From: a virus
Taxonomy: Duplodnaviria > Caudoviricetes
Virus record (IMG/VR): IMGVR_UViG_3300015606_001334
Location: 224,001 to 288,000 of that record
Strand: one strand, 5' to 3'
Length of the DNA: 64,000 nt
Part shown: piece after piece, positions 1 to 64,000 of the stretch
Position numbering within the stretch: the stretch's first letter is position 1
How the letters are laid out: each line of letters opens with the position of its first letter
The notes under the pieces: model-generated
The model's input: only the letters and a program-made list of their open reading frames with translations
Database searches by the model: none
Told to the model about the DNA's origin: nothing
Program-made: the position numbers and the translations under genes

Positions 1-251
1 TCATGGACCTTTTTCGCAGTAGTCATTGGACGACGCGAGGTGCGAGGATATTTCAAACAGATATCTGGAGAGAATCTCTCCTTCATTCCGCGATACACAA
101 TCCAATTCAGATTATTTGTCGCGTATCCTCCAATGATCTTCTCCCATTCTTTGCCACGCTCTTTGATCATTTCAGCGGCTTCTTCTGGAGAAATTTCATC
201 AGCTTGAAGGTAAGTTGATTCTTTAAGAAAGTCTTTAAATGTTAGCTTCAT
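1..251 (-). CDS. N-terminal part (runs off the window) of a putative ADP-ribosyltransferase-like internal head protein; paralog of 248..1132 and 23796..24434
   Basis: Not in the ORF track. Hand translation from the ATG at 251, which overlaps the stop of 248..1132: MKLTFKDFLKESTYLQADEISPEEAAEMIKERGKEWEKIIGGYATNNLNWIVYRGMKERFSPDICLKYPRTSRRPMTTAKKVH, open to the window edge. Confidence 0.75.
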   Translation of the reverse strand, partial: MKLTFKDFLKESTYLQADEISPEEAAEMIKERGKEWEKIIGGYATNNLNWIVYRGMKERFSPDICLKYPRTSRRPMTTAKKVH

Positions 252-1132
252 TTAATGTTCAATGTTCTTTTGATAAAACCAATTGATTCAGCCGAAACTA
301 GAATACATTTGTCGCCAATCCAGACTTCTTTATCGTTTGGTGCTTGGCTATAGAAATTTTGTGGAAGTAATGCTTTGAACTTTAGGTTTTGTGGAGAAAG
401 GGTTTTGTAGAGATAGTCAAGGAAAGTTTTGCCGTCAGAAATGCCAAACTTTTTAGCGAATTCTTTAGCACCCATATCCTCGTCTTTAATGAACGGGCTC
501 CATCCATTTTGTAGACTAGTGACTACACGCTCCATTCCGATTTCATCAATATTCTTGACGAAAATCTCAGGAGTGATAATGCCTACTTTGACTTTTTTAT
601 TTCCTGCTCCACGTGCATTGGTAAAAATTCGATTGATCATCGTAGAGATACCATCAACGTTTGCTTCTCTATCAAACACCTTAAAATTCAAATCAAAGAT
701 GTCATGTTGCGGAACTACACCTATGATTGTATTGTCAAATGGGAACACAACGTAAAGAGCTTCACCGTAGCCGGTAGCGTATTCTCTACTAGTGGAAGCG
801 ATCATTGCTTTGTTTCGCTTAGGAAGATCTGTTCCCTGAAAATCAGGGTGGGTGTCGATAATCATTCGATAGTAGTCATGAGTATTTTCGGTAGTACGAG
901 TTCCTTTATTGTACTGGACCTGAATGACTTCTGGGCCATCTGACATCCCACGGAAAATACCAAAATTAGTTTTGAAGAACTTGTCAGTAGCGTGCTTGCA
1001 GTTCTTGTTCAAAAGCTTCATTAGCTCTTTGACTTTTTCCTCAGAATCGATTTTGTCAAAGATGATCTTTTTTCTATTGACGCTATCTTTTACTGTAGCT
1101 TCAGCAAGGAACTCTTTAAACGTTAGCTTCAT
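248..1132 (-). CDS. Putative R-S-E-type ADP-ribosyltransferase-like protein with capsid-targeting-like N-terminus
   Basis: N-terminus MKLTFKEFLAE|A resembles the T4 IP capsid-targeting sequence. Motifs IFRGM, IASTSREYATGYG and KEVWI occur in ART order. Confidence 0.55.
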   Translation of the reverse strand: MKLTFKEFLAEATVKDSVNRKKIIFDKIDSEEKVKELMKLLNKNCKHATDKFFKTNFGIFRGMSDGPEVIQVQYNKGTRTTENTHDYYRMIIDTHPDFQGTDLPKRNKAMIASTSREYATGYGEALYVVFPFDNTIIGVVPQHDIFDLNFKVFDREANVDGISTMINRIFTNARGAGNKKVKVGIITPEIFVKNIDEIGMERVVTSLQNGWSPFIKDEDMGAKEFAKKFGISDGKTFLDYLYKTLSPQNLKFKALLPQNFYSQAPNDKEVWIGDKCILVSAESIGFIKRTLNIK

Positions 1133-1616
1133 CTTCCTGTTCCTGTGCTAGGTTGACGATAATGACTTTTGGTTTAAATCCAAGAGCGAAAGCCGCATTG
1201 CATCGAGTATTTCCAGAAAGGATCCACATTCCTTTCGCGCCCTTCACGATGATTGGCATTGGGAGTTTTTCTTCGTTCTTTATCCCGTTGGCAATACGAT
1301 CGACGTCTTTATGAGAGGAATAAGTCTTGACCAAGCTCTTAAGAGAACTAATGCTAGAAACAGACGACATACCTTGAACATGACTGACAAAAGATCTGTC
1401 AATCTCTCGGATTTCTCCCGCTTCTACCTTCTCCCTAAAATCATCGAAGTCAGTAAACAGTGGGGACTGGAGCAGTATAATACGGGCACGATTCTCCCAT
1501 TTGTCCTGCTTTCGCTGGAACTGGGCAAAGTCGTCCTTCAAGGTCTTCACAGAAGGGAAGACCCAAGGCTTGTATGTCTTGAGCTCTGAAGACTCGTATA
1601 GTTGGATTAGATGCAT
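1116..1616 (-). CDS. ParB/sulfiredoxin-like domain protein with capsid-targeting-like N-terminus
   Basis: C-terminal PMPIIVK..MWILSGNTRCNAAFALG matches the ParB-N/Srx pattern. Starts MHLIQLYE|S; late promoter upstream. Confidence 0.55.
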   Translation of the reverse strand: MHLIQLYESSELKTYKPWVFPSVKTLKDDFAQFQRKQDKWENRARIILLQSPLFTDFDDFREKVEAGEIREIDRSFVSHVQGMSSVSSISSLKSLVKTYSSHKDVDRIANGIKNEEKLPMPIIVKGAKGMWILSGNTRCNAAFALGFKPKVIIVNLAQEQEDEANV

Positions 1617-1646
1617 TTAAGGACTCTAAGTCAAAATTGTCTGAAG

Positions 1647-1653
1647 TATTTAT
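1647..1653 (-). promoter_or_regulatory. Late promoter (ATAAATA)
   Basis: ATAAATA on the minus strand about 30 nt upstream of 1616. The same motif precedes most structural genes (T4 late consensus is TATAAATA). Confidence 0.6.
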
Positions 1654-1681
1654 TTACAACTGACCAACTATGTGATAAAAT
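1653..1681 (+). promoter_or_regulatory. Sigma70-like early/middle promoter
   Basis: TTTACA-17 bp-TAAAAT. Confidence 0.7.
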
Positions 1682-1704
1682 CAGGCAAAAGCGGAGGTGT
1701 AAAC

Positions 1705-1953
1705 ATGGCAATCATTGACGTAATCAACGAGCTCGACAAAGACAACGTAAACGAAGAACAGATCGGAAGGATCCTTCGTGAGCTGAAGGAAAATGGTATT
1801 GGAGTCGAGTACTACTTTGTTGACCGGCAAAAGCTTTGGCAGACTGTGATCAGTTGTGGAAACGATCTTCAGTACTTCGGGTCAGGCAAGACTTTGGCTC
1901 TTGCCTTGTCGAACGGACTAAGCGACTGGTTTATGGAGTACGACTGCGAGTAG
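1705..1953 (+). CDS. Hypothetical protein
   Basis: ORF with GGAGG SD before the ATG at 1705, downstream of a promoter. Confidence 0.75.
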   Translation: MAIIDVINELDKDNVNEEQIGRILRELKENGIGVEYYFVDRQKLWQTVISCGNDLQYFGSGKTLALALSNGLSDWFMEYDCE

Positions 1954-2727
1954 TTAGAACCACTTACGCAGTAGTTCGATAATATCGCTCTTGCTGACGA
2001 TGTCAGTGAGGGCTTTTTTCTTTTCGGCCTTCAGTTGGTCAAGATACTCTTTACCCTTAGGATTCTTGACTGGAGAGCTAAAGAATGCTTCTGCTTGTTT
2101 CTGGATTTTCTTGATAGTTACTTCGTCGATGAATCCGTCATTCTTTATTTGGGTGTAGAAGTCAAGAAGCTCCTGGTTTCCTGAAGCCTGGTCGAAAAGC
2201 ATGTCCTGATATTTCTTAGCATTCACTACCAGCTTGCGATAAGAATCATAGACATGCTCAGACGAGATGTGACGATGTTTGTCCTTATTCTTTCCATATC
2301 GGCGAGCAATGACCCTCTTCAACGCGTCTTCGATGTCAGCATTTATGTAGACCATACCAACGTCGTAACCAAGGTCACGTAGCATTTTAATGCGGGCCTT
2401 TGTTCTGTCGATATCGTCCCCGACCACGTTAATCACCATCGGCAACATTCCACTGACGTAGTTGATAAGTTCTTCAGTCGTTACCCTCTTACCAATCTCG
2501 CGAGCACGACGTTTACCCGCTGCGTCGCCTTCTTTACCAAGATCGAGGTTATATTTCTCTGAATAGAACTCGATAGGGTAATCCACGTCAATATGTTTTG
2601 CGTAGAATTTTAGAGGGGTAGAGATGGTGGACTTGCCAGAAGCAGCAACACCAACAACAAATAAAGCCTTGAAGACGAATTTGTCGTTTATGCCCTCTGT
2701 AAGTTGGTGAAAGCTCTTGAAGTTCAT
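1954..2727 (-). CDS. P-loop kinase (zeta-toxin/AAA_33-like) with capsid-targeting-like N-terminus
   Basis: Walker A GVAASGKST; LRDLGYDVGMVYIN and ALKRVIAR pattern; N-terminus MNFKSFHQLTE|G. Confidence 0.7.
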   Translation of the reverse strand: MNFKSFHQLTEGINDKFVFKALFVVGVAASGKSTISTPLKFYAKHIDVDYPIEFYSEKYNLDLGKEGDAAGKRRAREIGKRVTTEELINYVSGMLPMVINVVGDDIDRTKARIKMLRDLGYDVGMVYINADIEDALKRVIARRYGKNKDKHRHISSEHVYDSYRKLVVNAKKYQDMLFDQASGNQELLDFYTQIKNDGFIDEVTIKKIQKQAEAFFSSPVKNPKGKEYLDQLKAEKKKALTDIVSKSDIIELLRKWF

Positions 2728-3119
2728 GATAAGTCGGCCACAGTCTTTTTGTAAAGGTCGGTAATTTGTTTGATTCTCTTACCAAACATTTGCTTGCCTT
2801 GATCGTTACAGAAATTATCAATACGTGGAGTAACGTATTGTAGGAATTGATAGGTCCACTTGAGCAAATGAGGAATGACTTTAGGATTCTTGACAGTCAC
2901 CAAGCCAACTTCACTCATGAGGTCGCCGATCTTTTTACCATTCAGGATTGGACTACGGAATTGCTTCATCATAGCTTCGAGCTCTTTGTTAGCAGCTTCG
3001 TCTTTTCCGTAGGTATTTAGCTTAGCAGTATTAAGAGTGGTGAACCACATAATCTCATTGAGCATTTCAATATAGCCCTTGAGGTCTTTGGTCGCTTCAA
3101 ATAAAGTTTCTAATCTCAT
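2724..3119 (-). CDS. Hypothetical protein with capsid-targeting-like N-terminus
   Basis: MRLETLFE|A; ATGA-coupled to both neighbours. Confidence 0.75.
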   Translation of the reverse strand: MRLETLFEATKDLKGYIEMLNEIMWFTTLNTAKLNTYGKDEAANKELEAMMKQFRSPILNGKKIGDLMSEVGLVTVKNPKVIPHLLKWTYQFLQYVTPRIDNFCNDQGKQMFGKRIKQITDLYKKTVADLS

Positions 3120-3145
3120 AGGAATCTTTCTAGTCCTGCGTCAAT
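3116..3145. repeat. 30-bp perfect direct repeat, copy 1 (copy 2 at 4928..4957)
   Basis: tcataggaatctttctagtcctgcgtcaat is identical at both sites. It encodes IDAGLERFL-stop plus the next ATG. Confidence 0.9.
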
Positions 3146-3679
3146 AAATCTGTCCTGAACTTCTAGAATATCATCTCCATCTTCAAAACCGAACTTCACT
3201 AGCAAGAACGCCTTTTTAAAGTCAGGATCGATAGAAGATGTTCCACCACTAACAAGTATACCACCTCGAATATTTTTTATTCTCAGTAGATCTAAAAGAC
3301 CAGAAGTAGTTTCTTTGCTGATGTAGAAAATATTGCATTCAGTTACTCGTTTGTAAATCCCCTTTAAGCTCATCTTGAAGTCAAACTGAAGGTTGTAATC
3401 GCAACGATAAGGGAGAAAATCGAATTTGGTAAATGAATTAGTGTTGTCGAATTCTATTTCTCCAACAGAACCAAACTTCCATTCTGGAATGTCTTCGTCA
3501 GAAATCCCACCGAAGACTGCTCTAGAATCTTTGTTTAGATTGAGCTCGCCATTCTCAAATGAGAAATGTGATGCATTTTTCAAATCAAAATTCTTAAGGT
3601 GTAGTTTTAACCAAGAAACCACGTCTTCTGGGATATGCGCCCAAGGATTTGACGCTTCAAAAAGATTTTTTATTTTCAT
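3116..3679 (-). CDS. LRR-like paralog family member with C-terminal QDxxIDAG motif
   Basis: MKIKNLFE|A ... SLKGIYKRV ... DILEVQDRFIDAGLERFL. Confidence 0.75.
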   Translation of the reverse strand: MKIKNLFEASNPWAHIPEDVVSWLKLHLKNFDLKNASHFSFENGELNLNKDSRAVFGGISDEDIPEWKFGSVGEIEFDNTNSFTKFDFLPYRCDYNLQFDFKMSLKGIYKRVTECNIFYISKETTSGLLDLLRIKNIRGGILVSGGTSSIDPDFKKAFLLVKFGFEDGDDILEVQDRFIDAGLERFL

Positions 3680-4368
3680 GCAAATTGCTCAAATCCATTG
3701 TCTATCAAATGATCCTGAAGATCAAGAATATCTCGTTCGTCTCTATGAGTTGAATCTAAGTAGCTATTTACAGCATCAGTCACCTTAATGTTTCCAGCAA
3801 ATTCAACTCTGTCTAGATTCTTTATTCCTGCGAGGTAAGAAACATTTCGTAAACAGTCTTCTGATCCACTGAAATAAAGTTCACCACAAGATTCAATCAC
3901 TTTATGGATGTTCTTTAGTGATTTTATTCCAGTTCCATCTTGCTGATATCGTGTCATATGGTTAGGGAACCAAGAAGGGAACTCAGTAAGAGTTTCACAA
4001 GTTCCATAAACGCCGAAATCGTAAATTTCTTCACCACGTTTAAACTTGAACGGTGGAGCGCCAGCAATGTCATAGATGTAAATGGTAATGCCAAGCCCGT
4101 ATTCGCAGTCAAGAAACTCACCGTTAAATCTTACCTGCTTTAGATCGTCTTTATTGTTGTGGAGAAATTTATCTCTTTCGGACTGATCCATCTTTCTTTC
4201 AAGATAATACTTAGCGATCTTCTGCATATTCTTGCTCTTTGCGTTCTTATAGAACTCAGCAAACTTAGGACGATCATTCCCATTTAGGTTGCCGTAGAGT
4301 AGATTCGCAAGAATGTAATCTTCAAAGATTTCTTCCTGTGTAGATTCAAGTAAAGTATTCAGTTTCAT
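3676..4368 (-). CDS. LRR-like paralog family member
   Basis: MKLNTLLE|S ... IKSLKNIHKVIESC ... DILDLQDHLIDNGFEQFA. Confidence 0.75.
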   Translation of the reverse strand: MKLNTLLESTQEEIFEDYILANLLYGNLNGNDRPKFAEFYKNAKSKNMQKIAKYYLERKMDQSERDKFLHNNKDDLKQVRFNGEFLDCEYGLGITIYIYDIAGAPPFKFKRGEEIYDFGVYGTCETLTEFPSWFPNHMTRYQQDGTGIKSLKNIHKVIESCGELYFSGSEDCLRNVSYLAGIKNLDRVEFAGNIKVTDAVNSYLDSTHRDERDILDLQDHLIDNGFEQFA

Positions 4369-4931
4369 TAGCAGAATTCCTTAAAGCCAGCGTCATGAAG
4401 GGCTTCTTGACAGTCAAAAATATCTTTGCCTTCTCTTACATGACTCTGGACTATAGCAAATGCCCCGCCAAGTTTAGGATTTGCGGACCCATTTAGAAAA
4501 ACTTCCTTTAGACCCTTCACCTTCATTATTTCAAGAAGTCCAGAACGAATATCTCTAGGGAGAGTTAGCTTCTCGCATGAGACGATTCCCTTTGAAAGTC
4601 CTTTTAGGTCTTTTGGAATGCTTGCACCTTTCTTAAACTCGATATGCTTGCACTCGCTTGGTAGAATATCAAAGTTGTTAAGAGTAACTGAACCGTCTAG
4701 AATGAAAAGTTGGACTTTACCAAAACGAACGCTTTCAGGAAGCTTGTCATAAGGTTCCTCATAGTCATGAATGTGAATAAAGGTTCTAGATGTTACGATA
4801 CGTCCTCTGAAGGTTCCAAACTCTTCATTGGTTTTTATGTCGGCGGCGTGAACGAAGGTTAGCAACCACTTCTTCTGTTCTTCAGATAATGGGGCGGATC
4901 GGCTCTCTACTTTAATTTCAGTCAATTTCAT
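4368..4931 (-). CDS. LRR-like paralog family member
   Basis: MKLTEIKVE|S ... DLKGLSKGIVSC ... DIFDCQEALHDAGFKEFC. Confidence 0.75.
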   Translation of the reverse strand: MKLTEIKVESRSAPLSEEQKKWLLTFVHAADIKTNEEFGTFRGRIVTSRTFIHIHDYEEPYDKLPESVRFGKVQLFILDGSVTLNNFDILPSECKHIEFKKGASIPKDLKGLSKGIVSCEKLTLPRDIRSGLLEIMKVKGLKEVFLNGSANPKLGGAFAIVQSHVREGKDIFDCQEALHDAGFKEFC

Positions 4932-4957
4932 AGGAATCTTTCTAGTCCTGCGTCAAT
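4928..4957. repeat. 30-bp perfect direct repeat, copy 2
   Basis: Identical to 3116..3145. Confidence 0.9.
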
Positions 4958-5530
4958 GAACATATCTTGAATGTCTAGAACATCAAGATTTTCTTTCTTG
5001 CCTTTTTGTAGTAGTTTGACTGCGTTAAACAATTCGCGATTCTCAGCTACAGTTATGTTGTTTCTTATCGCCCCAAGCTTTTGGATTCGCGCTACATCCA
5101 ATAGTCCGTTCTTGACGTTCTTTCCGATGTAAAGCTCTTTGACTTCTTTAACCGCCTTGTGTATACCTTTTAAAGTCTGGACTTTCGAATTTAGGAACAT
5201 AAGGATAGAACATTTCTCCGGCAGCCAAGAGAAATCGGTAAATTCGCAAGAGTTGTCAAATCCTACCCAGCCAGCCTCCTTGATCTTAAAAGGAGGGAGA
5301 AACAGATCAGTCACTTTTCTGAAATAAAGAGAGGTAGTTTGATACGCGCAGAAGGAACCGTCTTTTTCGTCTACCCAATAATTCTTGTGGTCGTACGGAG
5401 TATAGTCAGCAGAACCCTTATGTGTAAATCGAGTCAGGTATCTGACCATTTCTTTAGTTGGAGGAGTCTCTCGACCTTGAGCCTTAGGCCATCTTCTAGC
5501 TTCAGCTTCGAATAATTCCATAGCCTTCAT
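4928..5530 (-). CDS. LRR-like paralog family member
   Basis: MKAMELFE|A ... TLKGIHKAVKEV ... DVLDIQDMFIDAGLERFL. Confidence 0.75.
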   Translation of the reverse strand: MKAMELFEAEARRWPKAQGRETPPTKEMVRYLTRFTHKGSADYTPYDHKNYWVDEKDGSFCAYQTTSLYFRKVTDLFLPPFKIKEAGWVGFDNSCEFTDFSWLPEKCSILMFLNSKVQTLKGIHKAVKEVKELYIGKNVKNGLLDVARIQKLGAIRNNITVAENRELFNAVKLLQKGKKENLDVLDIQDMFIDAGLERFL

Positions 5531-6033
5531 TTAGACTTCCTTTCACCGGTCTTCTTATTTGGTTTGGTTCCATTTGAGGCACGGGTTCTTTTTGTCTTGT
5601 TCGCTGGCTTTCTACCACCAGCAAAGATTGACTGTTCGGTCAAGACACGGAATTTCATGCCGTTTGCTGCACAGAACGCCTCAGCTGCTTGCCACTTCGC
5701 ATGGTTAACCATAATTGCGAGCTTATCGTAATTGGAGCTACGTTCAGTAAGGACTGATTCCTTCAATGGCTTTACCTCAACCAATTCCTTGATAAGGTTA
5801 CCTTCTTTGTCCTTGTAGACGACGATAAAATCTGGGAAATAGTAATGGACTTTTCCGTCTGTAGGCTTTACATAAGGGATCTTGATTTCTTCTGATCCCC
5901 ATTTGTAGACACTTGGATGACTATCAAAAAATTTACAAACAGAAAGTTCCCAAGAACTTCTACAGAAGATGTTTCCTGGGTTGCCAAGGTATTTCCCTGG
6001 ATTTTTAGGTATGAATCTAGCTCTAAGTGCCAT
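5527..6033 (-). CDS. gp4: Head completion nuclease, T4 gp4-like
   Basis: PKNPGKYLG, RSSWE, KWGSEEIKIPY, HYYFPDF, EVKP and KWQAA motifs. Confidence 0.85.
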   Translation of the reverse strand: MALRARFIPKNPGKYLGNPGNIFCRSSWELSVCKFFDSHPSVYKWGSEEIKIPYVKPTDGKVHYYFPDFIVVYKDKEGNLIKELVEVKPLKESVLTERSSNYDKLAIMVNHAKWQAAEAFCAANGMKFRVLTEQSIFAGGRKPANKTKRTRASNGTKPNKKTGERKSK

Positions 6034-7211
6034 TATGGAATAATCTTATCAGACTGATCAGCCGGGTTGGAAGGATTAGAAGCCGCAGGTTCTGAAGGCT
6101 TCGCAATTGAGTTATTTATTCCTTGTGCTGCGGTGCGCAACGTATCTCTACCAATTGCGGTCGTTACTCGGCCAGCCATCGCTCCAGCAAATCCTGAGAG
6201 CTCGGATCCGACGAAAGGTATCTTGCTGACGGCCTTACCGATGATGCTTGATGCCATACCACCAGCCATTCTTGTGCCTGCGTTGATCACCGAATCGAAC
6301 AAAGAGTTCTTCATTGTGTCAGCTGCGGTCAAACCACCAGATTTTCCAGGACGGTTGCCCAAAATATCGGTCTTTCCCCACTGAGGAGATGGAGTTCCGT
6401 TGGTGTTTCGCATCTCAGAGACATGAAGAGAATCGTAGTCAAATTGGACAGTTAGACCATTTCCTTCACCAGTTTCATGATTCACTTCGTCAAAGTCGAA
6501 GCGGCTGATACGTGGGTTGTTGAAGGTGTACTCACACATTCTAGTACCATGTGCGAAGATCTGACGAATTACGATGGCTTGCAAACAGTTGTAAGCATCT
6601 CCAAATAGGACGCCTCGAGTTGCAGTGTCCATCTGATTCTCAAGAAGAGGGAACGAGAAGTTCATACCTGACTGCTGAGCTTGTCTCACATCTAGGCCGG
6701 TCGGAAAGTCGCTTCTTGAGATTGGGGAGAATGCTTTGCGATACGCGTTGAAGAAGTCGGTAGTGTTGTTGCCGATGTCGTCAATGAAGGTCATCGAAAG
6801 AGGTTCATGACGAATTTCTTTCAATACCTTGGTTCTAAAATTGTAGTAGTTGACGTCTTCGTAGACGAACTCAACTTTAGGTCTGTCGATCATCTTTACT
6901 AGGAAGGTAAAGGCGTTCTTCTCGCGACCTCCCATCAACTTGTCAGAGTATCGTGGATCAAATTTGAAATCCACCTTGAACATGAAGCGATGCTTTGGTG
7001 CATACTGAACAAGGTCGGCAGCATACTTTGTGGATTGCCATCTGCCCGAGAACGGTGCTGCACCCTCTCCTTCTTCATTTCCTACGACACTCTTAAGAAT
7101 GTCACCACCAATCGCTCCAATGGCTCTGCCACCAAAGTCGCGCACTGCGCCGCCGAACATGTCGTATGCGCTTTTTTCTAAATTTAGGTTTACACCCGGC
7201 AAGAGACTCAT
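6033..7211 (-). CDS. Tail-tube-fold baseplate/tube initiator protein (gp54/gp19-like)
   Basis: APKHRFMFKV, IDRPKVEF, PLSMTFIDD and LTVQFDYD tube-fold pattern; late promoter at 7239..7245. Confidence 0.6.
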   Translation of the reverse strand: MSLLPGVNLNLEKSAYDMFGGAVRDFGGRAIGAIGGDILKSVVGNEEGEGAAPFSGRWQSTKYAADLVQYAPKHRFMFKVDFKFDPRYSDKLMGGREKNAFTFLVKMIDRPKVEFVYEDVNYYNFRTKVLKEIRHEPLSMTFIDDIGNNTTDFFNAYRKAFSPISRSDFPTGLDVRQAQQSGMNFSFPLLENQMDTATRGVLFGDAYNCLQAIVIRQIFAHGTRMCEYTFNNPRISRFDFDEVNHETGEGNGLTVQFDYDSLHVSEMRNTNGTPSPQWGKTDILGNRPGKSGGLTAADTMKNSLFDSVINAGTRMAGGMASSIIGKAVSKIPFVGSELSGFAGAMAGRVTTAIGRDTLRTAAQGINNSIAKPSEPAASNPSNPADQSDKIIP

Positions 7212-7271
7212 TGTTAGTCCTTAAAATAAAGTTTAGAGTATTTATTGGAAAAGGTCAAATGCAAAAACACG

Positions 7272-7300
7272 TTTACTTTCTTGAGATTTCAGTGTACAAT
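7272..7300 (+). promoter_or_regulatory. Sigma70-like promoter for the HNH-rIIA-rIIB unit
   Basis: gTTTACT-17 bp-TACAAT. Confidence 0.65.
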
Positions 7301-7307
7301 TCATAGA

Positions 7308-7712
7308 ATGAAGTTACTTACGCGCGAACAATTTAAGGAACAGGTGTTTGCAAGATCTGGTGGGAAGTGTGTCTTTTGCGACAAACCTGCCATTGATCCC
7401 CACCATATCCTCGACCGTAAGCTTTTCCCAAATGGCGGCTACTATTTGAGCAACGGCGCGGCTGTCTGCGAAGAGCACCATCTGATGTGCGAGTATACTT
7501 TAATCTCTGTTGAAGAAGTTCGTGAAAAAGCAGGGATAGATAAAGATGAACATGTTCTCCCTCCAGGCTTCATCCATCACGTCCATTACGACAAATGGGG
7601 AAATCTCTGTAATATCGACGGGACCAGATCGGCTGGACCATTGATTGGAGATGATGGATGCCTTAAGGCACTAAAAGCCAAAGGGATGATCAGACTTTTT
7701 AACCGATACTAA
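7308..7712 (+). CDS. HNH endonuclease domain protein
   Basis: CVFC..DPHHI..SNGAAVCEEHH. The ATG at 7308 is preferred over the TTG at 7245. Confidence 0.8.
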   Translation: MKLLTREQFKEQVFARSGGKCVFCDKPAIDPHHILDRKLFPNGGYYLSNGAAVCEEHHLMCEYTLISVEEVREKAGIDKDEHVLPPGFIHHVHYDKWGNLCNIDGTRSAGPLIGDDGCLKALKAKGMIRLFNRY

Positions 7713-7721
7713 GGAAGAAAA

Positions 7722-10586
7722 ATGGACGAAGTTGTCATGGAGACCCAAGGCCTTGTGGGCCAAAAGGGCTTCACTATGAAAAATAGTGTAAAGGCGTTCA
7801 ACATCCTAAGCGATAGCCTTTACATGAACAAAGCTCTTGCTGTGATTCGAGAGTTGAGTACTAACGCTTTTGACGCGCATATTTCAGCAGGAACTCAAGA
7901 CGTTCCATTCGAGATTCATCTACCAAATGAGGTAGCTCCATATTTCTACATTCGAGATTTCGGTACAGGGTTGGATGACGATCAAGTCCTGAACCTGTAC
8001 ACGACCTATTTCGACTCTACGAAATCTGATTCAGTCGACGCGACTGGCGCATTGGGTCTTGGCTCAAAATCTCCTTTCTCGGTAGTCGACGACTTCACCG
8101 TCGTTTCTTACCAAGGTGGAAAGGCTCGCACATACTTCGCTTATAAGAACGAAGAAGGTTTCCCGTGTATCAGCTTTGTTAGCGAAAATGAAGCTGACGA
8201 ACCGAATGGCATGAAGATCCAGTTTGCCGTTCGTCGCGACAAGTACAACGAATTCAAAGTAAATCTGCCAATGGCGATTTACCACTTCAATCCGAAGCCA
8301 GCGATTCTCAACGTCCCGGTAAATGTAGCAAAAGAGAACATCGGTCTTCATGGCGAAGATTGGGAAATCGCAGAAAACAACGGGACTGGCTACTACCTTG
8401 GCGATAAGCCATTCGTAGTGATGGCTAGAATTTCCTACCCAATCGATGTTCTACAGCTTGAGCATCTATTCGACGAAGAAGATCTCTATCTTCTGAGCCT
8501 TTGCAAAGTTCCTCTTCGCATCTACGTCGAAAACCGTCAGGTCGACCATACTCCGTCTCGTGAGCATTTGCAATACACGAAGAAGACCGTTCGTACGATC
8601 CTTGCACACCTGAAAAAGATTCATGAAGCTCTAATGGAGCGAATCAACGAAGAATTCGGTGAGTGTACTTCTATTGCTGAAGTTGAAGAACGCTGTTTCT
8701 TCCTTCGCGAAGTTGACGAGACTAACATCAAGGTTGAGCCATGGAAGTCGATGAAACGATCTTTCGGAATTTCCGAATTCAAGCACTTCGGCAAGCTCTT
8801 CAATCATCCAGTAGACGTGAAGCTCAAAGGAGGTTTGACCACCAAGGTTAACCTCTACAGCCTCCATGAACAAAACCCGAATCATCGGCCAGCACGGACC
8901 GCTGCAGTAACTCTTGGTGAAATCACCGAACAGGGCGTAGCCGCTGAGCATGTTGCTCGGGCATGGCGTCGACTCCTCATCAAAACGATCGATAAATGGC
9001 AGTCTTCTACCAACACGGTTCCTACAGAAGAAGAACTCCTTGAGTCAAGCCAACGGATCGGAAAAGATCTTGAAACGACTCGCAACCAAATTTTGCGCAG
9101 TTTGAAAGAAAAGCTGAAATCTCCGTTGTACGACGCGAACAATGTCAGCTTTACCGAGAAGTTCTTGTCTACGGTTGATGATTTCGGCAACATGAAGGCT
9201 TCGCGGCTGTTCAACACTAAAGCGACGTCAATTAATGTCAGCATCAAGCGCCGCAATATTCGTCTTGGCTTCATTATTGATGACTATCCAAAGGATGTTT
9301 CGGCAAATATCCGCGCAGGTTTCATGCGAGCAGTCAAGCGGAATTATGTTGACTATCTGGTCGTTACTCATGCCCACCGTTCTGGTGGTCGATTTGACAA
9401 AGACGAGATGGCAGCAGTTGAGCTAACCATTAAGCAAATCGCAAAAACTCTCAATGCCGAAGTCATCAAAGCTTCTGAGGTTGATGTTCCTGAGGTCTTC
9501 AAAATTGCAGAACCGAAGACCTACATGTCAAAAAACGAATACTGTGCGTTCAACATTTTGACCTTTGGCGCAGATGAAAAATTACCAAGAGAGGAAAGGT
9601 TCTACGAAACCCCAGCTGACAAGATGGGGAATGATTTCAAACTTCCTGGCTTTGAAGAAAGCAATGTCGTCTACATTCGCAGACAATACAACCAAATGGA
9701 TTTGTTTGGTTCTGAAGGAGACCGAAATCATATTCGACATGAATACAAAGTTGGCGACTCAAGTTTCTTCGAGCTTGCTGAGCTGATCCGTGTTTTCTCT
9801 GCATTCTCTGGCGAGTATCTCCTCAAGGATAAAGTCTTCGTCGTAATCAAGACTAAGTCCCAGTTTGAAAAGGCGCAGAAGGGAAAATGGACTTCCTTTA
9901 CCGATCTTTTGATCAAAACCATCAAGGGTCTAAAGCAAGATAAGCTCGAACAGCTCGTAAGCTTGCTGTCTCTGTCGAATAGAAACGGCATTGCTGAAAT
10001 ATCCAGAACCATCGACGACTTCAATCGATATGCAACAGCTGGCGCTTTCCCAGTCAAGCTGCCTTCAAGCTCAATTGACACAGCAAAGAACTTCCTGTCT
10101 CCGATTTCTGGTTTGACCGCATCTATCTTCTCGACTAGAACTAAGATCATGATGGAAGACCAAAATCTGCAAGATCGGATCAAGCTCGTAAACGATCTTC
10201 CTGATTGCGATTACAAAAAGATTGTCGGATCTGCGGCACAATTCTTTAGTCATTGTGAAAAGCTGAAGGACCGTTCAAAGATCTTTTCTCAATTCTCAAT
10301 GAACACCGAAACCTATGGCTTCGGTCATGATGGAGCCCGCAGTATTCTTGCAGACAGTAAGTACATTTCAAAAATTCTATCGTGGGTTCTTGGTGAAAAT
10401 TACTATGTACTTGCCAAACAATTTATGATACAATGCAAAGATGTAGTTGAGAAATATCCCCTAATCGGCTCCTATGCTTCAAAGTACACGAAGCATGAAT
10501 CTGTTTTCCAAGCAGTGAATTACGAAAGATCAGCCGATCAATTCCCACACATAGTACAATACATCAAACTAGTAGAAGGAGTGTAA
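7722..10586 (+). CDS. rIIA: rIIA-like protein
   Basis: N-terminal GHKL/HATPase motifs (IRELSTNAFDAH, IRDFGTG, GALGLGSKSPF, TPSRE); followed by rIIB. Confidence 0.9.
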   Translation: MDEVVMETQGLVGQKGFTMKNSVKAFNILSDSLYMNKALAVIRELSTNAFDAHISAGTQDVPFEIHLPNEVAPYFYIRDFGTGLDDDQVLNLYTTYFDSTKSDSVDATGALGLGSKSPFSVVDDFTVVSYQGGKARTYFAYKNEEGFPCISFVSENEADEPNGMKIQFAVRRDKYNEFKVNLPMAIYHFNPKPAILNVPVNVAKENIGLHGEDWEIAENNGTGYYLGDKPFVVMARISYPIDVLQLEHLFDEEDLYLLSLCKVPLRIYVENRQVDHTPSREHLQYTKKTVRTILAHLKKIHEALMERINEEFGECTSIAEVEERCFFLREVDETNIKVEPWKSMKRSFGISEFKHFGKLFNHPVDVKLKGGLTTKVNLYSLHEQNPNHRPARTAAVTLGEITEQGVAAEHVARAWRRLLIKTIDKWQSSTNTVPTEEELLESSQRIGKDLETTRNQILRSLKEKLKSPLYDANNVSFTEKFLSTVDDFGNMKASRLFNTKATSINVSIKRRNIRLGFIIDDYPKDVSANIRAGFMRAVKRNYVDYLVVTHAHRSGGRFDKDEMAAVELTIKQIAKTLNAEVIKASEVDVPEVFKIAEPKTYMSKNEYCAFNILTFGADEKLPREERFYETPADKMGNDFKLPGFEESNVVYIRRQYNQMDLFGSEGDRNHIRHEYKVGDSSFFELAELIRVFSAFSGEYLLKDKVFVVIKTKSQFEKAQKGKWTSFTDLLIKTIKGLKQDKLEQLVSLLSLSNRNGIAEISRTIDDFNRYATAGAFPVKLPSSSIDTAKNFLSPISGLTASIFSTRTKIMMEDQNLQDRIKLVNDLPDCDYKKIVGSAAQFFSHCEKLKDRSKIFSQFSMNTETYGFGHDGARSILADSKYISKILSWVLGENYYVLAKQFMIQCKDVVEKYPLIGSYASKYTKHESVFQAVNYERSADQFPHIVQYIKLVEGV

Positions 10587-10587
10587 T

Positions 10588-11712
10588 ATGACTTCAAAAG
10601 TCGCGTATATCGTGAAAGAACAAGGCGTCACCCTATTCAAGGATGGCCGTCAATTCTCTGCGCCAAGTGATTTTTGGTCTTTCAACCGAATCATTGAAAA
10701 GATCAAGAACCGTGATTTCGACGGAATCGAAGATCTATTCAACACTAAGGATGCAGTCCAACGTGTTGAAAAGGAAGTTAGCAAAGAGATTACTGAAACC
10801 ATCGGTGAAGAAGTTCGCATCGTCAATGGTGAAGTTTTTGTTGGTGAACGTAAGGTCTACAATAGCGTAACCAAGCGTTTGGTTAACATGCTTGCTGCAG
10901 GGTTCGACATCAATCCGCTTTCAAATTTCTTAAAGCGTCTGCTCAAGAATCCTTCCAAGACCGCTATCGAAGAATGCTATCCATTCATGGAAAAGGCTGA
11001 CGTTACGATCGACGAAGAAGGCTACATCATCGCCTACAAGAAGGTCAAGGACGACTACTTCGACATTTACTCCGGTACCGTCAATTACAACATTGGCAAT
11101 ATCGTTGAAATGCCTCGTAACGAAGTCGACGACAATCGTGCAAACCTTTGCTCTGATGGTCTACACTTCTGTTCCTTCTCGTACCTTGGTCATTTCGGTG
11201 CTGGTACCGGCAACCGAATCCTAATCGTCAAGGTCGACCCGGCGGACGTGGTTTCTATTCCTGCTGACTACAACGACGCTAAGGCTCGTGCATGTCGTAT
11301 GGAAGTTATCGGCGAAATTGAAGAACAGAAGGATGTTCTTGCTAAGACTCCTGTCTACAAGAAGACTGAATCTGCTCCAGCCAAGCTGATGAATGAAGTT
11401 GAAGAAACTGGAAATGTGGTATTTAGTACCATACCATATTTGGTCACAGATTACAAGTTTAGCGAAAGACTCAGCCAGAAGGCTGGTCGACAGCTCAATG
11501 TCATCTTCAAACAAGATGAAGATTTTCAAAATGAAACATTGAAAAACCTAACTGACGTTTACAACAACTTGGTTTCGGTTTATAATGTCATTCAAGATGA
11601 AGAACGCAGACCAACTATCGCAATGTTCAAATGCTCAAAAATTGACGCAATCGACCGCATCATCAACCTTAGCGGTGACATTGCAGTTTGGTACTCAAAA
11701 CTAACCGATTAA
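10588..11712 (+). CDS. rIIB: rIIB-like protein
   Basis: NPS, IAYKKV..DY.DIYSG, EMPRNEVDDN, CSDGLHFCS..YL, VKVDPADVVSIP.DYN..KAR. Confidence 0.92.
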   Translation: MTSKVAYIVKEQGVTLFKDGRQFSAPSDFWSFNRIIEKIKNRDFDGIEDLFNTKDAVQRVEKEVSKEITETIGEEVRIVNGEVFVGERKVYNSVTKRLVNMLAAGFDINPLSNFLKRLLKNPSKTAIEECYPFMEKADVTIDEEGYIIAYKKVKDDYFDIYSGTVNYNIGNIVEMPRNEVDDNRANLCSDGLHFCSFSYLGHFGAGTGNRILIVKVDPADVVSIPADYNDAKARACRMEVIGEIEEQKDVLAKTPVYKKTESAPAKLMNEVEETGNVVFSTIPYLVTDYKFSERLSQKAGRQLNVIFKQDEDFQNETLKNLTDVYNNLVSVYNVIQDEERRPTIAMFKCSKIDAIDRIINLSGDIAVWYSKLTD

Positions 11713-11723
11713 AAGGAAATTCG

Positions 11724-12725
11724 ATGACTCCCATTGCTCCCCACTCTGTTGATCTTCTCGTAACTGGCTGGATTCAAGAAAACGATCTGGTCTATGTCAA
11801 GCTTGCTACTGGAAAGTATCAGCTTGGTGAAAAGATCTTCGACGTTCCCTACAATGGTGGGGAGCAAATCATCGACTTGGATCAAATTGAGAACCTCAAA
11901 AAGATCCATCAAGAACGCCGTTTGTCGCAGTACCAAAATGTCGACACGAAGGAATTTTCCAGCGTCGAAGATTACATTCTTCGTCGTCAAGGATTGGATG
12001 TAAAGCAATGGGATGAGACGAAAGAAATGGACGTTTGGCCGTCCATTACTGCTCGTCATGCATTCGAGCTGTTTACCGCTCTTTGGCAGCCAGTTTACGA
12101 AAACATCACGACTTTCCAGAATGTCAAGATCGTGGTAGAAGGTGAAGCTCCAAAAAACGACCATCCGTTCATCAAGCCGATTCGCAAGATTTCTGGCGAT
12201 TTGACGAATACTCTGTACACCTACGCAAAACTGTCTCATGTTATTTCGTTGGTGGAACACTTCTTCAAGAAGAACGGATACCGCCTGCTCGACCAAGAGC
12301 CTCCTTCGATGGGCAATCCGAAGGATATGGATCGCACTTACTGGTTGAAGGGCGGCGGACTAGAATTTTCTCGAATGTTTCCGTCTCGCGAAGCTGGTTC
12401 CAAGTACATCACCATTGAAATTCCTGGCTTGAAGCAGTACGAAAAGATCACGGGTCGTTTTACTGGAACGTATGATCAAATGGAAGCGTACTTCAAGGCT
12501 ACTGAAGAAGAAGTTCGAGCCATCCTTGGTTCTTACTTCAACAAGACTAGCTATTTGGAAACTATCGACAAGACAACTATCGGTGAAGCTTTGAACGGCC
12601 TTGAAACTTTGGCCCGTTTGATTCGTAACGTCGACTCAATGAAGAAAACCCAATCAGAATACCGCGAGGCGTGTCGCCAAGCAGATTCCCTCATTAAAAT
12701 GTTTAGAAAGGCAGCAAGCGAATGA
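11724..12725 (+). CDS. Hypothetical protein
   Basis: Long ORF with AAGGA SD before the ATG at 11724. Confidence 0.8.
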   Translation: MTPIAPHSVDLLVTGWIQENDLVYVKLATGKYQLGEKIFDVPYNGGEQIIDLDQIENLKKIHQERRLSQYQNVDTKEFSSVEDYILRRQGLDVKQWDETKEMDVWPSITARHAFELFTALWQPVYENITTFQNVKIVVEGEAPKNDHPFIKPIRKISGDLTNTLYTYAKLSHVISLVEHFFKKNGYRLLDQEPPSMGNPKDMDRTYWLKGGGLEFSRMFPSREAGSKYITIEIPGLKQYEKITGRFTGTYDQMEAYFKATEEEVRAILGSYFNKTSYLETIDKTTIGEALNGLETLARLIRNVDSMKKTQSEYREACRQADSLIKMFRKAASE

Positions 12726-12949
12726 CATCAACTCACGTTGAAGTAAAAGGTACCGTGGTCCAAGGAGTAGAATCTCCTTCCTTGGATTTTCTCAAATCTG
12801 AAAAATGTACGAAGGCCCAACTCCAGGCAGCCTTGGTTCAACTGATCGAAATCGTGAACATGAACCAAATCGATTATCGTAAGTGGGCTGACCATGTCGA
12901 TGCCACCCTGGAAAATAAGCAAGATAAGCCGATTACCTTCGGGAGATAA
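12722..12949 (+). CDS. Hypothetical protein
   Basis: ATGA overlap with the upstream gene. Confidence 0.7.
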   Translation: MTSTHVEVKGTVVQGVESPSLDFLKSEKCTKAQLQAALVQLIEIVNMNQIDYRKWADHVDATLENKQDKPITFGR

Positions 12950-12951
12950 GC

Positions 12952-13275
12952 GTGCAGGTATGTAACACGCTCAATATCGTCACGAACTCGAATGGAATAG
13001 TTCGAGTTTATGCAGATGGTGGTATGGTTTTTGAAATCCAAGCAAGCTACGTGAAGACGGAAAGCTTCGTGGACTGCGATAAGCCTACTGCCTCTGGCAC
13101 GGTTCCAAAGGCTAAAAAGGCTTCACCTGTACCTGAAGAAAAACCGGCACCAAAAGGTCGGATCATGCTTGAGGATGGAGATTTTGAACCAATGTCTGCA
13201 GATGAAAAATGGAGACGTGCTAATTGGGACATCCAGCCTGAAGCACAACACGAACGTATGATGAGAAATCGATAA
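12952..13275 (+). CDS. Hypothetical protein
   Basis: GTG start with GGGAG SD, in operon. Confidence 0.7.
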   Translation: MQVCNTLNIVTNSNGIVRVYADGGMVFEIQASYVKTESFVDCDKPTASGTVPKAKKASPVPEEKPAPKGRIMLEDGDFEPMSADEKWRRANWDIQPEAQHERMMRNR

Positions 13276-13283
13276 GGAAAAAC

Positions 13284-13550
13284 ATGAAACTACTAGGAAT
13301 TTTGATTGCTATTGCGGGCGTTCTAACCGGCGTCTATGTTGGTTTTTGGGTACTGTTTGTCGGCGGAATTGTCGACATCATTTATGCCATTAAGGCTCCA
13401 GTTACCGAGGCTTCAGCAATTGGTTTTGCGGTGCTTAAAATCTTTTTCGCCGGCCTTGCGGGTGGCGTCATTGCATGGGTCGGTATCGCAATTGGCGCAG
13501 TGTTCGGCTTTACCACTTCGTACAAGTTCCGTTATCGTCACCGTCGATAA
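13284..13550 (+). CDS. Small membrane protein (2 TM helices, basic C-terminus)
   Basis: Two long hydrophobic stretches; AAGGA SD. Confidence 0.75.
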   Translation: MKLLGILIAIAGVLTGVYVGFWVLFVGGIVDIIYAIKAPVTEASAIGFAVLKIFFAGLAGGVIAWVGIAIGAVFGFTTSYKFRYRHRR

Positions 13551-13562
13551 TCAGAAGAGCGT

Positions 13563-13598
13563 AAAAGAAAAGGGAGTCTTTCGACTCCCTTTTTATTT
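13563..13598. terminator. Bidirectional intrinsic terminator
   Basis: aaaAGGGAGTC-tttc-GACTCCCTtttt between convergent genes. Confidence 0.85.
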
Positions 13599-13611
13599 GC
13601 CTCGTTAAAGC

Positions 13612-14025
13612 TTAATCTAGGAAGATTACGCGGGCGACGCCTGACTGTGCGTTAGTGAAAGTGATACGAATAGTATTTGCATCAACGATCTGTGTAGTGT
13701 CAGGGATTAGAACGTAGTTGTTCTCATCGAAGCACTGAACGATAACGTCATCATAACCGAGATTATGATTGATAGTCCAAATGGTCTGAGGCTCAGTGAT
13801 AGTCAAAATGGCCTTCTTCATGCCGCTTGCGACAAGAGAAGTAACCGAAATTGCTTGTAGTTGACCGTTCTGATAACCTAGAACTTGACCTTCACCAATG
13901 GTAATTGCATCAAATTGGCGTGGGCCGCTACCACGACGAATAATGACGGTTTCCTGAGGAACATCGCTATTCAAATAGCCACGTTTTGGAAGTTCTGTCT
14001 GGATAAAATCCTCAAATGCGCTCAT
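13612..14025 (-). CDS. Virion structural/fibre-associated protein
   Basis: WTINHNLG..VIVQCFD...NTIRITF...SGVA domain typical of phage fibre modules. Confidence 0.6.
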   Translation of the reverse strand: MSAFEDFIQTELPKRGYLNSDVPQETVIIRRGSGPRQFDAITIGEGQVLGYQNGQLQAISVTSLVASGMKKAILTITEPQTIWTINHNLGYDDVIVQCFDENNYVLIPDTTQIVDANTIRITFTNAQSGVARVIFLD

Positions 14026-15665
14026 TATACGGCCTCGCTAATATCTACCTGTAGAGTACCAGAGGTGTTAGCACCTGCGTACGCTTGGTCAGTAATGAAT
14101 AGGTAACCACCGTTGACGTTGTAGTTTCCAGCAGCATCAGTAATTGTGAAGCCTTGGAATGCGTTTGCAGTGGAGTTCTGTAGGGTTAGGTTGTTTGCAG
14201 TGCCGGTGTACTTAGCAGTAACCTTAGCAATGTTTGCAACTGGAGTACCGATCGCAGCAAGCTGAGAGAATGCAGCGAAGGTTAGGGTTCTAGTTGCGAA
14301 ACCACCAACCACATAAGCTGCACCAGAAGTAATGGTGTTACCAGTTACACCTGCGAGGTTAGGTAGTGATAGTCCAGAGAAGTTGAAGGAACCCTTAGCG
14401 TCGGTATCCTTGATCACTAGAGTGCGAGACCAAGTTGTACCTGAACCAGTCCAAGAACCAGACCATGTTCCGCTTGGAGCGGTTAGAGATGGTGCAGCAT
14501 TTAGAGATTGGTTTGCAGTAATGGTTACAGTGTAAGACTGACCAGCAGCAGAAGAAATCAATCTAGCTGGAGAACCAGTGATAGTGATTGCTGCAGTTGG
14601 AGCAGTATCAGCGATCGAAATAGCTGCTGAACGGGTAGAAACTGCGCCGTTAGAAGCCTTAGTTGCAGTGATGGTGTAGTTGTTTACGCCAGTTACGTAA
14701 CCACCAGAAGCACGGGTAACAGACTTACCAGCTGCGTAAGTGTTTGGAGATGCAACGGTTAGGTTAGCGGAGGAGGTGTATGCTACAGTATCAGCGTTGG
14801 TGATAGTAGAAGAAACGGTTGCGGTTTCAGTACCCTTCAACGCAGACTGACCAGCTGGGTAAGCAATAGTGATAGTGCCAATAGTTGGTGCAGTTTGGTT
14901 TAGAGTTACAGAGTTACCGGAAGTAACGGTAGTACCGAAAGTTCCTAGAGCATTCTTAGCTCTTGCGGAAATGGTTTGAGCACCGGAGCCAGAACCGACA
15001 ACGAAGGTACCGGAGAAAGTACGGTTACCAGAACCTGCAGAACCAGTTGCGCCAAGAGTCATAGAAGACAATGCAGAAGCTGCGCCACCAGCGATAACTT
15101 CAACGTAGGTTGCATCATTTGGAACAACACCAGAAACTTGAACCACGTCGCCAGACTTGACTTCAGTTTGTGAACCTGGTAGAGCGCCGATGGTTAGAGC
15201 GCCGACGACTGGACCAGCGCCTGCTAGGTGAACAAGACCAGAAGCGGTAGCACCAGTAGAGGAAACCACATTGATTGTGGTATCACCAGCTGGGATAGTT
15301 AAGTTTGCGACACCTGTGTAAACGCGAGAAGAGTCAGAAGCAATTTTGGTTAGGGTTGCCTGAACTCCGTTTACCGTAACGGTTGGAGAATAGAATGCAT
15401 TTCCGCCTTCTGCAAAAATCTTAACGGTGATGTTCGCGTTGTCTGAAGTAGCTTCAGTTAGGACTGCATTTGCTGGAACAGTGTTTGGATCGTAAATCTT
15501 TTGTGCGACAATACCCGAAGATTGAGGAACGATGTCAGTAATGTAGACATTACCAACAATAACGGTCCCTAGGCCTGCGGAAAGCTTATTGTCAACGTAT
15601 TCTTTTGACGCGACACCCAACGGTAGTGTTGGATCGCTATCGACAATTGGAGCAAATAGTTTCAT
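14025..15665 (-). CDS. Thr/Ser/Ala/Gly-rich beta-sandwich (Ig-like) fibre or decoration protein
   Basis: ASKEYVD fibre motif, beta-rich low-charge composition; late promoter at 15697..15703. Confidence 0.65.
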   Translation of the reverse strand: MKLFAPIVDSDPTLPLGVASKEYVDNKLSAGLGTVIVGNVYITDIVPQSSGIVAQKIYDPNTVPANAVLTEATSDNANITVKIFAEGGNAFYSPTVTVNGVQATLTKIASDSSRVYTGVANLTIPAGDTTINVVSSTGATASGLVHLAGAGPVVGALTIGALPGSQTEVKSGDVVQVSGVVPNDATYVEVIAGGAASALSSMTLGATGSAGSGNRTFSGTFVVGSGSGAQTISARAKNALGTFGTTVTSGNSVTLNQTAPTIGTITIAYPAGQSALKGTETATVSSTITNADTVAYTSSANLTVASPNTYAAGKSVTRASGGYVTGVNNYTITATKASNGAVSTRSAAISIADTAPTAAITITGSPARLISSAAGQSYTVTITANQSLNAAPSLTAPSGTWSGSWTGSGTTWSRTLVIKDTDAKGSFNFSGLSLPNLAGVTGNTITSGAAYVVGGFATRTLTFAAFSQLAAIGTPVANIAKVTAKYTGTANNLTLQNSTANAFQGFTITDAAGNYNVNGGYLFITDQAYAGANTSGTLQVDISEAV

Positions 15666-15718
15666 AGATAGGTCTCTTTAAAAGGCTGGTTGATGATATT
15701 TATCTTTATGATTCTGTT

Positions 15719-16744
15719 TTATAGTTTACCCGCTGCTTTCAAATCCTTAGAAATACCGGTGGTAATCACTTTAGGATCTGAAAGGTCGATGCTCCTAAGA
15801 ACATCTAAATACTGCTGATACTCAGGGTGTGCAGGATTTCCGATGTATTTATGACTAAACTCAGCATCAGTGCCAGTTCTAAAGTCAACAATCATATCGA
15901 AGAAGATTCCATCTGCACCAACACGATGTCCAAGTTCGATAAACTTTGGAATCTCTTTGTAATTTGCTTGTTGTACAACAAAGAGGATCGTGAACATTCC
16001 AACTTGACCTCTCTTCTTTTTATGCTTTACGAAAAAGAGATTTTTGATTAGCTCTTTCCAACTACCGCCTTGACGAGTATAGGAATAAGTTTCTTCTGTT
16101 GCTGCGTCTATACTTATGCTGACATTTCTAACTCGATCTTGCAAGCCAATTTTGTTCCAAGTTCTTCTGTTTAGAAGCTGGGCATTGCTATGTAAATCAA
16201 AATTAATGTGGGCATACTCTGGAGAATTAACAACTTCCTTCATGACGTTAATGAAGTGCTTGCTTGCGAAGGGCTCTCCGCTCCCAGATATGTGTAGGGT
16301 TTTTAGAGTTGGCATCCAAGGTCTAACACCTGACTCATAGTAGACTTTGAATTTTTCTTGAGAAGCATCATCATTGTAGATGTTCTTAGTATTTCTGCAA
16401 GAAGGACAAACCAAATTGCATGAAATATCGTAAGACAGCTTTATTGATTCAGGCTTCTTTTCGAGGTATTCATCAACATTTACTGAGTCTCTATCCAATA
16501 AGCCAACATCATTTGCTAATCTTGGACAAAATTCACGAGAGCAATATTTGTAGTCACCATCAATGACAGACCTACGAATTTCTTTTGCCCTTGGTGAATT
16601 CCAAATTTCTTCAGGTGAGTGCCTGAAAATATTTCCGAGAGGAATACTTAGCCACTTTTGACAGCAAAAGTAAACGTCTCCGGACCTGTTCAGCTCCATG
16701 TTGGTGAATGGACGGGTACAGAATTTCTTAGTAAGATCTATCAT
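15719..16744 (-). CDS. Radical SAM protein with N-terminal SPASM/twitch-like domain
   Basis: CNLVCPSC (CxxxCxxC) and SGSGEPF. N-terminal C..PF...GDVYFCC...LGNI...EIWNS...C...C. Confidence 0.85.
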   Translation of the reverse strand: MIDLTKKFCTRPFTNMELNRSGDVYFCCQKWLSIPLGNIFRHSPEEIWNSPRAKEIRRSVIDGDYKYCSREFCPRLANDVGLLDRDSVNVDEYLEKKPESIKLSYDISCNLVCPSCRNTKNIYNDDASQEKFKVYYESGVRPWMPTLKTLHISGSGEPFASKHFINVMKEVVNSPEYAHINFDLHSNAQLLNRRTWNKIGLQDRVRNVSISIDAATEETYSYTRQGGSWKELIKNLFFVKHKKKRGQVGMFTILFVVQQANYKEIPKFIELGHRVGADGIFFDMIVDFRTGTDAEFSHKYIGNPAHPEYQQYLDVLRSIDLSDPKVITTGISKDLKAAGKL

Positions 16745-16755
16745 TATTCTCTCAT

Positions 16756-16788
16756 AAAAAATGACGCCGCTGGGACGTCATTCTTTTT
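16756..16788 (-). terminator. Intrinsic terminator after the tail tube gene
   Basis: Minus strand AATGACGTC-ccagc-GGCGTCATT followed by a T-tract. Confidence 0.7.
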
Positions 16789-16794
16789 GATTGA

Positions 16795-17388
16795 TTAGGT
16801 AGCGTGGCCGCCGATAGCAGTGCCGTAACCTTGACCTGCAAGCTCTTGGTAAGCGTGGTCGAAGCGAATAGTTAGGCTGATCTGAGCTGCTTCAGATGCT
16901 GCGTAATCCATTTCACCCCAATCACAAGCTTGAATGAAACAACCTTCCATCTTCCAGGTTTCAACAACTGCTTCATTGCCGTCTAGCAATTCTAGCTTCA
17001 TTGCGAACTTGTAACCAGATGCGGTTGGTTCTGCATTCAACCACTGACCATTTGCAGAGTCTGCACCGATCAAACGTTGTTGGGTTTCTAGTTGTTGTTG
17101 AACAACGGTAGCTGCTAGACCAGTGATGTCATCTTCAACGGTTAGGCTTAGAGATTCCCAAGAATGCTTGCCTGCGACGTAAGCGGTAGAGTTGTAACGA
17201 TCTAGCTTAACTTCTTCGAAGGATAGGTTTGGACGGGAAACAGTGACTGCCTGCGCGGTTAGATCTTTACCGTTACCATTTGCAGCCTTAGCGATACCGA
17301 TAAAGCGGACTTGCCAACGGTTCTTTAGTTTTGGTGCTAGGATACCAGCGCCGGAGCCTGGGATACCCATTTGTGATAATGTTGCCAT
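16795..17388 (-). CDS. gp19: Tail tube protein, gp19-like
   Basis: RPNLSFEEV, YVAGKHSWE, W.MEGCFI...DWGEMDY, ISLTIRFD; strong SD; late promoter at 17440..17446. Confidence 0.85.
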   Translation of the reverse strand: MATLSQMGIPGSGAGILAPKLKNRWQVRFIGIAKAANGNGKDLTAQAVTVSRPNLSFEEVKLDRYNSTAYVAGKHSWESLSLTVEDDITGLAATVVQQQLETQQRLIGADSANGQWLNAEPTASGYKFAMKLELLDGNEAVVETWKMEGCFIQACDWGEMDYAASEAAQISLTIRFDHAYQELAGQGYGTAIGGHAT

Positions 17389-17541
17389 TGTGTATTCTCC
17401 ACTTAAAAGTAAGGGTTAAAACGTGTCTTTACGTTTTGGTATTTATTTGAATTGGGAATAATTGGTCAATTTCCGAGGGTTTCACATTTCCTCTTTCGTG
17501 TGTTTTCGAATAAATATAGATTATTGTGTCATTTGATCGTC

Positions 17542-18342
17542 ATGAAACTCTCTTCCCTGCTTGAAGCAAAACAACCAAAACGTTGGCTTACTGAACCGTC
17601 AGAAATTGCATCCTACATAGGGGAAGCAAGATTAGGGGTAGTCAGCGACTATCAAGTAAACAAAGATGGGACTGTTGATTTCTTTGGCGATGTCTTGTAT
17701 GATGCTGCGATATTCGAGGATCTATACAAGAATGAAAAGTTTCCACATTTCGCAAATACTCTCCCTCTAAAGTTTGGAACAGTGGATGGACAGTTTAATA
17801 TCTCTCGTCTAAGATTGAAAACATTAGAAGGTTGTCCAACTGACATAACTGGAATGTTCAATGCTTCATATAACATTTTTTCAGACCTTAAAGGCGGGCC
17901 AAAAAGAGTTGGTGGGGATTACTATGCAAGCTATAATCCAGAACTAAAGTCATTGGAAGGCTTGGCTGAAATTGTCGTAAAAACCCTCAACTTTACGGCA
18001 ACTAGCATTTCAGAAGACGATCTAAAATATCTTCCAGAGAAAATTGATTCGCTACGAATTGGTCAATGTCCAAATATCAAATCGTTGGCTGACATCGACA
18101 AATATGTCAAAGAGGCAAAACGAACAATAAGCCTATCTGATAATTCTTTGGAGCGAAATATCCTAGGACTTCTTAAGATCAAAGGACTAACTGCTCTACA
18201 ATATGGATTCCCGTCTGGTAAACCATCCGATAAGGCCCTCGAAATCATCGATAAATATCTTCCAGTTAAGGATGCTAACGCATTGCTAGACTGTCAAGAC
18301 GAACTTATCGACGCAGGACTATCGGAATATGCCAGAATATAA
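17542..18342 (+). CDS. LRR-like paralog family member (long form)
   Basis: Start at 17542 (MKLSSLLE|A) after ATAAATA at 17510..17516. About 22-aa LxxLxGxPxxVxGxF repeats; ends LLDCQDELIDAGLSEYARI. Confidence 0.8.
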   Translation: MKLSSLLEAKQPKRWLTEPSEIASYIGEARLGVVSDYQVNKDGTVDFFGDVLYDAAIFEDLYKNEKFPHFANTLPLKFGTVDGQFNISRLRLKTLEGCPTDITGMFNASYNIFSDLKGGPKRVGGDYYASYNPELKSLEGLAEIVVKTLNFTATSISEDDLKYLPEKIDSLRIGQCPNIKSLADIDKYVKEAKRTISLSDNSLERNILGLLKIKGLTALQYGFPSGKPSDKALEIIDKYLPVKDANALLDCQDELIDAGLSEYARI

Positions 18343-18991
18343 CACAACAATCGAAGAACTTTTCTCAAAATACAAGCTAGATTTCAGAATCCTTTCTGAT
18401 TACATTCGCGCTACCTATGACGCAACAACAATGAGAGGAATTCCTCTCAACGTCATCAAGGATAGCTTAAGCGACGGCCAAACTGCTTCAAAGCTTTGGG
18501 TAGTAGATGAGCTTGGAAAATTCCTAACCATCAAAGAGAAATCTATCGGAGTATTCGGTGGATGGGTTGGTTTGCTATGCAGATTCCTAGTTGAAATGAT
18601 AGGAACTCCAAAGATCGCTAACATTGAGCTAGACGAAACACTGAAGCTCATCAACAATTATGTTATGCTCGGTCACCAGGATAAATTCCGGTTCATTCAT
18701 ACCGACATGTATGCGTTTCCATACAACGACGATCAGTTCGATGTCTACGTGAACACGAGCGGCGAGCACATCCCTTCTTTGAAGCAATGGATAGAAATGA
18801 TTCCTGCTGGCAAAATCGTTTGCATTCAGTCGAATAATTTCTTCTCTCATGAGCAACATATCAATTGCGTAAACAATGTGACTGAACTTGAGAACCAAAT
18901 TCTTGAGGCATCAAACGTAAAGGATACGGTTTTTAGAGGAACACTGAAGTTACCGATTTACGATCGGTATATGGTGATAGCAAAAACCTAA
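18329..18991 (+). CDS. Class I SAM-dependent methyltransferase-like protein
   Basis: IGVFGGWVG glycine loop, NIELD, FDVYVNTSGEH. Confidence 0.7.
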   Translation: MPEYNTTIEELFSKYKLDFRILSDYIRATYDATTMRGIPLNVIKDSLSDGQTASKLWVVDELGKFLTIKEKSIGVFGGWVGLLCRFLVEMIGTPKIANIELDETLKLINNYVMLGHQDKFRFIHTDMYAFPYNDDQFDVYVNTSGEHIPSLKQWIEMIPAGKIVCIQSNNFFSHEQHINCVNNVTELENQILEASNVKDTVFRGTLKLPIYDRYMVIAKT

Positions 18992-19026
18992 AAAAGAAAA
19001 AGGGAGCCGAAGCTCCCTTTATTTTT
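18991..19026. terminator. Bidirectional intrinsic terminator
   Basis: AAAGGGAGC-cgaa-GCTCCCTTT flanked by A/T tracts. Confidence 0.85.
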
Positions 19027-19042
19027 GCGTCTAACCCGAAGA

Positions 19043-20887
19043 TTAACCTGGCATTTGAGCGCCAGTGTTAAGAACGCGGATTGGGATGTAAATGAATTCA
19101 GCCGCTTTTACTGGCTTAATTGCAACATCCAACCATAGCTCGTTTCTGTCGATTCGAGTTGCGGTGTTGTTTGATTCGTCGCAAAGTGTAACGAAGTCAT
19201 ATAGACCGCGCTTGATCAAGATGTCATTCAAGAAACCGTCGGCTGCTGCCTTGAGGTTGTCACGAGTGATTTGATCGTTTGGTTCGAAGACGAATGGGAA
19301 TGCACCCTTACGTAGACCACGCTTCATGTACATAACTAGACGAACAACGTTTACGCGGTCTAGAGCGGAAGCTGCAGATGCTGCAGTCTTCTGACCCCAA
19401 ATGATGATACCACGACCTGGGAAGTAAACGATTGGGTTGATGTTCTTGTAGAACTCGTATAGGTTGTCACGTTGACCTTGGTTTAGGTTACATTCAACGA
19501 ATGTAGTTGGAGTACCGAGCGCGCCGGTCACATAACCAACCTTTGAAACGCCAGTAACTAGACCACGACGAACACCAGCTGGAGCGAACCATAGTTCTGC
19601 AACAGAGTCGCTGTACGCATAGGTACGTAGTGCGATACCAGATGGAGCGCAAACAACGTCATTGCCGTCCAAGTTGGATGCTAGACCCCATGGGTAGTAG
19701 TAAGCAACGGAGGTAGAGTTGAAACGCTCAGAGGTATTTGCCCAGTTTGCGACTTCGTCTGGGTTCTTGAAGACTGGAGTATCACCGATTACGAATGCTT
19801 CGTCGTTAACTGCGACAGATAGAGCTAGCATTTCGTCAACAACTTCTGGGTAACCTGGACATACGATTAGGTTGTATTCGTACATTTCAGAACGAACTTC
19901 AGTGTTGCTGTTGATTTCAGCTTGTAGTGCGGTGCGGATCGCTAGACGTTTTGCTGAATCGCTTGGACCTAGTGGGTTGTTCAATAGAACTTCGATTAGA
20001 TTTAGCTCGAAATAATCGCCAGCTACGAATGGAGCGGAGCCATTCACAATAGTGAAGCTTACGTAGCCATTGTCGTATGGTGAACCGACGGTACCGTTTG
20101 CGTGAGGACCGGTCAAGGAACCAACTACGGTAAATTGGGTTGCAGAGATGAATTCGACTGCAATGGTTTCTGCAACTGCTAGATCGCCTACTTGTAGATT
20201 AACGAATGATCCGTTGCCGGTGCCAGTGTATGACGATGGACCATACTGTAGCGCAAAGGTGAAGTAATCACCAGCTACGAATGGGGTAGAACCTGCATTG
20301 ATAGTGAAACGAATCTTGTCGGAAATAAAGACTTGACCGACAGTTGCGATGCCGATTAGACCAGATTTAGAACCAGTTACGTTGAAAGTATTTGCGCTAG
20401 TTGCAACTACGGTGAACGACTCAAGTCTAACCATTGGGCTAACTGCTTGTAGACCAGTGATAGTACCATTACCTACGCCCATTAGATTTGGGGTGGTAGC
20501 AAGAGGGGTTCCGATACCGATAAATGATAGTGGTGCATCGGTTAGATCGACGTTTGCGCGAACAACAAAAGCTTTGTTGCCTACGCCAAGGTATTGATTT
20601 AGTGCAAATAGACCGTATTCGTTACGAGCGTCGCCATGATATGCTTCACCGCTAGCGTTTTGCCAGAAGTAAGGAATACCATATAGCTGTACAGATTGAC
20701 CTAGAGAGGTAACAGTTCTGACGACAGAGTGCTCATTTGTGCCTGCTGCTGGAGTTAGACCGTTAGGCTGCATCTTGCCGGCGCGAGTTGCGACGAAGAA
20801 TAGCGGAACGGTTGGAGCGGACACAGGAATGTAGAATGAGTCATCAATAACTGGGACTGTTACGCCAGGTGAAACTAATGTTGGCAT
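19043..20887 (-). CDS. gp18: Tail sheath protein, gp18-like
   Basis: LVSPGV N-terminus; YYPW, WFAPAG..RG, NPIV.FPG.G..IWGQKT, DRVNV.RL, FEPND, IKPVKAAEFIYI. Confidence 0.95.
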   Translation of the reverse strand: MPTLVSPGVTVPVIDDSFYIPVSAPTVPLFFVATRAGKMQPNGLTPAAGTNEHSVVRTVTSLGQSVQLYGIPYFWQNASGEAYHGDARNEYGLFALNQYLGVGNKAFVVRANVDLTDAPLSFIGIGTPLATTPNLMGVGNGTITGLQAVSPMVRLESFTVVATSANTFNVTGSKSGLIGIATVGQVFISDKIRFTINAGSTPFVAGDYFTFALQYGPSSYTGTGNGSFVNLQVGDLAVAETIAVEFISATQFTVVGSLTGPHANGTVGSPYDNGYVSFTIVNGSAPFVAGDYFELNLIEVLLNNPLGPSDSAKRLAIRTALQAEINSNTEVRSEMYEYNLIVCPGYPEVVDEMLALSVAVNDEAFVIGDTPVFKNPDEVANWANTSERFNSTSVAYYYPWGLASNLDGNDVVCAPSGIALRTYAYSDSVAELWFAPAGVRRGLVTGVSKVGYVTGALGTPTTFVECNLNQGQRDNLYEFYKNINPIVYFPGRGIIIWGQKTAASAASALDRVNVVRLVMYMKRGLRKGAFPFVFEPNDQITRDNLKAAADGFLNDILIKRGLYDFVTLCDESNNTATRIDRNELWLDVAIKPVKAAEFIYIPIRVLNTGAQMPG

Positions 20888-21058
20888 TGTTTTTCTCCTT
20901 AAAAAATTCCCTAAATGTTTGAATTGGAAGCCATTAAAGCTGGAATCTTAGGAATATTTATCGGATTTCGGCTTTTTATCTTATAAATCGATGAGTTTTT
21001 CGGTGAAAGGTGAAGTGTACCTATAAATAGGGATGAACCGTTTTCAACCGAAATTGTC

Positions 21059-21865
21059 ATGAGATTCAAAGAATACCTTCTAGAAGCACCACAAGACGAA
21101 GAAACAATTAAAGAGTTTTTAACTGAAACTCTTGGACTACACCCGTCCGATTTTCTCATCAAAGAAGATAATTCAGTTACTTTGTTCTCAGATCTAAATA
21201 TAGATGCAGTCCATGGTCAAACCTTAAAAAGGCTGCCAATTAAGTTCAACGAAATTGATGGTGATATTTGGATTAATAACTGTCAGTTGGAAACCTTAAT
21301 AGGTCTTCCAGCCATCGCAGAAAACATTTACCTAATCAACACTCGAATTAAGAGTTTGAAATATCTACCAAAGACAATTCACGGTGACTTGGTAATAAAC
21401 AACAACCGAAATCTTGCCTCTCTTGAAGGTTGTCCAGATTCCGTTCCTGGCGACTTTAGCTGTAGTGACAATCACGAATTGTTATCACTAGAAGGCGGGC
21501 CAAAAGAGGTTGGCAAAAGCTACAAAATCGATACTTGCAACAAGCTCAAGAGCATTGAGGGTATTGCATCAACTATCGGTAAACACCTCTCTATCTGTAA
21601 CAACCGTGGTCTTGACAACCTAGAAGGCATCAGTAGAAAAGTCAAGAGTTGCGGTGGTAAGCTTGACGTGTCTGGTAACTATTTCTCACGCGCCATCATG
21701 GGAGTAGTTACATTGAAGGGCATAACTGGTTTAGAATATAAATTTGGTGGCAAGGCATCGAAGGCCTTCGAAATTATCTTCAAGTGTCGTGAGGAAGGCA
21801 AGGATGCTCTTGAGTGTCAAGACCTACTCATTGATGCTGGACTACAGGAATTTGCAAAGCTATGA
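21059..21865 (+). CDS. LRR-like paralog family member (long form)
   Basis: TATAAATA at 21022..21029; MRFKEYLLE|A; LASLEGCPDSVPGDFSCSDN-type repeats; ends ALECQDLLIDAGLQEFAKL. Confidence 0.8.
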   Translation: MRFKEYLLEAPQDEETIKEFLTETLGLHPSDFLIKEDNSVTLFSDLNIDAVHGQTLKRLPIKFNEIDGDIWINNCQLETLIGLPAIAENIYLINTRIKSLKYLPKTIHGDLVINNNRNLASLEGCPDSVPGDFSCSDNHELLSLEGGPKEVGKSYKIDTCNKLKSIEGIASTIGKHLSICNNRGLDNLEGISRKVKSCGGKLDVSGNYFSRAIMGVVTLKGITGLEYKFGGKASKAFEIIFKCREEGKDALECQDLLIDAGLQEFAKL

Positions 21866-22698
21866 AAACCACATTCAAAAAACTTCTCATCAACGAATCT
21901 CAAACCAAATTTCTCAGTGAAGAGTCTGCTATCAGAGAATGGCTAGACAAAATGGGAGTTGAAGATTACTCAATCAACGGCGACATGACTGTATCGGTCA
22001 AGGGTCCTTTGTCTCTAGATGACAAAAATCTTGAAGAAATTCCGGTGAAGTTCAGTGAAGTCGGCGGATCCATTGATGTTACTAGCAACAAGTTAAAGCG
22101 AATTGACTGGGCACCAGCTACTGTGAACGGGGATTTTGACGCGTGGGATAACGAGATCGAGACCCTACAAGGTGGTCCAACTGAAGTCAAAGGCTCGTAT
22201 GACGTAGATGGTAACAAGATTACCGATCTTCATGGAAGCCCTAAAACCGTTGGCGTATCGTTCATCGTTTCAAAGAACCCTTTGCATGGACTTGCAGGTT
22301 GCCCTCAATCAGTTGGAAGTTATTTCAAAGCTGAAGCTTGCAACCTAACTGAGATTGACGACCTACCAAGATCTGTGGGTACTAACATCTACCTACAAGG
22401 CAATCATATTTCTTCGTTGAAGAACATCAACAAGTTCCTCAAAGAAGTCAACGCTAAGAATGATGCAAAGGGCGGTAAGGTCGTTTTGTCCGCTAACCCG
22501 ATTACTGCGGGCATATCTGCCCTACTAGCTATCAAGGGCTTCAAAGAAGTAGTCTTTGATGGAGTAAAGGGTCAGAGCAGCTCTTACCAAGAACTCATAA
22601 AGGTTGCCGAGATCATCAACAAGGGATTGAAGGCTAACGAAGATCCATTCGACATCCAAGAGAAGATTTTGGATTCAGATTGGTCATCCTTCGCTTAA
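21862..22698 (+). CDS. LRR-like paralog family member (long form)
   Basis: MKTTFKKLLINE|S; IETLQGGPTEVKGSYDVDGN-type repeats; ends PFDIQEKILDSDWSSFA. Confidence 0.8.
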   Translation: MKTTFKKLLINESQTKFLSEESAIREWLDKMGVEDYSINGDMTVSVKGPLSLDDKNLEEIPVKFSEVGGSIDVTSNKLKRIDWAPATVNGDFDAWDNEIETLQGGPTEVKGSYDVDGNKITDLHGSPKTVGVSFIVSKNPLHGLAGCPQSVGSYFKAEACNLTEIDDLPRSVGTNIYLQGNHISSLKNINKFLKEVNAKNDAKGGKVVLSANPITAGISALLAIKGFKEVVFDGVKGQSSSYQELIKVAEIINKGLKANEDPFDIQEKILDSDWSSFA

Positions 22699-22753
22699 GT
22701 CACTTTCGTGCCCGTATAATATAGCGGCCGCCACTGATAGGGAGGGGAGAAAA

Positions 22754-23038
22754 TTGTATCTGATTAGATTTAAAGAGACGGATTTCGATTTGATAGCTGT
22801 AAAGGAGTTGTTCTACATACAGAATCGGATCGAAGCTAAGCAAGTCGCTGAAGAACTTCACGAGTTCATTCAGGAAATTATTGCTAAGGCAAGTGCAGAA
22901 GGAATTCTTGGCTGCGTATTTATCCCTCAACTTGACGTTACGATTGTTTCGACCAGGAGTATTTGCTCGGTAGAGGCAATCGAACTAAAGAGATTCGAGC
23001 CTCTACCTGATCTTACTTACGAACATTTGCTCGCTTAA
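22754..23038 (+). CDS. Hypothetical protein
   Basis: TTG start preceded by GGAGGGGAG SD; TATAAT upstream. Confidence 0.6.
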   Translation: MYLIRFKETDFDLIAVKELFYIQNRIEAKQVAEELHEFIQEIIAKASAEGILGCVFIPQLDVTIVSTRSICSVEAIELKRFEPLPDLTYEHLLA

Positions 23039-23787
23039 GTTTTTCTTTCAGTGACGGTCAAGCCGTAATAAGTAGTGGAGAACGGTTGAAGTTCTCCATT
23101 TTCGTCATACTCACTCAAATTAAACCCTTCTAGGTCGCCGATTCTAGTGATGACTTTATGGACAATTTCATCCTTAACATCCAACGGAGTAGAGAGATAG
23201 ATAGGGATGGTGAAGTTCAAGGACCACACCAACATACGACGATCCGTACCCATTGGGTAGTTTTCCTCGTTATTGATTCCCATTAGCTCAACTGTAGTAA
23301 TCTTGGTCCAGTCAAAGCTTGCATCGCTTGTCTGAATTTGTAGGATTGGATCGAACAACATAAGAATCTGTTCAAGGATCTGATGCAATTGAAGAGTGTT
23401 TGAAGCATAGATCGCAATCTCAGTAGTCAAGTTGTATGGGATTGGCATAACACGCTTGACCACAGCTAGATCGTTAGGAAAAACTCCGCCGGCCGGCATG
23501 TACACTCTTGAATCTACAACGCCCACACCCTTACGACGTTCAGGCGCCAGTTCAATTCCTGTGATGTAGGCTGACATCTGTGGTAGAGTAAATGATCTAT
23601 TATGAGTGTTACCTTCCATGATAGCCGCGGTCACACGGTCCTTTGAGCCAACGTTAACTGGAACGTTCATCATTTCGATAGTTCCGTCCTCTCCCTTACC
23701 AGTTGCTACCTTCATTCCTGCGAAAATGGCGCAAAACTGTAGGAGATAAGAACGGAGTTGTTCGTCGTAGAAATAGTGGGTAATCAT
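23035..23787 (-). CDS. gp15: Tail sheath stabiliser/terminator, gp15-like
   Basis: YFYDEQLR.Y..QF..IF, VPV..G, LPQMS, PIPYNL, QILEQIL.LF.P; position after gp13/gp14. Confidence 0.8.
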   Translation of the reverse strand: MITHYFYDEQLRSYLLQFCAIFAGMKVATGKGEDGTIEMMNVPVNVGSKDRVTAAIMEGNTHNRSFTLPQMSAYITGIELAPERRKGVGVVDSRVYMPAGGVFPNDLAVVKRVMPIPYNLTTEIAIYASNTLQLHQILEQILMLFDPILQIQTSDASFDWTKITTVELMGINNEENYPMGTDRRMLVWSLNFTIPIYLSTPLDVKDEIVHKVITRIGDLEGFNLSEYDENGELQPFSTTYYGLTVTERKT

Positions 23788-23795
23788 GTTGTTCC

Positions 23796-24434
23796 TTATC
23801 TTAGCATTCTGTAGTAATTGTAGAAATAATCAGTAAACACTGAATTTTCGATTGCATAATACTCATCACAACAAACCATAATTTCATGCGATGAATAATC
23901 CTTCATAGCTGAATGAATATCATCGGTTCGGTATCTGGCGTTTGTTAAAACTTCTGCAATTTTGTCAAGAGTTTCTTGTGCATGTTCACCTTCACGCTTT
24001 GCTGCATAGCTGATTTCTTCAACATCTGAATAAACATCTTCAATGAAAGGCGACCAAGCATAAGAGAATTTTCCAATAGGCATAATCACATATGCTTTAC
24101 CAAAATTGAGAACCGTTTTCTGATCACCTGCACAGAAAATTGCGCCTGACCGGAACTTACTTCCTAATTCTTTTTCCATCCACTCGTCCATGAATTTGTG
24201 GATGTATTCTGGTGAATTCAAAGGAACACGATCTTTTCTAACTTTAGCACGATAAACGTCTTCAGCAAGTTCTTCCGCACGACGTCTAAACGAATCTACT
24301 CGAATTCCGCGATACAATCTAAAATCATCAACATCTACTACTTCATCAATAAATGGTTTGCAGTCATCAATAATTTGTTGCACAAGCTGTTTTGATATTT
24401 TGCTTGGTCCTTCAAGAAGAGCTCTTAATTTCAT
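23796..24434 (-). CDS. Putative ART-like internal head protein; paralog of 248..1132
   Basis: MKLRALLE|G; LYRGI, R..R.P, FRSGAIFC, YVIMP, HEIMV. Confidence 0.55.
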   Translation of the reverse strand: MKLRALLEGPSKISKQLVQQIIDDCKPFIDEVVDVDDFRLYRGIRVDSFRRRAEELAEDVYRAKVRKDRVPLNSPEYIHKFMDEWMEKELGSKFRSGAIFCAGDQKTVLNFGKAYVIMPIGKFSYAWSPFIEDVYSDVEEISYAAKREGEHAQETLDKIAEVLTNARYRTDDIHSAMKDYSSHEIMVCCDEYYAIENSVFTDYFYNYYRMLR

Positions 24435-26239
24435 AGCGATTTCAATGTTTTAGCGGTTGATGAAGATAACATTCTTTGAGCCGATGGTTTATGAGAAGAA
24501 TATTCACCTCTTCGGTCGGTTTCAATGTAGATCCACTTTCTCTTGTATAGAGAGAATTGGTAAAGTCTTGCTGGCACGTTCAATTCTGGTGCGTAAATTA
24601 AGCGGTAATACTGACCATCTTGGCAAGTGTCCATATCTGGAAGCTTGTAACCTTCTTCATATGGAGCGCCATCTGGTGGAATTGCGTCTTCAACATAAAG
24701 ATCACGGCCATCGTAGCTATTTAACTTTTCTTCCTTAGTGATCGCGTAAGCAGATTGACCTGAAGCTACATCGGTTCCGCCTGCAGATCCAATCTCTGGA
24801 ACTTTATCTGCAGCCATTGCTTTGATATTCTCAGTTGAAGTCAAATCTTGGGTGATGACTTGCTGAATTCCGCTAAAGAAGTCCGAATCATCGATAGAGT
24901 ATTTCTGAGATGTAACAGTCTTGATGATGTCACGATGCTCTTGGCCCGGGATCAGTTGTTGTGCGGTGAATCGATAAATCAATGGTGTCCAGCCTGGAGA
25001 ATAGCCTTCAGCAGACCATCCTGCATCGGTAACTTCAAGATACTTTTTGACGATATTCATGTTCTGATCATATGCGGCTTCAGGACACACTTCGATAATA
25101 TCGCCGATAATGATTGGACGGCCTAACTTCTCGACCATTGAGCTAAATGCAGTAGTAAATGCATATTGGTCAAGAATGTTGAAACCAAACTTACCCATAT
25201 CTCCTAGTGGATCAAACGGCTGGTACTGGCAACGCAATGTCTCAGAGGTCTGAGCATAATCTCTATCTCGGTTTTCAAGGAAGAAAATATCCTGAATGTT
25301 GTCAATAGAGGTTTGCTCATAGTCCATTAATTCTAGACGCGCGACTTCCCAATTCTCATTTGCTGAGACACCGTTAAACATCAATGGGACAAATCTCCAA
25401 TAACGAGAAGGGACAGAATTCTTAAACGAGATTGCGTTGATTAGATTGTCATCTGGAAGATTGACAATATCTACACGAATCCATTCTAATTCGAAATCAA
25501 AGGTGAAGGTGTCATTTACCAAGAATGGTAGAGAACCCGCCTGAATAGTGAATGAAAGGAAATTCGAATAGAAAGATTTACCGACTTCAGCAATACCCAA
25601 ACTTCCATAGGCAAGGGAAATAACTTGGAATTGGGTTGCGGAAAGAGCGGAAATCATGAACTTGTCTGTGACTGCTCTTGGGCCTTTTTTGACGTCAATT
25701 AATTGGCCATTACCAAATCCGTAAAATGACAGATTCTTTGGGATAAAATTTCCCAAGCTGCGGTCAATACGAATTTGAGATGCTCTTCTCTCACGTACGC
25801 CGCTTTGTTGAATTCTAAAGGTGGAAATACGATTCAAATTTGGTTGAGGTGGATCGTACTTCTCATTGCCTTGTTTAGTTTTCTTGGTTCCAAAGTCGTA
25901 GCCAATCCATGCGGCAGCAGTTACTGCCGCACCCTGCTGGGAAGACTTCCATGAAGGAGAGCCAACAGTAAAAGCGTTAGTGATGCTAGTATCTGCCGAA
26001 GTGCCGCCGCTCAATGGAAACCCTGCGCCTGTAAGATCAATCAACTTACCTTGCTCGTGAACACCTAGCAATTTGAAGACGTTAATTGGCGCACCAGAAA
26101 TCTCAAGTGTCTCGACTACGTATTGGTTTGCGAGAATCGAATCATTTGCTCCGCAAGGAGTATCAGATTGAAGTCTCCAAGTACCAACACAAGTCTCTGA
26201 CTTGAGAATTTGGTTCATTGCATTTGTACATTCTGCCAC
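24431..26239 (-). CDS. gp14: Neck protein, gp14-like, with inserted domains
   Basis: IQDIFFLENRDRDY, KFGF, LGRPIIIGDIIE; between gp13-like and gp15-like genes; GTG start. Confidence 0.65.
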   Translation of the reverse strand: MAECTNAMNQILKSETCVGTWRLQSDTPCGANDSILANQYVVETLEISGAPINVFKLLGVHEQGKLIDLTGAGFPLSGGTSADTSITNAFTVGSPSWKSSQQGAAVTAAAWIGYDFGTKKTKQGNEKYDPPQPNLNRISTFRIQQSGVRERRASQIRIDRSLGNFIPKNLSFYGFGNGQLIDVKKGPRAVTDKFMISALSATQFQVISLAYGSLGIAEVGKSFYSNFLSFTIQAGSLPFLVNDTFTFDFELEWIRVDIVNLPDDNLINAISFKNSVPSRYWRFVPLMFNGVSANENWEVARLELMDYEQTSIDNIQDIFFLENRDRDYAQTSETLRCQYQPFDPLGDMGKFGFNILDQYAFTTAFSSMVEKLGRPIIIGDIIEVCPEAAYDQNMNIVKKYLEVTDAGWSAEGYSPGWTPLIYRFTAQQLIPGQEHRDIIKTVTSQKYSIDDSDFFSGIQQVITQDLTSTENIKAMAADKVPEIGSAGGTDVASGQSAYAITKEEKLNSYDGRDLYVEDAIPPDGAPYEEGYKLPDMDTCQDGQYYRLIYAPELNVPARLYQFSLYKRKWIYIETDRRGEYSSHKPSAQRMLSSSTAKTLKSL

Positions 26240-26242
26240 GTT

Positions 26243-27751
26243 TTATCCAATCAAGAATGCGGTGTTGTCATAATCTACGCCACCATTACCAACTTCAAAG
26301 TCACGAATCTGACGTAGACATTCTTCAAAGTCCTGGCGTGCTTCGCTAATCAACATATCACCGTTGAGAGATAGACCACCGTTAGCTCCAGGTAGCGAAG
26401 GATATTTGGAACGGATCATACCAAGCATTTCTTTTAATTCAGCATGAGCCCATGACTGAAGCCACTGTTTTGCCCAGCGGTCAGTCAAGAGCTCCTGCTC
26501 GGTTCTTTCCATGACACACTCAATCACGACCTTTTCGTCTCTGTATAGCTTGCGGTAAAGCTCTAGTCGTCTAGTGTTCTCATTGAAATTGAACATTAAA
26601 TTGCCAGCAAAAATGCGTTCAAAATCCTCCGATAATGAAGCGATAAGATGCAAAGACAAAATATCAACCATGTTACCAGAGTAATATTGGTTGAAAAACA
26701 TTTGAGAATAAACTCCATTATCTCCTCCTAGTGTAGTAGCCCCTAGAGTATTAACTCTATGGATCTTTATTATGTTCACTATTTTATCAGTCCCTGCGCG
26801 AGGGTCATTGAGATAATAGATGCTCTGTTCTTTCTTTATAGTATAGAGTACGTAAGAACGATGGTAAGCATTATCTGCTCTACGACGGAATTCGTCAAGA
26901 GCGTTACCAATCGCAACGTTAAATGCTTCTTCAGTTAATTCAACACAAACAGATGGCCAACCCAACTGAACCTTCAAAACACGGATAAGGTTTGCTCTTT
27001 CGTCATAGCTTCCATCTGTACCAACGCCGATCTTATCGACCATTGGTGTACCTTCTTGTTGTCCAGCGGTCTTAGTCCATTCGGTACCGTTCCAAATGAA
27101 TAGTGTTTGGATATCGGTGTTGTAATAGAATTGACCAACTTGAAGGTTAGCAGTAGGAAACGCGGTTCCGGTCTGAACGGTATCAGTGCTTGCCAAAATC
27201 CAAGAGGTTCCATTCCACATGTAGACTTTGGCGTCTGATAAGTTGAAATAGGTTTGACCAAGAATTGGGTTGAGCGGTGGAGTAGGACTTCTATCCATAA
27301 CACTAGCTTGCGATGCATTTTCTTCAGCACCGAAAGACTGGTCAAGAGGATAAGAGTGAGCACCTGCAGTATGATACTGAAGGATGTTTGAACAAATATG
27401 GATGGATGCGTAGTATTGCTTGTCTGAAACTAGACCAGAAACTGAAACTGCTCTTTTAGTTAGGTCACCACCGAACTGGGCGTAGAATGCATCAACGACT
27501 ACAGCATTCCCAATCTTTGATGCTGGGGCGGTAATGTCTGAAGATGCAGTGTACTGTACCCCATCAGTCGGGAAGTTTGAAGGATCCATTGGCTTATCAG
27601 AGATAAGAACAATAGCTCCAGCAAAAACTTTGGCATCCGCAGGGATAGTCCAAGATAATGTAGCAGTGGTCAAAGAAGTACGAGTTAGAACAAGGCTAAC
27701 TAGACGTGCTTCAATAACAAGGTCGAAAACTGTGGTTTCAGTTAGGTTCAT
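26243..27751 (-). CDS. gp13: Neck protein, gp13-like, with N-terminal extension
   Basis: C-terminal half LG.P.V.VELT, W.Q....A..K..LG.IRSKY..LPG..G..SLNG..L..EA; late promoter at 27785..27791. Confidence 0.85.
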   Translation of the reverse strand: MNLTETTVFDLVIEARLVSLVLTRTSLTTATLSWTIPADAKVFAGAIVLISDKPMDPSNFPTDGVQYTASSDITAPASKIGNAVVVDAFYAQFGGDLTKRAVSVSGLVSDKQYYASIHICSNILQYHTAGAHSYPLDQSFGAEENASQASVMDRSPTPPLNPILGQTYFNLSDAKVYMWNGTSWILASTDTVQTGTAFPTANLQVGQFYYNTDIQTLFIWNGTEWTKTAGQQEGTPMVDKIGVGTDGSYDERANLIRVLKVQLGWPSVCVELTEEAFNVAIGNALDEFRRRADNAYHRSYVLYTIKKEQSIYYLNDPRAGTDKIVNIIKIHRVNTLGATTLGGDNGVYSQMFFNQYYSGNMVDILSLHLIASLSEDFERIFAGNLMFNFNENTRRLELYRKLYRDEKVVIECVMERTEQELLTDRWAKQWLQSWAHAELKEMLGMIRSKYPSLPGANGGLSLNGDMLISEARQDFEECLRQIRDFEVGNGGVDYDNTAFLIG

Positions 27752-27848
27752 TTATTTTCCTTACGTGTAGGCCGTAAATCACTATATTTATTTATTGATA
27801 TGGCTGACCGAATAAATATCTGTATCTAACTTTCTTACTAAGACTGCC

Positions 27849-29015
27849 ATGCTTCTTTTACGTGAAATGCTCGAAATTACCGAAGACGATTTACTTTGCG
27901 AGGACTTCGGAAATCTAAAGGGAATTGACCCAAATCTGCTTAAGGCCCTTATGAGTCAAGAGTACGTTGGTTCTAAAGGTCCAGGTCAATATCGTTATCG
28001 CGATGTTTTGTCAAAGTCGGCAGGCAAGGCGAGTAATACGTCAGACGTTGAGATAAAGAATTCGAAGACTGTCACTAACGAGTTTCAAAACAATCCAAAA
28101 ACAATTGGTGCAGTCATTTACGATAAGATCAGTGGTAAACAATTCGCAATGATCGGTATCAAGGCTGAAAAGACTTATAAGACCGAACGCAAGATGGGTA
28201 TTGTGGTCAACTACGTCGCCCTATCTGGAGACAACCCAAGACCAGATGACATCAAACATCATCGCAGCTTGGTGTGGGACGAAATAAAGTCGACTGGTGA
28301 AAAGCCAAAGAATTACCTGTCAGCAGAACGCGACTACAAAGATTCTCAAGTAGCAAAGGTCGTCAATCTAGTTCGTAATAGAGCAGATCTTTGGAAGACC
28401 AATGGCAAGACCGTGGATTTGTGCGTAAAGTTCATTTATGCTGACGAAGAACGTCCTAAGTTGAAAAGCGAAAGAGCTTTCAGAAAACAAGGAATTGTTC
28501 CTATCAAGCTAGTAGGAAAAGAACTTAGCGACTTTAAAGAGCGTGCGATCAATGCTTTAAAGCAAAGATTGGACAAATACAAGAGCGAAAAGCTAAAGAA
28601 TGCTGGTGATGGTATCAACATTAAGGATTTTGCTGCTGAAGTCCGTAAAGCTGGCTTCCTTGACAAGTTCAACGTTAATGGTTACATCTACAACTATTAC
28701 GATGATCGCATCAACTTCAGTGCAATGAAGAAGGGCAAGCATAAGCCCGACGAAAACGGATATTCTGACGCATCTTACATTACCTATCGAGTTGATGATA
28801 GCTCTCCTTCATACCAAGAAATGCAAAAGCAATATTGGGAAGAACGCTCTAATATTTCGGCAAACTTCAAAGACGATCCAGAAGCTTTCCATCGCGCTCA
28901 TGATAAGTTGAAGAAGCGTTTGAAGGTTCCACCAACAAGAATCGAGATCCTTCTAGATTTCGAGGGCGGTGCAATTGTTCCTTATGATGTTAAGCTTGAC
29001 TATAGCGGCGTATGA
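27849..29015 (+). CDS. Hypothetical protein, possible internal head protein
   Basis: ATAAATA at 27812..27818; N-terminus MLLLREMLE..LLCE|D. Confidence 0.75.
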   Translation: MLLLREMLEITEDDLLCEDFGNLKGIDPNLLKALMSQEYVGSKGPGQYRYRDVLSKSAGKASNTSDVEIKNSKTVTNEFQNNPKTIGAVIYDKISGKQFAMIGIKAEKTYKTERKMGIVVNYVALSGDNPRPDDIKHHRSLVWDEIKSTGEKPKNYLSAERDYKDSQVAKVVNLVRNRADLWKTNGKTVDLCVKFIYADEERPKLKSERAFRKQGIVPIKLVGKELSDFKERAINALKQRLDKYKSEKLKNAGDGINIKDFAAEVRKAGFLDKFNVNGYIYNYYDDRINFSAMKKGKHKPDENGYSDASYITYRVDDSSPSYQEMQKQYWEERSNISANFKDDPEAFHRAHDKLKKRLKVPPTRIEILLDFEGGAIVPYDVKLDYSGV

Positions 29016-29221
29016 TTTCTGAAAAAGTAGTTCAATGCGTTTGTATGCCTGGTCATACAATAGAAGCGTTGATCAAAAAAGAGAATCGTCATGATGTAAC
29101 TCGAGAAGAGCTCAATGTTCTTCTCGAGAGATTCAACGCAATAAACCCTCCAGTCGTCCCAAAAGCTGGAAACGTGCTCAACATCCCCATTTTACAAAGA
29201 CATCTCAGCGTGATAAAATAA
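29012..29221 (+). CDS. Small LysM-like protein
   Basis: PGHTIEALI...FNAIN...KAGNVLNIP pattern. Confidence 0.5.
   Translation: MISEKVVQCVCMPGHTIEALIKKENRHDVTREELNVLLERFNAINPPVVPKAGNVLNIPILQRHLSVIK
29191..29219 (+). promoter_or_regulatory. Sigma70-like promoter
   Basis: TTTACA-17 bp-TAAAAT. Confidence 0.65.
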
Positions 29222-29250
29222 CAAAGTTCTTGTACTTTGTTAAATTTGAG

Positions 29251-29838
29251 ATGAATATTTTTGCTTTATCTGACGATCCAAAGCAGGCCGCCGAATGGCA
29301 CAATGATCGGCATTTGGTGAAGATGATTACTGAGACGGCTCAAATGCTATCTACTGCTCATCGAGTTTTAGACGGTAAGTCTGTAGTCTTTGGAAAGAAG
29401 AAGAATTTTCTGATCCTGCCATTTGAAGAAATCGTCGTCGACTACGAGAAGAGTACACCCAAAAATTTGGTGTACAAGCTAGAAAATCAAAAAGCAATGT
29501 TGGCTACCCATATCAATCATCCATCGTCTGTATGGATTAGAGAGAATACCGAAAATTATGAGTGGGCAATAAATCTTTGGGATGCCCTTCTTAATGAATG
29601 GCGAAAACGGTATCAACACCAAAAGATTCATGCTTCACAACGATTTCAGGGAACCTTCTGCACCTTTCCGAGAAATCTGCCTGTTGGAAAACGAACTCCA
29701 TTTGCTTTAGCTATGCCTGATCATTACAAGATTTCTGATGATCCTGTAATTTGCTATCGCGAGTACTATAAATTAGGTAAAGCGCATTTAGCGAATTGGA
29801 GAGGAAAAAATGCTCCTCCGTGGTTTTACAATTTTTAA
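29251..29838 (+). CDS. denV: Pyrimidine-dimer DNA glycosylase / endonuclease V family protein
   Basis: MNIF.L, H.D.HLVKMI.E.AQML.TAH, HINHP..W.R..NY.W, YREYY. Confidence 0.7.
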   Translation: MNIFALSDDPKQAAEWHNDRHLVKMITETAQMLSTAHRVLDGKSVVFGKKKNFLILPFEEIVVDYEKSTPKNLVYKLENQKAMLATHINHPSSVWIRENTENYEWAINLWDALLNEWRKRYQHQKIHASQRFQGTFCTFPRNLPVGKRTPFALAMPDHYKISDDPVICYREYYKLGKAHLANWRGKNAPPWFYNF

Positions 29839-29887
29839 ACGATGGTTCCAAAAGAAGCCAGAACAAAAGAGAGAAGGAATAACAAAT

Positions 29888-30103
29888 ATGACACCAGCAC
29901 TCACCCCAGAATACCTGGAATCACTCAAGCAGGAGTACCAATATGTCTCCACATGCTTGAACTATTCAACACAGAAGTTTAAACTACTCACTAACCAGGG
30001 ACTAAACCCCCAGGTACTTCAAGAAGTAAACAACGAGCTAGTCGTAAAGAAGGCTTCGTTGGAAGTTCAGATCTACGCGCTGACAGATTTCTTCTCAGCA
30101 TAA
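29888..30103 (+). CDS. Hypothetical protein
   Basis: AAGGA SD before the ATG at 29888. Confidence 0.6.
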   Translation: MTPALTPEYLESLKQEYQYVSTCLNYSTQKFKLLTNQGLNPQVLQEVNNELVVKKASLEVQIYALTDFFSA

Positions 30104-30106
30104 GAG

Positions 30107-30136
30107 AAAAGGGAGCTTAAAGCTCCCTTTCTTTTT
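30107..30136. terminator. Bidirectional intrinsic terminator
   Basis: AAAGGGAGCT-ta-a-AGCTCCCTTT between convergent genes. Confidence 0.8.
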
Positions 30137-30139
30137 AAG

Positions 30140-30373
30140 TCATTCTGGTATCCACCGTTTCTCGGCGTCGCCATGAATGAAGCACCCTTCAGCACCACAC
30201 CCACAGACTGAAACGTATCGATATCCCTTACGTTTTGGAATCTCTCCACGTTTTTCTCTTGAGTTGAGAACCGCTTCGTCATGCTTGATGATTGCCATGT
30301 CAAGAGCGGTATAGAAACGATGTCCCATACGACCTTCTCGACGATGTTTGATTTTGCTTGTTAGTTTTGCCAT
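30140..30373 (-). CDS. Hypothetical basic protein (CGCG..GC motif)
   Basis: ORF in a tightly packed minus-strand early run. Confidence 0.65.
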   Translation of the reverse strand: MAKLTSKIKHRREGRMGHRFYTALDMAIIKHDEAVLNSREKRGEIPKRKGYRYVSVCGCGAEGCFIHGDAEKRWIPE

Positions 30374-30376
30374 TTT

Positions 30377-30613
30377 CTACCGTTTACGGAATTTGACTTG
30401 GGAATGGTCGTAAGTAAACACAATGTCACCAACACGAACAGGTGCATTGCTGTAATGAATCTCATTCGAGACAGGATCGGGATCTTGACGAAAAACGCCC
30501 TTGATGATGGACCCATTCGCCCCGATTTCGAAGAGTTCCAGCCAACCACGGCATGGATGCTTCAGATATTCATTGTCACTTGAGACGAGAGTGACGTACA
30601 GTTCGTTTGACAT
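30377..30613 (-). CDS. Hypothetical protein
   Basis: AGGAG SD, in operon. Confidence 0.65.
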   Translation of the reverse strand: MSNELYVTLVSSDNEYLKHPCRGWLELFEIGANGSIIKGVFRQDPDPVSNEIHYSNAPVRVGDIVFTYDHSQVKFRKR

Positions 30614-30615
30614 GA

Positions 30616-31047
30616 TTAAAACTCCTGATAGCGTTTGAGAAGGACTTCACGGAATTCAAGAGCTTCAGGACAACGCTCAAGTTCTTCGTCAGTCATTTCA
30701 CGGATTTCAAAGACGCTCTTTCCGCAGCCTGGGAAAAGCTCATCATTTTCAAGTACGTGGCGAATCGTACTTTCGATGGCATTGCTGAAGAAGCAATCTG
30801 CCCAATGGCCTTGGTGACCTTCAAACGTGTCACCATTGTCGACGGTGATCCAGATCGGATTCTTGTTGAGAGCTTCAGCAAGGCTCAAAGCTTCCTTCTC
30901 GCCGAAGGGACCGAACTTCATGACGTTATGGCCAAACTTTGTGCCTTTGTTGATGACATCCCAATGAACGACTACCCATTCAGCAGAGCGCTCGTTCGGC
31001 TCTTCTTCGTGGTAGACTGCTTCGTAGTTATGCTTCATTTTGTTCAC
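30616..31047 (-). CDS. Hypothetical protein
   Basis: ORF in operon; start may be 31038. Confidence 0.7.
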   Translation of the reverse strand: MNKMKHNYEAVYHEEEPNERSAEWVVVHWDVINKGTKFGHNVMKFGPFGEKEALSLAEALNKNPIWITVDNGDTFEGHQGHWADCFFSNAIESTIRHVLENDELFPGCGKSVFEIREMTDEELERCPEALEFREVLLKRYQEF

Positions 31048-31633
31048 CCTTTACGACGAGGACCTTGACTTCCTTGGCACCGAACATTTCCTTCACGCTT
31101 TCGAAATGCTTGGCCATCTCGCTGAGATATGCCTTTTCAGTCTGAGAAATGCTTTCAACGGGAAAGCGATGTGCCATTTCACGGGTAGTAAGTTCCGCAC
31201 CGAACAGTCCGTTGTACATCAGCCATTGAGCGCCCTTTTCGAAGATGAAGAGAACAGAAAGGAACGTGTTTTGAAGTTCCTTGCTTTCACGACGGAGGCG
31301 GAATGCCTTATCGCATTCAAACTGACCACGGTCTTTCCACCATGCACGAACATCAGCGTAGGTGTGACCTTTCTTGTGATAGTTTTCGGAAAGCTTTTGC
31401 AAGCGGCCCAAATCGAAGTCGTCGAGGTCGGAGTATTCGGAGGTCAGTGGCAAATTACCATCAATTGCCAACAGCAAGCGGAAATAGCGATTGCGAGCAG
31501 CATAGAGTTGAGTTTGCCAAAACTCTTCAGGCATGTTGTCGAGGGATTCGATACCAAGAGCTACGCGAACGGCATCAGCATCGATTGCGATAGCGCAAAC
31601 TGAATTCATAAACAATTGCAAACGGTAGTTCAT
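31028..31633 (-). CDS. Hypothetical protein
   Basis: GGAG SD; own promoter at 31663..31691. Confidence 0.7.
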   Translation of the reverse strand: MNYRLQLFMNSVCAIAIDADAVRVALGIESLDNMPEEFWQTQLYAARNRYFRLLLAIDGNLPLTSEYSDLDDFDLGRLQKLSENYHKKGHTYADVRAWWKDRGQFECDKAFRLRRESKELQNTFLSVLFIFEKGAQWLMYNGLFGAELTTREMAHRFPVESISQTEKAYLSEMAKHFESVKEMFGAKEVKVLVVKGEQNEA

Positions 31634-31662
31634 GGTCATCTCCAAGTAATCATCGTAGGTGC

Positions 31663-31691
31663 ATTGTATACCAAAATTTCGGTCTTGTAAA
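31663..31691 (-). promoter_or_regulatory. Sigma70-like early promoter
   Basis: gTTTACA-17 bp-TACAAT on the minus strand. Confidence 0.75.
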
Positions 31692-31694
31692 CTG

Positions 31695-31913
31695 TTAGCG
31701 CTTACCGAAGCTGTTCATTTCGCTCATCTCTTGGAACAACGCGTAGCCTTGCTCGTTGGTCAGATCCTTCACATTAAAAAGGCCCGGGACGATCGTATCT
31801 TTCCAATGATTGGTAGCCGGGCCTGCAAAGTAAACGTAACCCTTACCAGGAAGAATCTCTGCTTCGATGTTGAGCTTCTTCAGTTGCTTGTTGATCTTAG
31901 CCAGCGTGGTCAT
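31695..31913 (-). CDS. Hypothetical protein
   Basis: GGAG SD; own promoter at 31937..31965. Confidence 0.65.
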   Translation of the reverse strand: MTTLAKINKQLKKLNIEAEILPGKGYVYFAGPATNHWKDTIVPGLFNVKDLTNEQGYALFQEMSEMNSFGKR

Positions 31914-31936
31914 GACCATCTCCAAAATTTAGAGAT

Positions 31937-31965
31937 ATTGTAAACTTTCCGGCTACAGTTGTAAA
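31937..31965 (-). promoter_or_regulatory. Sigma70-like early promoter
   Basis: gTTTACA-17 bp-TACAAT on the minus strand. Confidence 0.75.
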
Positions 31966-31967
31966 CT

Positions 31968-32002
31968 TAAAAGGCCCAAGTCATAAACTTTGGGCCTTTC
32001 TT
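31968..32002 (-). terminator. Intrinsic terminator closing the modification cluster
   Basis: AAAGGCCCAA...TTGGGCCTTT inverted repeat. Confidence 0.7.
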
Positions 32003-32113
32003 TTAGAACCTACAACCTATTCGTTCTTCTGTGAAGATTGCCTTGTAAATGTCTGGGAGTGCAAACAGCAAAACGACTCCAACCATTCCTAGCAGGATGT
32101 AAAGAATTGTCAT
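32003..32113 (-). CDS. Small membrane peptide (36 aa)
   Basis: Hand translation MTILYILLGMVGVVLLFALPDIYKAIFTEERIGCRF. Confidence 0.5.
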   Translation of the reverse strand: MTILYILLGMVGVVLLFALPDIYKAIFTEERIGCRF

Positions 32114-32114
32114 G

Positions 32115-33287
32115 TTAGAACTCGATCAACGGTTTGCCATTTGTCCCAGAACCAGGAGCTGTATTAGCAAGCTTTGCTATCTCGATTCGCTTCTCGACCG
32201 CGAGTTCTTTCACTGGCTTTTCTTTCTTTGGCTTATCCTTGGAAGGACGAGCAACCAGGTTCGGGTTAGGACAATCGTTTTCGAGGTCCCAGCGGTAGTA
32301 GAGACGGGCCAAATGGACGGATTGAGGTTTCTCCATTACTTCAAAATCTAGTTCACCCTTATCATTCTTGTAGACGTCAGGATGTAGATAATGGTCCCAC
32401 TTATTGCGATAGCAGATATCGGCGAGGATCGCGTTGAACTGATCGACCAATTCGGTACGTTGACCCCAAGTTCCTGCAAATGGTGTACCTTTGTAGAAAC
32501 CAGTCTTAGGTAGCTTACGAGATTCATTCTCGATCGGCAAGGCAGAAATCAGCTCAACATAATCCATGCCAAGACCTTGAATCTGCTTCTCATACTCCAT
32601 GAGCATGTTACTCAGCGCGATGTCTGGTTTGTCTTGCCGCATGAGATGATGACGAATGTCAATGTTGCCGAAATAGAGAGTCAGCTTCTTGATTTGCGGC
32701 CCGAAAGGATCAATAAACGATTTCAATCCTCGTTTCAATGCTCCATACATGGTTTGCCCGTCATTACGACAGACTGCCATGCCAGGCTTATACATTGAGA
32801 AGGTGTGAGAATCACCAAGAGCGAGATGATCAAGGCCGATATGGTTTGCCATACTCTCTTGAGTCATGAAATCCATCTTAGCACAAGCAGCGGTGATGCC
32901 ATCCCAGTCGGTATTTCGCCAAACGTCAGAGCAAGCTTTGAGTCGTCCCTTACCGAGAGCACCATAGTCGGGCATTGCTCGATCCAAAGAAACCAAAGAG
33001 ATTGGATCAACGCTTAGAAGCCTACCTAGACGTTGAGCAGGCTCATCTTGAGCTCCACCGAACAGGTTAAGAGACTCGCCGTTGAATTCCATTCCATGGT
33101 CTAGGTAGATGAGGTCGTAACCATCCCAAGATTCTTCATTGTGAAGCACCTTGATTTCAACATCGCCTTCACCGAGCTGATTGAAGTAGTGTTTGAGTTG
33201 GTTCGCCCACAAATACGCCCAACCTCCCTTATGGGAAGTAGGACGCGGAGATACCGTACCAACTACTTGGTCAATTGCAATTTTCAT
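32115..33287 (-). CDS. Two-domain protein with SGNH/GDSL-like C-terminal domain, in the DNA-modification cluster
   Basis: ALGDSH (block I), YFGNID (block III), QSVHL (block V); Lys-rich tail ending PLIEF. Confidence 0.55.
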   Translation of the reverse strand: MKIAIDQVVGTVSPRPTSHKGGWAYLWANQLKHYFNQLGEGDVEIKVLHNEESWDGYDLIYLDHGMEFNGESLNLFGGAQDEPAQRLGRLLSVDPISLVSLDRAMPDYGALGKGRLKACSDVWRNTDWDGITAACAKMDFMTQESMANHIGLDHLALGDSHTFSMYKPGMAVCRNDGQTMYGALKRGLKSFIDPFGPQIKKLTLYFGNIDIRHHLMRQDKPDIALSNMLMEYEKQIQGLGMDYVELISALPIENESRKLPKTGFYKGTPFAGTWGQRTELVDQFNAILADICYRNKWDHYLHPDVYKNDKGELDFEVMEKPQSVHLARLYYRWDLENDCPNPNLVARPSKDKPKKEKPVKELAVEKRIEIAKLANTAPGSGTNGKPLIEF

Positions 33288-33409
33288 TTTTCAAATTCTT
33301 TTGCGATTTGAGAAACGACGAACCGATTGGTTTCTTTATTCCGTTTGAGCTCTCTCCAGGTGTCGAAACCAAGAGCAACCACTGCTAGGACAATTGCGCC
33401 AATAAGCAT
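33284..33409 (-). CDS. Small membrane peptide (41 aa)
   Basis: MLIGAIVLAVVALGFDTWRELKRNKETNRFVVSQIAKEFEK; GGAG SD; ATGA-coupled to 33287. Confidence 0.55.
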   Translation of the reverse strand: MLIGAIVLAVVALGFDTWRELKRNKETNRFVVSQIAKEFEK

Positions 33410-33430
33410 CGTTTCATCTCCAAAAAGATT

Positions 33431-33489
33431 ATTATAACACATGTGTTAATCCTGTGAAACTGATAAGTGAAAATTAACACATGTGTTAA
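33431..33489 (-). promoter_or_regulatory. Promoter (TTTCAC-17-TATAAT) overlapped by twin 14-bp palindromes
   Basis: TAACACATGTGTTA at 33435..33448 and 33475..33488. Confidence 0.6.
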
Positions 33490-33491
33490 CG

Positions 33492-34643
33492 TTAGAACAC
33501 AATCAACTGAGAGGCGGGCTTCGCCACCTTATCAACCGATTTTTCGAGTTCAAGTATCGCGCCATCGCAGACAGAATCGTCCTCAAGACGAGCAACCTTA
33601 CGCTTCGAAATGAGATGTGGGTTCTCTTTGAGGTAGCAATAGACACCAAACTGGCATAGAGAAACTTCAGTGGTGTAGACCTTCAGGTCGTCTTGATCGT
33701 CTTCAAAAACCTTTCGACCACCTTCAACTTCAAAGTTGTGGAAGAACTCATGTGAACGAACAGGCTCTTCAAAGATCTTCTCTTGATTCTCGCGGATCCA
33801 GATTGTTAGATCGCCATAAGGCATCTTCTTGATTCGACCACTTGCCTTCAATGGGGCAAAGATTCGATCTAGGGATTCACGAGCGCCAGGACCAGGAGCG
33901 CAGAACTCTTCATCATGGTGGAAAGGTAGAGCATAGTTGACAGAGTTGGAAGTAGCACAGTGATAACCGTAGTACTCACCAATACCTGGCTGAGATGTAA
34001 GAATGTTGAACATTCCCTTCAGCGAATCGACCTCAAGGATCTTCTCAATGGTTCCGTCTTTAGACCAAGAAGCAATCCACTCGAGAATGTCTGTTAGACT
34101 TGCTGCTCGGTTTGGATCATTGTACTTCTTTCTGCAGTAATTTCTTGCGGCAGTCTGAAGCGAAGTGTGTAGTTCTGTAGTTCCGTAGAACTTCTTGCCT
34201 TGTTTTTTAGCAAGCGCACAGTTGGCCTTGATTTGCTCGAGGTAGTCCACATCACTAAACAGTCTAGTGAAGTCGATATGGGCTTTCTTCGGGTCCTTAA
34301 TACCAGAGGTAATTTGATGGATGCCGCGAGCTCCATAAAAGTGCGATATGATTGTGTTTCCAATTTTATTCGTAGCCGAAAGTTGGGAATCAGGAATCGC
34401 GACAATGTTCTCGATAATGTAGCGCATACGATCGTCAGCGGTAATCCACTGACCGAAGTATTCGACATCCTCGGCTAGGGCATCGTCGCCCTTATTGTCG
34501 TATGAATCACGGAGATCGTATTGCTTTTCCCACTTCTCATTAACACGGTGTAGGAAGAACTCATACTTCTCTATTGCTGCGCGATCCAAAAAGTCTCCGT
34601 ATTGGGATCGCACTATGATATTATCGTTCTTTGCGGTTGCCAT
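33492..34643 (-). CDS. Alpha-glutamyl/putrescinyl-thymine pyrophosphorylase-like (amino acid:DNA transferase, HhH fold) DNA hypermodification enzyme
   Basis: HhH-like LTSQPGIGEYYGY, then DEEFCAPGPGARESLDRIF and EVSLCQFG.Y; this is the clade-1 aGPT-Pplase pattern as I recall it. Confidence 0.65.
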   Translation of the reverse strand: MATAKNDNIIVRSQYGDFLDRAAIEKYEFFLHRVNEKWEKQYDLRDSYDNKGDDALAEDVEYFGQWITADDRMRYIIENIVAIPDSQLSATNKIGNTIISHFYGARGIHQITSGIKDPKKAHIDFTRLFSDVDYLEQIKANCALAKKQGKKFYGTTELHTSLQTAARNYCRKKYNDPNRAASLTDILEWIASWSKDGTIEKILEVDSLKGMFNILTSQPGIGEYYGYHCATSNSVNYALPFHHDEEFCAPGPGARESLDRIFAPLKASGRIKKMPYGDLTIWIRENQEKIFEEPVRSHEFFHNFEVEGGRKVFEDDQDDLKVYTTEVSLCQFGVYCYLKENPHLISKRKVARLEDDSVCDGAILELEKSVDKVAKPASQLIVF

Positions 34644-34647
34644 ATTC

Positions 34648-35100
34648 TTATTCTATTGAGGTACCGTTCTTAGTTAGCTTTTCAACCACATCAGCTGGAA
34701 GACTTCCATCTTCAGGCCAAGGGTTTCGAACGTTTTCCTTTTCTGTTAGGGAATGAACGATGTGAACAACTGTAACGCCTTTGATTCCGTAGATGTCAAG
34801 CACTCGTTCGATTTCGGCCTTTTGAATCTCATCGTCTTCAAAGTGCACACCTATATTTACACCGCTCTGAACAAGCTCTTTGATGGTGTAGCCCTTATGG
34901 GTTCCAGAAGATTTACGATCCTTCTTATCAAAAGGAAGCTTGTTGAAGAACACTGCGTTGTTGATGCCCTTGCTACGAAGCATGGCATAGGTTTCACGAG
35001 CTTCTTCGAATGAACGGCCCGTAATTAGAACGTCGTTAGGGCCAGGATAGAGACCAACAGTCACTACACCGTCAATATCAAATGTGTTGATTGTTTTCAT
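34648..35100 (-). CDS. HAD-superfamily phosphatase (capless)
   Basis: FDIDGV (motif I), ITGRS (II), K (III), FEDD (IV). Confidence 0.8.
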   Translation of the reverse strand: MKTINTFDIDGVVTVGLYPGPNDVLITGRSFEEARETYAMLRSKGINNAVFFNKLPFDKKDRKSSGTHKGYTIKELVQSGVNIGVHFEDDEIQKAEIERVLDIYGIKGVTVVHIVHSLTEKENVRNPWPEDGSLPADVVEKLTKNGTSIE

Positions 35101-35213
35101 TTAATCTTACTCCAGATTTGTTGAAAATCTGGAGTGATAATAAAACTCCAACCCTCAGGGACAAACTCAGGATAAATGTGTGATGAGCCGTCACTATGCT
35201 TATAGAATTTCAT
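35097..35213 (-). CDS. 38-aa peptide translationally coupled to the HAD gene
   Basis: MKFYKHSDGSSHIYPEFVPEGWSFIITPDFQQIWSKIK; its stop overlaps the HAD ATG (ATGA). Confidence 0.45.
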   Translation of the reverse strand: MKFYKHSDGSSHIYPEFVPEGWSFIITPDFQQIWSKIK

Positions 35214-35964
35214 TTTTCTTTTTCCTTTTCCAAATGCGTGGTCGACCGTTGAACCCTGAAAAGACTTGTTCGAATTCAGTTCGAATTAAGTCATGGACTC
35301 GTCGAGAAGCAGTCATTCCTGAGACTTCCTTACCGTCGATGAGATATTTATCGAAGTGGCCGTAGTGTTGCGGCGAGCAGAAGCTAGTAGTTTCGACCAA
35401 ATACTGTTCAGCCATTTTCATTAGCTCTAATGTCGGACCCATTGGCTCTTTAAAATGCTCAATCGTTTCAAGGCACACCACAACATCGAAGGTCCATTGC
35501 TTAGGAATATTCGTCAAAGTCTGACAATAACTCCCAGTATGCTTTAGCAAGCGTGAACATGATTCAATTTGTTCTTGAACATCGTTGAATGATGTTACTG
35601 AATTGAATCCCATTCGAATTAAATCGATTGTGGTAAGACCAATCCCATTGTAATAATCTAAGCAGCTAAGATTTTCAACGTTTATTCCTGCTTCCTTGAA
35701 ATACTTCGCCATATTACCAGTGGCAGCACCAGATGATACGACGTAAGTCCAGATACACTCGATCAGGTAGTCCTTATGTTGATACCAACTAAAATCCGTG
35801 AACCCCGAATCATTCCAGATTTTACCCAAATCGGCAGAAAATTGCTTCAATTTACGATTGAATTCACTACCCTTTTCAGAATAGAATTCGAAGTCTTCTA
35901 CGCCAGGAACGGCAGCAGAAATCAGCTCTTTAAAGCTATCAAGTTTGGTTTTCTTAGAAGTCAT
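35200..35964 (-). CDS. Class I SAM-dependent methyltransferase
   Basis: CLDYYNGIGLT motif I and FDVVVCLETIEHF; likely start MTSKK at 35964. Confidence 0.75.
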   Translation of the reverse strand: MTSKKTKLDSFKELISAAVPGVEDFEFYSEKGSEFNRKLKQFSADLGKIWNDSGFTDFSWYQHKDYLIECIWTYVVSSGAATGNMAKYFKEAGINVENLSCLDYYNGIGLTTIDLIRMGFNSVTSFNDVQEQIESCSRLLKHTGSYCQTLTNIPKQWTFDVVVCLETIEHFKEPMGPTLELMKMAEQYLVETTSFCSPQHYGHFDKYLIDGKEVSGMTASRRVHDLIRTEFEQVFSGFNGRPRIWKRKKKNEIL

Positions 35965-36139
35965 CTGGTTGTGGTCCTTTGCAATCTGGACAAGACTGCA
36001 TGAATGGAAGACCTTCATAGTCGATAGTGTTCAATGCTAGCAAACCGCCGTAGTCGTAGCAAGTTTTGCATTGGTACTCTACGCCTTCTTCAGGCTCAAT
36101 GAAAGGTTCCCAAATTGGGTTGTTGTTATCGAAAGTCAT
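35954..36139 (-). CDS. Small Zn-ribbon protein
   Basis: CKTC...CPDCKG; GGGAG SD before the ATG at 36139. Confidence 0.55.
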   Translation of the reverse strand: MTFDNNNPIWEPFIEPEEGVEYQCKTCYDYGGLLALNTIDYEGLPFMQSCPDCKGPQPDDF

Positions 36140-36641
36140 TCTTATACTCCCAATGAAATCCTGCGGCTCTAATTCCGGTCCGAATAGCTCTAGCAATGTT
36201 TGGCGAGTTGACGGCTCTCATTGCATGATTTATACTGTCAAATACTTCGCCAGTCTCTATGCAAATAACCTTCTTAGAAGTCAGGCATCCGTTATCAGCC
36301 GAAATCTTTGCGGACTTTTCAGGATTTTTCTTATGCCAATCATGAAGATTCCGTGTTCCGGTAATTTTTCCAGCAGTTTTACCACCCTTTAGCCCACCTA
36401 ATCGAGGCCCACCTGCTTTTGCGCTATTCTTTCCACCTCTTGAACAAGCTTCCTTATGCGCGTGTTCAGAAAGATTGATCATGTTTAGATATGCAAATCG
36501 TAAACCAAAATGATCCGGAAATTGTTCACACAATAGTCGATGAGCCTCAATATGTTGGTCATATGTTAATTCTACAAGATTGGACGGATCATCAGACCCG
36601 CCCATACATCTTGGAATTATGTGATGCTTATAAAGCTTCAC
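36126..36641 (-). mobile_element. Free-standing HNH homing endonuclease with C-terminal NUMOD1-like domain
   Basis: HHIIPRCMGGSDDPSNLVELT..H..AH.LL; GG..GG repeats; KVICIETGEVFDSI..A; GTGA overlap with the ino1 stop. Confidence 0.8.
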
Positions 36642-37936
36642 TCGTAGTCGGTTTTACCGGCTTGGAAGGTGTAAGGCAAGTCTTTAGCGACTGGCTTATT
36701 TTCCTTGAGCTGAGGACGAGTAAGTTTGGTGGTTTCGCGACGAGCTAGAGCATCGCATTCAAACTTAGCGTCTGCAGTGGTCAACTGCAGTGGCGGCGTC
36801 TTCTGAGTCCAGGCGGAAGGGCCGCGTAGGAAACCGACGATACCCATTTCAGAAGCAACCTTACAGAAACGGATAGCAGAAACAACCACACCACCAGAAT
36901 TCGGAGAATCCTGAACAGATAGACGGCAAGTGAACTCATAACGAGCGCCAGCAAAGCCATAAGCAACCATGTCGATATTGCAGACCTTGTTGTCGGAACC
37001 GACATATTGGCCGCCCGGCTTCTGTAGAACGGTTAGAGAAGGACCAGCGAACAAGCTAAGACCGGCAGTTGATTCATTACGAATCGAGTTTTGGCCCTTA
37101 AGCACATTTTCCTTGGAGACGTGCTTGTTATGTAGACGAGACTTTTCGCTCATGTTGAGGAAGTCAGTGTTTGCAGTACGGCCAGTACGGATACCTTCTT
37201 GACCTTGGGTAGAGCCACAAGCCATGTTGAGCTGAATATGTTGGGTAACCATCAGACCAGAGTCAAGCATTGCGCCCTGCAGAACTTCAGACAGACGAGA
37301 TGCACCCCAAGCGGAACGCATATCGGAACCAACGATGGTCAAACCAGCGTCGATGAACTTCTGTTCGTATTCCTGGGTTTCCTCAGTAGAAATGAGGGTA
37401 GGAATACAGTTGACCACGTGACAGCCAGCCTTTAGAGCTGCGTCGATGTAGAAACGAGAAGCGTCTTCCGAACCAACAGGGAGATAGTTGATGACGACAT
37501 CAACCTTGTGATACTTGAGCAGATCGACGATACGATCAAACGATTCGGCAGGAATTGCACCAGTGCGGAAAGAAACATCTTCCGGATAGTCCAGCATCCA
37601 AGGTGCGATGCCGTCCAGTTCAGGACCGGAGTAGACCATTGCTCCATCTTCAACGCAACCACCTTTGGAAGCATCGAGGATAGTTTCGACATGATCCATT
37701 GCGCAGTTCGGCTTGGCGCGCAGAGCATCCTTGAGCTGATGGTTTACTTTACGACGGTCAACGTCGAAACCAGCGACGAACAGAATGTCACCAGCTGCGT
37801 AACCACCGATGTCAGCGTACATCAGACCGACCTTGTCAGCTGGGTTTTCCATGTAATACTGGATACCTTCGACCAAGGACTTTGCACAGTTGCCAACACC
37901 GACGATGGCCACACGAATCTTCTTATTTGTACTCAT
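36638..37936 (-). CDS. ino1: Myo-inositol-1-phosphate synthase (inositol-3-phosphate synthase)
   Basis: IRVAIVGVGNCAKSLVEG..YY, AGFDVD.RKV, VVINYLPVGSE, VNCIP, GSDMRS..GA, NTDFLNM, GP, DNK, DSPNSGGVV..AIR..K. Confidence 0.93.
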   Translation of the reverse strand: MSTNKKIRVAIVGVGNCAKSLVEGIQYYMENPADKVGLMYADIGGYAAGDILFVAGFDVDRRKVNHQLKDALRAKPNCAMDHVETILDASKGGCVEDGAMVYSGPELDGIAPWMLDYPEDVSFRTGAIPAESFDRIVDLLKYHKVDVVINYLPVGSEDASRFYIDAALKAGCHVVNCIPTLISTEETQEYEQKFIDAGLTIVGSDMRSAWGASRLSEVLQGAMLDSGLMVTQHIQLNMACGSTQGQEGIRTGRTANTDFLNMSEKSRLHNKHVSKENVLKGQNSIRNESTAGLSLFAGPSLTVLQKPGGQYVGSDNKVCNIDMVAYGFAGARYEFTCRLSVQDSPNSGGVVVSAIRFCKVASEMGIVGFLRGPSAWTQKTPPLQLTTADAKFECDALARRETTKLTRPQLKENKPVAKDLPYTFQAGKTDYE

Positions 37937-38107
37937 TGTAGATTTCTCCTTTTGGTTATGTCAGTTTAACGTCACCGCTCGGATCAAGGAAAGGAAGATG
38001 ATCTAAGCCATTGGCCGCAAACGAGTTATTCGCGGGTAGGACGAGTGGAGGGTACCACTATGATAAATATTTACTTATTTTCAACGTGATTTTTCATCGA
38101 TCATTGA
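37937..38107 (-). promoter_or_regulatory. Structured 5' leader of ino1 (riboswitch-like candidate)
   Basis: Three hairpins; one has a UCUUCCUUUCCU loop complementary to the AAAGGAG SD. Confidence 0.4.
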
Positions 38108-38136
38108 ATTTTATACTACTTCCAGGAATTTGTAAA
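38108..38136 (-). promoter_or_regulatory. Sigma70-like promoter for the ino1 operon
   Basis: gTTTACA-17 bp-TAAAAT on the minus strand. Confidence 0.7.
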
Positions 38137-38137
38137 C

Positions 38138-38254
38138 ATGAAAAAGATAGTTAAACCTTTAGACCGCTTCATCTCAAATCACAACAAGTTCTTGACTCCG
38201 TTAGAAGTCATCACCTGCATGTTCATCATTGCAGGCGTCATAAGACACTGGTGA
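38138..38254 (+). CDS. Small putative membrane peptide (38 aa)
   Basis: MKKIVKPLDRFISNHNKFLTPLEVITCMFIIAGVIRHW; AGGA SD; ATAAATA at about 38063. Confidence 0.4.
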   Translation: MKKIVKPLDRFISNHNKFLTPLEVITCMFIIAGVIRHW

Positions 38255-38258
38255 GTGG

Positions 38259-38825
38259 TCAGAGTTTCTTCCACTCAATCTTTCGAGAATCGATGTTCCA
38301 ATCAGGAACATGAGCAACTGCTACAACTTTTGTGTAGGTCTTTGACGGATTGAAGATCAACGCACACTTACCATCATCTTTACTGGTGTAAATAATACCG
38401 TCAAAATTAGCTCTGATGAGCTTATCAACAGCCGGATACTTGTTCACAACATAGATTAGGAAACCATCGTCATGCCATTTGTTGAAATCGTCATCGTCCT
38501 TTACTATTTCTTCTATTTTGGTTATTGCTTCGCGCTGCTTTGGTGTGAGCTTGGACAATCCTTTATCTCGGATACTTTTGTCCAATACGAAAAAATGTTC
38601 TACTTTGGTTATTATCTTGAATAAGTATTCACCATAGTTTCGAATCATGCGATCTTTGAGCTGATCCTCAACGTCGTACGTTGTGTAGAAACCGCCACCA
38701 AAGATCGCAACACCAGTTCGTTGGTGTCCAATAACGACTTTGAACGACGATTTGTCAGCAGTCTTGCTGCGATGGAACACGGTTGCAAGGGAGCCGTACA
38801 ATGCTTCAGTTAGAGTCATTTTCAT
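38259..38825 (-). CDS. H-Y-type (PARP/ART-PolyVal-like) ADP-ribosyltransferase-fold protein with capsid-targeting-like N-terminus
   Basis: MKMTLTE|A; VFHRS, FGGGFYTT, YGEYLFKI, FDGIIY, ALIFNP; late promoter at 38856..38862. Confidence 0.6.
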   Translation of the reverse strand: MKMTLTEALYGSLATVFHRSKTADKSSFKVVIGHQRTGVAIFGGGFYTTYDVEDQLKDRMIRNYGEYLFKIITKVEHFFVLDKSIRDKGLSKLTPKQREAITKIEEIVKDDDDFNKWHDDGFLIYVVNKYPAVDKLIRANFDGIIYTSKDDGKCALIFNPSKTYTKVVAVAHVPDWNIDSRKIEWKKL

Positions 38826-38870
38826 AATTTGATACGCAATCATAAAGTATGAAGTTATTTATCAACAGAC

Positions 38871-38908
38871 AAAAAGAAAGGGAGCCGAAGCTCCCTTTTC
38901 ATTTTTTT
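38871..38908 (-). terminator. Intrinsic terminator after the major capsid gene
   Basis: AAAGGGAGC-cgaa-GCTCCCTTT; the minus-strand loop is UUCG. Confidence 0.85.
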
Positions 38909-38925
38909 GCTACTTACGCCTAATC

Positions 38926-40131
38926 TTACATGAAGGTTAGGTTTGCAACGTTGATGCGACCGTAGTAGTCAGCACTGTTACCTAGAGAGGTTGCAGTGTT
39001 GGTAAAGGTTGCTTTACCGTAACGGGTCATCAAGCTGACTTGTGGGTTGTAAGTTGCTGGATCGATGATTACGTTGCTTGACATCAATGGGATGTATGGG
39101 CAGTAGAAGTAACCGGTATCCATTTCACCAGAACCGCCTTTGTAACCAACTAGAACTGGTTCAGTACCTTGATCGTGGTAGATGTAGGTGTAAACCTTGA
39201 TGGAACCGTTTAGGGTGCCGATTAGTTTGGTGTTGTTAGGACCTTCGAAAGAACCTTGAGTTGCTGGAACCCAAACGGACTTTGCTGCGGACTGTAGAAC
39301 AGAAGCAACTAGTGGGGAAACAACGATCCAGTTAGCTGCACCACGACGGGTCTTACGAGCGATTTCGTTAGCGACCTTGTTGATTAGAACGCCTAGAACT
39401 GCGTGACGATCACCAACGTAGTGTGGAGTACCGGTGAAGGTACCAGCCATGTCGAAAGTTTCAACGGTGCCAGCTAGAGCGATTAGGTCGTTGATAATTT
39501 CGTTGTCGATTTCAGAAACGATTTCTGCAGATAGAGCTGCAGTGATTTCTGCCTCTAGGTTTAGACCGTGCTGTGCAGATAGATCCTGAGCAGCTTCTAG
39601 GGTCCACTTAGCTTGTAGCTTACGGGTACCAGCGGTAACAGTTTGCTTCAAGACTTCTAGGGATAGGTTACGACCACCGAATGCTTCGAAGTCGGAGGTT
39701 GCTGCGACGGTACCGGTTGCAACACCGTTTGCGTCAACACCACCGGTGTAGAAGCGCTTGGTCTTGGAGTTGTTACCGAAAACTTCGGTAGAACCACCAA
39801 CGATATCCTCAGAACCTGCGCCCTGTGGGGAAACGTCTAGGTTTTCAGAGAATAGGAAGCGTAGGGAGTACGCTAGACCAACTGGACCTGCTAGTGGCTG
39901 AACACCAACTAGTTCGGTTGCGATAGTGCCAGGAATGATACGGCGGATCATTGGGATCGCGATCTTCTGGAAGTTGCTGATTGCTGAAGCTGCGGTAACG
40001 CCTGCTGCTGCAGTTTCAGTGATGTATGATTTTTGGTTCTCTAGAAGTGGAGCAACAAGCTTCTTTTGCTTCTCGGTAAGGCCTTCCATTAGAACGCCTT
40101 TTGCTTCTGACCATTGTTCGAATAATTCCAT
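38926..40131 (-). CDS. gp23: Major capsid protein, gp23-like
   Basis: LLENQ, ITE| cleavage site, IPMIRR..P, LVGVQPL.GP.G, RKLQAKWTLEAAQDL, EIDNEII, RRGAANW, GYKG, YCPYIPL, MTRYG. Confidence 0.97.
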   Translation of the reverse strand: MELFEQWSEAKGVLMEGLTEKQKKLVAPLLENQKSYITETAAAGVTAASAISNFQKIAIPMIRRIIPGTIATELVGVQPLAGPVGLAYSLRFLFSENLDVSPQGAGSEDIVGGSTEVFGNNSKTKRFYTGGVDANGVATGTVAATSDFEAFGGRNLSLEVLKQTVTAGTRKLQAKWTLEAAQDLSAQHGLNLEAEITAALSAEIVSEIDNEIINDLIALAGTVETFDMAGTFTGTPHYVGDRHAVLGVLINKVANEIARKTRRGAANWIVVSPLVASVLQSAAKSVWVPATQGSFEGPNNTKLIGTLNGSIKVYTYIYHDQGTEPVLVGYKGGSGEMDTGYFYCPYIPLMSSNVIIDPATYNPQVSLMTRYGKATFTNTATSLGNSADYYGRINVANLTFM

Positions 40132-40172
40132 ATCTTATCTCCTCGTGTATGAATCTAAGGGTTGTAAACTAA

Positions 40173-41057
40173 TTATTTATTCCCAATGCCAGCGAGAGCA
40201 CGAAGTGCTTCCAACTTGCTATCCTTGGGTGCTGCTACTTGGGTTGATTCTTCAATCTTTTCGCCGGTTACGACTTTGGTTTCCTTAGCGGATTCAGTAA
40301 CTACTTGAGCTGCTGGTTCCTGCTTTTCTTCCTTAAGTACGCGACCAATGAATTGGTTGTATGCTTCTTCAAGCTTTTCAGTTTCTACAGACTGTAGAAT
40401 GAATGCCATCTGCTCGCGCTTGGAACCAGTTAGTGGCTTTAGAACTTCAGCCATCTTTGATTCACGAACAAGTTTAACTTGTTCTGCTTCGAGTTCAGCA
40501 ATCTTCTTAGCTGCATCTTCTAGCTTGCTCTCAGTTATTTGTAGCTGAGATTGTACTGATTCTTCATCGACAAAATTCTTGGAGAATTCAGTAACGAATG
40601 CTTCAAAAATCTGACGACCAAAATGGTTCTGCTTAACTACTTCGATGTCTTCCTTAAGTTCTTCGAACTCTTCGGTTAGACGGATTTCGAAGAAGGCATC
40701 GATCTTGTCAACTAGTTGATCTAGATCTTCCTGAACCTTTGCAGCCATTTCGCTCTTGTGTTCAACAACCTTAGCTGCATATTCTGCTTCTAGGTCACGG
40801 AAACGCTCGATGTCTGACTTTAGCTCAGTTAGTTCTTCAGTAATTTGTTCATCAACAAACTTCTCTAGTGACTCAACTAGTGCGTCACGTTCTTTAGTCC
40901 ATTGCTCTGCGAGTTCAGCGCGAACTTCTAGAAGTGATGCTTCTTTCATCTCAGCCATTTTGGCTTCGACGACTTGCTGCCACTTCTGAGAAATCTCTGC
41001 CTTAACATCTTCGCTTAGCAGTTCGGATTCCAAAAGTTTTTGGAGGATTTCATCCAT
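40173..41057 (-). CDS. gp22: Prohead core scaffold protein, gp22-like
   Basis: Acidic coiled coil between protease and capsid; TATAAATA at 41128..41135. Confidence 0.85.
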   Translation of the reverse strand: MDEILQKLLESELLSEDVKAEISQKWQQVVEAKMAEMKEASLLEVRAELAEQWTKERDALVESLEKFVDEQITEELTELKSDIERFRDLEAEYAAKVVEHKSEMAAKVQEDLDQLVDKIDAFFEIRLTEEFEELKEDIEVVKQNHFGRQIFEAFVTEFSKNFVDEESVQSQLQITESKLEDAAKKIAELEAEQVKLVRESKMAEVLKPLTGSKREQMAFILQSVETEKLEEAYNQFIGRVLKEEKQEPAAQVVTESAKETKVVTGEKIEESTQVAAPKDSKLEALRALAGIGNK

Positions 41058-41235
41058 AACTAATCTCCTTGTCTTTAAAATTCTGTGAAAATTCTTCGTT
41101 GTCGCTAAATCTTCAACAAGTTAAAAATATTTATAAAGATTCTAAAAAAGTGTGAAAAAACAATGCATAATTAAGGGAACTTAATTACGAAGAAACTTCA
41201 TAACCATAACTTGTTGATTTCAAACGAAATCTAAA

Positions 41236-41499
41236 TTACTCAGTTCCTTGCGTGGCTGCTTCTGCTGAAGCCACTGCTGCTGCTTCTGCTGCTGCGTCGT
41301 CCGCTGAATGAGTTTGAGTATCATCAGTGGAGTCATTAGCAACTTCAGTTTGATTTTCTTGGGCAGTTGGTGTTGCGCCGATACCAGTAATTTCTTTTGA
41401 CTTTAGGGTTAGATATTGATGAAAATCTGCCTTGGCCTCGTCTGGTTTGTCATTAATGAAGTTTTGCAAAACGCTCTTAAGTAGTTCTCTTTTATCCAT
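41236..41499 (-). CDS. Small prohead core protein (gp67/gp68-like position)
   Basis: AGGAG SD, late promoter at 41538..41544, acidic Ala-rich tail. Confidence 0.6.
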   Translation of the reverse strand: MDKRELLKSVLQNFINDKPDEAKADFHQYLTLKSKEITGIGATPTAQENQTEVANDSTDDTQTHSADDAAAEAAAVASAEAATQGTE

Positions 41500-41550
41500 A
41501 TAGAATCTCCTTATATGATGTATATGTTGATGATTTTTATTTATTATGAG

Positions 41551-41585
41551 AAAAAGGCCATATTTTGGTATGGCCTTTTCTTTTT
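41551..41585 (-). terminator. Intrinsic terminator
   Basis: AAAAGGCCATA...TATGGCCTTTT. Confidence 0.7.
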
Positions 41586-42204
41586 AACGCTTAGATGCGG
41601 TAATCGCTTCAAGGAATTTGAAAATTTCTTTTTGTAGATGCTTTTGTGCAGTCTTATCGTGTACAACAGCTTCTGCTAGAGTAATGATCTTTTGGTTTTC
41701 CAAAGACTCTTTGATTACGTTTGGATATGCGTTTGGTGCCGATGGGGTAGCAACAATGTCGACAGTAACAAAGTTGAAATCAGAAACATAACCTTCATTG
41801 GTAACGTTGCCAGTACCACGAGAGGAAACTCCTAGTTTGATACCGCCTTCTAGTAGACCCTTAGCAATGTTACCCATTGGGGTATTTAGAAGTTTGCATT
41901 TACCAACAGCATTTGCACCATCCATCTTGATTTCGGTAATCGCGTGAGAAACACGGGATAGGTCGATGGATAGGGAATCTGGGTGGTTCAATTCACCCAT
42001 GATGTAGTGACCTTGCTCGATACGTTCTTGGATTAGGCCAACTGCGCGGGAAATCTCTTCAAGAGGATAAACGCGCTTGTTGCCGTTACGAACGTCGGCT
42101 TGCATTAGGATTCCGTTAAGATAAGTGTTCTTAGCGGTGTCTTGCATCTCCATCAATCCTGCTTGGACTGGTGTGAGTTGTTCAATAAGTAGTTGTGAGT
42201 TCAT
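41584..42204 (-). CDS. gp21: Prohead protease, gp21-like
   Basis: GILMQAD.RN.N.RVYP, GELNHP, VSH.I, TPMG.I, GVSSRG.G, D.VA.PSAP.A. Confidence 0.96.
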   Translation of the reverse strand: MNSQLLIEQLTPVQAGLMEMQDTAKNTYLNGILMQADVRNGNKRVYPLEEISRAVGLIQERIEQGHYIMGELNHPDSLSIDLSRVSHAITEIKMDGANAVGKCKLLNTPMGNIAKGLLEGGIKLGVSSRGTGNVTNEGYVSDFNFVTVDIVATPSAPNAYPNVIKESLENQKIITLAEAVVHDKTAQKHLQKEIFKFLEAITASKR

Positions 42205-42249
42205 TCAAGTCTCCAAAGTATAACACTTAGCGTATTTATACTCGAAAAT

Positions 42250-42278
42250 AAAGGGAGTGATTTTATTTTCACTCCCTT
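42250..42278 (-). terminator. Intrinsic terminator after the portal gene
   Basis: AAGGGAGTGA...TCACTCCCTT. Confidence 0.7.
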
Positions 42279-42284
42279 GATAGG

Positions 42285-43970
42285 TTACATATTGCCTAAG
42301 TCGAGACCACCGCCTTGATCACCTGGAGGTTGTTCTCCACCACCTCCTTGGTCATCGCCTCCGAAGTCGAGGCCAGCCTGCTCAGGTTTATCTGCTTCCA
42401 TGTCTAAGCCTTCATCCTCACCACCTTCGTCTGGAGCGGATCCACCACGTTTCTTCTTACTCTTCTTCTCTTCAAGCTTAATAGCATCACGATTCTCGAA
42501 GAATGCTGGGTCATAGATCTGCTGTAGATCGGTTAGAGAAGCATCGTCTGCAATTGAACGTTCTTGTTTCAACATCATTTCGTTCATTTGGATCTCGTCT
42601 TCAGAGAAGCCAAGGTAACGCTTCATCATTAGGCGCTTAGAAATGTACTTGACATCTTCAATTGACTTGAACGCGTTAATTAGGTCGGCATCAAGAGCAG
42701 CTTGACGGTATAGAGCGAAGTTCTGTGGATCTGGTAGTTTGATCTTGAATAGAGAAGGATCAATGTTGATACCAGCGAATTCGAGATATTTCTTGAATTC
42801 GACATCCATTACCTTTTCGATTTGGTTCTGTAGACGCTTAACAAAGTTTGCAAAGCGAAGTTCTTCAATGTAAGCAATGCCGACCTTACCGTCCTGGACC
42901 TGAGCTCCTTGAGCGTCAGCACCCTTCATGTAAGAGGTAGGAACGCGCAAACCACGGAATAGTTTATCACGGAAGTAAACAATGTCAGAGTTCTCGCCGA
43001 GGTTTTCGCCTGCAGGTAGAGTTTCAATACGCGAACCCTTACCTTCAGAGGAAACTGGGAAGAAGTAATCTTCCTGGATAGAGTTTGGATTGTAGACAGA
43101 GTCGACTTGATCCTTACCACCAGTTGAAGAAGAGGTTGGAACACGTTTCTGACGAATATCGTTCTTGATAGATTCCAAATACTGCTTAACACGTTGTTGT
43201 GGCATGTTACCAACGTCAATGTAGAAAACACGACGTTCTGGTGCACGAACAATTCGGTAGATAATGATGGAATCTTCAAGCATGGATAGTTGCTTGAATG
43301 TCTTGTAGATGGACTGAAGTAGAGACTCGCCGAATGGAGCACTTTCGCCCATGTCGTCAGACAATGTGAAGTGGATGATGTTTGGTTCAGTGTAAACAGT
43401 CGTGACAGAGTTCTTGTTGATGTTGTCAGTCTTAGATTCTTCACGAACGTGGAATGCTACCTTCTTTCCTTCTTCATCGATTTCGATACCGATAATCTTA
43501 GCGACTTCAATGAATTCCCATTTCTTGTTATCACCATGCTTAATGAAGAAGCAATCACCATACTTAATCATACAACGAGCAATTCTGAAAATTCTGTTAT
43601 TCAGATCGTGGATGTTTGACCAGTGACGAAGCGCTGCGCGAAGAGTAGTGACTGTTACTTCACTGACTTCCTGATTCTGTTCGATTTGATAATCGATTTC
43701 AAATGGTAGACCAGTCTTTTCGTCGATGGTGGACATTTCTTCAGCGATAATGTCCAATGCGCGAGCAATATCGACGTCAGCGTCCATCGCGTCGTATTGG
43801 TTGTAACGAGAAATACGAGAGCCAGAACCCTTGATGAGTTGAGAATAAGCTGCTACGGTGTTGAATGCCGCGCCGTAGAAATTATTGTCGTTTGAATCGT
43901 ACTTAAGGGTAGTTACTTCCTGCTTTTTAGCAGGAGTAATAATTTTCCAATAACTTGACCAAGTCGCCAT
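42285..43970 (-). CDS. gp20: Portal protein, gp20-like
   Basis: QL.MLEDS.IIYRI.RAPERRVFYIDVGNMP, EDYFFP, IETLP.G.NLG, L.VP.S, EELRF..FV.RLQ. Confidence 0.97.
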   Translation of the reverse strand: MATWSSYWKIITPAKKQEVTTLKYDSNDNNFYGAAFNTVAAYSQLIKGSGSRISRYNQYDAMDADVDIARALDIIAEEMSTIDEKTGLPFEIDYQIEQNQEVSEVTVTTLRAALRHWSNIHDLNNRIFRIARCMIKYGDCFFIKHGDNKKWEFIEVAKIIGIEIDEEGKKVAFHVREESKTDNINKNSVTTVYTEPNIIHFTLSDDMGESAPFGESLLQSIYKTFKQLSMLEDSIIIYRIVRAPERRVFYIDVGNMPQQRVKQYLESIKNDIRQKRVPTSSSTGGKDQVDSVYNPNSIQEDYFFPVSSEGKGSRIETLPAGENLGENSDIVYFRDKLFRGLRVPTSYMKGADAQGAQVQDGKVGIAYIEELRFANFVKRLQNQIEKVMDVEFKKYLEFAGINIDPSLFKIKLPDPQNFALYRQAALDADLINAFKSIEDVKYISKRLMMKRYLGFSEDEIQMNEMMLKQERSIADDASLTDLQQIYDPAFFENRDAIKLEEKKSKKKRGGSAPDEGGEDEGLDMEADKPEQAGLDFGGDDQGGGGEQPPGDQGGGLDLGNM

Positions 43971-43978
43971 TTTAATCC

Positions 43979-46816
43979 TTATTTGTTAGCGAAAATAGAT
44001 CTCTTGTCAACTAAATCACCGAATGAAATTCCAGTACCTTTGCCACTCTTGATAGCATCAAGCAAGCCGTTGTTTTCTGGTTTTACTGTTTCAATTAGTG
44101 TCTTCAAGAGTTTGATCATTTCATCCATCTTGCTCTGTTCACCTTCGGTACCAGAGTTAATAGTGTTGACCAAATCTTCAAGAGAAGTCTTTTTCTGAGT
44201 ATCGTTTGTTTCATTATTTATCTTATCGGCAGATTGCTTGTTGTCGACTTGAGCAGTGTTAACGGTTGATCCAGACTTTTCAGTAGGAGTAGCATCCACA
44301 CCATCAACTGCTTTAGAAACGTCTCTTGCTAACAACAGACCGTCGATACCGACAGAAGCGGCAGTTCCTAAACCAGGAACGGTTCCAGCAACGCCAGAAG
44401 CGACTTCACCAGTTGCGCCGAGCCAATCACCTTGCATTGCTCGTTGGGCGCCGAATAGAAGGCCTGCTCCGATACCAAGCAATGGAATTTTCTTAAGCGC
44501 AGATTTTCCAACAGTTTTGGCTGTATCTTTAGCAGCAGTCTTAGCTACGTCGGTTCCGACGGTTTTTGCTGCATCTTTAGCGGCAGTTTCTGCGGCTTCC
44601 TTACCTACGGTTTGAGTTGCGGAGCCAACAGCCTTTTCAACGCCTTCTGCTGCGGTTTTTGCCTTATTGCCTGGACCTCCTAGCAACTTATCAAGCTTAT
44701 CTTTTGCGAAGTCTTTTGCGCCTTGCAGAAGTTTAGAGTTCTGCATAATCATTGCTGCGGCGATAGTCGCGATACCACCTGCAATACCAATCAAAAGCTT
44801 GATAATTGGGTTACCCATATTATTCTGCAGCTCGGTATACATCTGCATTAGGTTGGTAATTCCAGGACCCGCTTGCTGTGTTTTCTCTACAGCTTTTGCA
44901 GTTTTACTATTTGGATATATTGAGCCTTTTTGATCTTTCGACAAAGCTGCATCGCTACCCGCTTTAATTGCGGCTTGAACGCTTTGTCCCTGACTATCAA
45001 CCAATTGGTCAATTAGATATTCGGAACCAATGCCTCCAGCACCCTGAATTTGGTTAGTTCTCTTACCAATTTCCATGTAGGTCTTGCTCATGAATTCACG
45101 ATCTTCTTTGGTAAGTTGATCTTCACGTTTCATCATGACTGCGGCCATACGACCTGCATCAGCGCCTAGACCGACGGTTGCCATCAACTGTTGCATCTTA
45201 ACCGAGTTTTCAAGACGCTTATCGACCTTTTCACCATTGACCTTTTGCATGGTCTGGATGAACTTTGCGGCTTCCTCATTCGAACCAATAAGGTATCCAA
45301 TACGAGTCTTTTCAAGTAGGATTTCTTGAGTCTTTTGAGCACGCTGTTGATCGCTCAAACGCATCATCATCTTTTGAGTTTCTGCGTCGTTCATCAAAGC
45401 GCGGTCTTGCGCAACCAATTCATCAACTGAAGCTCCAGTCAAATGGGCCATTTGGTTGATTCTATCAGAATAGTTCGCAAATGCTTGATTGAACTTCTTT
45501 TCATCCTTTGGATGAACGCCCATCAACATCAAGTTGTGTGTAAATTCTGCTCCAGCTTTTAGTGCATCATCCCCAAATAATCCTAACTTAGCTAATGATG
45601 CTTTGTTATTCTTAATAATTCCTGAAATCTTGTCAAAGCCAAGCTGAGAAACTTGGAACATCATCTGCTTGAAGTACTTTGCAGTAGCTTCAACGGACGA
45701 GCCCATAGACAAGGCCCACTTGCCAATTTCCCAGTGTGCTCCACCCATTTGCTGAGCAAACAAGGTAGACATGTATTTCGCATAATCGGTAAATGCTTTC
45801 TTGAGGATCATTAGGCCGGAACCGACAGAGATTCCTGAACCTCCTAGCCGTTCAATACCCTTTTCCGCAAAATCCATCGATTTGCTTAACGCATAGTTTG
45901 TGAGGGTGCTTTTACCGATAGATCGGTTGAATGTTTCAATTCCAGAAACCGACTTATCAATCTTACCTCCGACATCCTTTAGGAAATCGGCTTTTCTAGA
46001 CTCAAGAATGCCTAGCTCGTATTTGAGCATTTCTGCACGCTTGCTATTACCGCTCTTAGCAGCAATAGTCATTTTCTTCTTTTTGTCGTCAATCTTCTTG
46101 TTGTGGCCAGCAAGCTGCTTATGGAAAGCATCGACACCCAAACCATCGGCGGTCAAGCCGTGGTCGGAAAGAGATTTCATAATCCCTTTGATGTTGCCTT
46201 CCTGCATGCTAGCGACGTTCTTCGCGCCAGTCTTAGCCTTTGCTCCTGAAACCTTGGTCAAGACCTCATTCATAGAGTCTTGCATTCCCAAGATTTCTTT
46301 AATTCTTCCACCTGTTGTGGTTGCGGTTAGTTTCTTTCCCTGTAGAGATTTAGTAGACTTTAGGACATCTGACATGTTGGTGACGAAACGGTCTTGGAAT
46401 CGTCTTCCCATCTTGTCATTTTCAAGAAGAGTCCTTGCGTTCTCATTCTGCATCTTTAGGAGTTTCTTATACTCCTTCTGATCCTTTACAATCTCTCCAC
46501 CTAATTTGGACATCGAGCGGGTAAATGCCCAAAGACCTGCACTTAGCTCAAGAATACCTTTTTCCTGATTCTTGTACAGTCTCTTATTTCTTTCATAATT
46601 CTCATCAGCAAGTCTCTGAGCTTTGCGATCTTGTTGTGTGCTGTTTCCTGCCCCAGGACCGCGAGGGTGGGTTCCACCTGGCTGAGATGCTCGTTGAGGA
46701 CGAGTCTGAGGGCCAGAAGAAAATGTCTTGCTAATGTTGTCAATCGCCTTTGTTAAGGTGTTTATTGCTCTCAACAATTCGGGACTGGAATTATTATTTG
46801 TTCCTGAAGGAGTCAT
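43979..46816 (-). CDS. Tape-measure-like tail protein
   Basis: 945-aa helical protein with hydrophobic Gly/Ala segments and KKIPLLG..GDWLGA motif; divergent from the gp26-like gene; late promoter at 46865..46871. Confidence 0.65.
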   Translation of the reverse strand: MTPSGTNNNSSPELLRAINTLTKAIDNISKTFSSGPQTRPQRASQPGGTHPRGPGAGNSTQQDRKAQRLADENYERNKRLYKNQEKGILELSAGLWAFTRSMSKLGGEIVKDQKEYKKLLKMQNENARTLLENDKMGRRFQDRFVTNMSDVLKSTKSLQGKKLTATTTGGRIKEILGMQDSMNEVLTKVSGAKAKTGAKNVASMQEGNIKGIMKSLSDHGLTADGLGVDAFHKQLAGHNKKIDDKKKKMTIAAKSGNSKRAEMLKYELGILESRKADFLKDVGGKIDKSVSGIETFNRSIGKSTLTNYALSKSMDFAEKGIERLGGSGISVGSGLMILKKAFTDYAKYMSTLFAQQMGGAHWEIGKWALSMGSSVEATAKYFKQMMFQVSQLGFDKISGIIKNNKASLAKLGLFGDDALKAGAEFTHNLMLMGVHPKDEKKFNQAFANYSDRINQMAHLTGASVDELVAQDRALMNDAETQKMMMRLSDQQRAQKTQEILLEKTRIGYLIGSNEEAAKFIQTMQKVNGEKVDKRLENSVKMQQLMATVGLGADAGRMAAVMMKREDQLTKEDREFMSKTYMEIGKRTNQIQGAGGIGSEYLIDQLVDSQGQSVQAAIKAGSDAALSKDQKGSIYPNSKTAKAVEKTQQAGPGITNLMQMYTELQNNMGNPIIKLLIGIAGGIATIAAAMIMQNSKLLQGAKDFAKDKLDKLLGGPGNKAKTAAEGVEKAVGSATQTVGKEAAETAAKDAAKTVGTDVAKTAAKDTAKTVGKSALKKIPLLGIGAGLLFGAQRAMQGDWLGATGEVASGVAGTVPGLGTAASVGIDGLLLARDVSKAVDGVDATPTEKSGSTVNTAQVDNKQSADKINNETNDTQKKTSLEDLVNTINSGTEGEQSKMDEMIKLLKTLIETVKPENNGLLDAIKSGKGTGISFGDLVDKRSIFANK

Positions 46817-46895
46817 TCGTGCTCACTCGCCGTTAAAGATAAATATCTGAAATAACCACAACCTTATTTATTGTTTTGAACATATAGGAGAATTT

Positions 46896-47699
46896 ATGAA
46901 TCCTCAGGTAGAAAACTCGTCTGTCAACCCGCTACTAGCTAAGGTCAAAATCCCAGGCCGTATCTTCCAATTACCATCAGCTGGAGCATTCTACAAAAAT
47001 GGCGAGCTAACCGCAGGAATCGAAAACGGTGAAGTGCATGTCCACCCAATGACTGCGCTCGATGAAATTACCATGAAGAACCCAGATATGCTCTTCAGCG
47101 GTAAGGCAATCTCCATCGTCTTCAGACACTGCGTTCCAGAAATTGCCAAACCAGAAGAACTATTCGCTAAAGACATTGATGCTCTCATGATCTTCCTTCG
47201 TGCTGTTACCTACGGACCACAGTATGAAATCGAGGCGACACACGATTGTGAAGATGCAAAACCACACACCTATGCTATTGATGTGGAGCAGATGATCACG
47301 TCGATGCGTTACCTTGACGAAGAAACCATTGAGCGCCAGTACTCTGTCACTCTCAATAACGGACAAGTAGTCAAGATGCAGCCAATCCGTTACAAGCACG
47401 TTCTTCAACTATTGAAGATGAATGAGAACAAATCTGTCTTGACGGTTGAAGATCAAGAGAAGAACCTCATTACCAACCTTCTAAACGTCATCGAATCTGT
47501 CGATGGTTATACTGACAAAAAGATGATCACTGAATGGATCCGTGCTATCAACCCACAAATGATGGACCAACTAGCTAAGTCTATCGATGATTCACAATCT
47601 TGGGGTCCTCAAACTGCAAGAAAGGTAGTCTGTAAGGATTGCGGCGAAGAATACGAAATTGAAGTGCCAATCAACCCAATAAGTTTTTTCTTCGTCTGA
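46896..47699 (+). CDS. Baseplate hub assembly / tape-measure chaperone, gp26-like
   Basis: LPS.G.FY, PMTA.DE, D.DA...F.R..TYG, C..C near the C-terminus, ends NPISFFFV; ATAAATA at 46839..46845. Confidence 0.7.
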   Translation: MNPQVENSSVNPLLAKVKIPGRIFQLPSAGAFYKNGELTAGIENGEVHVHPMTALDEITMKNPDMLFSGKAISIVFRHCVPEIAKPEELFAKDIDALMIFLRAVTYGPQYEIEATHDCEDAKPHTYAIDVEQMITSMRYLDEETIERQYSVTLNNGQVVKMQPIRYKHVLQLLKMNENKSVLTVEDQEKNLITNLLNVIESVDGYTDKKMITEWIRAINPQMMDQLAKSIDDSQSWGPQTARKVVCKDCGEEYEIEVPINPISFFFV

Positions 47700-47713
47700 T
47701 TAGAAGTGGTAGA

Positions 47714-47920
47714 ATGGAGCGAGTGCAAAGCTATATTGCACAGCTTGGCAGAGAAATAAGAATCATAATTCGTAATGCTCTTGAACTTTCTTACTTTTCT
47801 CGAGGTGCTTGGCAATATGAAGCCGTTTTAGAGATGACAGCAGGCGAAAGAGAAATCGCGGCAGAATTCATCAATAAACGTTTAGAGCAAGCGGCTAAAA
47901 TGCAGTACCCAGTCTTCTAA
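47714..47920 (+). CDS. gp51-like assembly catalyst; probably made as a -1 frameshift extension of 46896..47699
   Basis: Y..RG...YE....MT..ERE pattern. The frame is open back through the slippery T TTT TTC at 47684..47690. Confidence 0.6.
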   Translation: MERVQSYIAQLGREIRIIIRNALELSYFSRGAWQYEAVLEMTAGEREIAAEFINKRLEQAAKMQYPVF

Positions 47921-47928
47921 TCATAGCA

Positions 47929-47965
47929 CAAAAATAAAGGGAGCTTAAAAGCTCCCTTTTCTTTT
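47929..47965. terminator. Bidirectional intrinsic terminator
   Basis: AAAGGGAGCT-taaa-AGCTCCCTTT. Confidence 0.8.
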
Positions 47966-47973
47966 ACTATCAA

Positions 47974-48294
47974 TTATTTTTGCCTTGGTAATTCACCGTT
48001 CTTGTACTTACGATTGACCTCTTCTATTCGACGCTTGACAAATTCAGGATTCATTCTTGCTATCTCGTCAATCATGTCGCCAATCGTTTGAGGCATGCTG
48101 TTTGGTGGAGGTCCAACCGATGCGAAGTCGAAGAAATCGAGGTCCATATCGTCGAGAGGCATCGGCTTGCTATTCACGGTGAACATCCACTGGATTTCAT
48201 CTGGATCTTCTCCAATATAGCAAATTCTCCAGGTGCGATCAGCAATCTGCTTGTACCAATACCATTGACCAGTTTCAAGGATCTTGTTAGACAT
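47974..48294 (-). CDS. Hypothetical protein
   Basis: ORF overlapping the upstream gene. Confidence 0.65.
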   Translation of the reverse strand: MSNKILETGQWYWYKQIADRTWRICYIGEDPDEIQWMFTVNSKPMPLDDMDLDFFDFASVGPPPNSMPQTIGDMIDEIARMNPEFVKRRIEEVNRKYKNGELPRQK

Positions 48295-48478
48295 GTGCTA
48301 CACCACGATGATAGTCTGGATCATACTGGTAGAAGATGTCGAAGGCTTCGGCTTGGCAGAGTCCTACAAGCTCTTGAACGAGCCCCATGCTGTCGGTGAT
48401 AACAAAATCCCCATTGTTCTGTTCAGCCAGTGTGTAGGCGTTTCCGTCAACGGTAGTAAAGGTGTCGTGTATTTTCAT
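48287..48478 (-). CDS. Hypothetical protein
   Basis: ORF in operon. Confidence 0.55.
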   Translation of the reverse strand: MKIHDTFTTVDGNAYTLAEQNNGDFVITDSMGLVQELVGLCQAEAFDIFYQYDPDYHRGVAHV

Positions 48479-48488
48479 GATGTCTCTC

Positions 48489-49589
48489 TCACATTGTAAT
48501 TAGTCTGTCAACTACTGAGCTTTCATCCCACACGCTGCGAGATTCGCTCATCTTTATCTCATTCGAGAATTCTGGAGGAATGATTGTACTCAATGAACAT
48601 CCATCGATACCATCATGCATAATCAGTCCGGTCCCGTTAAAGAATGTTCCAGTCTTCTGCTTTTCCCACTCAAAATACTGTCTCATAAATTCTTTATTAT
48701 TCGGCGAAATGATTTTTCGGGTCTTCTTCAATTGATTGACCAGATCAGAAAATAGGGTGACGTACTCTAATGCTTGTGCTTGTGAAACAATGTCAAGCAA
48801 CGCTGATTTGCCGTTAAGAATTGAGCTTTGGGAAATAGAACAACCATTAGTTGTTGCATGAAGAACCTTCTTAGCTTGAACTCCGTCAATCTTGAGTTTG
48901 GCAATTAAGAGGGCTCGAGTTTTCTTTGAATCGTTGAGGTAGTCTTTGGCTACCGGGAATTTGTCGATCTTTTCGCCGACTTTTTCGAGGATAAACTGAC
49001 CGATTGAATTCGTAATATCGAAGTCGACACCTTGTAGGATGATCTTGCGCAAGGCACCGGGCCAATTGGTTAGGCAGAATGGCCAAATTGCGAAGAAACG
49101 GTCTGACTTCTCTTTGTAGTAAACAGTCCAAATCTGTCGACTTAGAAGGATCCGAACCGGCTTGATGAATTGGAATTTCCTGTTGTCAATGCACCATCTT
49201 ACTGCTTCGTCAAGCTTTTCCTTCGCTACGCAGATTACCGATTTCTCATCAAAATTTTCTGGCGGATCCTCGATAACTTCGTTGAGTTCTACCTGAACGT
49301 TCGATTTAACAGCCGTCGTAAGGAGGTAGGTTTGACGGTCTTCCGGGAGGTCGTCAATGTCTCTAGCGCGAAGCTCGGTAAGTTTCTTTGAGACGTTGGA
49401 TCCTCGATGTTCCAACACAAAGTATCGCGCTAAAGCTTGATTTGTTTGGTTTCTACCGAACTTCTTGTTGACGACCGTTTTGTTGACGTAGTTCGCACCA
49501 AGCAACCAAAGCTTGGCAAAATATTCATCAGCTTCACGGAGACGTTCGATAGACTTAGCACGCTTTGGCGGCTTACGGAGATTTAGCAT
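48489..49589 (-). CDS. Minimal family-A polymerase-like (TV-Pol-like) protein
   Basis: VDFDITNS (motif A-like), QAKKVLHATTNG (motif B-like), LIMHDGI (motif C-like); start MLNLRK at 49589 with GAGGG SD. Confidence 0.45.
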   Translation of the reverse strand: MLNLRKPPKRAKSIERLREADEYFAKLWLLGANYVNKTVVNKKFGRNQTNQALARYFVLEHRGSNVSKKLTELRARDIDDLPEDRQTYLLTTAVKSNVQVELNEVIEDPPENFDEKSVICVAKEKLDEAVRWCIDNRKFQFIKPVRILLSRQIWTVYYKEKSDRFFAIWPFCLTNWPGALRKIILQGVDFDITNSIGQFILEKVGEKIDKFPVAKDYLNDSKKTRALLIAKLKIDGVQAKKVLHATTNGCSISQSSILNGKSALLDIVSQAQALEYVTLFSDLVNQLKKTRKIISPNNKEFMRQYFEWEKQKTGTFFNGTGLIMHDGIDGCSLSTIIPPEFSNEIKMSESRSVWDESSVVDRLITM

Positions 49590-49647
49590 GATCCCTCTTG
49601 TTGTTTTTATGCTCTTAGCATTATAAACTATCCGAGGGAAAAAAGAA

Positions 49648-49669
49648 ACAGGGAGCATTTGCTCCCTGT
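49648..49669 (-). terminator. Intrinsic terminator
   Basis: ACAGGGAGC-attt-GCTCCCTGT with a T-rich tract on the minus strand. Confidence 0.7.
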
Positions 49670-49673
49670 GAAT

Positions 49674-50327
49674 TTAAATGATGCCGCAGTAACGAGGATT
49701 TATTTCACTATCGACATGATCTATCAAATACGAGTAAGGTTGCTTGTAGAATAAAGCTTCCCAGTACTTAACGACTGGTACTCCAGTTTTACCCATCTTA
49801 GGTCTTAGGATGATATATTCGTATTTGTCCATCTTCAGATTTTCGAAGTACAAAGGTTTGATTTCGCCATGATCTTCAATGTCCAACCTAACAAGATTCT
49901 TAACGTCGTAGTTGAATTTCTTGTTTAGAACGTTTGCGATGGCTTTCGTATTTTCGACTTCAGTCAACTTAAAGTGCCTACTTTGAAATTGAACAGAATG
50001 ATGTAAAGACGGATGTGGTTCAACTAACTGATTTTTACCCTTGTTCTTTGTGTAGAAGTCGATTGTTGAAGACACCATCTTCGAGAAAATTGAAGATGCT
50101 AAAAGATTGTTTGATACACGAATGTTTTGAGTAAAGAGCTCTCTGGTTGGCGGAATGTAAACACCATTCCCATGCTGTCGACTATTGTATGGTGCGGCAA
50201 CTTGGTGGATTTTCTTATAGAGATCGAACGTTAATACAACCAGTCGTTCTAGATCAGCAAAAGATTCATTCGCAACCCTAAGGGCGTCTTTTCTCGCAGC
50301 ATAAGTTCTGTCTGCGTTACCTGACAT
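49674..50327 (-). CDS. Hypothetical protein
   Basis: ORF with AAGGA SD. Confidence 0.75.
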   Translation of the reverse strand: MSGNADRTYAARKDALRVANESFADLERLVVLTFDLYKKIHQVAAPYNSRQHGNGVYIPPTRELFTQNIRVSNNLLASSIFSKMVSSTIDFYTKNKGKNQLVEPHPSLHHSVQFQSRHFKLTEVENTKAIANVLNKKFNYDVKNLVRLDIEDHGEIKPLYFENLKMDKYEYIILRPKMGKTGVPVVKYWEALFYKQPYSYLIDHVDSEINPRYCGII

Positions 50328-50357
50328 TTAATTTAATTCCTTGGTTTCTTGGGTTGG

Positions 50358-50897
50358 TTATTTAGCTGTCAACCAGAAGCTCTTATGCTTTAGTAAGTCT
50401 TCAAGATGGGATACTTGAATTCCATTGGTCAACACTATGCGTTTGACATCGTCAGGAAGTTTAATGTCTTTAGTGACGGCAGTATAAATTGGGGTATTGT
50501 TCCATTTGAAAACGACAATACCGTCTTTGTTTACCTTTACGCAGTCCACTAGGACTTCTTCCATCCAGCCATAAATGTTTGAGTTGCCATGTAGAAGATT
50601 TTCAAGTTTATCAGCGTCTTTGTATGCTTTACATTCGACGATGAATCTGAAATTTTCTGGACAGTCTCTTTCATTTACTGGGACAACGTCGCCCACAAAC
50701 AGGTTGAGGGCTTCTTGAGAGAAGAATTGGCCAAATGCTCCAAAGTTTTGGCCACCTACTCTAGCGCCAGATCCTGGGGTTCTGGCAAACTTCATTGGCG
50801 CGAAAGCTTCACTCAGAATTTTCGCAACCTTATTTTCAAAGCCATTTCCTTTACCTTTGGAATTGACTCGTTTCTTTTTTGGTTTTTCTTCGGACAT
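50358..50897 (-). CDS. PD-(D/E)XK nuclease, Holliday junction resolvase-like
   Basis: NSKGKGNGFE..VAK.L, F.RTPGSGA, GDV, FIVECKAY. Confidence 0.75.
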   Translation of the reverse strand: MSEEKPKKKRVNSKGKGNGFENKVAKILSEAFAPMKFARTPGSGARVGGQNFGAFGQFFSQEALNLFVGDVVPVNERDCPENFRFIVECKAYKDADKLENLLHGNSNIYGWMEEVLVDCVKVNKDGIVVFKWNNTPIYTAVTKDIKLPDDVKRIVLTNGIQVSHLEDLLKHKSFWLTAK

Positions 50898-50899
50898 TG

Positions 50900-51406
50900 T
50901 TATTTTATTTCTTCGAAGTGTTTGTCAAAGTCTGCTGCAGGAACCACGAAACCGGAAGAGCGTGCATCATCTGCATCGCGAACCAAATAATCACCAGCCT
51001 TTAGGCGTTGTTTGGTATTCCAATCAGTGTAGATGTAAGTGTCTTCGCCTGAGTATTTGAAAGCTTCGTATTCACCAATCTCGCGATAGGTCAAGAAACC
51101 TTCAGCATCTTCTTTTGCGCCTGGCTGAATTTGCTCGTAAGTGCCTTGAAGGTCTTCACCTTCAATCAAATCGATCTGCTCGATGTCATCATGCAAACGA
51201 ATTACGTAATCGCCTTCTGCAGCGGTTTTAATTGATTGCTTCTGATTCTTCATGGTGACGTGAACTTTTTCACCCTTCTCAGCTTTACGAATATCGTACA
51301 ATTGCTTCTTTGTATAGGAAGCGATTGCGCCTTCGAATTCATCGAAAAGTTTCTTGTTCTTGCCGCCAGAGGTATCTTCAGATAGCTTCAATTCTTGTAG
51401 TTTCAT
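50900..51406 (-). CDS. Protein with two tandem GDY(V/L)V-type domains and capsid-targeting-like N-terminus
   Basis: MKLQELKLSE|D; AEGDYVIR...TYE and KAGDYLVR...FEE; late promoter at 51437..51443. Confidence 0.7.
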   Translation of the reverse strand: MKLQELKLSEDTSGGKNKKLFDEFEGAIASYTKKQLYDIRKAEKGEKVHVTMKNQKQSIKTAAEGDYVIRLHDDIEQIDLIEGEDLQGTYEQIQPGAKEDAEGFLTYREIGEYEAFKYSGEDTYIYTDWNTKQRLKAGDYLVRDADDARSSGFVVPAADFDKHFEEIK

Positions 51407-51444
51407 TTTTAACTCCAAATGAATGTTGTGTTAAGCTATTTATG

Positions 51445-51477
51445 CAAAAGAAAAGGGAGCGATTTCGCTCCCTTTTT
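51445..51477 (-). terminator. Intrinsic terminator
   Basis: AAAAGGGAGCGA-tt-TCGCTCCCTTTT. Confidence 0.8.
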
Positions 51478-51494
51478 ACGAAGGTTGAAGCTTT

Positions 51495-51962
51495 TTATAG
51501 GCTAGCTTCGATATCGTCGAGTTCTTTTGATAGATCGCTTGCAGACATTGAGCCAATTTTCTTACGAAGCTCTTTGAGGCGGTCTCTTAGCTCTGCTTTG
51601 TTTTCATTACTAGATCTTGCGATCTTGACGTTCAGATCAAGCATTCTTTCGAAATCATCTTTTTCATCTTGAGAAAAAGTGGTTGATCCTGCAGTTGAAA
51701 GAACCTTATTTTCTTCAGATTCTTCTGCACTATCAACCTTAGTTTCTCCCAGCTCTTTCTTCATTGCTTCGATTTCAGCATGAATGGCGTTGAGGTCTGG
51801 AGAACTAGAGTGTAGTTCTTTAAAAAGCTTTTTGATTCTTTCTTTTGCTTCAGGACCAAGATTAGTATTTGCTGCAAGGACGTTGATTTCTAGGAGCTCA
51901 TCGGCCAAAACGTTAAACACTTTTGATTCTTGCAAAAGAGATTTTAGGACTGGAAAGTTCAT
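51495..51962 (-). CDS. Hypothetical helical protein, possible internal head protein
   Basis: MNFPVLKSLLQE|S; AAGGAG SD; late promoter at 51985..51991. Confidence 0.7.
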   Translation of the reverse strand: MNFPVLKSLLQESKVFNVLADELLEINVLAANTNLGPEAKERIKKLFKELHSSSPDLNAIHAEIEAMKKELGETKVDSAEESEENKVLSTAGSTTFSQDEKDDFERMLDLNVKIARSSNENKAELRDRLKELRKKIGSMSASDLSKELDDIEASL

Positions 51963-52067
51963 GGATGTCTCCTTACAAAGAAAATATTTATCATTTTCGC
52001 GTTTGGTAAAGACTAAAATGTATCTTATAATGTACGTTAAGTGACTTAATGTTCACTATAAGAAACA

Positions 52068-53816
52068 TTAAAGATTCTCGTTGATGTGAATACTTGAGAA
52101 TCCATTTTCCTTTTGGATCGTGATTTCGTGCTCGAATCGACCAACCATTTCAGGTCTATGTGAAATAATCCAGATTGCGATGTCATCGTCACGTGATTTC
52201 TTCTTAATCATCTTGGTGATAGCGTCAATGCCGAGGTCATCCAGCGATCCGCCGTCGATTTCGTCGATGAACATCAAATTAACCTTACCATGTAGATGGT
52301 GGAGAACATCTCGGAATGACAGGGATAGCGCCATGTTTACCCGCTTCTTTTCACCGTTTGATAGGTTACCGAAGTCAAGGTCACGGCCATATTCAGAAAC
52401 CGTACAGCTCATATCATCGTCAAAGTTTACGACGTGCGGTAGTCCCAGTTCTGAAGTGTAGTAGTTCAGTCGAGCATTCAAGAATGGAATTGTCTTGTTG
52501 ATGATCTTGCGACGGATGAACGAGTTCTTGTCAGTAAGAAGCTTCAGCAAGAACTGTTGATGCTCAAGCTTCGACTTTAGATCATCGAGCTTCTTGGTGC
52601 TGACTTCCTTAATTGACTCACCAAGTAGAGCTTCAAAGGCTTCAAGGTGTGGGTTCTCAGACTTTTCAGTTTCTTCGAGCTTCTGCTTCAATACTTCAGA
52701 ATCTGTCTTGATCTTTAGGAGCGCGTCAATATTTGGATGCTTGATTTCTGCCTTGATTCGGGCTTCTTCTTCGCCAAAGCTGGTCAATGCTTCTTGGTTA
52801 GATTCTGCGGTGCCAAGCCATTCTTTACGAGCATCTTCGAGAGTATTTTGGTAGGCTTCAAGCTCGCTAATTTTGGTATTTGCATCAGCATATTGCTGCA
52901 AACAATATGGACATTTCGAATCGCGAAGGTGCTCAAGCTCTTTTTGATTCTTCTCCAACTTTGTAGCCAGAGAATTTCCTTCCTTGGTCAGTTCCTTTTC
53001 TTCTTGACGAAGCTTTGTCAGACGATCTTGAACTTGCTTTAGGAGTTTATGGTTTTCCTTTTCAGCCTCAAAATCGATACCCTCAATTGAAGCCAATTGA
53101 GTCTTGATCTTAGCGATTGAAGCTTCCTTGTCCTCTTCCCATTTCAGAATTCGGGCTTCAGCGTCAGCAACTTGCTTGTTGTAGCGAGTAATCGCGTTTT
53201 GCTGCTCTCGAATGATCGCTTCCTGAATGTTGATGTCACCTTCAGTAATCTTGATCTTCTCTTTGAGCTTCTTCGCCTTCTCACTAAGAATCGTGATGTT
53301 GAAGAGTTCTTCGATTAGCTTACGCTGATCACCAACAGACTTCTGTAGGAACGGCTCAGAACCGCCTGCAAATACAACAATGTTGGTAAACAGCTCATAG
53401 CTAATACCGACGATTTCAACAACCATCTTGTCATTTTCGCTGACAGAGTCAAGAGTGATGTCGACTCCGTCGCATGAGATTTCGATGTTAGTCGATGTTC
53501 CACGACAACGATAAATTTCGTAACGCTTGTCACCCTTAGAGAAGGTCAAGCGAACTTCCATCAAGGTATCTTTTTCAGCATTCGTATTGTTAATCAATCG
53601 CTTAAGACTTATCTTATCGAATGGATTGTTGTACAAGGCGAAACAGATCGCGTTAATGATCGTGGTTTTGCCTACACCGTTCGCACCACCAATGTCAATG
53701 TTCTTACCGTTGATGAGGATCGTTCCTTCCATCGTAAGGTCAATATCAGTAAAACAATTTCCGAAACTCATGAAGTTTCTCAAACTTAAGCTTTCAAATG
53801 AGACATAATCGCTCAT
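52068..53816 (-). CDS. gp46: Recombination endonuclease ATPase subunit, gp46/SbcC/Rad50-like
   Basis: NFMSFGN, NGVGKTT, CPYC zinc hook, LSNGEKKR, FIDE..G.LD, ISH. Confidence 0.95.
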   Translation of the reverse strand: MSDYVSFESLSLRNFMSFGNCFTDIDLTMEGTILINGKNIDIGGANGVGKTTIINAICFALYNNPFDKISLKRLINNTNAEKDTLMEVRLTFSKGDKRYEIYRCRGTSTNIEISCDGVDITLDSVSENDKMVVEIVGISYELFTNIVVFAGGSEPFLQKSVGDQRKLIEELFNITILSEKAKKLKEKIKITEGDINIQEAIIREQQNAITRYNKQVADAEARILKWEEDKEASIAKIKTQLASIEGIDFEAEKENHKLLKQVQDRLTKLRQEEKELTKEGNSLATKLEKNQKELEHLRDSKCPYCLQQYADANTKISELEAYQNTLEDARKEWLGTAESNQEALTSFGEEEARIKAEIKHPNIDALLKIKTDSEVLKQKLEETEKSENPHLEAFEALLGESIKEVSTKKLDDLKSKLEHQQFLLKLLTDKNSFIRRKIINKTIPFLNARLNYYTSELGLPHVVNFDDDMSCTVSEYGRDLDFGNLSNGEKKRVNMALSLSFRDVLHHLHGKVNLMFIDEIDGGSLDDLGIDAITKMIKKKSRDDDIAIWIISHRPEMVGRFEHEITIQKENGFSSIHINENL

Positions 53817-53872
53817 AATTTTGTGTCCTTTAATAAATACATAAAATTTCAGAATTATTTATTGGAGTAAAT

Positions 53873-54613
53873 ATGGCACACTTTGTAGACCTTTCAAAGC
53901 CGTACGTTTATGTATATCTCGATCCAAGAAAACCCGGAACATTCCTTTGTTCATCTGACCCTAAAGATTGGACATTTTGTTTTCAGCCAATTTACGTTGG
54001 TAAAGGAACTGGAGAAAGATATAAAATTTCAACAAAGGTTAATTTACCATCTTACAAATATCGAAATGAAGTTTTAGAAAACAAAATAAATTCAATCATA
54101 AAATCTGGGAATGAACCTTCGGTTGTGTTACTTTCATGTGAAACAGAAACTGAAGCGTTCGAATTAGAAAGAAAACTTACAGATAAATTTGGTATTTACC
54201 CAAATGGATTACTTTGTAATTTAAAACCTGGAGGTGAAGGTGGATTTTCACTAACTAATGAAACTAAAGCCAAACTATCTGAACTTAATTCTGGAGAAAA
54301 CAATCCTAATTACGGTAGAAAGTGGACAGAGTCTCAACGAGAAAAGTGGTTAACGTCATTCAAATCAAAAGACCGATCGCGATCGCCAGAATCAATGAAA
54401 AAGACCTGGGAAGGTAAGAATCGAAAATACTTAATCAAAGATTTAAATGGTAACGAAATTATAGTAGAAGATTTAACAAAATTCTGCCAAGAAAATTCAT
54501 TACCATTATCGGTGCTAAGATTTGCGTTAAGCAATGGAAACGTAGTTAAATCAAAACGAAGAAAGAGCCGAATAGAAGGATACCAAATTTTTTATATTGA
54601 TGGAAAATCATAA
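53873..54613 (+). mobile_element. Free-standing GIY-YIG-like homing endonuclease with NUMOD3-like domain
   Basis: YVYVYLDPR, IYVGKG..R, E.EAF.LE, L.NL..GG.G, ETKAKLS...GENNPNYGRK; AT-rich; antisense to gp47/gp46; ATAAATA at 53833..53839. Confidence 0.8.
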
Positions 54614-54852
54614 TCTTCTGGTAAAAATGTAATTATAGTTTGACGATTTTTATCATAGGCGACTGTGTAAAATTTATCTTCAAACTTTACACGTTTTATT
54701 GAGACTCTGTTTGATTGGGTCTCTATGTGTTCAGCTTTTCCATTCTGAATTTGCTTCACTAATTCACGTAGGTCATGTCTGTTAAGATCGAGTCCAAATC
54801 GTTCTTTAGCCCGATGTTTAGCATGAATCCGTTCAGACTGGAGCTTATTCAT
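54592..54852 (-). CDS. Hypothetical small basic protein
   Basis: HAKHRAKERFG...VAYDK...IITFLP; ATGA-coupled to gp47. Confidence 0.7.
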   Translation of the reverse strand: MNKLQSERIHAKHRAKERFGLDLNRHDLRELVKQIQNGKAEHIETQSNRVSIKRVKFEDKFYTVAYDKNRQTIITFLPEDYDFPSI

Positions 54853-55940
54853 AGCTCTGCATACTCTTCTGCTAGTTTTAGTGGATCAATTGACGTGGTC
54901 TTTTGAACGCCACTTGCAATCAATTTTTGAATGGTGTCATCTAGACCAGTGGAATCAAGAGCGTCAATGTCAAGGTCTTGACCTTCACCTGCGATGGCGT
55001 CCTTCTTCTCTTGGGTCTTCTCGTCAATTTTGAATTCTCGTAGAGAGAATCCCTTGATGAACTCTTCCTTCAGCGCTTGAACCTCTGTGTAGGAGATTTC
55101 AATGTCCTTGAAGCAAGTAACTCGAGAATTTTCAATTGGAGTCCAATCACCTTCAATTAGGGTAGAAAGATTGACTCTGAAATACATTGGGCATTTTGGC
55201 CAATCGATGAACTTAACATCGTCGTTTCGAGTATCAAGAATGCAGACACCACGTGCTGAATCACCGACATCACCGTAATCCATTGGGAAAGTATTGCCAA
55301 TGTAGATAGTGTTGTCTTTGATCTGACGTTTGTGGTAGTGGCCAGAGAAAATGTAGGTGAAGTCGGCAAACAACGTATGCTCTGGTCCTTTCTCCATGAT
55401 GTTGGAGGTTCCGGTCAGAACGAAGTTCTTGAATTCGAAATGACCAAAAGCATATTTGGTCTTGCCATTAAACTGGACCATTTGAGGATATTCATCATGG
55501 AACAGGAATGGAGTAAAGAGCAAATCATTGTTGACTACAGTGAAGTGATCAACAATGATGAAGTTCTTTTTATCTTTGAATGGCTTAGGAGAGTAAATGA
55601 CTCGGGTATGACGATGGTAAAGATCGTGGTTACCGATGTCAAAGAAGATTGGGATTCCCAATTCATCTAACTTGTCAGCTGCTCGGTCTGCAGCGTCAAG
55701 AGTCATTACATTGATTGCATTTCGGTTTTCGAACCAATCACCAAGGAAGGCGACGGCATCGATTTCAGGATCCTTCTTGACGTTTGCGACGACGAAGTCA
55801 ACAAAGTCTAAACAATCCTGATTGTGAACTATGCTATTGTTCTTCTTACCGAAATGAATGTCGGTAAACATAAGAATTTTTCTTAGAGGTTTACCGAGAT
55901 CAAGTTCAGTAATTTTGATTTTACTGACTTCTTTTTCCAT
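54849..55940 (-). CDS. gp47: Recombination nuclease subunit, gp47/SbcD/Mre11-like
   Basis: TDIHFG, LGDWF, GNHD, GHFE, SGHYH metallophosphoesterase motifs. Confidence 0.95.
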   Translation of the reverse strand: MEKEVSKIKITELDLGKPLRKILMFTDIHFGKKNNSIVHNQDCLDFVDFVVANVKKDPEIDAVAFLGDWFENRNAINVMTLDAADRAADKLDELGIPIFFDIGNHDLYHRHTRVIYSPKPFKDKKNFIIVDHFTVVNNDLLFTPFLFHDEYPQMVQFNGKTKYAFGHFEFKNFVLTGTSNIMEKGPEHTLFADFTYIFSGHYHKRQIKDNTIYIGNTFPMDYGDVGDSARGVCILDTRNDDVKFIDWPKCPMYFRVNLSTLIEGDWTPIENSRVTCFKDIEISYTEVQALKEEFIKGFSLREFKIDEKTQEKKDAIAGEGQDLDIDALDSTGLDDTIQKLIASGVQKTTSIDPLKLAEEYAEL

Positions 55941-55945
55941 GTGCT

Positions 55946-56551
55946 TTAGTAGTTGTCGGAGTTTTGATCGGCTTTATCGCCTTCAGAGAAGTTGAAGCTT
56001 GGGTTTAGACCTTCTTCAACGATCAATGAATCACGGATATCGCGATGCTTCTTCTCATCAGCAAGATACTGAAGGAAGCTATTGCGGATTGCGGTAGTGT
56101 AGAACGCGAATGGGTTGTTTGATTTTTCAGGATTGAACTTAAGAGCATTAGCCATCAAGTTGACCATCGCGAAAGAAACCATATCATCGCGGAAGGAATA
56201 GCCGACAAAGTTGGACTTACATGAGAATCGTTCGGCAATCATGAGTAGCATGCGTGCTAACTCATTCGTAATTCGACCAAGTTCTTTGGCACGGATTACT
56301 TCAGGAAGAAGGACTGAATTGGTAATGTAATGGCCTTTAGTCGTTGTAGACTTTGGCTTTCTTGCTGCTGGGGCTTTCTTTGGCTTCTTTTCTTCCTGCT
56401 CATCGTCTAGTTCAGGAGTATCAAATCCGTCTGAATAGAAACTTTCTTCTGTTTCTGCGCCGTCTTCGAAATTTTCTAGATCGACTGATTGACCTTCATC
56501 ATCTCCAAAATCAATGAGGTCATTCGCGGGGGTTTGCTTCTTACGTGCCAA
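55946..56551 (-). CDS. gp55: Late-transcription sigma factor, gp55-like
   Basis: HYITN, IAERFS..NF.GYS.RDDMV, FNPEKS.NPFAFYT; TTG start with AAAGGAG SD. Confidence 0.9.
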   Translation of the reverse strand: MARKKQTPANDLIDFGDDEGQSVDLENFEDGAETEESFYSDGFDTPELDDEQEEKKPKKAPAARKPKSTTTKGHYITNSVLLPEVIRAKELGRITNELARMLLMIAERFSCKSNFVGYSFRDDMVSFAMVNLMANALKFNPEKSNNPFAFYTTAIRNSFLQYLADEKKHRDIRDSLIVEEGLNPSFNFSEGDKADQNSDNY

Positions 56552-56595
56552 GGGTTATCTCCTTTGTTGTTTTTGTAGGTGGGGATATTTGTAGA

Positions 56596-56624
56596 ATTAT
56601 ATCACCTTCTAACAGAAATGTAAA
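56596..56624 (-). promoter_or_regulatory. Sigma70-like promoter for gp55-gp47-gp46
   Basis: gTTTACA-17 bp-TATAAT. Confidence 0.75.
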
Positions 56625-56702
56625 CTGTTACAACAAAATCACATTTCGTGCAAAAGATCCATGCCTATAAATATTCAAAGTTCAATTGAAACAGTATTCA
56701 CC

Positions 56703-57365
56703 ATGGAAAATACAATCCTTCTCGAAAGTTTAGCTGATGCTCAGGAAAAGAGAGCTGTCGTCATCGTCGGTCGCTTTCAACCACCTACAATCGGTCATTA
56801 CAAGATCATCAATCTGGCTAAGAAATACATTCGAGAAAATAGCGACCTTAGTTTATTTACAAAACCCGTCGTGGTGATTATCAATGGAAAGAAGACCAGT
56901 CTCGACAAAGAGACTAATCCATTGACTGTGGATGAACGAATATTTTACATGTCGAATTCTGGTAGAGCAAACGGAGTGGTGTTCCTGTCAGCGTCTAATG
57001 CCTTTGAAGCCTTCAATGAAGTGCGAAAAGCTGGTTACGAGCCAATCGTAATCGGTTCTGGATCAGACCGGGCAAAAGGCTACCTATCCATGCTTGACGA
57101 CAAGTTCTTAGACAGGAATGGAAAGAAGCAAAAGCATTACATTCTTCCAGGCCTTGAGACAAGGCATCAGATTTCAGGAACTGAAGAAAACCTCGATAAG
57201 CTTGGAACCCCTGAAATTTCCAAAGTGTCAAGTTCCCTTGCTCGTAGAGCTGTTGAGCTTGATTATTTTGATGAATTCCAAGCTATCACCGGATTAGACA
57301 AAAACCCTGCTGCAGCAAAGAAAATGTTCAAGCAAATTAAACAACGAATTGGAGAAACGGCATGA
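56703..57365 (+). CDS. HIGH-family nucleotidyltransferase (cytidyltransferase/NMNAT-like) with capsid-targeting-like N-terminus
   Basis: GRFQPPTIGH, NPLT..ER, GSDR, VSSSLAR; MENTILLE|S; TATAAATA at 56666..56673. Confidence 0.75.
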   Translation: MENTILLESLADAQEKRAVVIVGRFQPPTIGHYKIINLAKKYIRENSDLSLFTKPVVVIINGKKTSLDKETNPLTVDERIFYMSNSGRANGVVFLSASNAFEAFNEVRKAGYEPIVIGSGSDRAKGYLSMLDDKFLDRNGKKQKHYILPGLETRHQISGTEENLDKLGTPEISKVSSSLARRAVELDYFDEFQAITGLDKNPAAAKKMFKQIKQRIGETA

Positions 57366-58549
57366 GCGGACTAGGTGATTACGTCCCAAAAGACGCAAGC
57401 TTTGATAGCATCAAAGAATCCGCAGGAAAAATTACTGATGACGTCGGTTCTGCGTTCACTAAGGCTGGCAACTCAGCTTCTGATTTCCTAAAGAATGGAA
57501 CATCCAATTTTAGCCTCGCTGGAATGGGAACAAAGATTACTGAGGGTGCGCAAAAGCTATTGGGCGGCACCAACCTTGGAAACCTACTTGGCTTTAAGAA
57601 CATCGCAAACGGTTTGCCGTCAGGAGCTCTAGCTAAGAAGCTAATGTCGGAAGGTATCTCGATGGGTAAGGGACAAACCCTATCCGATCGAACCAGCACC
57701 GCACAAGCTCGAGCAAACATCGACGAAGTGATTGTCACCTTGAGGTCGACAGTTACTCCTGAGTTCGTGAAGTTTCAGGTGACGCCAAGACTATCAGAAT
57801 CCAGACAGGCAAACTACGCTGAACTCAACCTTGTCCATCACCCTGGTTCGATCTTAAAGTACGAGCGAACTGGTGCAAGATCTTGGACACTGAACGTAAA
57901 GCTCGTGTCGAGAACAACCGCCGAGGCTTCAGCAAATCAACGAGACCTAAACATCATCAGATCTTGGGTGATGCCATTCTACGGAGAAGGAACAAACCAA
58001 AATTCTCCTGACATGTTGGGTGCTCCACCTCCAGTCCTCAAACTTTCCGGATACGGTTCTAAAAACATCGCTCCTATCCCTGTCGTTCTAGAATCGTACA
58101 GCACTAACTGGCCAAATGACATCGACTACATCCCAACTGCTGAAGGCTTGCCTTTCCCAGTCATCATGGAACTCGATCTAACCTTGAAAGAGGCTTATTC
58201 TCCTGCTGAATATTCTAACTTCAACCTGTTCGCCTACAAGTCTGGTGACCTAAGTCAGGCGTTCAATGGAAAGAAATTTGAAGTTGCCGCTGCCGCTAAA
58301 GCAAATGGTAAAGCAGATACCAGTGAAGGTAAAAAGCTTCCTGTGTTGGGTGGAAAATCAATGAAGGTTCCATCAGCTTCAGACATTACTGGAAAGATTA
58401 AAGAGATGACTCCAAACATTGCTGGCGCGACCAAAGACGGCGCCGCTGGTCAAAGCATCTTCTCTAAACCTATCACCATTGGTGGAGTCACTGGTGACTC
58501 TGATGCTTCATTCAAGCAATTCCAATCTGGTGGATCAAATAGCGCTTAA
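57362..58549 (+). CDS. Baseplate/tail-tube initiator (gp48-like)
   Basis: ANY...HPG...YE.T..R, LGAPPPVL.L.GYG, PVV..SY...WP.DIDY; start of the baseplate operon. Confidence 0.6.
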   Translation: MSGLGDYVPKDASFDSIKESAGKITDDVGSAFTKAGNSASDFLKNGTSNFSLAGMGTKITEGAQKLLGGTNLGNLLGFKNIANGLPSGALAKKLMSEGISMGKGQTLSDRTSTAQARANIDEVIVTLRSTVTPEFVKFQVTPRLSESRQANYAELNLVHHPGSILKYERTGARSWTLNVKLVSRTTAEASANQRDLNIIRSWVMPFYGEGTNQNSPDMLGAPPPVLKLSGYGSKNIAPIPVVLESYSTNWPNDIDYIPTAEGLPFPVIMELDLTLKEAYSPAEYSNFNLFAYKSGDLSQAFNGKKFEVAAAAKANGKADTSEGKKLPVLGGKSMKVPSASDITGKIKEMTPNIAGATKDGAAGQSIFSKPITIGGVTGDSDASFKQFQSGGSNSA

Positions 58550-58557
58550 GGAAAACC

Positions 58558-58887
58558 ATGCCAAATAATCTCCAATCTCCATCGAGTCTTGACAATAAAT
58601 ATTCTAGATATGTTCAAGGAGGGACAACCTCCTCAAATGCAATCGGTCTAGATTGGTGGGAACGAAGAATCCTGCCGAAAGACGACTCTGACCTAATTTA
58701 CTATGTCGAGAATGCATATGAGCATAGAATTGATTTAATTTCCGAAGCTTTTTACGGTGATGGCAGATATTGGTGGGTGATTGCCCAATTCAATGACCTA
58801 ATCGACCCATATTCAGAGGTCGTGGCAGGTCGTTTATTGGTTCTCCCAACACAATCTAGACTATTCACCGAAATTCTATCCAAATAA
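58558..58887 (+). CDS. gp53: Baseplate wedge protein, gp53-like (LysM)
   Basis: Y.HR.DLIS..FYG...YWWVIAQFN...DP...G..L.LP. Confidence 0.8.
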   Translation: MPNNLQSPSSLDNKYSRYVQGGTTSSNAIGLDWWERRILPKDDSDLIYYVENAYEHRIDLISEAFYGDGRYWWVIAQFNDLIDPYSEVVAGRLLVLPTQSRLFTEILSK

Positions 58888-58891
58888 AAAT

Positions 58892-61093
58892 ATGTCAAAA
58901 CCAGCTAATCCACTTGATAAATTCAGATCGTACGCTTATCATCACATTGTTGTCGCGACAGAGTCGACTGAATCTATTCGTGATTTAGTTTCAGCAGAAT
59001 CTACTGGCTTTAAAAATTTAAAGCTTGGACAGAAGGGCGGATCTGACGGTTCTCCTTATTATCTAGTGTTCGACACTAGAAAGAACTCATTCTTCTCTAT
59101 TACTGACGTCAATTACACCTCTACGGCATTTGCTAACTCTATGCGATTTTCTAACGCAGTTGTTAGCTCAATCGATATGCAAATTATCGACAGCACTGGC
59201 GTAACACTAATCAACTATTTGAGATGGTTGCAAGACACCGCTTTAAAGGTGAGTTTGCACAAAATGATCTTCGTGCTTAAGACCATTTTCGTTGGTCACA
59301 CCCATGACGGAACAACAGAAACTGTCTACCAAGATTCTATCCCAATGATGTTGGTCGATATCGTTCTGAATCCATCAGCGCGAGGTGCACAGATTACAGC
59401 CAAGTTTTTACCAATCACGAATGGTGCAGTGTTCTACACTGACGACTATGCGCGATCCTACGATGTTCCAGGTGTTTTCTCTGAGACAGGCCTGCTAAAA
59501 GACGCAGTCAAGTCGTTAGAAAAAATCATGAACCAGAAGTCCAGAAAATGGTTCCAAGATCTTCAGTTACAGCCCATGAATGATTACAAAACTGAAGATG
59601 CTGTCCCAGCAAAAGGCTATGGAAAGCTTGTCCAATACATGTTTACCGTACCAGATAATTGGTCATCGTTCAAGGTTAACGGAGTATTCGAGGACATTCC
59701 AGAATCAAAATATGGAAAAGGAAATACTCGCGAAAACGTAAACACTAAAGGCGTGAGAATCGGTTTCCAAGTTAGTCCAACTACCGACGTAGTTGATTTG
59801 CTTGAACAAATTTTGAAGCAATCCGACGAAGTTCAAAAATTAGCTGGAAATGATAATCGAAAAGAGGGTATCGTCAAAGCCTATAAGATTTACCCAACAA
59901 TCACTAGTGATGATACCACCGTGGTTATTCACTATGACATCTTGAACTTTGCTGTGCCAAAGAAAGAAGAAGATTCTTCAAAGAAAGATAATCAGGATTC
60001 GGTAAGCAAATCAAAATCTATTTTACCATCCAGTGAAGATGATAAGAACGTCATGGTGTTTGACTACATCTTTACTGGTAAGAACATGGACATTCTCAAC
60101 TTTGACATGAAGATAAATCGTGTCAACGTTGCTATTGCCGACAATATCGCTATTGGTGACAAGACGGCACAAGAGGCTGGAAAGAATCAGGAATCTAAGG
60201 AAACCGACGAAACCAAGACTGATAAAAAGAAAATTATCCTTAACCTAAAACCTAAGGATCCTATTCTCCCTCCAGCAAAAACTCTTTCTCAGCATAAGAA
60301 CGTTGCTTGGTCAACTGAAACTGACGTAAGAAAAGAAACAGTTAAAAATCGACAACAATTTATCCACAATATGTCGATGGTTTACGCTGCGAGTTCACAA
60401 GACATCATCATTAAAATCAGAGGAAATCCAAACCTATTCCAGCGTTTTAATGATGCAACATTGATGCCTCATGTGAAAGCGATCGATAATACTCAATTGA
60501 CTGACACCGCTTACTTATCTGGAAAAAAGTTCATTGAGACAAAGAATGACAACTTCCAATCAAGCGATATCACCGCTTATAAAGAAGCGCTTAATGAGCG
60601 TGTTAAACAGCTAGGAGTTGCTGGATTTTCTCAATCAGAAAATACTGCTACTCTTGTGCCGTTCTTCATTAAGATAAATATCAAAGGCGAAAACGTCGAT
60701 TTAATTGCTGAAAACTTCGATCCTTCATTTAAGCCTTATGAGAATTTCTGGTATGACGGGTATTACATTGTGAAGAAAATTGTTCACCATTTCCAAGGTG
60801 GAGAATTTATTCAAGAGCTGCTAATTGGCGCAGTTCCTGATGATTTGTTCGGTCAAACGACTTCTGATAAGAGCAAGGTAAAAGAAAATACCGACGTTAA
60901 GCCTGAAGTAAAACCTGATCCTCCAAAGGCGGCTACTCCAGCCCCAGAAGCTGCGAAGGTAGAAAAGCCAGCAGAAACGTCGAAAATTCCATCACTAACT
61001 GGCGCACAAAATGCATTGTCAAAAGCTACTTCCATGACATATAACGACGTTATGGGAGCGAAATTGAATCTTCAATCTAGGATTCCAAAGTAA
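58892..61093 (+). CDS. Baseplate hub protein (gp27-like)
   Basis: NPLD.F.SY.YH N-terminus, DYIFTGKN.DIL.FD, IRGNP, GYY.V..I.H.F.GG.F.Q.L; between gp53 and gp5. Confidence 0.6.
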   Translation: MSKPANPLDKFRSYAYHHIVVATESTESIRDLVSAESTGFKNLKLGQKGGSDGSPYYLVFDTRKNSFFSITDVNYTSTAFANSMRFSNAVVSSIDMQIIDSTGVTLINYLRWLQDTALKVSLHKMIFVLKTIFVGHTHDGTTETVYQDSIPMMLVDIVLNPSARGAQITAKFLPITNGAVFYTDDYARSYDVPGVFSETGLLKDAVKSLEKIMNQKSRKWFQDLQLQPMNDYKTEDAVPAKGYGKLVQYMFTVPDNWSSFKVNGVFEDIPESKYGKGNTRENVNTKGVRIGFQVSPTTDVVDLLEQILKQSDEVQKLAGNDNRKEGIVKAYKIYPTITSDDTTVVIHYDILNFAVPKKEEDSSKKDNQDSVSKSKSILPSSEDDKNVMVFDYIFTGKNMDILNFDMKINRVNVAIADNIAIGDKTAQEAGKNQESKETDETKTDKKKIILNLKPKDPILPPAKTLSQHKNVAWSTETDVRKETVKNRQQFIHNMSMVYAASSQDIIIKIRGNPNLFQRFNDATLMPHVKAIDNTQLTDTAYLSGKKFIETKNDNFQSSDITAYKEALNERVKQLGVAGFSQSENTATLVPFFIKINIKGENVDLIAENFDPSFKPYENFWYDGYYIVKKIVHHFQGGEFIQELLIGAVPDDLFGQTTSDKSKVKENTDVKPEVKPDPPKAATPAPEAAKVEKPAETSKIPSLTGAQNALSKATSMTYNDVMGAKLNLQSRIPK

Positions 61094-61102
61094 GGTATTA
61101 AA

Positions 61103-62473
61103 ATGTTTGGTGAATCATTTCCATTTATTACTGATGGTATCGTAAAGGATACTGAAGATCCGCAACAAAACGGACGTTTGAAAATCTGGTGTCCATCCCT
61201 CGATGGAGAAAATGTTGACATCGATTTTCTACCGTGGGCTGAGTATGCAACCCCATTTGGTGGGGTTACTAACGACTTCCAAACAGGAAGAAACAAAACT
61301 AAATCTTCAGGTCCAAAGTCGTATGGATTCTGGGCTCTACCAAAGATTGGTGCCCAAGTTCTTGTGTTCCTACTAAATGGAGACCCAAACCGTAGATTTT
61401 ATTTCGCTAGCTATTTTGGTTTACATCGCAACCGTTCCCTACCTGCTGGAAGAAACAAGAGTGAAAATAATGCAGATGGTCCATTCACTGACACGTATGA
61501 ACCTCTCCAACCTGCGTATGACAATTTTAGAATTGCTTTTCAGGGTAAAACAACCTCTCCTCAAGCAAGATCAAGAGGTGGTTTTGAACGACAAGTAGCT
61601 CAAGATCGAACCAACAAAGATGGGAGTGACGGTTATGCCACAAGCCCTGTCGACGAAAACTATCTTGACCCACAAACTTATTGCTTCACTACACCAGGAA
61701 ATCACACGATAATTCTAGACGATTCTGCTGATAATTGCAGAATTCGTATGAAAACCTGTGAAGGCAATCAAATCATCATCGATGATTCTAACGAGCGTAT
61801 TTACGTCTCAACATCCAAGGGTAAAACATGGATTGAACTCGATGAAGACGGTCATGTGCACATCTTTGGCTCTCAGTCAGTCTCAATGAGAGCAGGTAAA
61901 GATGTCAATATCTTTGCAGATAACAACATCAACCTAGAAGCTGGAAATAGTGTGAATGTGAAAGCGGTGAATGGAAATATCAAAGCTTCCTCAACTGGAG
62001 ATATTCATATTCGTTCAGGTTCTGGTTCGATTTATCAGACTGCTTGTAATGATTTCCACATTTGCTCTACTCATGGCTATTACATTTCGGCTGAGGAAGT
62101 CGATATCAGCTCTGAAACCTCAATTTTCCAAACTGCTTCTGGAGGTTCTGTGGACTTAAGAAGCTCAGGCGGTGTAAATATCGGAACTGGTAAAACCGCG
62201 ATGAACGTTCAAGATGGAAAGATGATGATTAAAGCAGACAGCATTGAAATGGATGCAGGAAGAAATCTAACATTTGGTGCAAGCGCAATTAACACCTTCT
62301 CAAATGGCGGAGCAGGCGGATCTTATTCTCCTTTCGGAAAGGCAGTTCCTCCTTCGGAGTCAACCAATTCGACATGTGCTGACCCAGCTGATAGTCCATC
62401 TGTCGTGCCAGGACATGAACCGTGGAAGCGTCCTGCGTCCGCAAAACCAAGAAATACATATTGGAGTGAATAA
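61103..62473 (+). CDS. gp5: Baseplate central spike, gp5-like (OB fold + beta-helix, no lysozyme domain)
   Basis: G.V.D.EDP...GRLK.W.P, LPWA, YGFW..P..G..VLV.F.NGD, then beta-repeats and PGHEPW. Confidence 0.85.
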   Translation: MFGESFPFITDGIVKDTEDPQQNGRLKIWCPSLDGENVDIDFLPWAEYATPFGGVTNDFQTGRNKTKSSGPKSYGFWALPKIGAQVLVFLLNGDPNRRFYFASYFGLHRNRSLPAGRNKSENNADGPFTDTYEPLQPAYDNFRIAFQGKTTSPQARSRGGFERQVAQDRTNKDGSDGYATSPVDENYLDPQTYCFTTPGNHTIILDDSADNCRIRMKTCEGNQIIIDDSNERIYVSTSKGKTWIELDEDGHVHIFGSQSVSMRAGKDVNIFADNNINLEAGNSVNVKAVNGNIKASSTGDIHIRSGSGSIYQTACNDFHICSTHGYYISAEEVDISSETSIFQTASGGSVDLRSSGGVNIGTGKTAMNVQDGKMMIKADSIEMDAGRNLTFGASAINTFSNGGAGGSYSPFGKAVPPSESTNSTCADPADSPSVVPGHEPWKRPASAKPRNTYWSE

Positions 62474-62847
62474 TGGCATTGTATAAAGGATTCTCCACCG
62501 CTAACTGGTTGGCAAATAAGAGCTTACGAATTTCAGATATTGACACTATCAAGGAAGATTTGAAGAATCATATCTTCACAAGATATGGCGAGAGAGTCAT
62601 GCAACCGGGATTTGGCACTCGAATTCCTGATATGACATTTGAACCAAACGATGAAGAAACTGTAAACATCATCGAAGAAGATGTTTTGAAGGTCATCAAT
62701 TATGACCCACGCGTTTCTCTCATATCGCTTGAAGTTATGCCAATACCGGATAATAACACAATCTTGATTCTAGCAACGGTAAATTACGTCGAACTTAACG
62801 TTCAAGGCGAATTAAATATCGATGTGAAAACCAGATCTTTCGTGTAA
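62473..62847 (+). CDS. gp25: Baseplate wedge protein, gp25-like
   Basis: IK.DL.NH..T..GERVM.P.FG..I....FEP, YDPRV. Confidence 0.9.
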   Translation: MALYKGFSTANWLANKSLRISDIDTIKEDLKNHIFTRYGERVMQPGFGTRIPDMTFEPNDEETVNIIEEDVLKVINYDPRVSLISLEVMPIPDNNTILILATVNYVELNVQGELNIDVKTRSFV

Positions 62848-62888
62848 AAAATAAATAAGAACTAGAAATCATTCTTTAGGATTACCTC

Positions 62889-64000
62889 ATGGGAATTAGA
62901 ACCACTAACAGTGCCGAAGCTTGGGAAAAGGTTTATGAAGCCTTTGATTCAATCAATTTTACTGCGTTTGACTACGACACCGTCAAGCAGTCATTGATTG
63001 ACTACCTCAAGATCTATTACAAAGAACACTTCAATGACTTTATCGAGTCCTCAGAATTTGTTGCGTTCTTAGGAATCTTCGCATACTTTGCTGAAATTCT
63101 TGCGTATCGTATTGACGTTAACGCAAACGAAAACTTTATTACCACAGCACAAAGAAAACAATCTTTGCTAAAGCTAGCGAAGATCATTTCTTACAAGGTC
63201 AGCCGTAATATTCCAGCTCGTGGACTAGTAAAGATTTCCTCAATCTCTACTTCGGAAGAAATTACCGACTCCCAAGGTAACAACCTAAAGAACGTGGTAG
63301 TCAACTGGAACGATCCAAATAATTCAAACTGGAAAGAGCAATTCTTCCTAGTTCTAGATCGTGCAATCACTGGTAAAATTGGTCAGCCTCAGAAGTCTTT
63401 CCAGATCGGTGATGTCGCGATGCAGCTTTACAGCTTCAACAACGACATTGGATCATTCCGAAACGGCGTTTACTCTTACACTGTTGATACTGGCCTCGAA
63501 CAGATTCCAATGGAAATTGTCCCATCTGACCTAGATAGTAACGGACCATTCGAGAAGACCCCTGACAACAACGCTAAGATGACACTAATCTACTCAACTG
63601 ATGGAGTTGGAGATTCGTCTGATTACACCGGATTCATGCTGTTCACTAAGCAGGGTATTCTATCCCAGATTGATTACACCTTTGCTACTTCCATTCCTAA
63701 CCGAGTACTTGACATCAACCTCAATGACATCAACGAAACTGACGTTTGGTTGCAAAGAGTTGATGCTAATGGCGCAATCGCAGAAAACTGGGATCTAGTT
63801 GAGACCGTCAATGAAGAGAACTTGCTCTTCAACAATGTGGCTTCTCGTAAGAAATTCGAAATCGAAACACTTGAAAACAACCGTATCCGAATGGTCTTCG
63901 GTGCTGGTGATTTTTCTGATATTCCTCTTGGTAATTTCAAGATTTGGGCTCGTCAGTCTCAAAACGCTAACATTATCATTCAGAAGAATCGCATCCTAAA
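62889..64000 (+). CDS. gp6: Baseplate wedge protein, gp6-like (truncated by the window end)
   Basis: Hand translation MGIRTTNSAEAWEKVYEAF..NFTAFDYDTVKQSLIDYLKIYYKEHFNDFIESSE...AYRID.NANENFITTAQRKQS..KLA. Absent from the ORF track because it has no stop; ATAAATA at 62851..62857. Confidence 0.88.
   Translation, partial: MGIRTTNSAEAWEKVYEAFDSINFTAFDYDTVKQSLIDYLKIYYKEHFNDFIESSEFVAFLGIFAYFAEILAYRIDVNANENFITTAQRKQSLLKLAKIISYKVSRNIPARGLVKISSISTSEEITDSQGNNLKNVVVNWNDPNNSNWKEQFFLVLDRAITGKIGQPQKSFQIGDVAMQLYSFNNDIGSFRNGVYSYTVDTGLEQIPMEIVPSDLDSNGPFEKTPDNNAKMTLIYSTDGVGDSSDYTGFMLFTKQGILSQIDYTFATSIPNRVLDINLNDINETDVWLQRVDANGAIAENWDLVETVNEENLLFNNVASRKKFEIETLENNRIRMVFGAGDFSDIPLGNFKIWARQSQNANIIIQKNRIL

What the first reader, a model, noticed from the sequence alone, without database searches (positions are those of the whole stretch)
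3116..22698. Seven-member family of variable LRR-like proteins with a constant C-terminal QDxLIDAG module
Seen: 3116..3679, 3676..4368, 4368..4931, 4928..5530, 17542..18342, 21059..21865 and 21862..22698. All share four parts: (i) an N-terminal MK..L(F/L)E| leader; (ii) a P.KF..V.G cap; (iii) a variable number (about 1-2 versus 5-6) of roughly 22-aa LxxLxGxPxxVxGxFxxxxN repeats ending in SLKGI.K.V..C; (iv) a conserved end, GLL.L..IK.L...A..I......D(I/L)(L/F)(D/E)xQ(D/E)xLIDAGLxx(F/Y). Middles are highly diverged. They sit at three loci under late promoters, two inserted antisense between tail genes. Inference: a diversified repertoire of packaged binding proteins, with a variable solenoid for target recognition and a constant docking/ejection tail. 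It could be an injected anti-defence adaptor library, reminiscent of LRR-adaptor families of eukaryotic viruses.
Basis: partly seen in the sequence, partly recalled or inferred. Interest (0 to 1): 0.82.

Follow-up and report, generated by a model that had tools for sequence, protein, structure and literature searches.

The report
Capsid-loaded LRR protein family of a jumbo phage
A 360-kb T4-type jumbo phage carries 16 diverged copies of a small leucine-rich-repeat binding protein, each starting with a short tag like the one phage T4 uses to load proteins into its head. They are therefore probably cargo delivered into the host cell with the DNA; a relative's copy has been found in purified virions.

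Summary
The seven ORFs exist as stated, and the family has 16 members in this 359,550-bp phage genome. The cultured relative Ralstonia phage RsoM2USA has at least 12.

- **Fold.** The variable middle is a true LRR solenoid. Profile matches: YopM 6e-23, SspH2, IpaH. AF2 model pLDDT 93; SspH1 LRR Z 14.8.
- **Leader.** The N-terminal MKLxxLLE / MKTFKxFLxE leader is disordered in the models. It resembles the T4 capsid targeting sequence (MKTYQEFIAE) and ends in an L/I-x-E site. It also heads at least 8 unrelated proteins of this genome, and matches none of about 1,500 internal methionines.
- **Head machinery.** The phage encodes a gp21-type prohead protease, a gp23-type capsid protein and a scaffold-like protein.
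- **Virion evidence.** Published virion mass spectrometry of RsoM2USA lists family member ORF89 and another leader-bearing protein, ORF132.

Best reading: these are late-expressed, head-packaged, protease-trimmed internal proteins, probably ejected into the host to bind host targets. The targeting signal is the leader. The conserved C-terminal module is modelled as a folded cap, not a docking tail. An anti-defence role is inference only.

This scan has noted similar leader-tagged LRR families in other giant phages. Classification: new variant of a known kind (T4 internal proteins).

The parts
3116..3679 (-). Family member, 187 aa (short form), leader MKIKNLFE|A
3676..4368 (-). Family member, 230 aa, leader MKLNTLLE|S
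4368..4931 (-). Family member, 187 aa, variant leader MKLTEIKVES
4928..5530 (-). Family member, 200 aa, leader MKAMELFE|A. Folded: residues 1-18 are disordered, followed by a short degenerate LRR and a helical C-cap.
17542..18342 (+). Family member, 266 aa (long form), leader MKLSSLLE|A, antisense between the tail tube and sheath genes
21059..21865 (+). Family member, 268 aa, leader MRFKEYLLE|A. AF2 pLDDT 93: residues 1-10 disordered, N-cap, about 8 LRR turns, 3-helix C-cap.
21862..22698 (+). Family member, 278 aa, leader MKTTFKKLLINE|S, repeats of 21-aa period
17510..17516 (+). ATAAATA late-promoter-like core, 26 nt upstream of the 17542 start
21023..21029 (+). TATAAATA/ATAAATA late-promoter-like core, 30 nt upstream of the 21059 start
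6113..6119 (-). ATAAATA, 80 nt upstream of the head-closure gene (5527-6033) that heads the four-gene family cluster
2724..3119 (-). Non-family 131-aa protein with the same leader (MRLETLFE|A), directly downstream of the family cluster
248..1132 (-). Non-family 294-aa protein with a T4-CTS-like leader (MKLTFKEFLAE|A). Absent from the related contig L010.
23796..24434 (-). Non-family 212-aa protein starting MKLRALLE|G. Its leader-profile score (8.7 bits) is below the best internal control (9.7 bits).
41584..42204 (-). T4 gp21-type prohead protease (Peptidase_S77), the presumed processing enzyme
40173..41057 (-). Acidic coiled-coil scaffold-like protein starting MDEILQKLLE|S. Weak T4_CASP match, below the cut-off.
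38926..40131 (-). T4 gp23-type major capsid protein

Best explanation
These genes encode a multigene family of head-packaged 'internal' proteins built on an LRR binding scaffold. There are 16 paralogs in this phage.

Shown or well supported:
1. They are LRR solenoids of varying length, flanked by a small N-cap domain and a conserved helical C-cap.
2. They sit in late-type transcription units among head and tail genes.
3. They begin with an 8-14-residue disordered leader that closely resembles the T4 capsid targeting sequence and ends in an L/I-x-E site. That site type is cut by gp21-type prohead proteases (my recollection of Black et al. 1994, not read here), and this phage encodes such a protease.
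4. The same leader heads unrelated proteins of the genome.
5. In the cultured relative RsoM2USA, a family member and another leader-bearing protein were identified in purified virions.

Inferred:
- The leader docks the proteins onto the scaffolding core of the prohead.
- The protease removes the leader after Glu.
- The mature acidic LRR proteins stay in the capsid, are ejected with the DNA, and bind host proteins through the variable LRR surface. Different paralogs would have different targets, as T4 Ip1-3 each block a different GmrSD nuclease.
- The constant C-terminal module is most simply the structural end-cap of the solenoid. An added common-partner role is open.
For: - **LRR.** The profile of the family matches YopM 6e-23, SspH2 9e-19, IpaH7.8 4e-14 and SspH1 4e-12. 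AF2 gives pLDDT 93.2 and pTM 0.89. VIA-align gives SspH1 LRR Z 14.8 with 217 residues aligned at rmsd 3.8. The best matches of the short form are all LRRs.
- **Leader is disordered.** pLDDT is below 50 for residues 1-10 in one model and 1-11 plus 14-18 in the other.
- **Leader resembles the T4 CTS.** T4 has MKTYQEFIAE (PMC8442874). Here: MKLTFKEFLAE, MKKTFKHFLIE, MRFKEYLLE, MKLSSLLE. RsoM2USA has MKTFKQFLSE.
- **Leader is specific to protein starts.** Two leader patterns hit 19 N-termini of about 490 crude genes and 0 of 1,770 internal Met. With a leader HMM, 8 non-family proteins score above the best of 1,517 internal-Met controls. RsoM2USA shows the same picture: about 20 carriers and 0 of 1,778 internal Met.
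- **T4-type head machinery.** Peptidase_S77 1.5e-27, Gp23 1e-94, a portal, and a scaffold-like protein starting ...LLE|S.
- **Late control.** ATAAATA occurs 32 times in the window against 9.2 +/- 3.1 expected. 78 of 133 genomic copies lie in the 8.5% of the genome that is intergenic. The motif precedes the structural genes and the family units.
- **Virion presence.** RsoM2USA ORF89 (253 aa, full family member) and ORF132 (leader MKTFKQFLNTLME|A) are among the 10 bands of purified virions assigned by LC-MS/MS (PMC8504454).
- **T4 precedent.** T4 IPs are diverse, share only the CTS, are injected, and each of Ip1-3 inhibits a distinct GmrSD (PMC3012670, PMC12373910).
Against: - There is no proteomic, processing or ejection data for this phage. 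The RsoM2USA assignment is by gel band plus MS ('most likely correspond'), does not separate head from tail, and reports no N-terminal processing.
- Two or three of the 16 members lack a clean L/I-x-E within the first 14 residues (genome 1406, 290491, 228368).
- Some distant relatives carry the C-module without this leader.
- The proteins are mostly acidic (pI about 5), unlike the basic T4 IPs.
- No host target is known, and the host of this phage is unknown.
Confidence: 0.6

Rival explanations
1. The proteins are external virion components: LRR adhesins or accessory receptor-binding proteins on the tail, baseplate or capsid surface that bind host surface structures. The paralogs would widen host range.
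For: Three of the seven window members lie between tail tube, sheath and sheath-stabiliser genes. Virion MS in RsoM2USA does not say where ORF89 sits. LRR proteins such as internalins bind surfaces; internalins are among the structural matches.
Against: The leader is shared with unrelated proteins, including enzymes (a nucleoside deoxyribosyltransferase-like and a nucleotidyltransferase-like protein). It is also shared in form with the scaffold-like protein, and it resembles the T4 signal for the head interior. The proteins are small single domains with no tail-fibre or baseplate-attachment domain. The four-gene cluster follows a head-closure gene, not a fibre gene.
Confidence: 0.12
2. The proteins are not packaged. 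They act in the infected cytoplasm late in infection, for example as adaptors or chaperones. The common N-terminus is inherited family sequence, or a translation-start preference of this phage.
For: There is no direct data for this phage. Several members and distant relatives have imperfect or different N-termini. MK-rich starts are common in phage genes.
Against: The leader occurs on proteins with no detectable similarity to the family, and never after internal Met. It is disordered and outside the fold. Two leader-bearing RsoM2USA proteins were found in purified virions. The phage has the matching protease.
Confidence: 0.15
3. The conserved C-terminal QDxLIDAGL..F module is a docking or ejection signal that binds one common partner (scaffold, portal, ejection machinery or a host hub), and the LRR supplies specificity.
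For: The module is the most conserved part both among paralogs (A2) and among orthologs (entropy 0.87, last 30 aa 0.74, against 1.18 for the LRR). It always sits at the extreme C-terminus, including on members with a different N-terminal body (the 351-aa member). The last ~18 residues, which hold the motif, lie beyond the part that superposes on the SspH1/IpaH LRR domains in most matches. Relatives with the same repeats (Arcobacter 499-aa proteins) lack the module.
Against: The module is modelled as ordered helices packed onto the last LRR turns (pLDDT 91-97), as an LRR end-cap would be. No partner was identified. The packaging role is already explained by the leader.
Confidence: 0.25

Closest known systems
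Phage T4 / T-even internal proteins (IPI, IPII, IPIII; also Alt) with the capsid targeting sequence (Mullaney and Black 1996; PMC3012670, PMC8442874, PMC12373910)
   Same: A short N-terminal leader of very similar sequence, ending in Glu. The phage encodes a gp21-type protease, a gp23-type capsid protein and a scaffold. There are many diverse, non-essential-looking cargo genes that share only the leader. Expression is late. A relative's member has been found in virions.
   Different: T4 IPs are small, basic and unrelated in fold. Here 16 paralogs share one acidic LRR scaffold plus a conserved C-cap. The cargo set is much larger (16 family members plus at least 8 others). Processing and ejection have not been shown.
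Bacterial type III effector LRR domains: YopM, and IpaH/SspH/SlrP substrate-recognition domains
   Same: The best sequence and structure matches. Short 20-22-aa repeats and a capped solenoid of similar size. Conceptually, these are also binding modules delivered into a target cell.
   Different: There is no NEL E3-ligase domain and no type III secretion signal. The N-cap and the C-terminal helical motif differ. The matches show a shared LRR class, not shared function.
'Novel' LRR class with conserved segment VxGx(L/F)x(L/C)xxNxL (Miyashita, Kuroki and Matsushima 2014, PMID 24164306, not read here; summarised in PMC8181103)
   Same: Relatives found here (e.g. the Arcobacter 499-aa proteins and metagenomic proteins) and some repeats of the long members (VPGDFSCSDNHEL, VTGHFHCSMNKEL) fit this consensus.
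   Different: In this phage's 16 members only 3 repeats fit the strict pattern; the rest are degenerate. The leader and the C-module are not part of that description.
Ejection ('E') proteins of phiKZ-like giant phages such as SPN3US and 201phi2-1 (PMC5694885)
   Same: Many head-internal proteins are processed by a T4-related prohead protease after Glu and delivered to the host.
   Different: Those have long propeptides (often more than 100 aa) and A/S/G-x-E sites. Here the leaders are T4-length (8-14 aa) with L/I-x-E.

Membership tests
Leucine-rich repeat (LRR) superfamily | Tandem 20-30-aa repeats with an LxxLxLxxN-type conserved segment | tested here: met
   21-22-aa period in the long members. 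The profile matches solved LRR proteins: YopM 6e-23, SspH2 9e-19.
Leucine-rich repeat (LRR) superfamily | Curved solenoid fold with a parallel beta-sheet on the concave side | tested here: met
   The AF2 model has pLDDT 93 with strands every ~22 residues. SspH1 LRR Z 14.8, 217 aligned, rmsd 3.8, and all top rows are LRRs. Short member: best hits are all LRRs but Z is at most 7.2.
Leucine-rich repeat (LRR) superfamily | Match to a curated Pfam LRR model above threshold | tested here: not met
   No Pfam LRR family at E <= 1 for any of the seven. PF12799 is precomputed on only a few relatives. This shows a gap in the models, not evidence against the fold.
'Novel' VxGx(L/F)x(L/C)xxNxL LRR class (Miyashita et al. 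2014) | Conserved segment VxGxLxLxxNx(x)L in most repeats | tested here: inconclusive
   Only 3 strict matches in the 16 members, against 1 in 123,422 aa of other ORFs. Relatives fit well. The consensus was taken from the summary in PMC8181103; the original paper was not read.
IpaH/SspH NEL-type E3 ligase effectors | C-terminal NEL ubiquitin-ligase domain after the LRR | tested here: not met
   The proteins end 55-80 aa after the last regular repeat. There are no Pfam hits, and the PDB profile matches cover only the LRR part.
T4-type internal (CTS-targeted) head proteins | N-terminal ~10-20-aa capsid targeting sequence resembling MKTYQEFIAE | tested here: met
   Direct comparison of the leaders with the T4 CTS as quoted in PMC8442874. 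The leader lies outside the fold.
T4-type internal (CTS-targeted) head proteins | Leader ends at a prohead-protease site (cleavage after Glu; L/I at P3 in T4) | tested here: met
   13-14 of 16 members have [LIF]-x-E within residues 6-14. Cleavage after Glu by T4-type proteases: PMC5694885. The L/I-x-E rule for T4 is from my knowledge of Black et al. 1994.
T4-type internal (CTS-targeted) head proteins | Phage encodes a gp21-type protease and a scaffolding core | tested here: met
   Peptidase_S77 1.5e-27; phrog head maturation protease 1.5e-59. For the scaffold-like acidic coiled coil, the T4_CASP match is weak and below the cut-off.
T4-type internal (CTS-targeted) head proteins | Protein present inside mature heads, with the leader removed | not testable with these tools
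   Only indirect evidence: RsoM2USA ORF89 and ORF132 were found in purified virions by SDS-PAGE plus LC-MS/MS (PMC8504454). Location and processing were not reported.
T4-type internal (CTS-targeted) head proteins | Ejected into the host with the DNA | not testable with these tools
   Inference from T4 (PMC12373910).

The most novel reading that the evidence does not exclude
The 16 LRR paralogs are a capsid-delivered library of pre-made inhibitors. Each would be tuned by its LRR surface to a different host immune protein, for example variants of modification-dependent (GmrSD-type) nucleases aimed at this phage's possibly hypermodified DNA. This would be a phage counterpart of the injected LRR effectors of type III secretion, and a general strategy of T4-type giant phages.
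Probability: 0.3. Interest if true: 0.85.

Novelty: new variant of a known kind. Interest (0 to 1): 0.6.

Why it matters
What giant phages carry in their capsids besides DNA, and what that cargo does in the first minutes of infection, is largely unknown outside T4 and the phiKZ group. This case offers four things:

- A sequence-readable tag marks a large presumptive cargo set: 16 LRR paralogs plus at least 8 other proteins, some of them enzymes.
- The main cargo family uses a scaffold that evolution repeatedly uses for specific protein binding.
- The family and the tag are both present in a cultured, tractable phage, RsoM2USA, where two tagged proteins have already been seen in virions.
- The family is very large in metagenomes. 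15,625 clusters match the profile, though many share only the LRR repeats, and there are tandem arrays next to a T4-type terminase in another lineage.

Packaging, processing, ejection and target-finding experiments can therefore be done directly.

Tried and rejected
- **Pfam and PHROGs on the seven proteins.** No meaningful hit.
- **megablast of 6 kb against the phage collection.** No match.
- **tblastn of three members against phages.** Only RsoM2USA has full-length relatives. The 351-aa member found nothing.
- **XacN1, second-closest by capsid protein.** The family profile found nothing.
- **Foldseek against PDB.** E-values were weak (best 2.5e-3), although all hits were LRRs. VIA-align and the sequence profile settled the fold.
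- **ESM Atlas look-ups of the C-module and of the whole model.** Only unnamed viral clusters came back.
- **Complex prediction with two copies of the 268-aa member**, run to see whether the constant module could drive self-association. Verdict 'no answer' (score 0.00), which is evidence neither way.
- **dN/dS on the concave face.** Not attempted. Only one related DNA contig was available, and at 52-89% protein identity synonymous sites are saturated.
- **Assigning RsoM2USA ORF38, ORF257 and ORF438 by molecular weight.** The results were ambiguous and were dropped.
- **Strict 'T4 late promoter' TATAAATA.** Only one family gene (21059) has the full octamer. The 7-mer ATAAATA is the motif shared with the structural genes.
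Full report
**Where the window lies.** The window is bases 224,001-288,000 of a 359,550-bp virus record rated complete, with GC 42.9%. Its major capsid protein is closest to Ralstonia phage RsoM2USA (68% identity). Next come Xanthomonas phages XacN1 and Xoo-sp13, followed by PA5oct, SCTP-2 and others. The record encodes T4-type head genes:
- a Gp23-family capsid protein (1e-94);
- a Peptidase_S77 (gp21-type) prohead protease (1.5e-27; PHROG head maturation protease 1.5e-59);
- a portal;
- an acidic coiled-coil scaffold-like protein between capsid and protease (weak T4_CASP match below the cut-off);
- rIIA/rIIB, two sheath paralogs and two tube-like paralogs.

**Checking the observation.** All seven ORFs are open at the stated coordinates. 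They align over their full length at 24-34% identity to the first sequence, with the shared start, the SLKGI.K.V..C and IKGL blocks, and the D.L(D/E).Q(D/E).LIDAGL..F end. A profile of the seven finds nine further ORFs elsewhere in the genome, and iteration converges on 16 members. These lie at seven loci, mostly in tandem with overlapping stop/start codons. Across all 16, only Met1 and the Q of the C-terminal motif are invariant. The antisense placement between tail genes is correct.

**What the body of the protein is.**
- Pfam and PHROGs are silent.
- A profile of the family matches solved LRR proteins by sequence: YopM 6e-23, SspH2 9e-19, IpaH7.8 4e-14, SspH1 4e-12. The matches cover query positions ~53-211.
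- An AlphaFold2 model of the 268-aa member, built on 34 sequences, has pLDDT 93.2 and pTM 0.89. Residues 1-10 are disordered. Then come a small helix-plus-strands N-domain, strands every ~22 residues from 63 to 180, two irregular turns, and three terminal helices.
- VIA-align gives the SspH1 LRR domain Z 14.8 with 217 residues aligned at rmsd 3.8, spanning model residues 11-250. All other top rows are also LRRs (Foldseek agrees weakly).
- A 200-aa short member also models well (pLDDT 87.5, residues 1-18 disordered). Its best matches in an unbiased search are all LRRs, but at a modest Z of at most 7.2. The short forms are therefore short, degenerate solenoids.
- The repeat type resembles the 'novel' VxGx(L/F)x(L/C)xxNxL class summarised in PMC8181103. 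Relatives fit it well, but only three repeats in this phage's 16 members fit strictly.

**The leader is the key feature.** The leaders fall into two related forms, MK-x3-[LI]-[LF]-E and MK(x)TFKxFLxE. The second form is close to the T4 capsid targeting sequence MKTYQEFIAE. T4 internal proteins are cut once next to that sequence, and it suffices to load foreign proteins into T4 heads (PMC8442874; PMC5694885). In 13-14 of the 16 members an [LIF]-x-E lies within residues 6-14. That is the site type of gp21; cleavage after Glu is documented in PMC5694885, and the L/I-x-E rule is from my knowledge of Black et al. 1994.

The leader is not a family heirloom:
- Two leader patterns hit 19 N-termini among about 490 crude genes and none of 1,770 internal methionines.
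- A leader HMM trained on family N-termini scores eight non-family proteins above the best of 1,517 internal-Met controls.
- Carriers include the 131-aa and 294-aa proteins next to the family cluster, a nucleoside 2-deoxyribosyltransferase-like protein and a nucleotidyltransferase-like protein.
- The scaffold-like protein starts MDEILQKLLE|S.

**Timing.** ATAAATA is the core of the T4 late promoter TATAAATA (my knowledge). It occurs 32 times in the window against 9.2 +/- 3.1 expected. Genome-wide, 78 of 133 copies lie in the 8.5% that is intergenic. 93 copies lie within 120 nt upstream of a gene in sense orientation, typically 20-40 nt upstream. The genes so marked include capsid, scaffold, protease, both sheaths and both tubes. 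The motif lies 26 and 30 nt upstream of 17542 and 21059, and 31 nt upstream of the member at genome 1406. The four-gene cluster has no motif of its own; it overlaps and runs on from the head-closure gene, which has one 80 nt upstream. Late expression is what packaging into proheads requires.

**Experimental anchor.** RsoM2USA has 12 members by the iterated profile, plus about four more by C-terminal motif, and about 20 leader-bearing ORFs. Again none of its 1,778 internal Met match. Its ORFs 88-90 are three tandem members. The RsoM2USA paper separated purified virions by SDS-PAGE and assigned the ten most abundant bands by LC-MS/MS. Among them are 'unknown' ORF89 (28.57 kDa) and 'hypothetical' ORF132 (76.64 kDa) (PMC8504454).
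- ORF89 is a full family member: MKTFKQFLSES... at the start and ...CQEELIDMGYEKLAEM at the end.
- ORF132 (RsoM2USA_132, 87582-89606) is not a family member, but starts MKTFKQFLNTLMEA.

So two leader-bearing proteins, one of this family, are abundant enough in virions to be seen on a stained gel. The paper did not note the LRR, the leader or the family. It does not report where the proteins sit in the virion or whether they are processed.

**Variation and spread.** A 39.9-kb metagenomic contig from a related phage is syntenic across the cluster. Family orthologs are 52-89% identical, and one slot holds a different member (~30% to the nearest paralog). Flanking genes are 59-95% identical. The contig lacks the 294-aa leader gene and has an extra 64-aa ORF with a duplicated leader. 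Orthologs of the 268-aa member range from 45 to 81% identity and keep both leader and C-motif. An exhaustive profile search finds 15,625 clusters at E <= 1e-3 and 9,926 at E <= 1e-10. Many share only the N-domain and repeats, such as the Arcobacter 499-aa proteins. Many others, of ~250-350 aa, share the whole architecture. Another lineage has nine members in 8 kb around a T4-type terminase gene. The repertoire is diversified and gene content shifts, but these are stable paralogs, not a hypervariable cassette system.

**The C-terminal module.** It is the most conserved region among orthologs: entropy 0.87, and 0.74 for the last 30 aa, against 1.18 for the LRR and 1.43 for the N-domain. It is always C-terminal, even on the 351-aa member, whose first ~200 residues are not LRR. 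The models show it as ordered helices packed on the last turns, and up to residue ~250 it superposes on the end of the SspH1/IpaH LRR domains. The simplest reading is a family-specific end-cap. The final ~18 residues carry the motif and lie beyond most structural alignments, so an extra role is possible but untested.

**Function.** By analogy with T4, these are probably delivered binders against host factors. T-even internal proteins are diverse, share only the CTS, and are injected. Ip1, Ip2 and Ip3 each inhibit a different GmrSD nuclease (PMC3012670, PMC12373910). The proteins here are mostly acidic (pI about 5), so a DNA-condensing role like that of the basic T4 IPs is unlikely. Target identity is unknown.

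**Earlier notes of this scan.** Several earlier notes describe CTS-like leaders on LRR or DUF285 paralog families in other giant phages. I did not test those. One of them gave the lead to the LRR class paper. What this case adds is the link to a cultured phage with published virion proteomics.

**Verdict.** This is a new variant of a known kind, namely T4-type CTS-targeted internal proteins built as an LRR multigene family.

Noticed in passing
window 248-3119 (-) and genome 222576-224251 (L016): The stretch downstream of the four family genes is a run of further leader-bearing or leader-like genes: 131 aa MRLETLFEA, 294 aa MKLTFKEFLAEA, 223 aa MKLTFKDFLKES and 165 aa MKFTLKQYLAND. Together with the next four family members it forms a ~10-kb late block of presumptive capsid cargo behind the head-closure gene.
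   Followed up: partly
window 1954-2727 (-) and 248-1132 (-): The 257-aa protein is a Zeta-toxin/P-loop-kinase-like protein (PF06414 1.4e-5). It and the 294-aa leader protein match consecutive parts of one 788-aa PHROG (phrog_12810). This suggests a gene that is split here and fused in other phages.
   Followed up: no
genome 62802-63329 (-) (L012:803-1330) and genome 2290-3039 (+) (L001): Two enzymes carry the leader: a nucleoside 2-deoxyribosyltransferase-like protein (PF15891 2.3e-19, starts MKYNALLES) and a weakly nucleotidyltransferase-like protein (starts MKSFKQFFYEQ). They are possible packaged enzymes.
   Followed up: no
window 6033-7211, 16795-17388, 14025-15665, 19043-20887 (all -): Tail genes are duplicated. 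There are two tube-like genes (392 aa and 197 aa) and two sheath genes (546 aa and 614 aa). A 341-aa ORF (15719-16744) with a weak match to a PHROG annotated 'radical SAM domain-containing protein' (4.1e-8) lies between the 546-aa sheath gene and the 197-aa tube gene.
   Followed up: no
window 43979-46816 (-): A 945-aa protein next to the portal has a peptidase/endolysin-like domain at residues ~690-835. It may be a head- or ejection-associated cell-wall hydrolase.
   Followed up: no
L010:12789-12983 (+) versus window 2724-3119: The related contig has an extra 64-aa ORF whose first 8 residues (MKLETLFE) duplicate the leader of the preceding 131-aa gene. It also lacks the 294-aa gene at window 248-1132. 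Leader-bearing genes are therefore gained and lost between close relatives.
   Followed up: partly
L037 (NCBI GCA_040384165.1 contig, 8,087 bp): Nine family members, all ending ...LLACQEELxxAGLExYAKL, flank a T4-type large terminase gene in an unrelated metagenomic contig. Only some have the MKLN..L.E or MKTFKEYLTE leader.
   Followed up: partly
window 18329-18991 (+): A 220-aa ORF overlaps the stop of the 17542-18342 family gene and is probably co-transcribed with it. It has no leader (starts MPEYNTT) and no family match.
   Followed up: no
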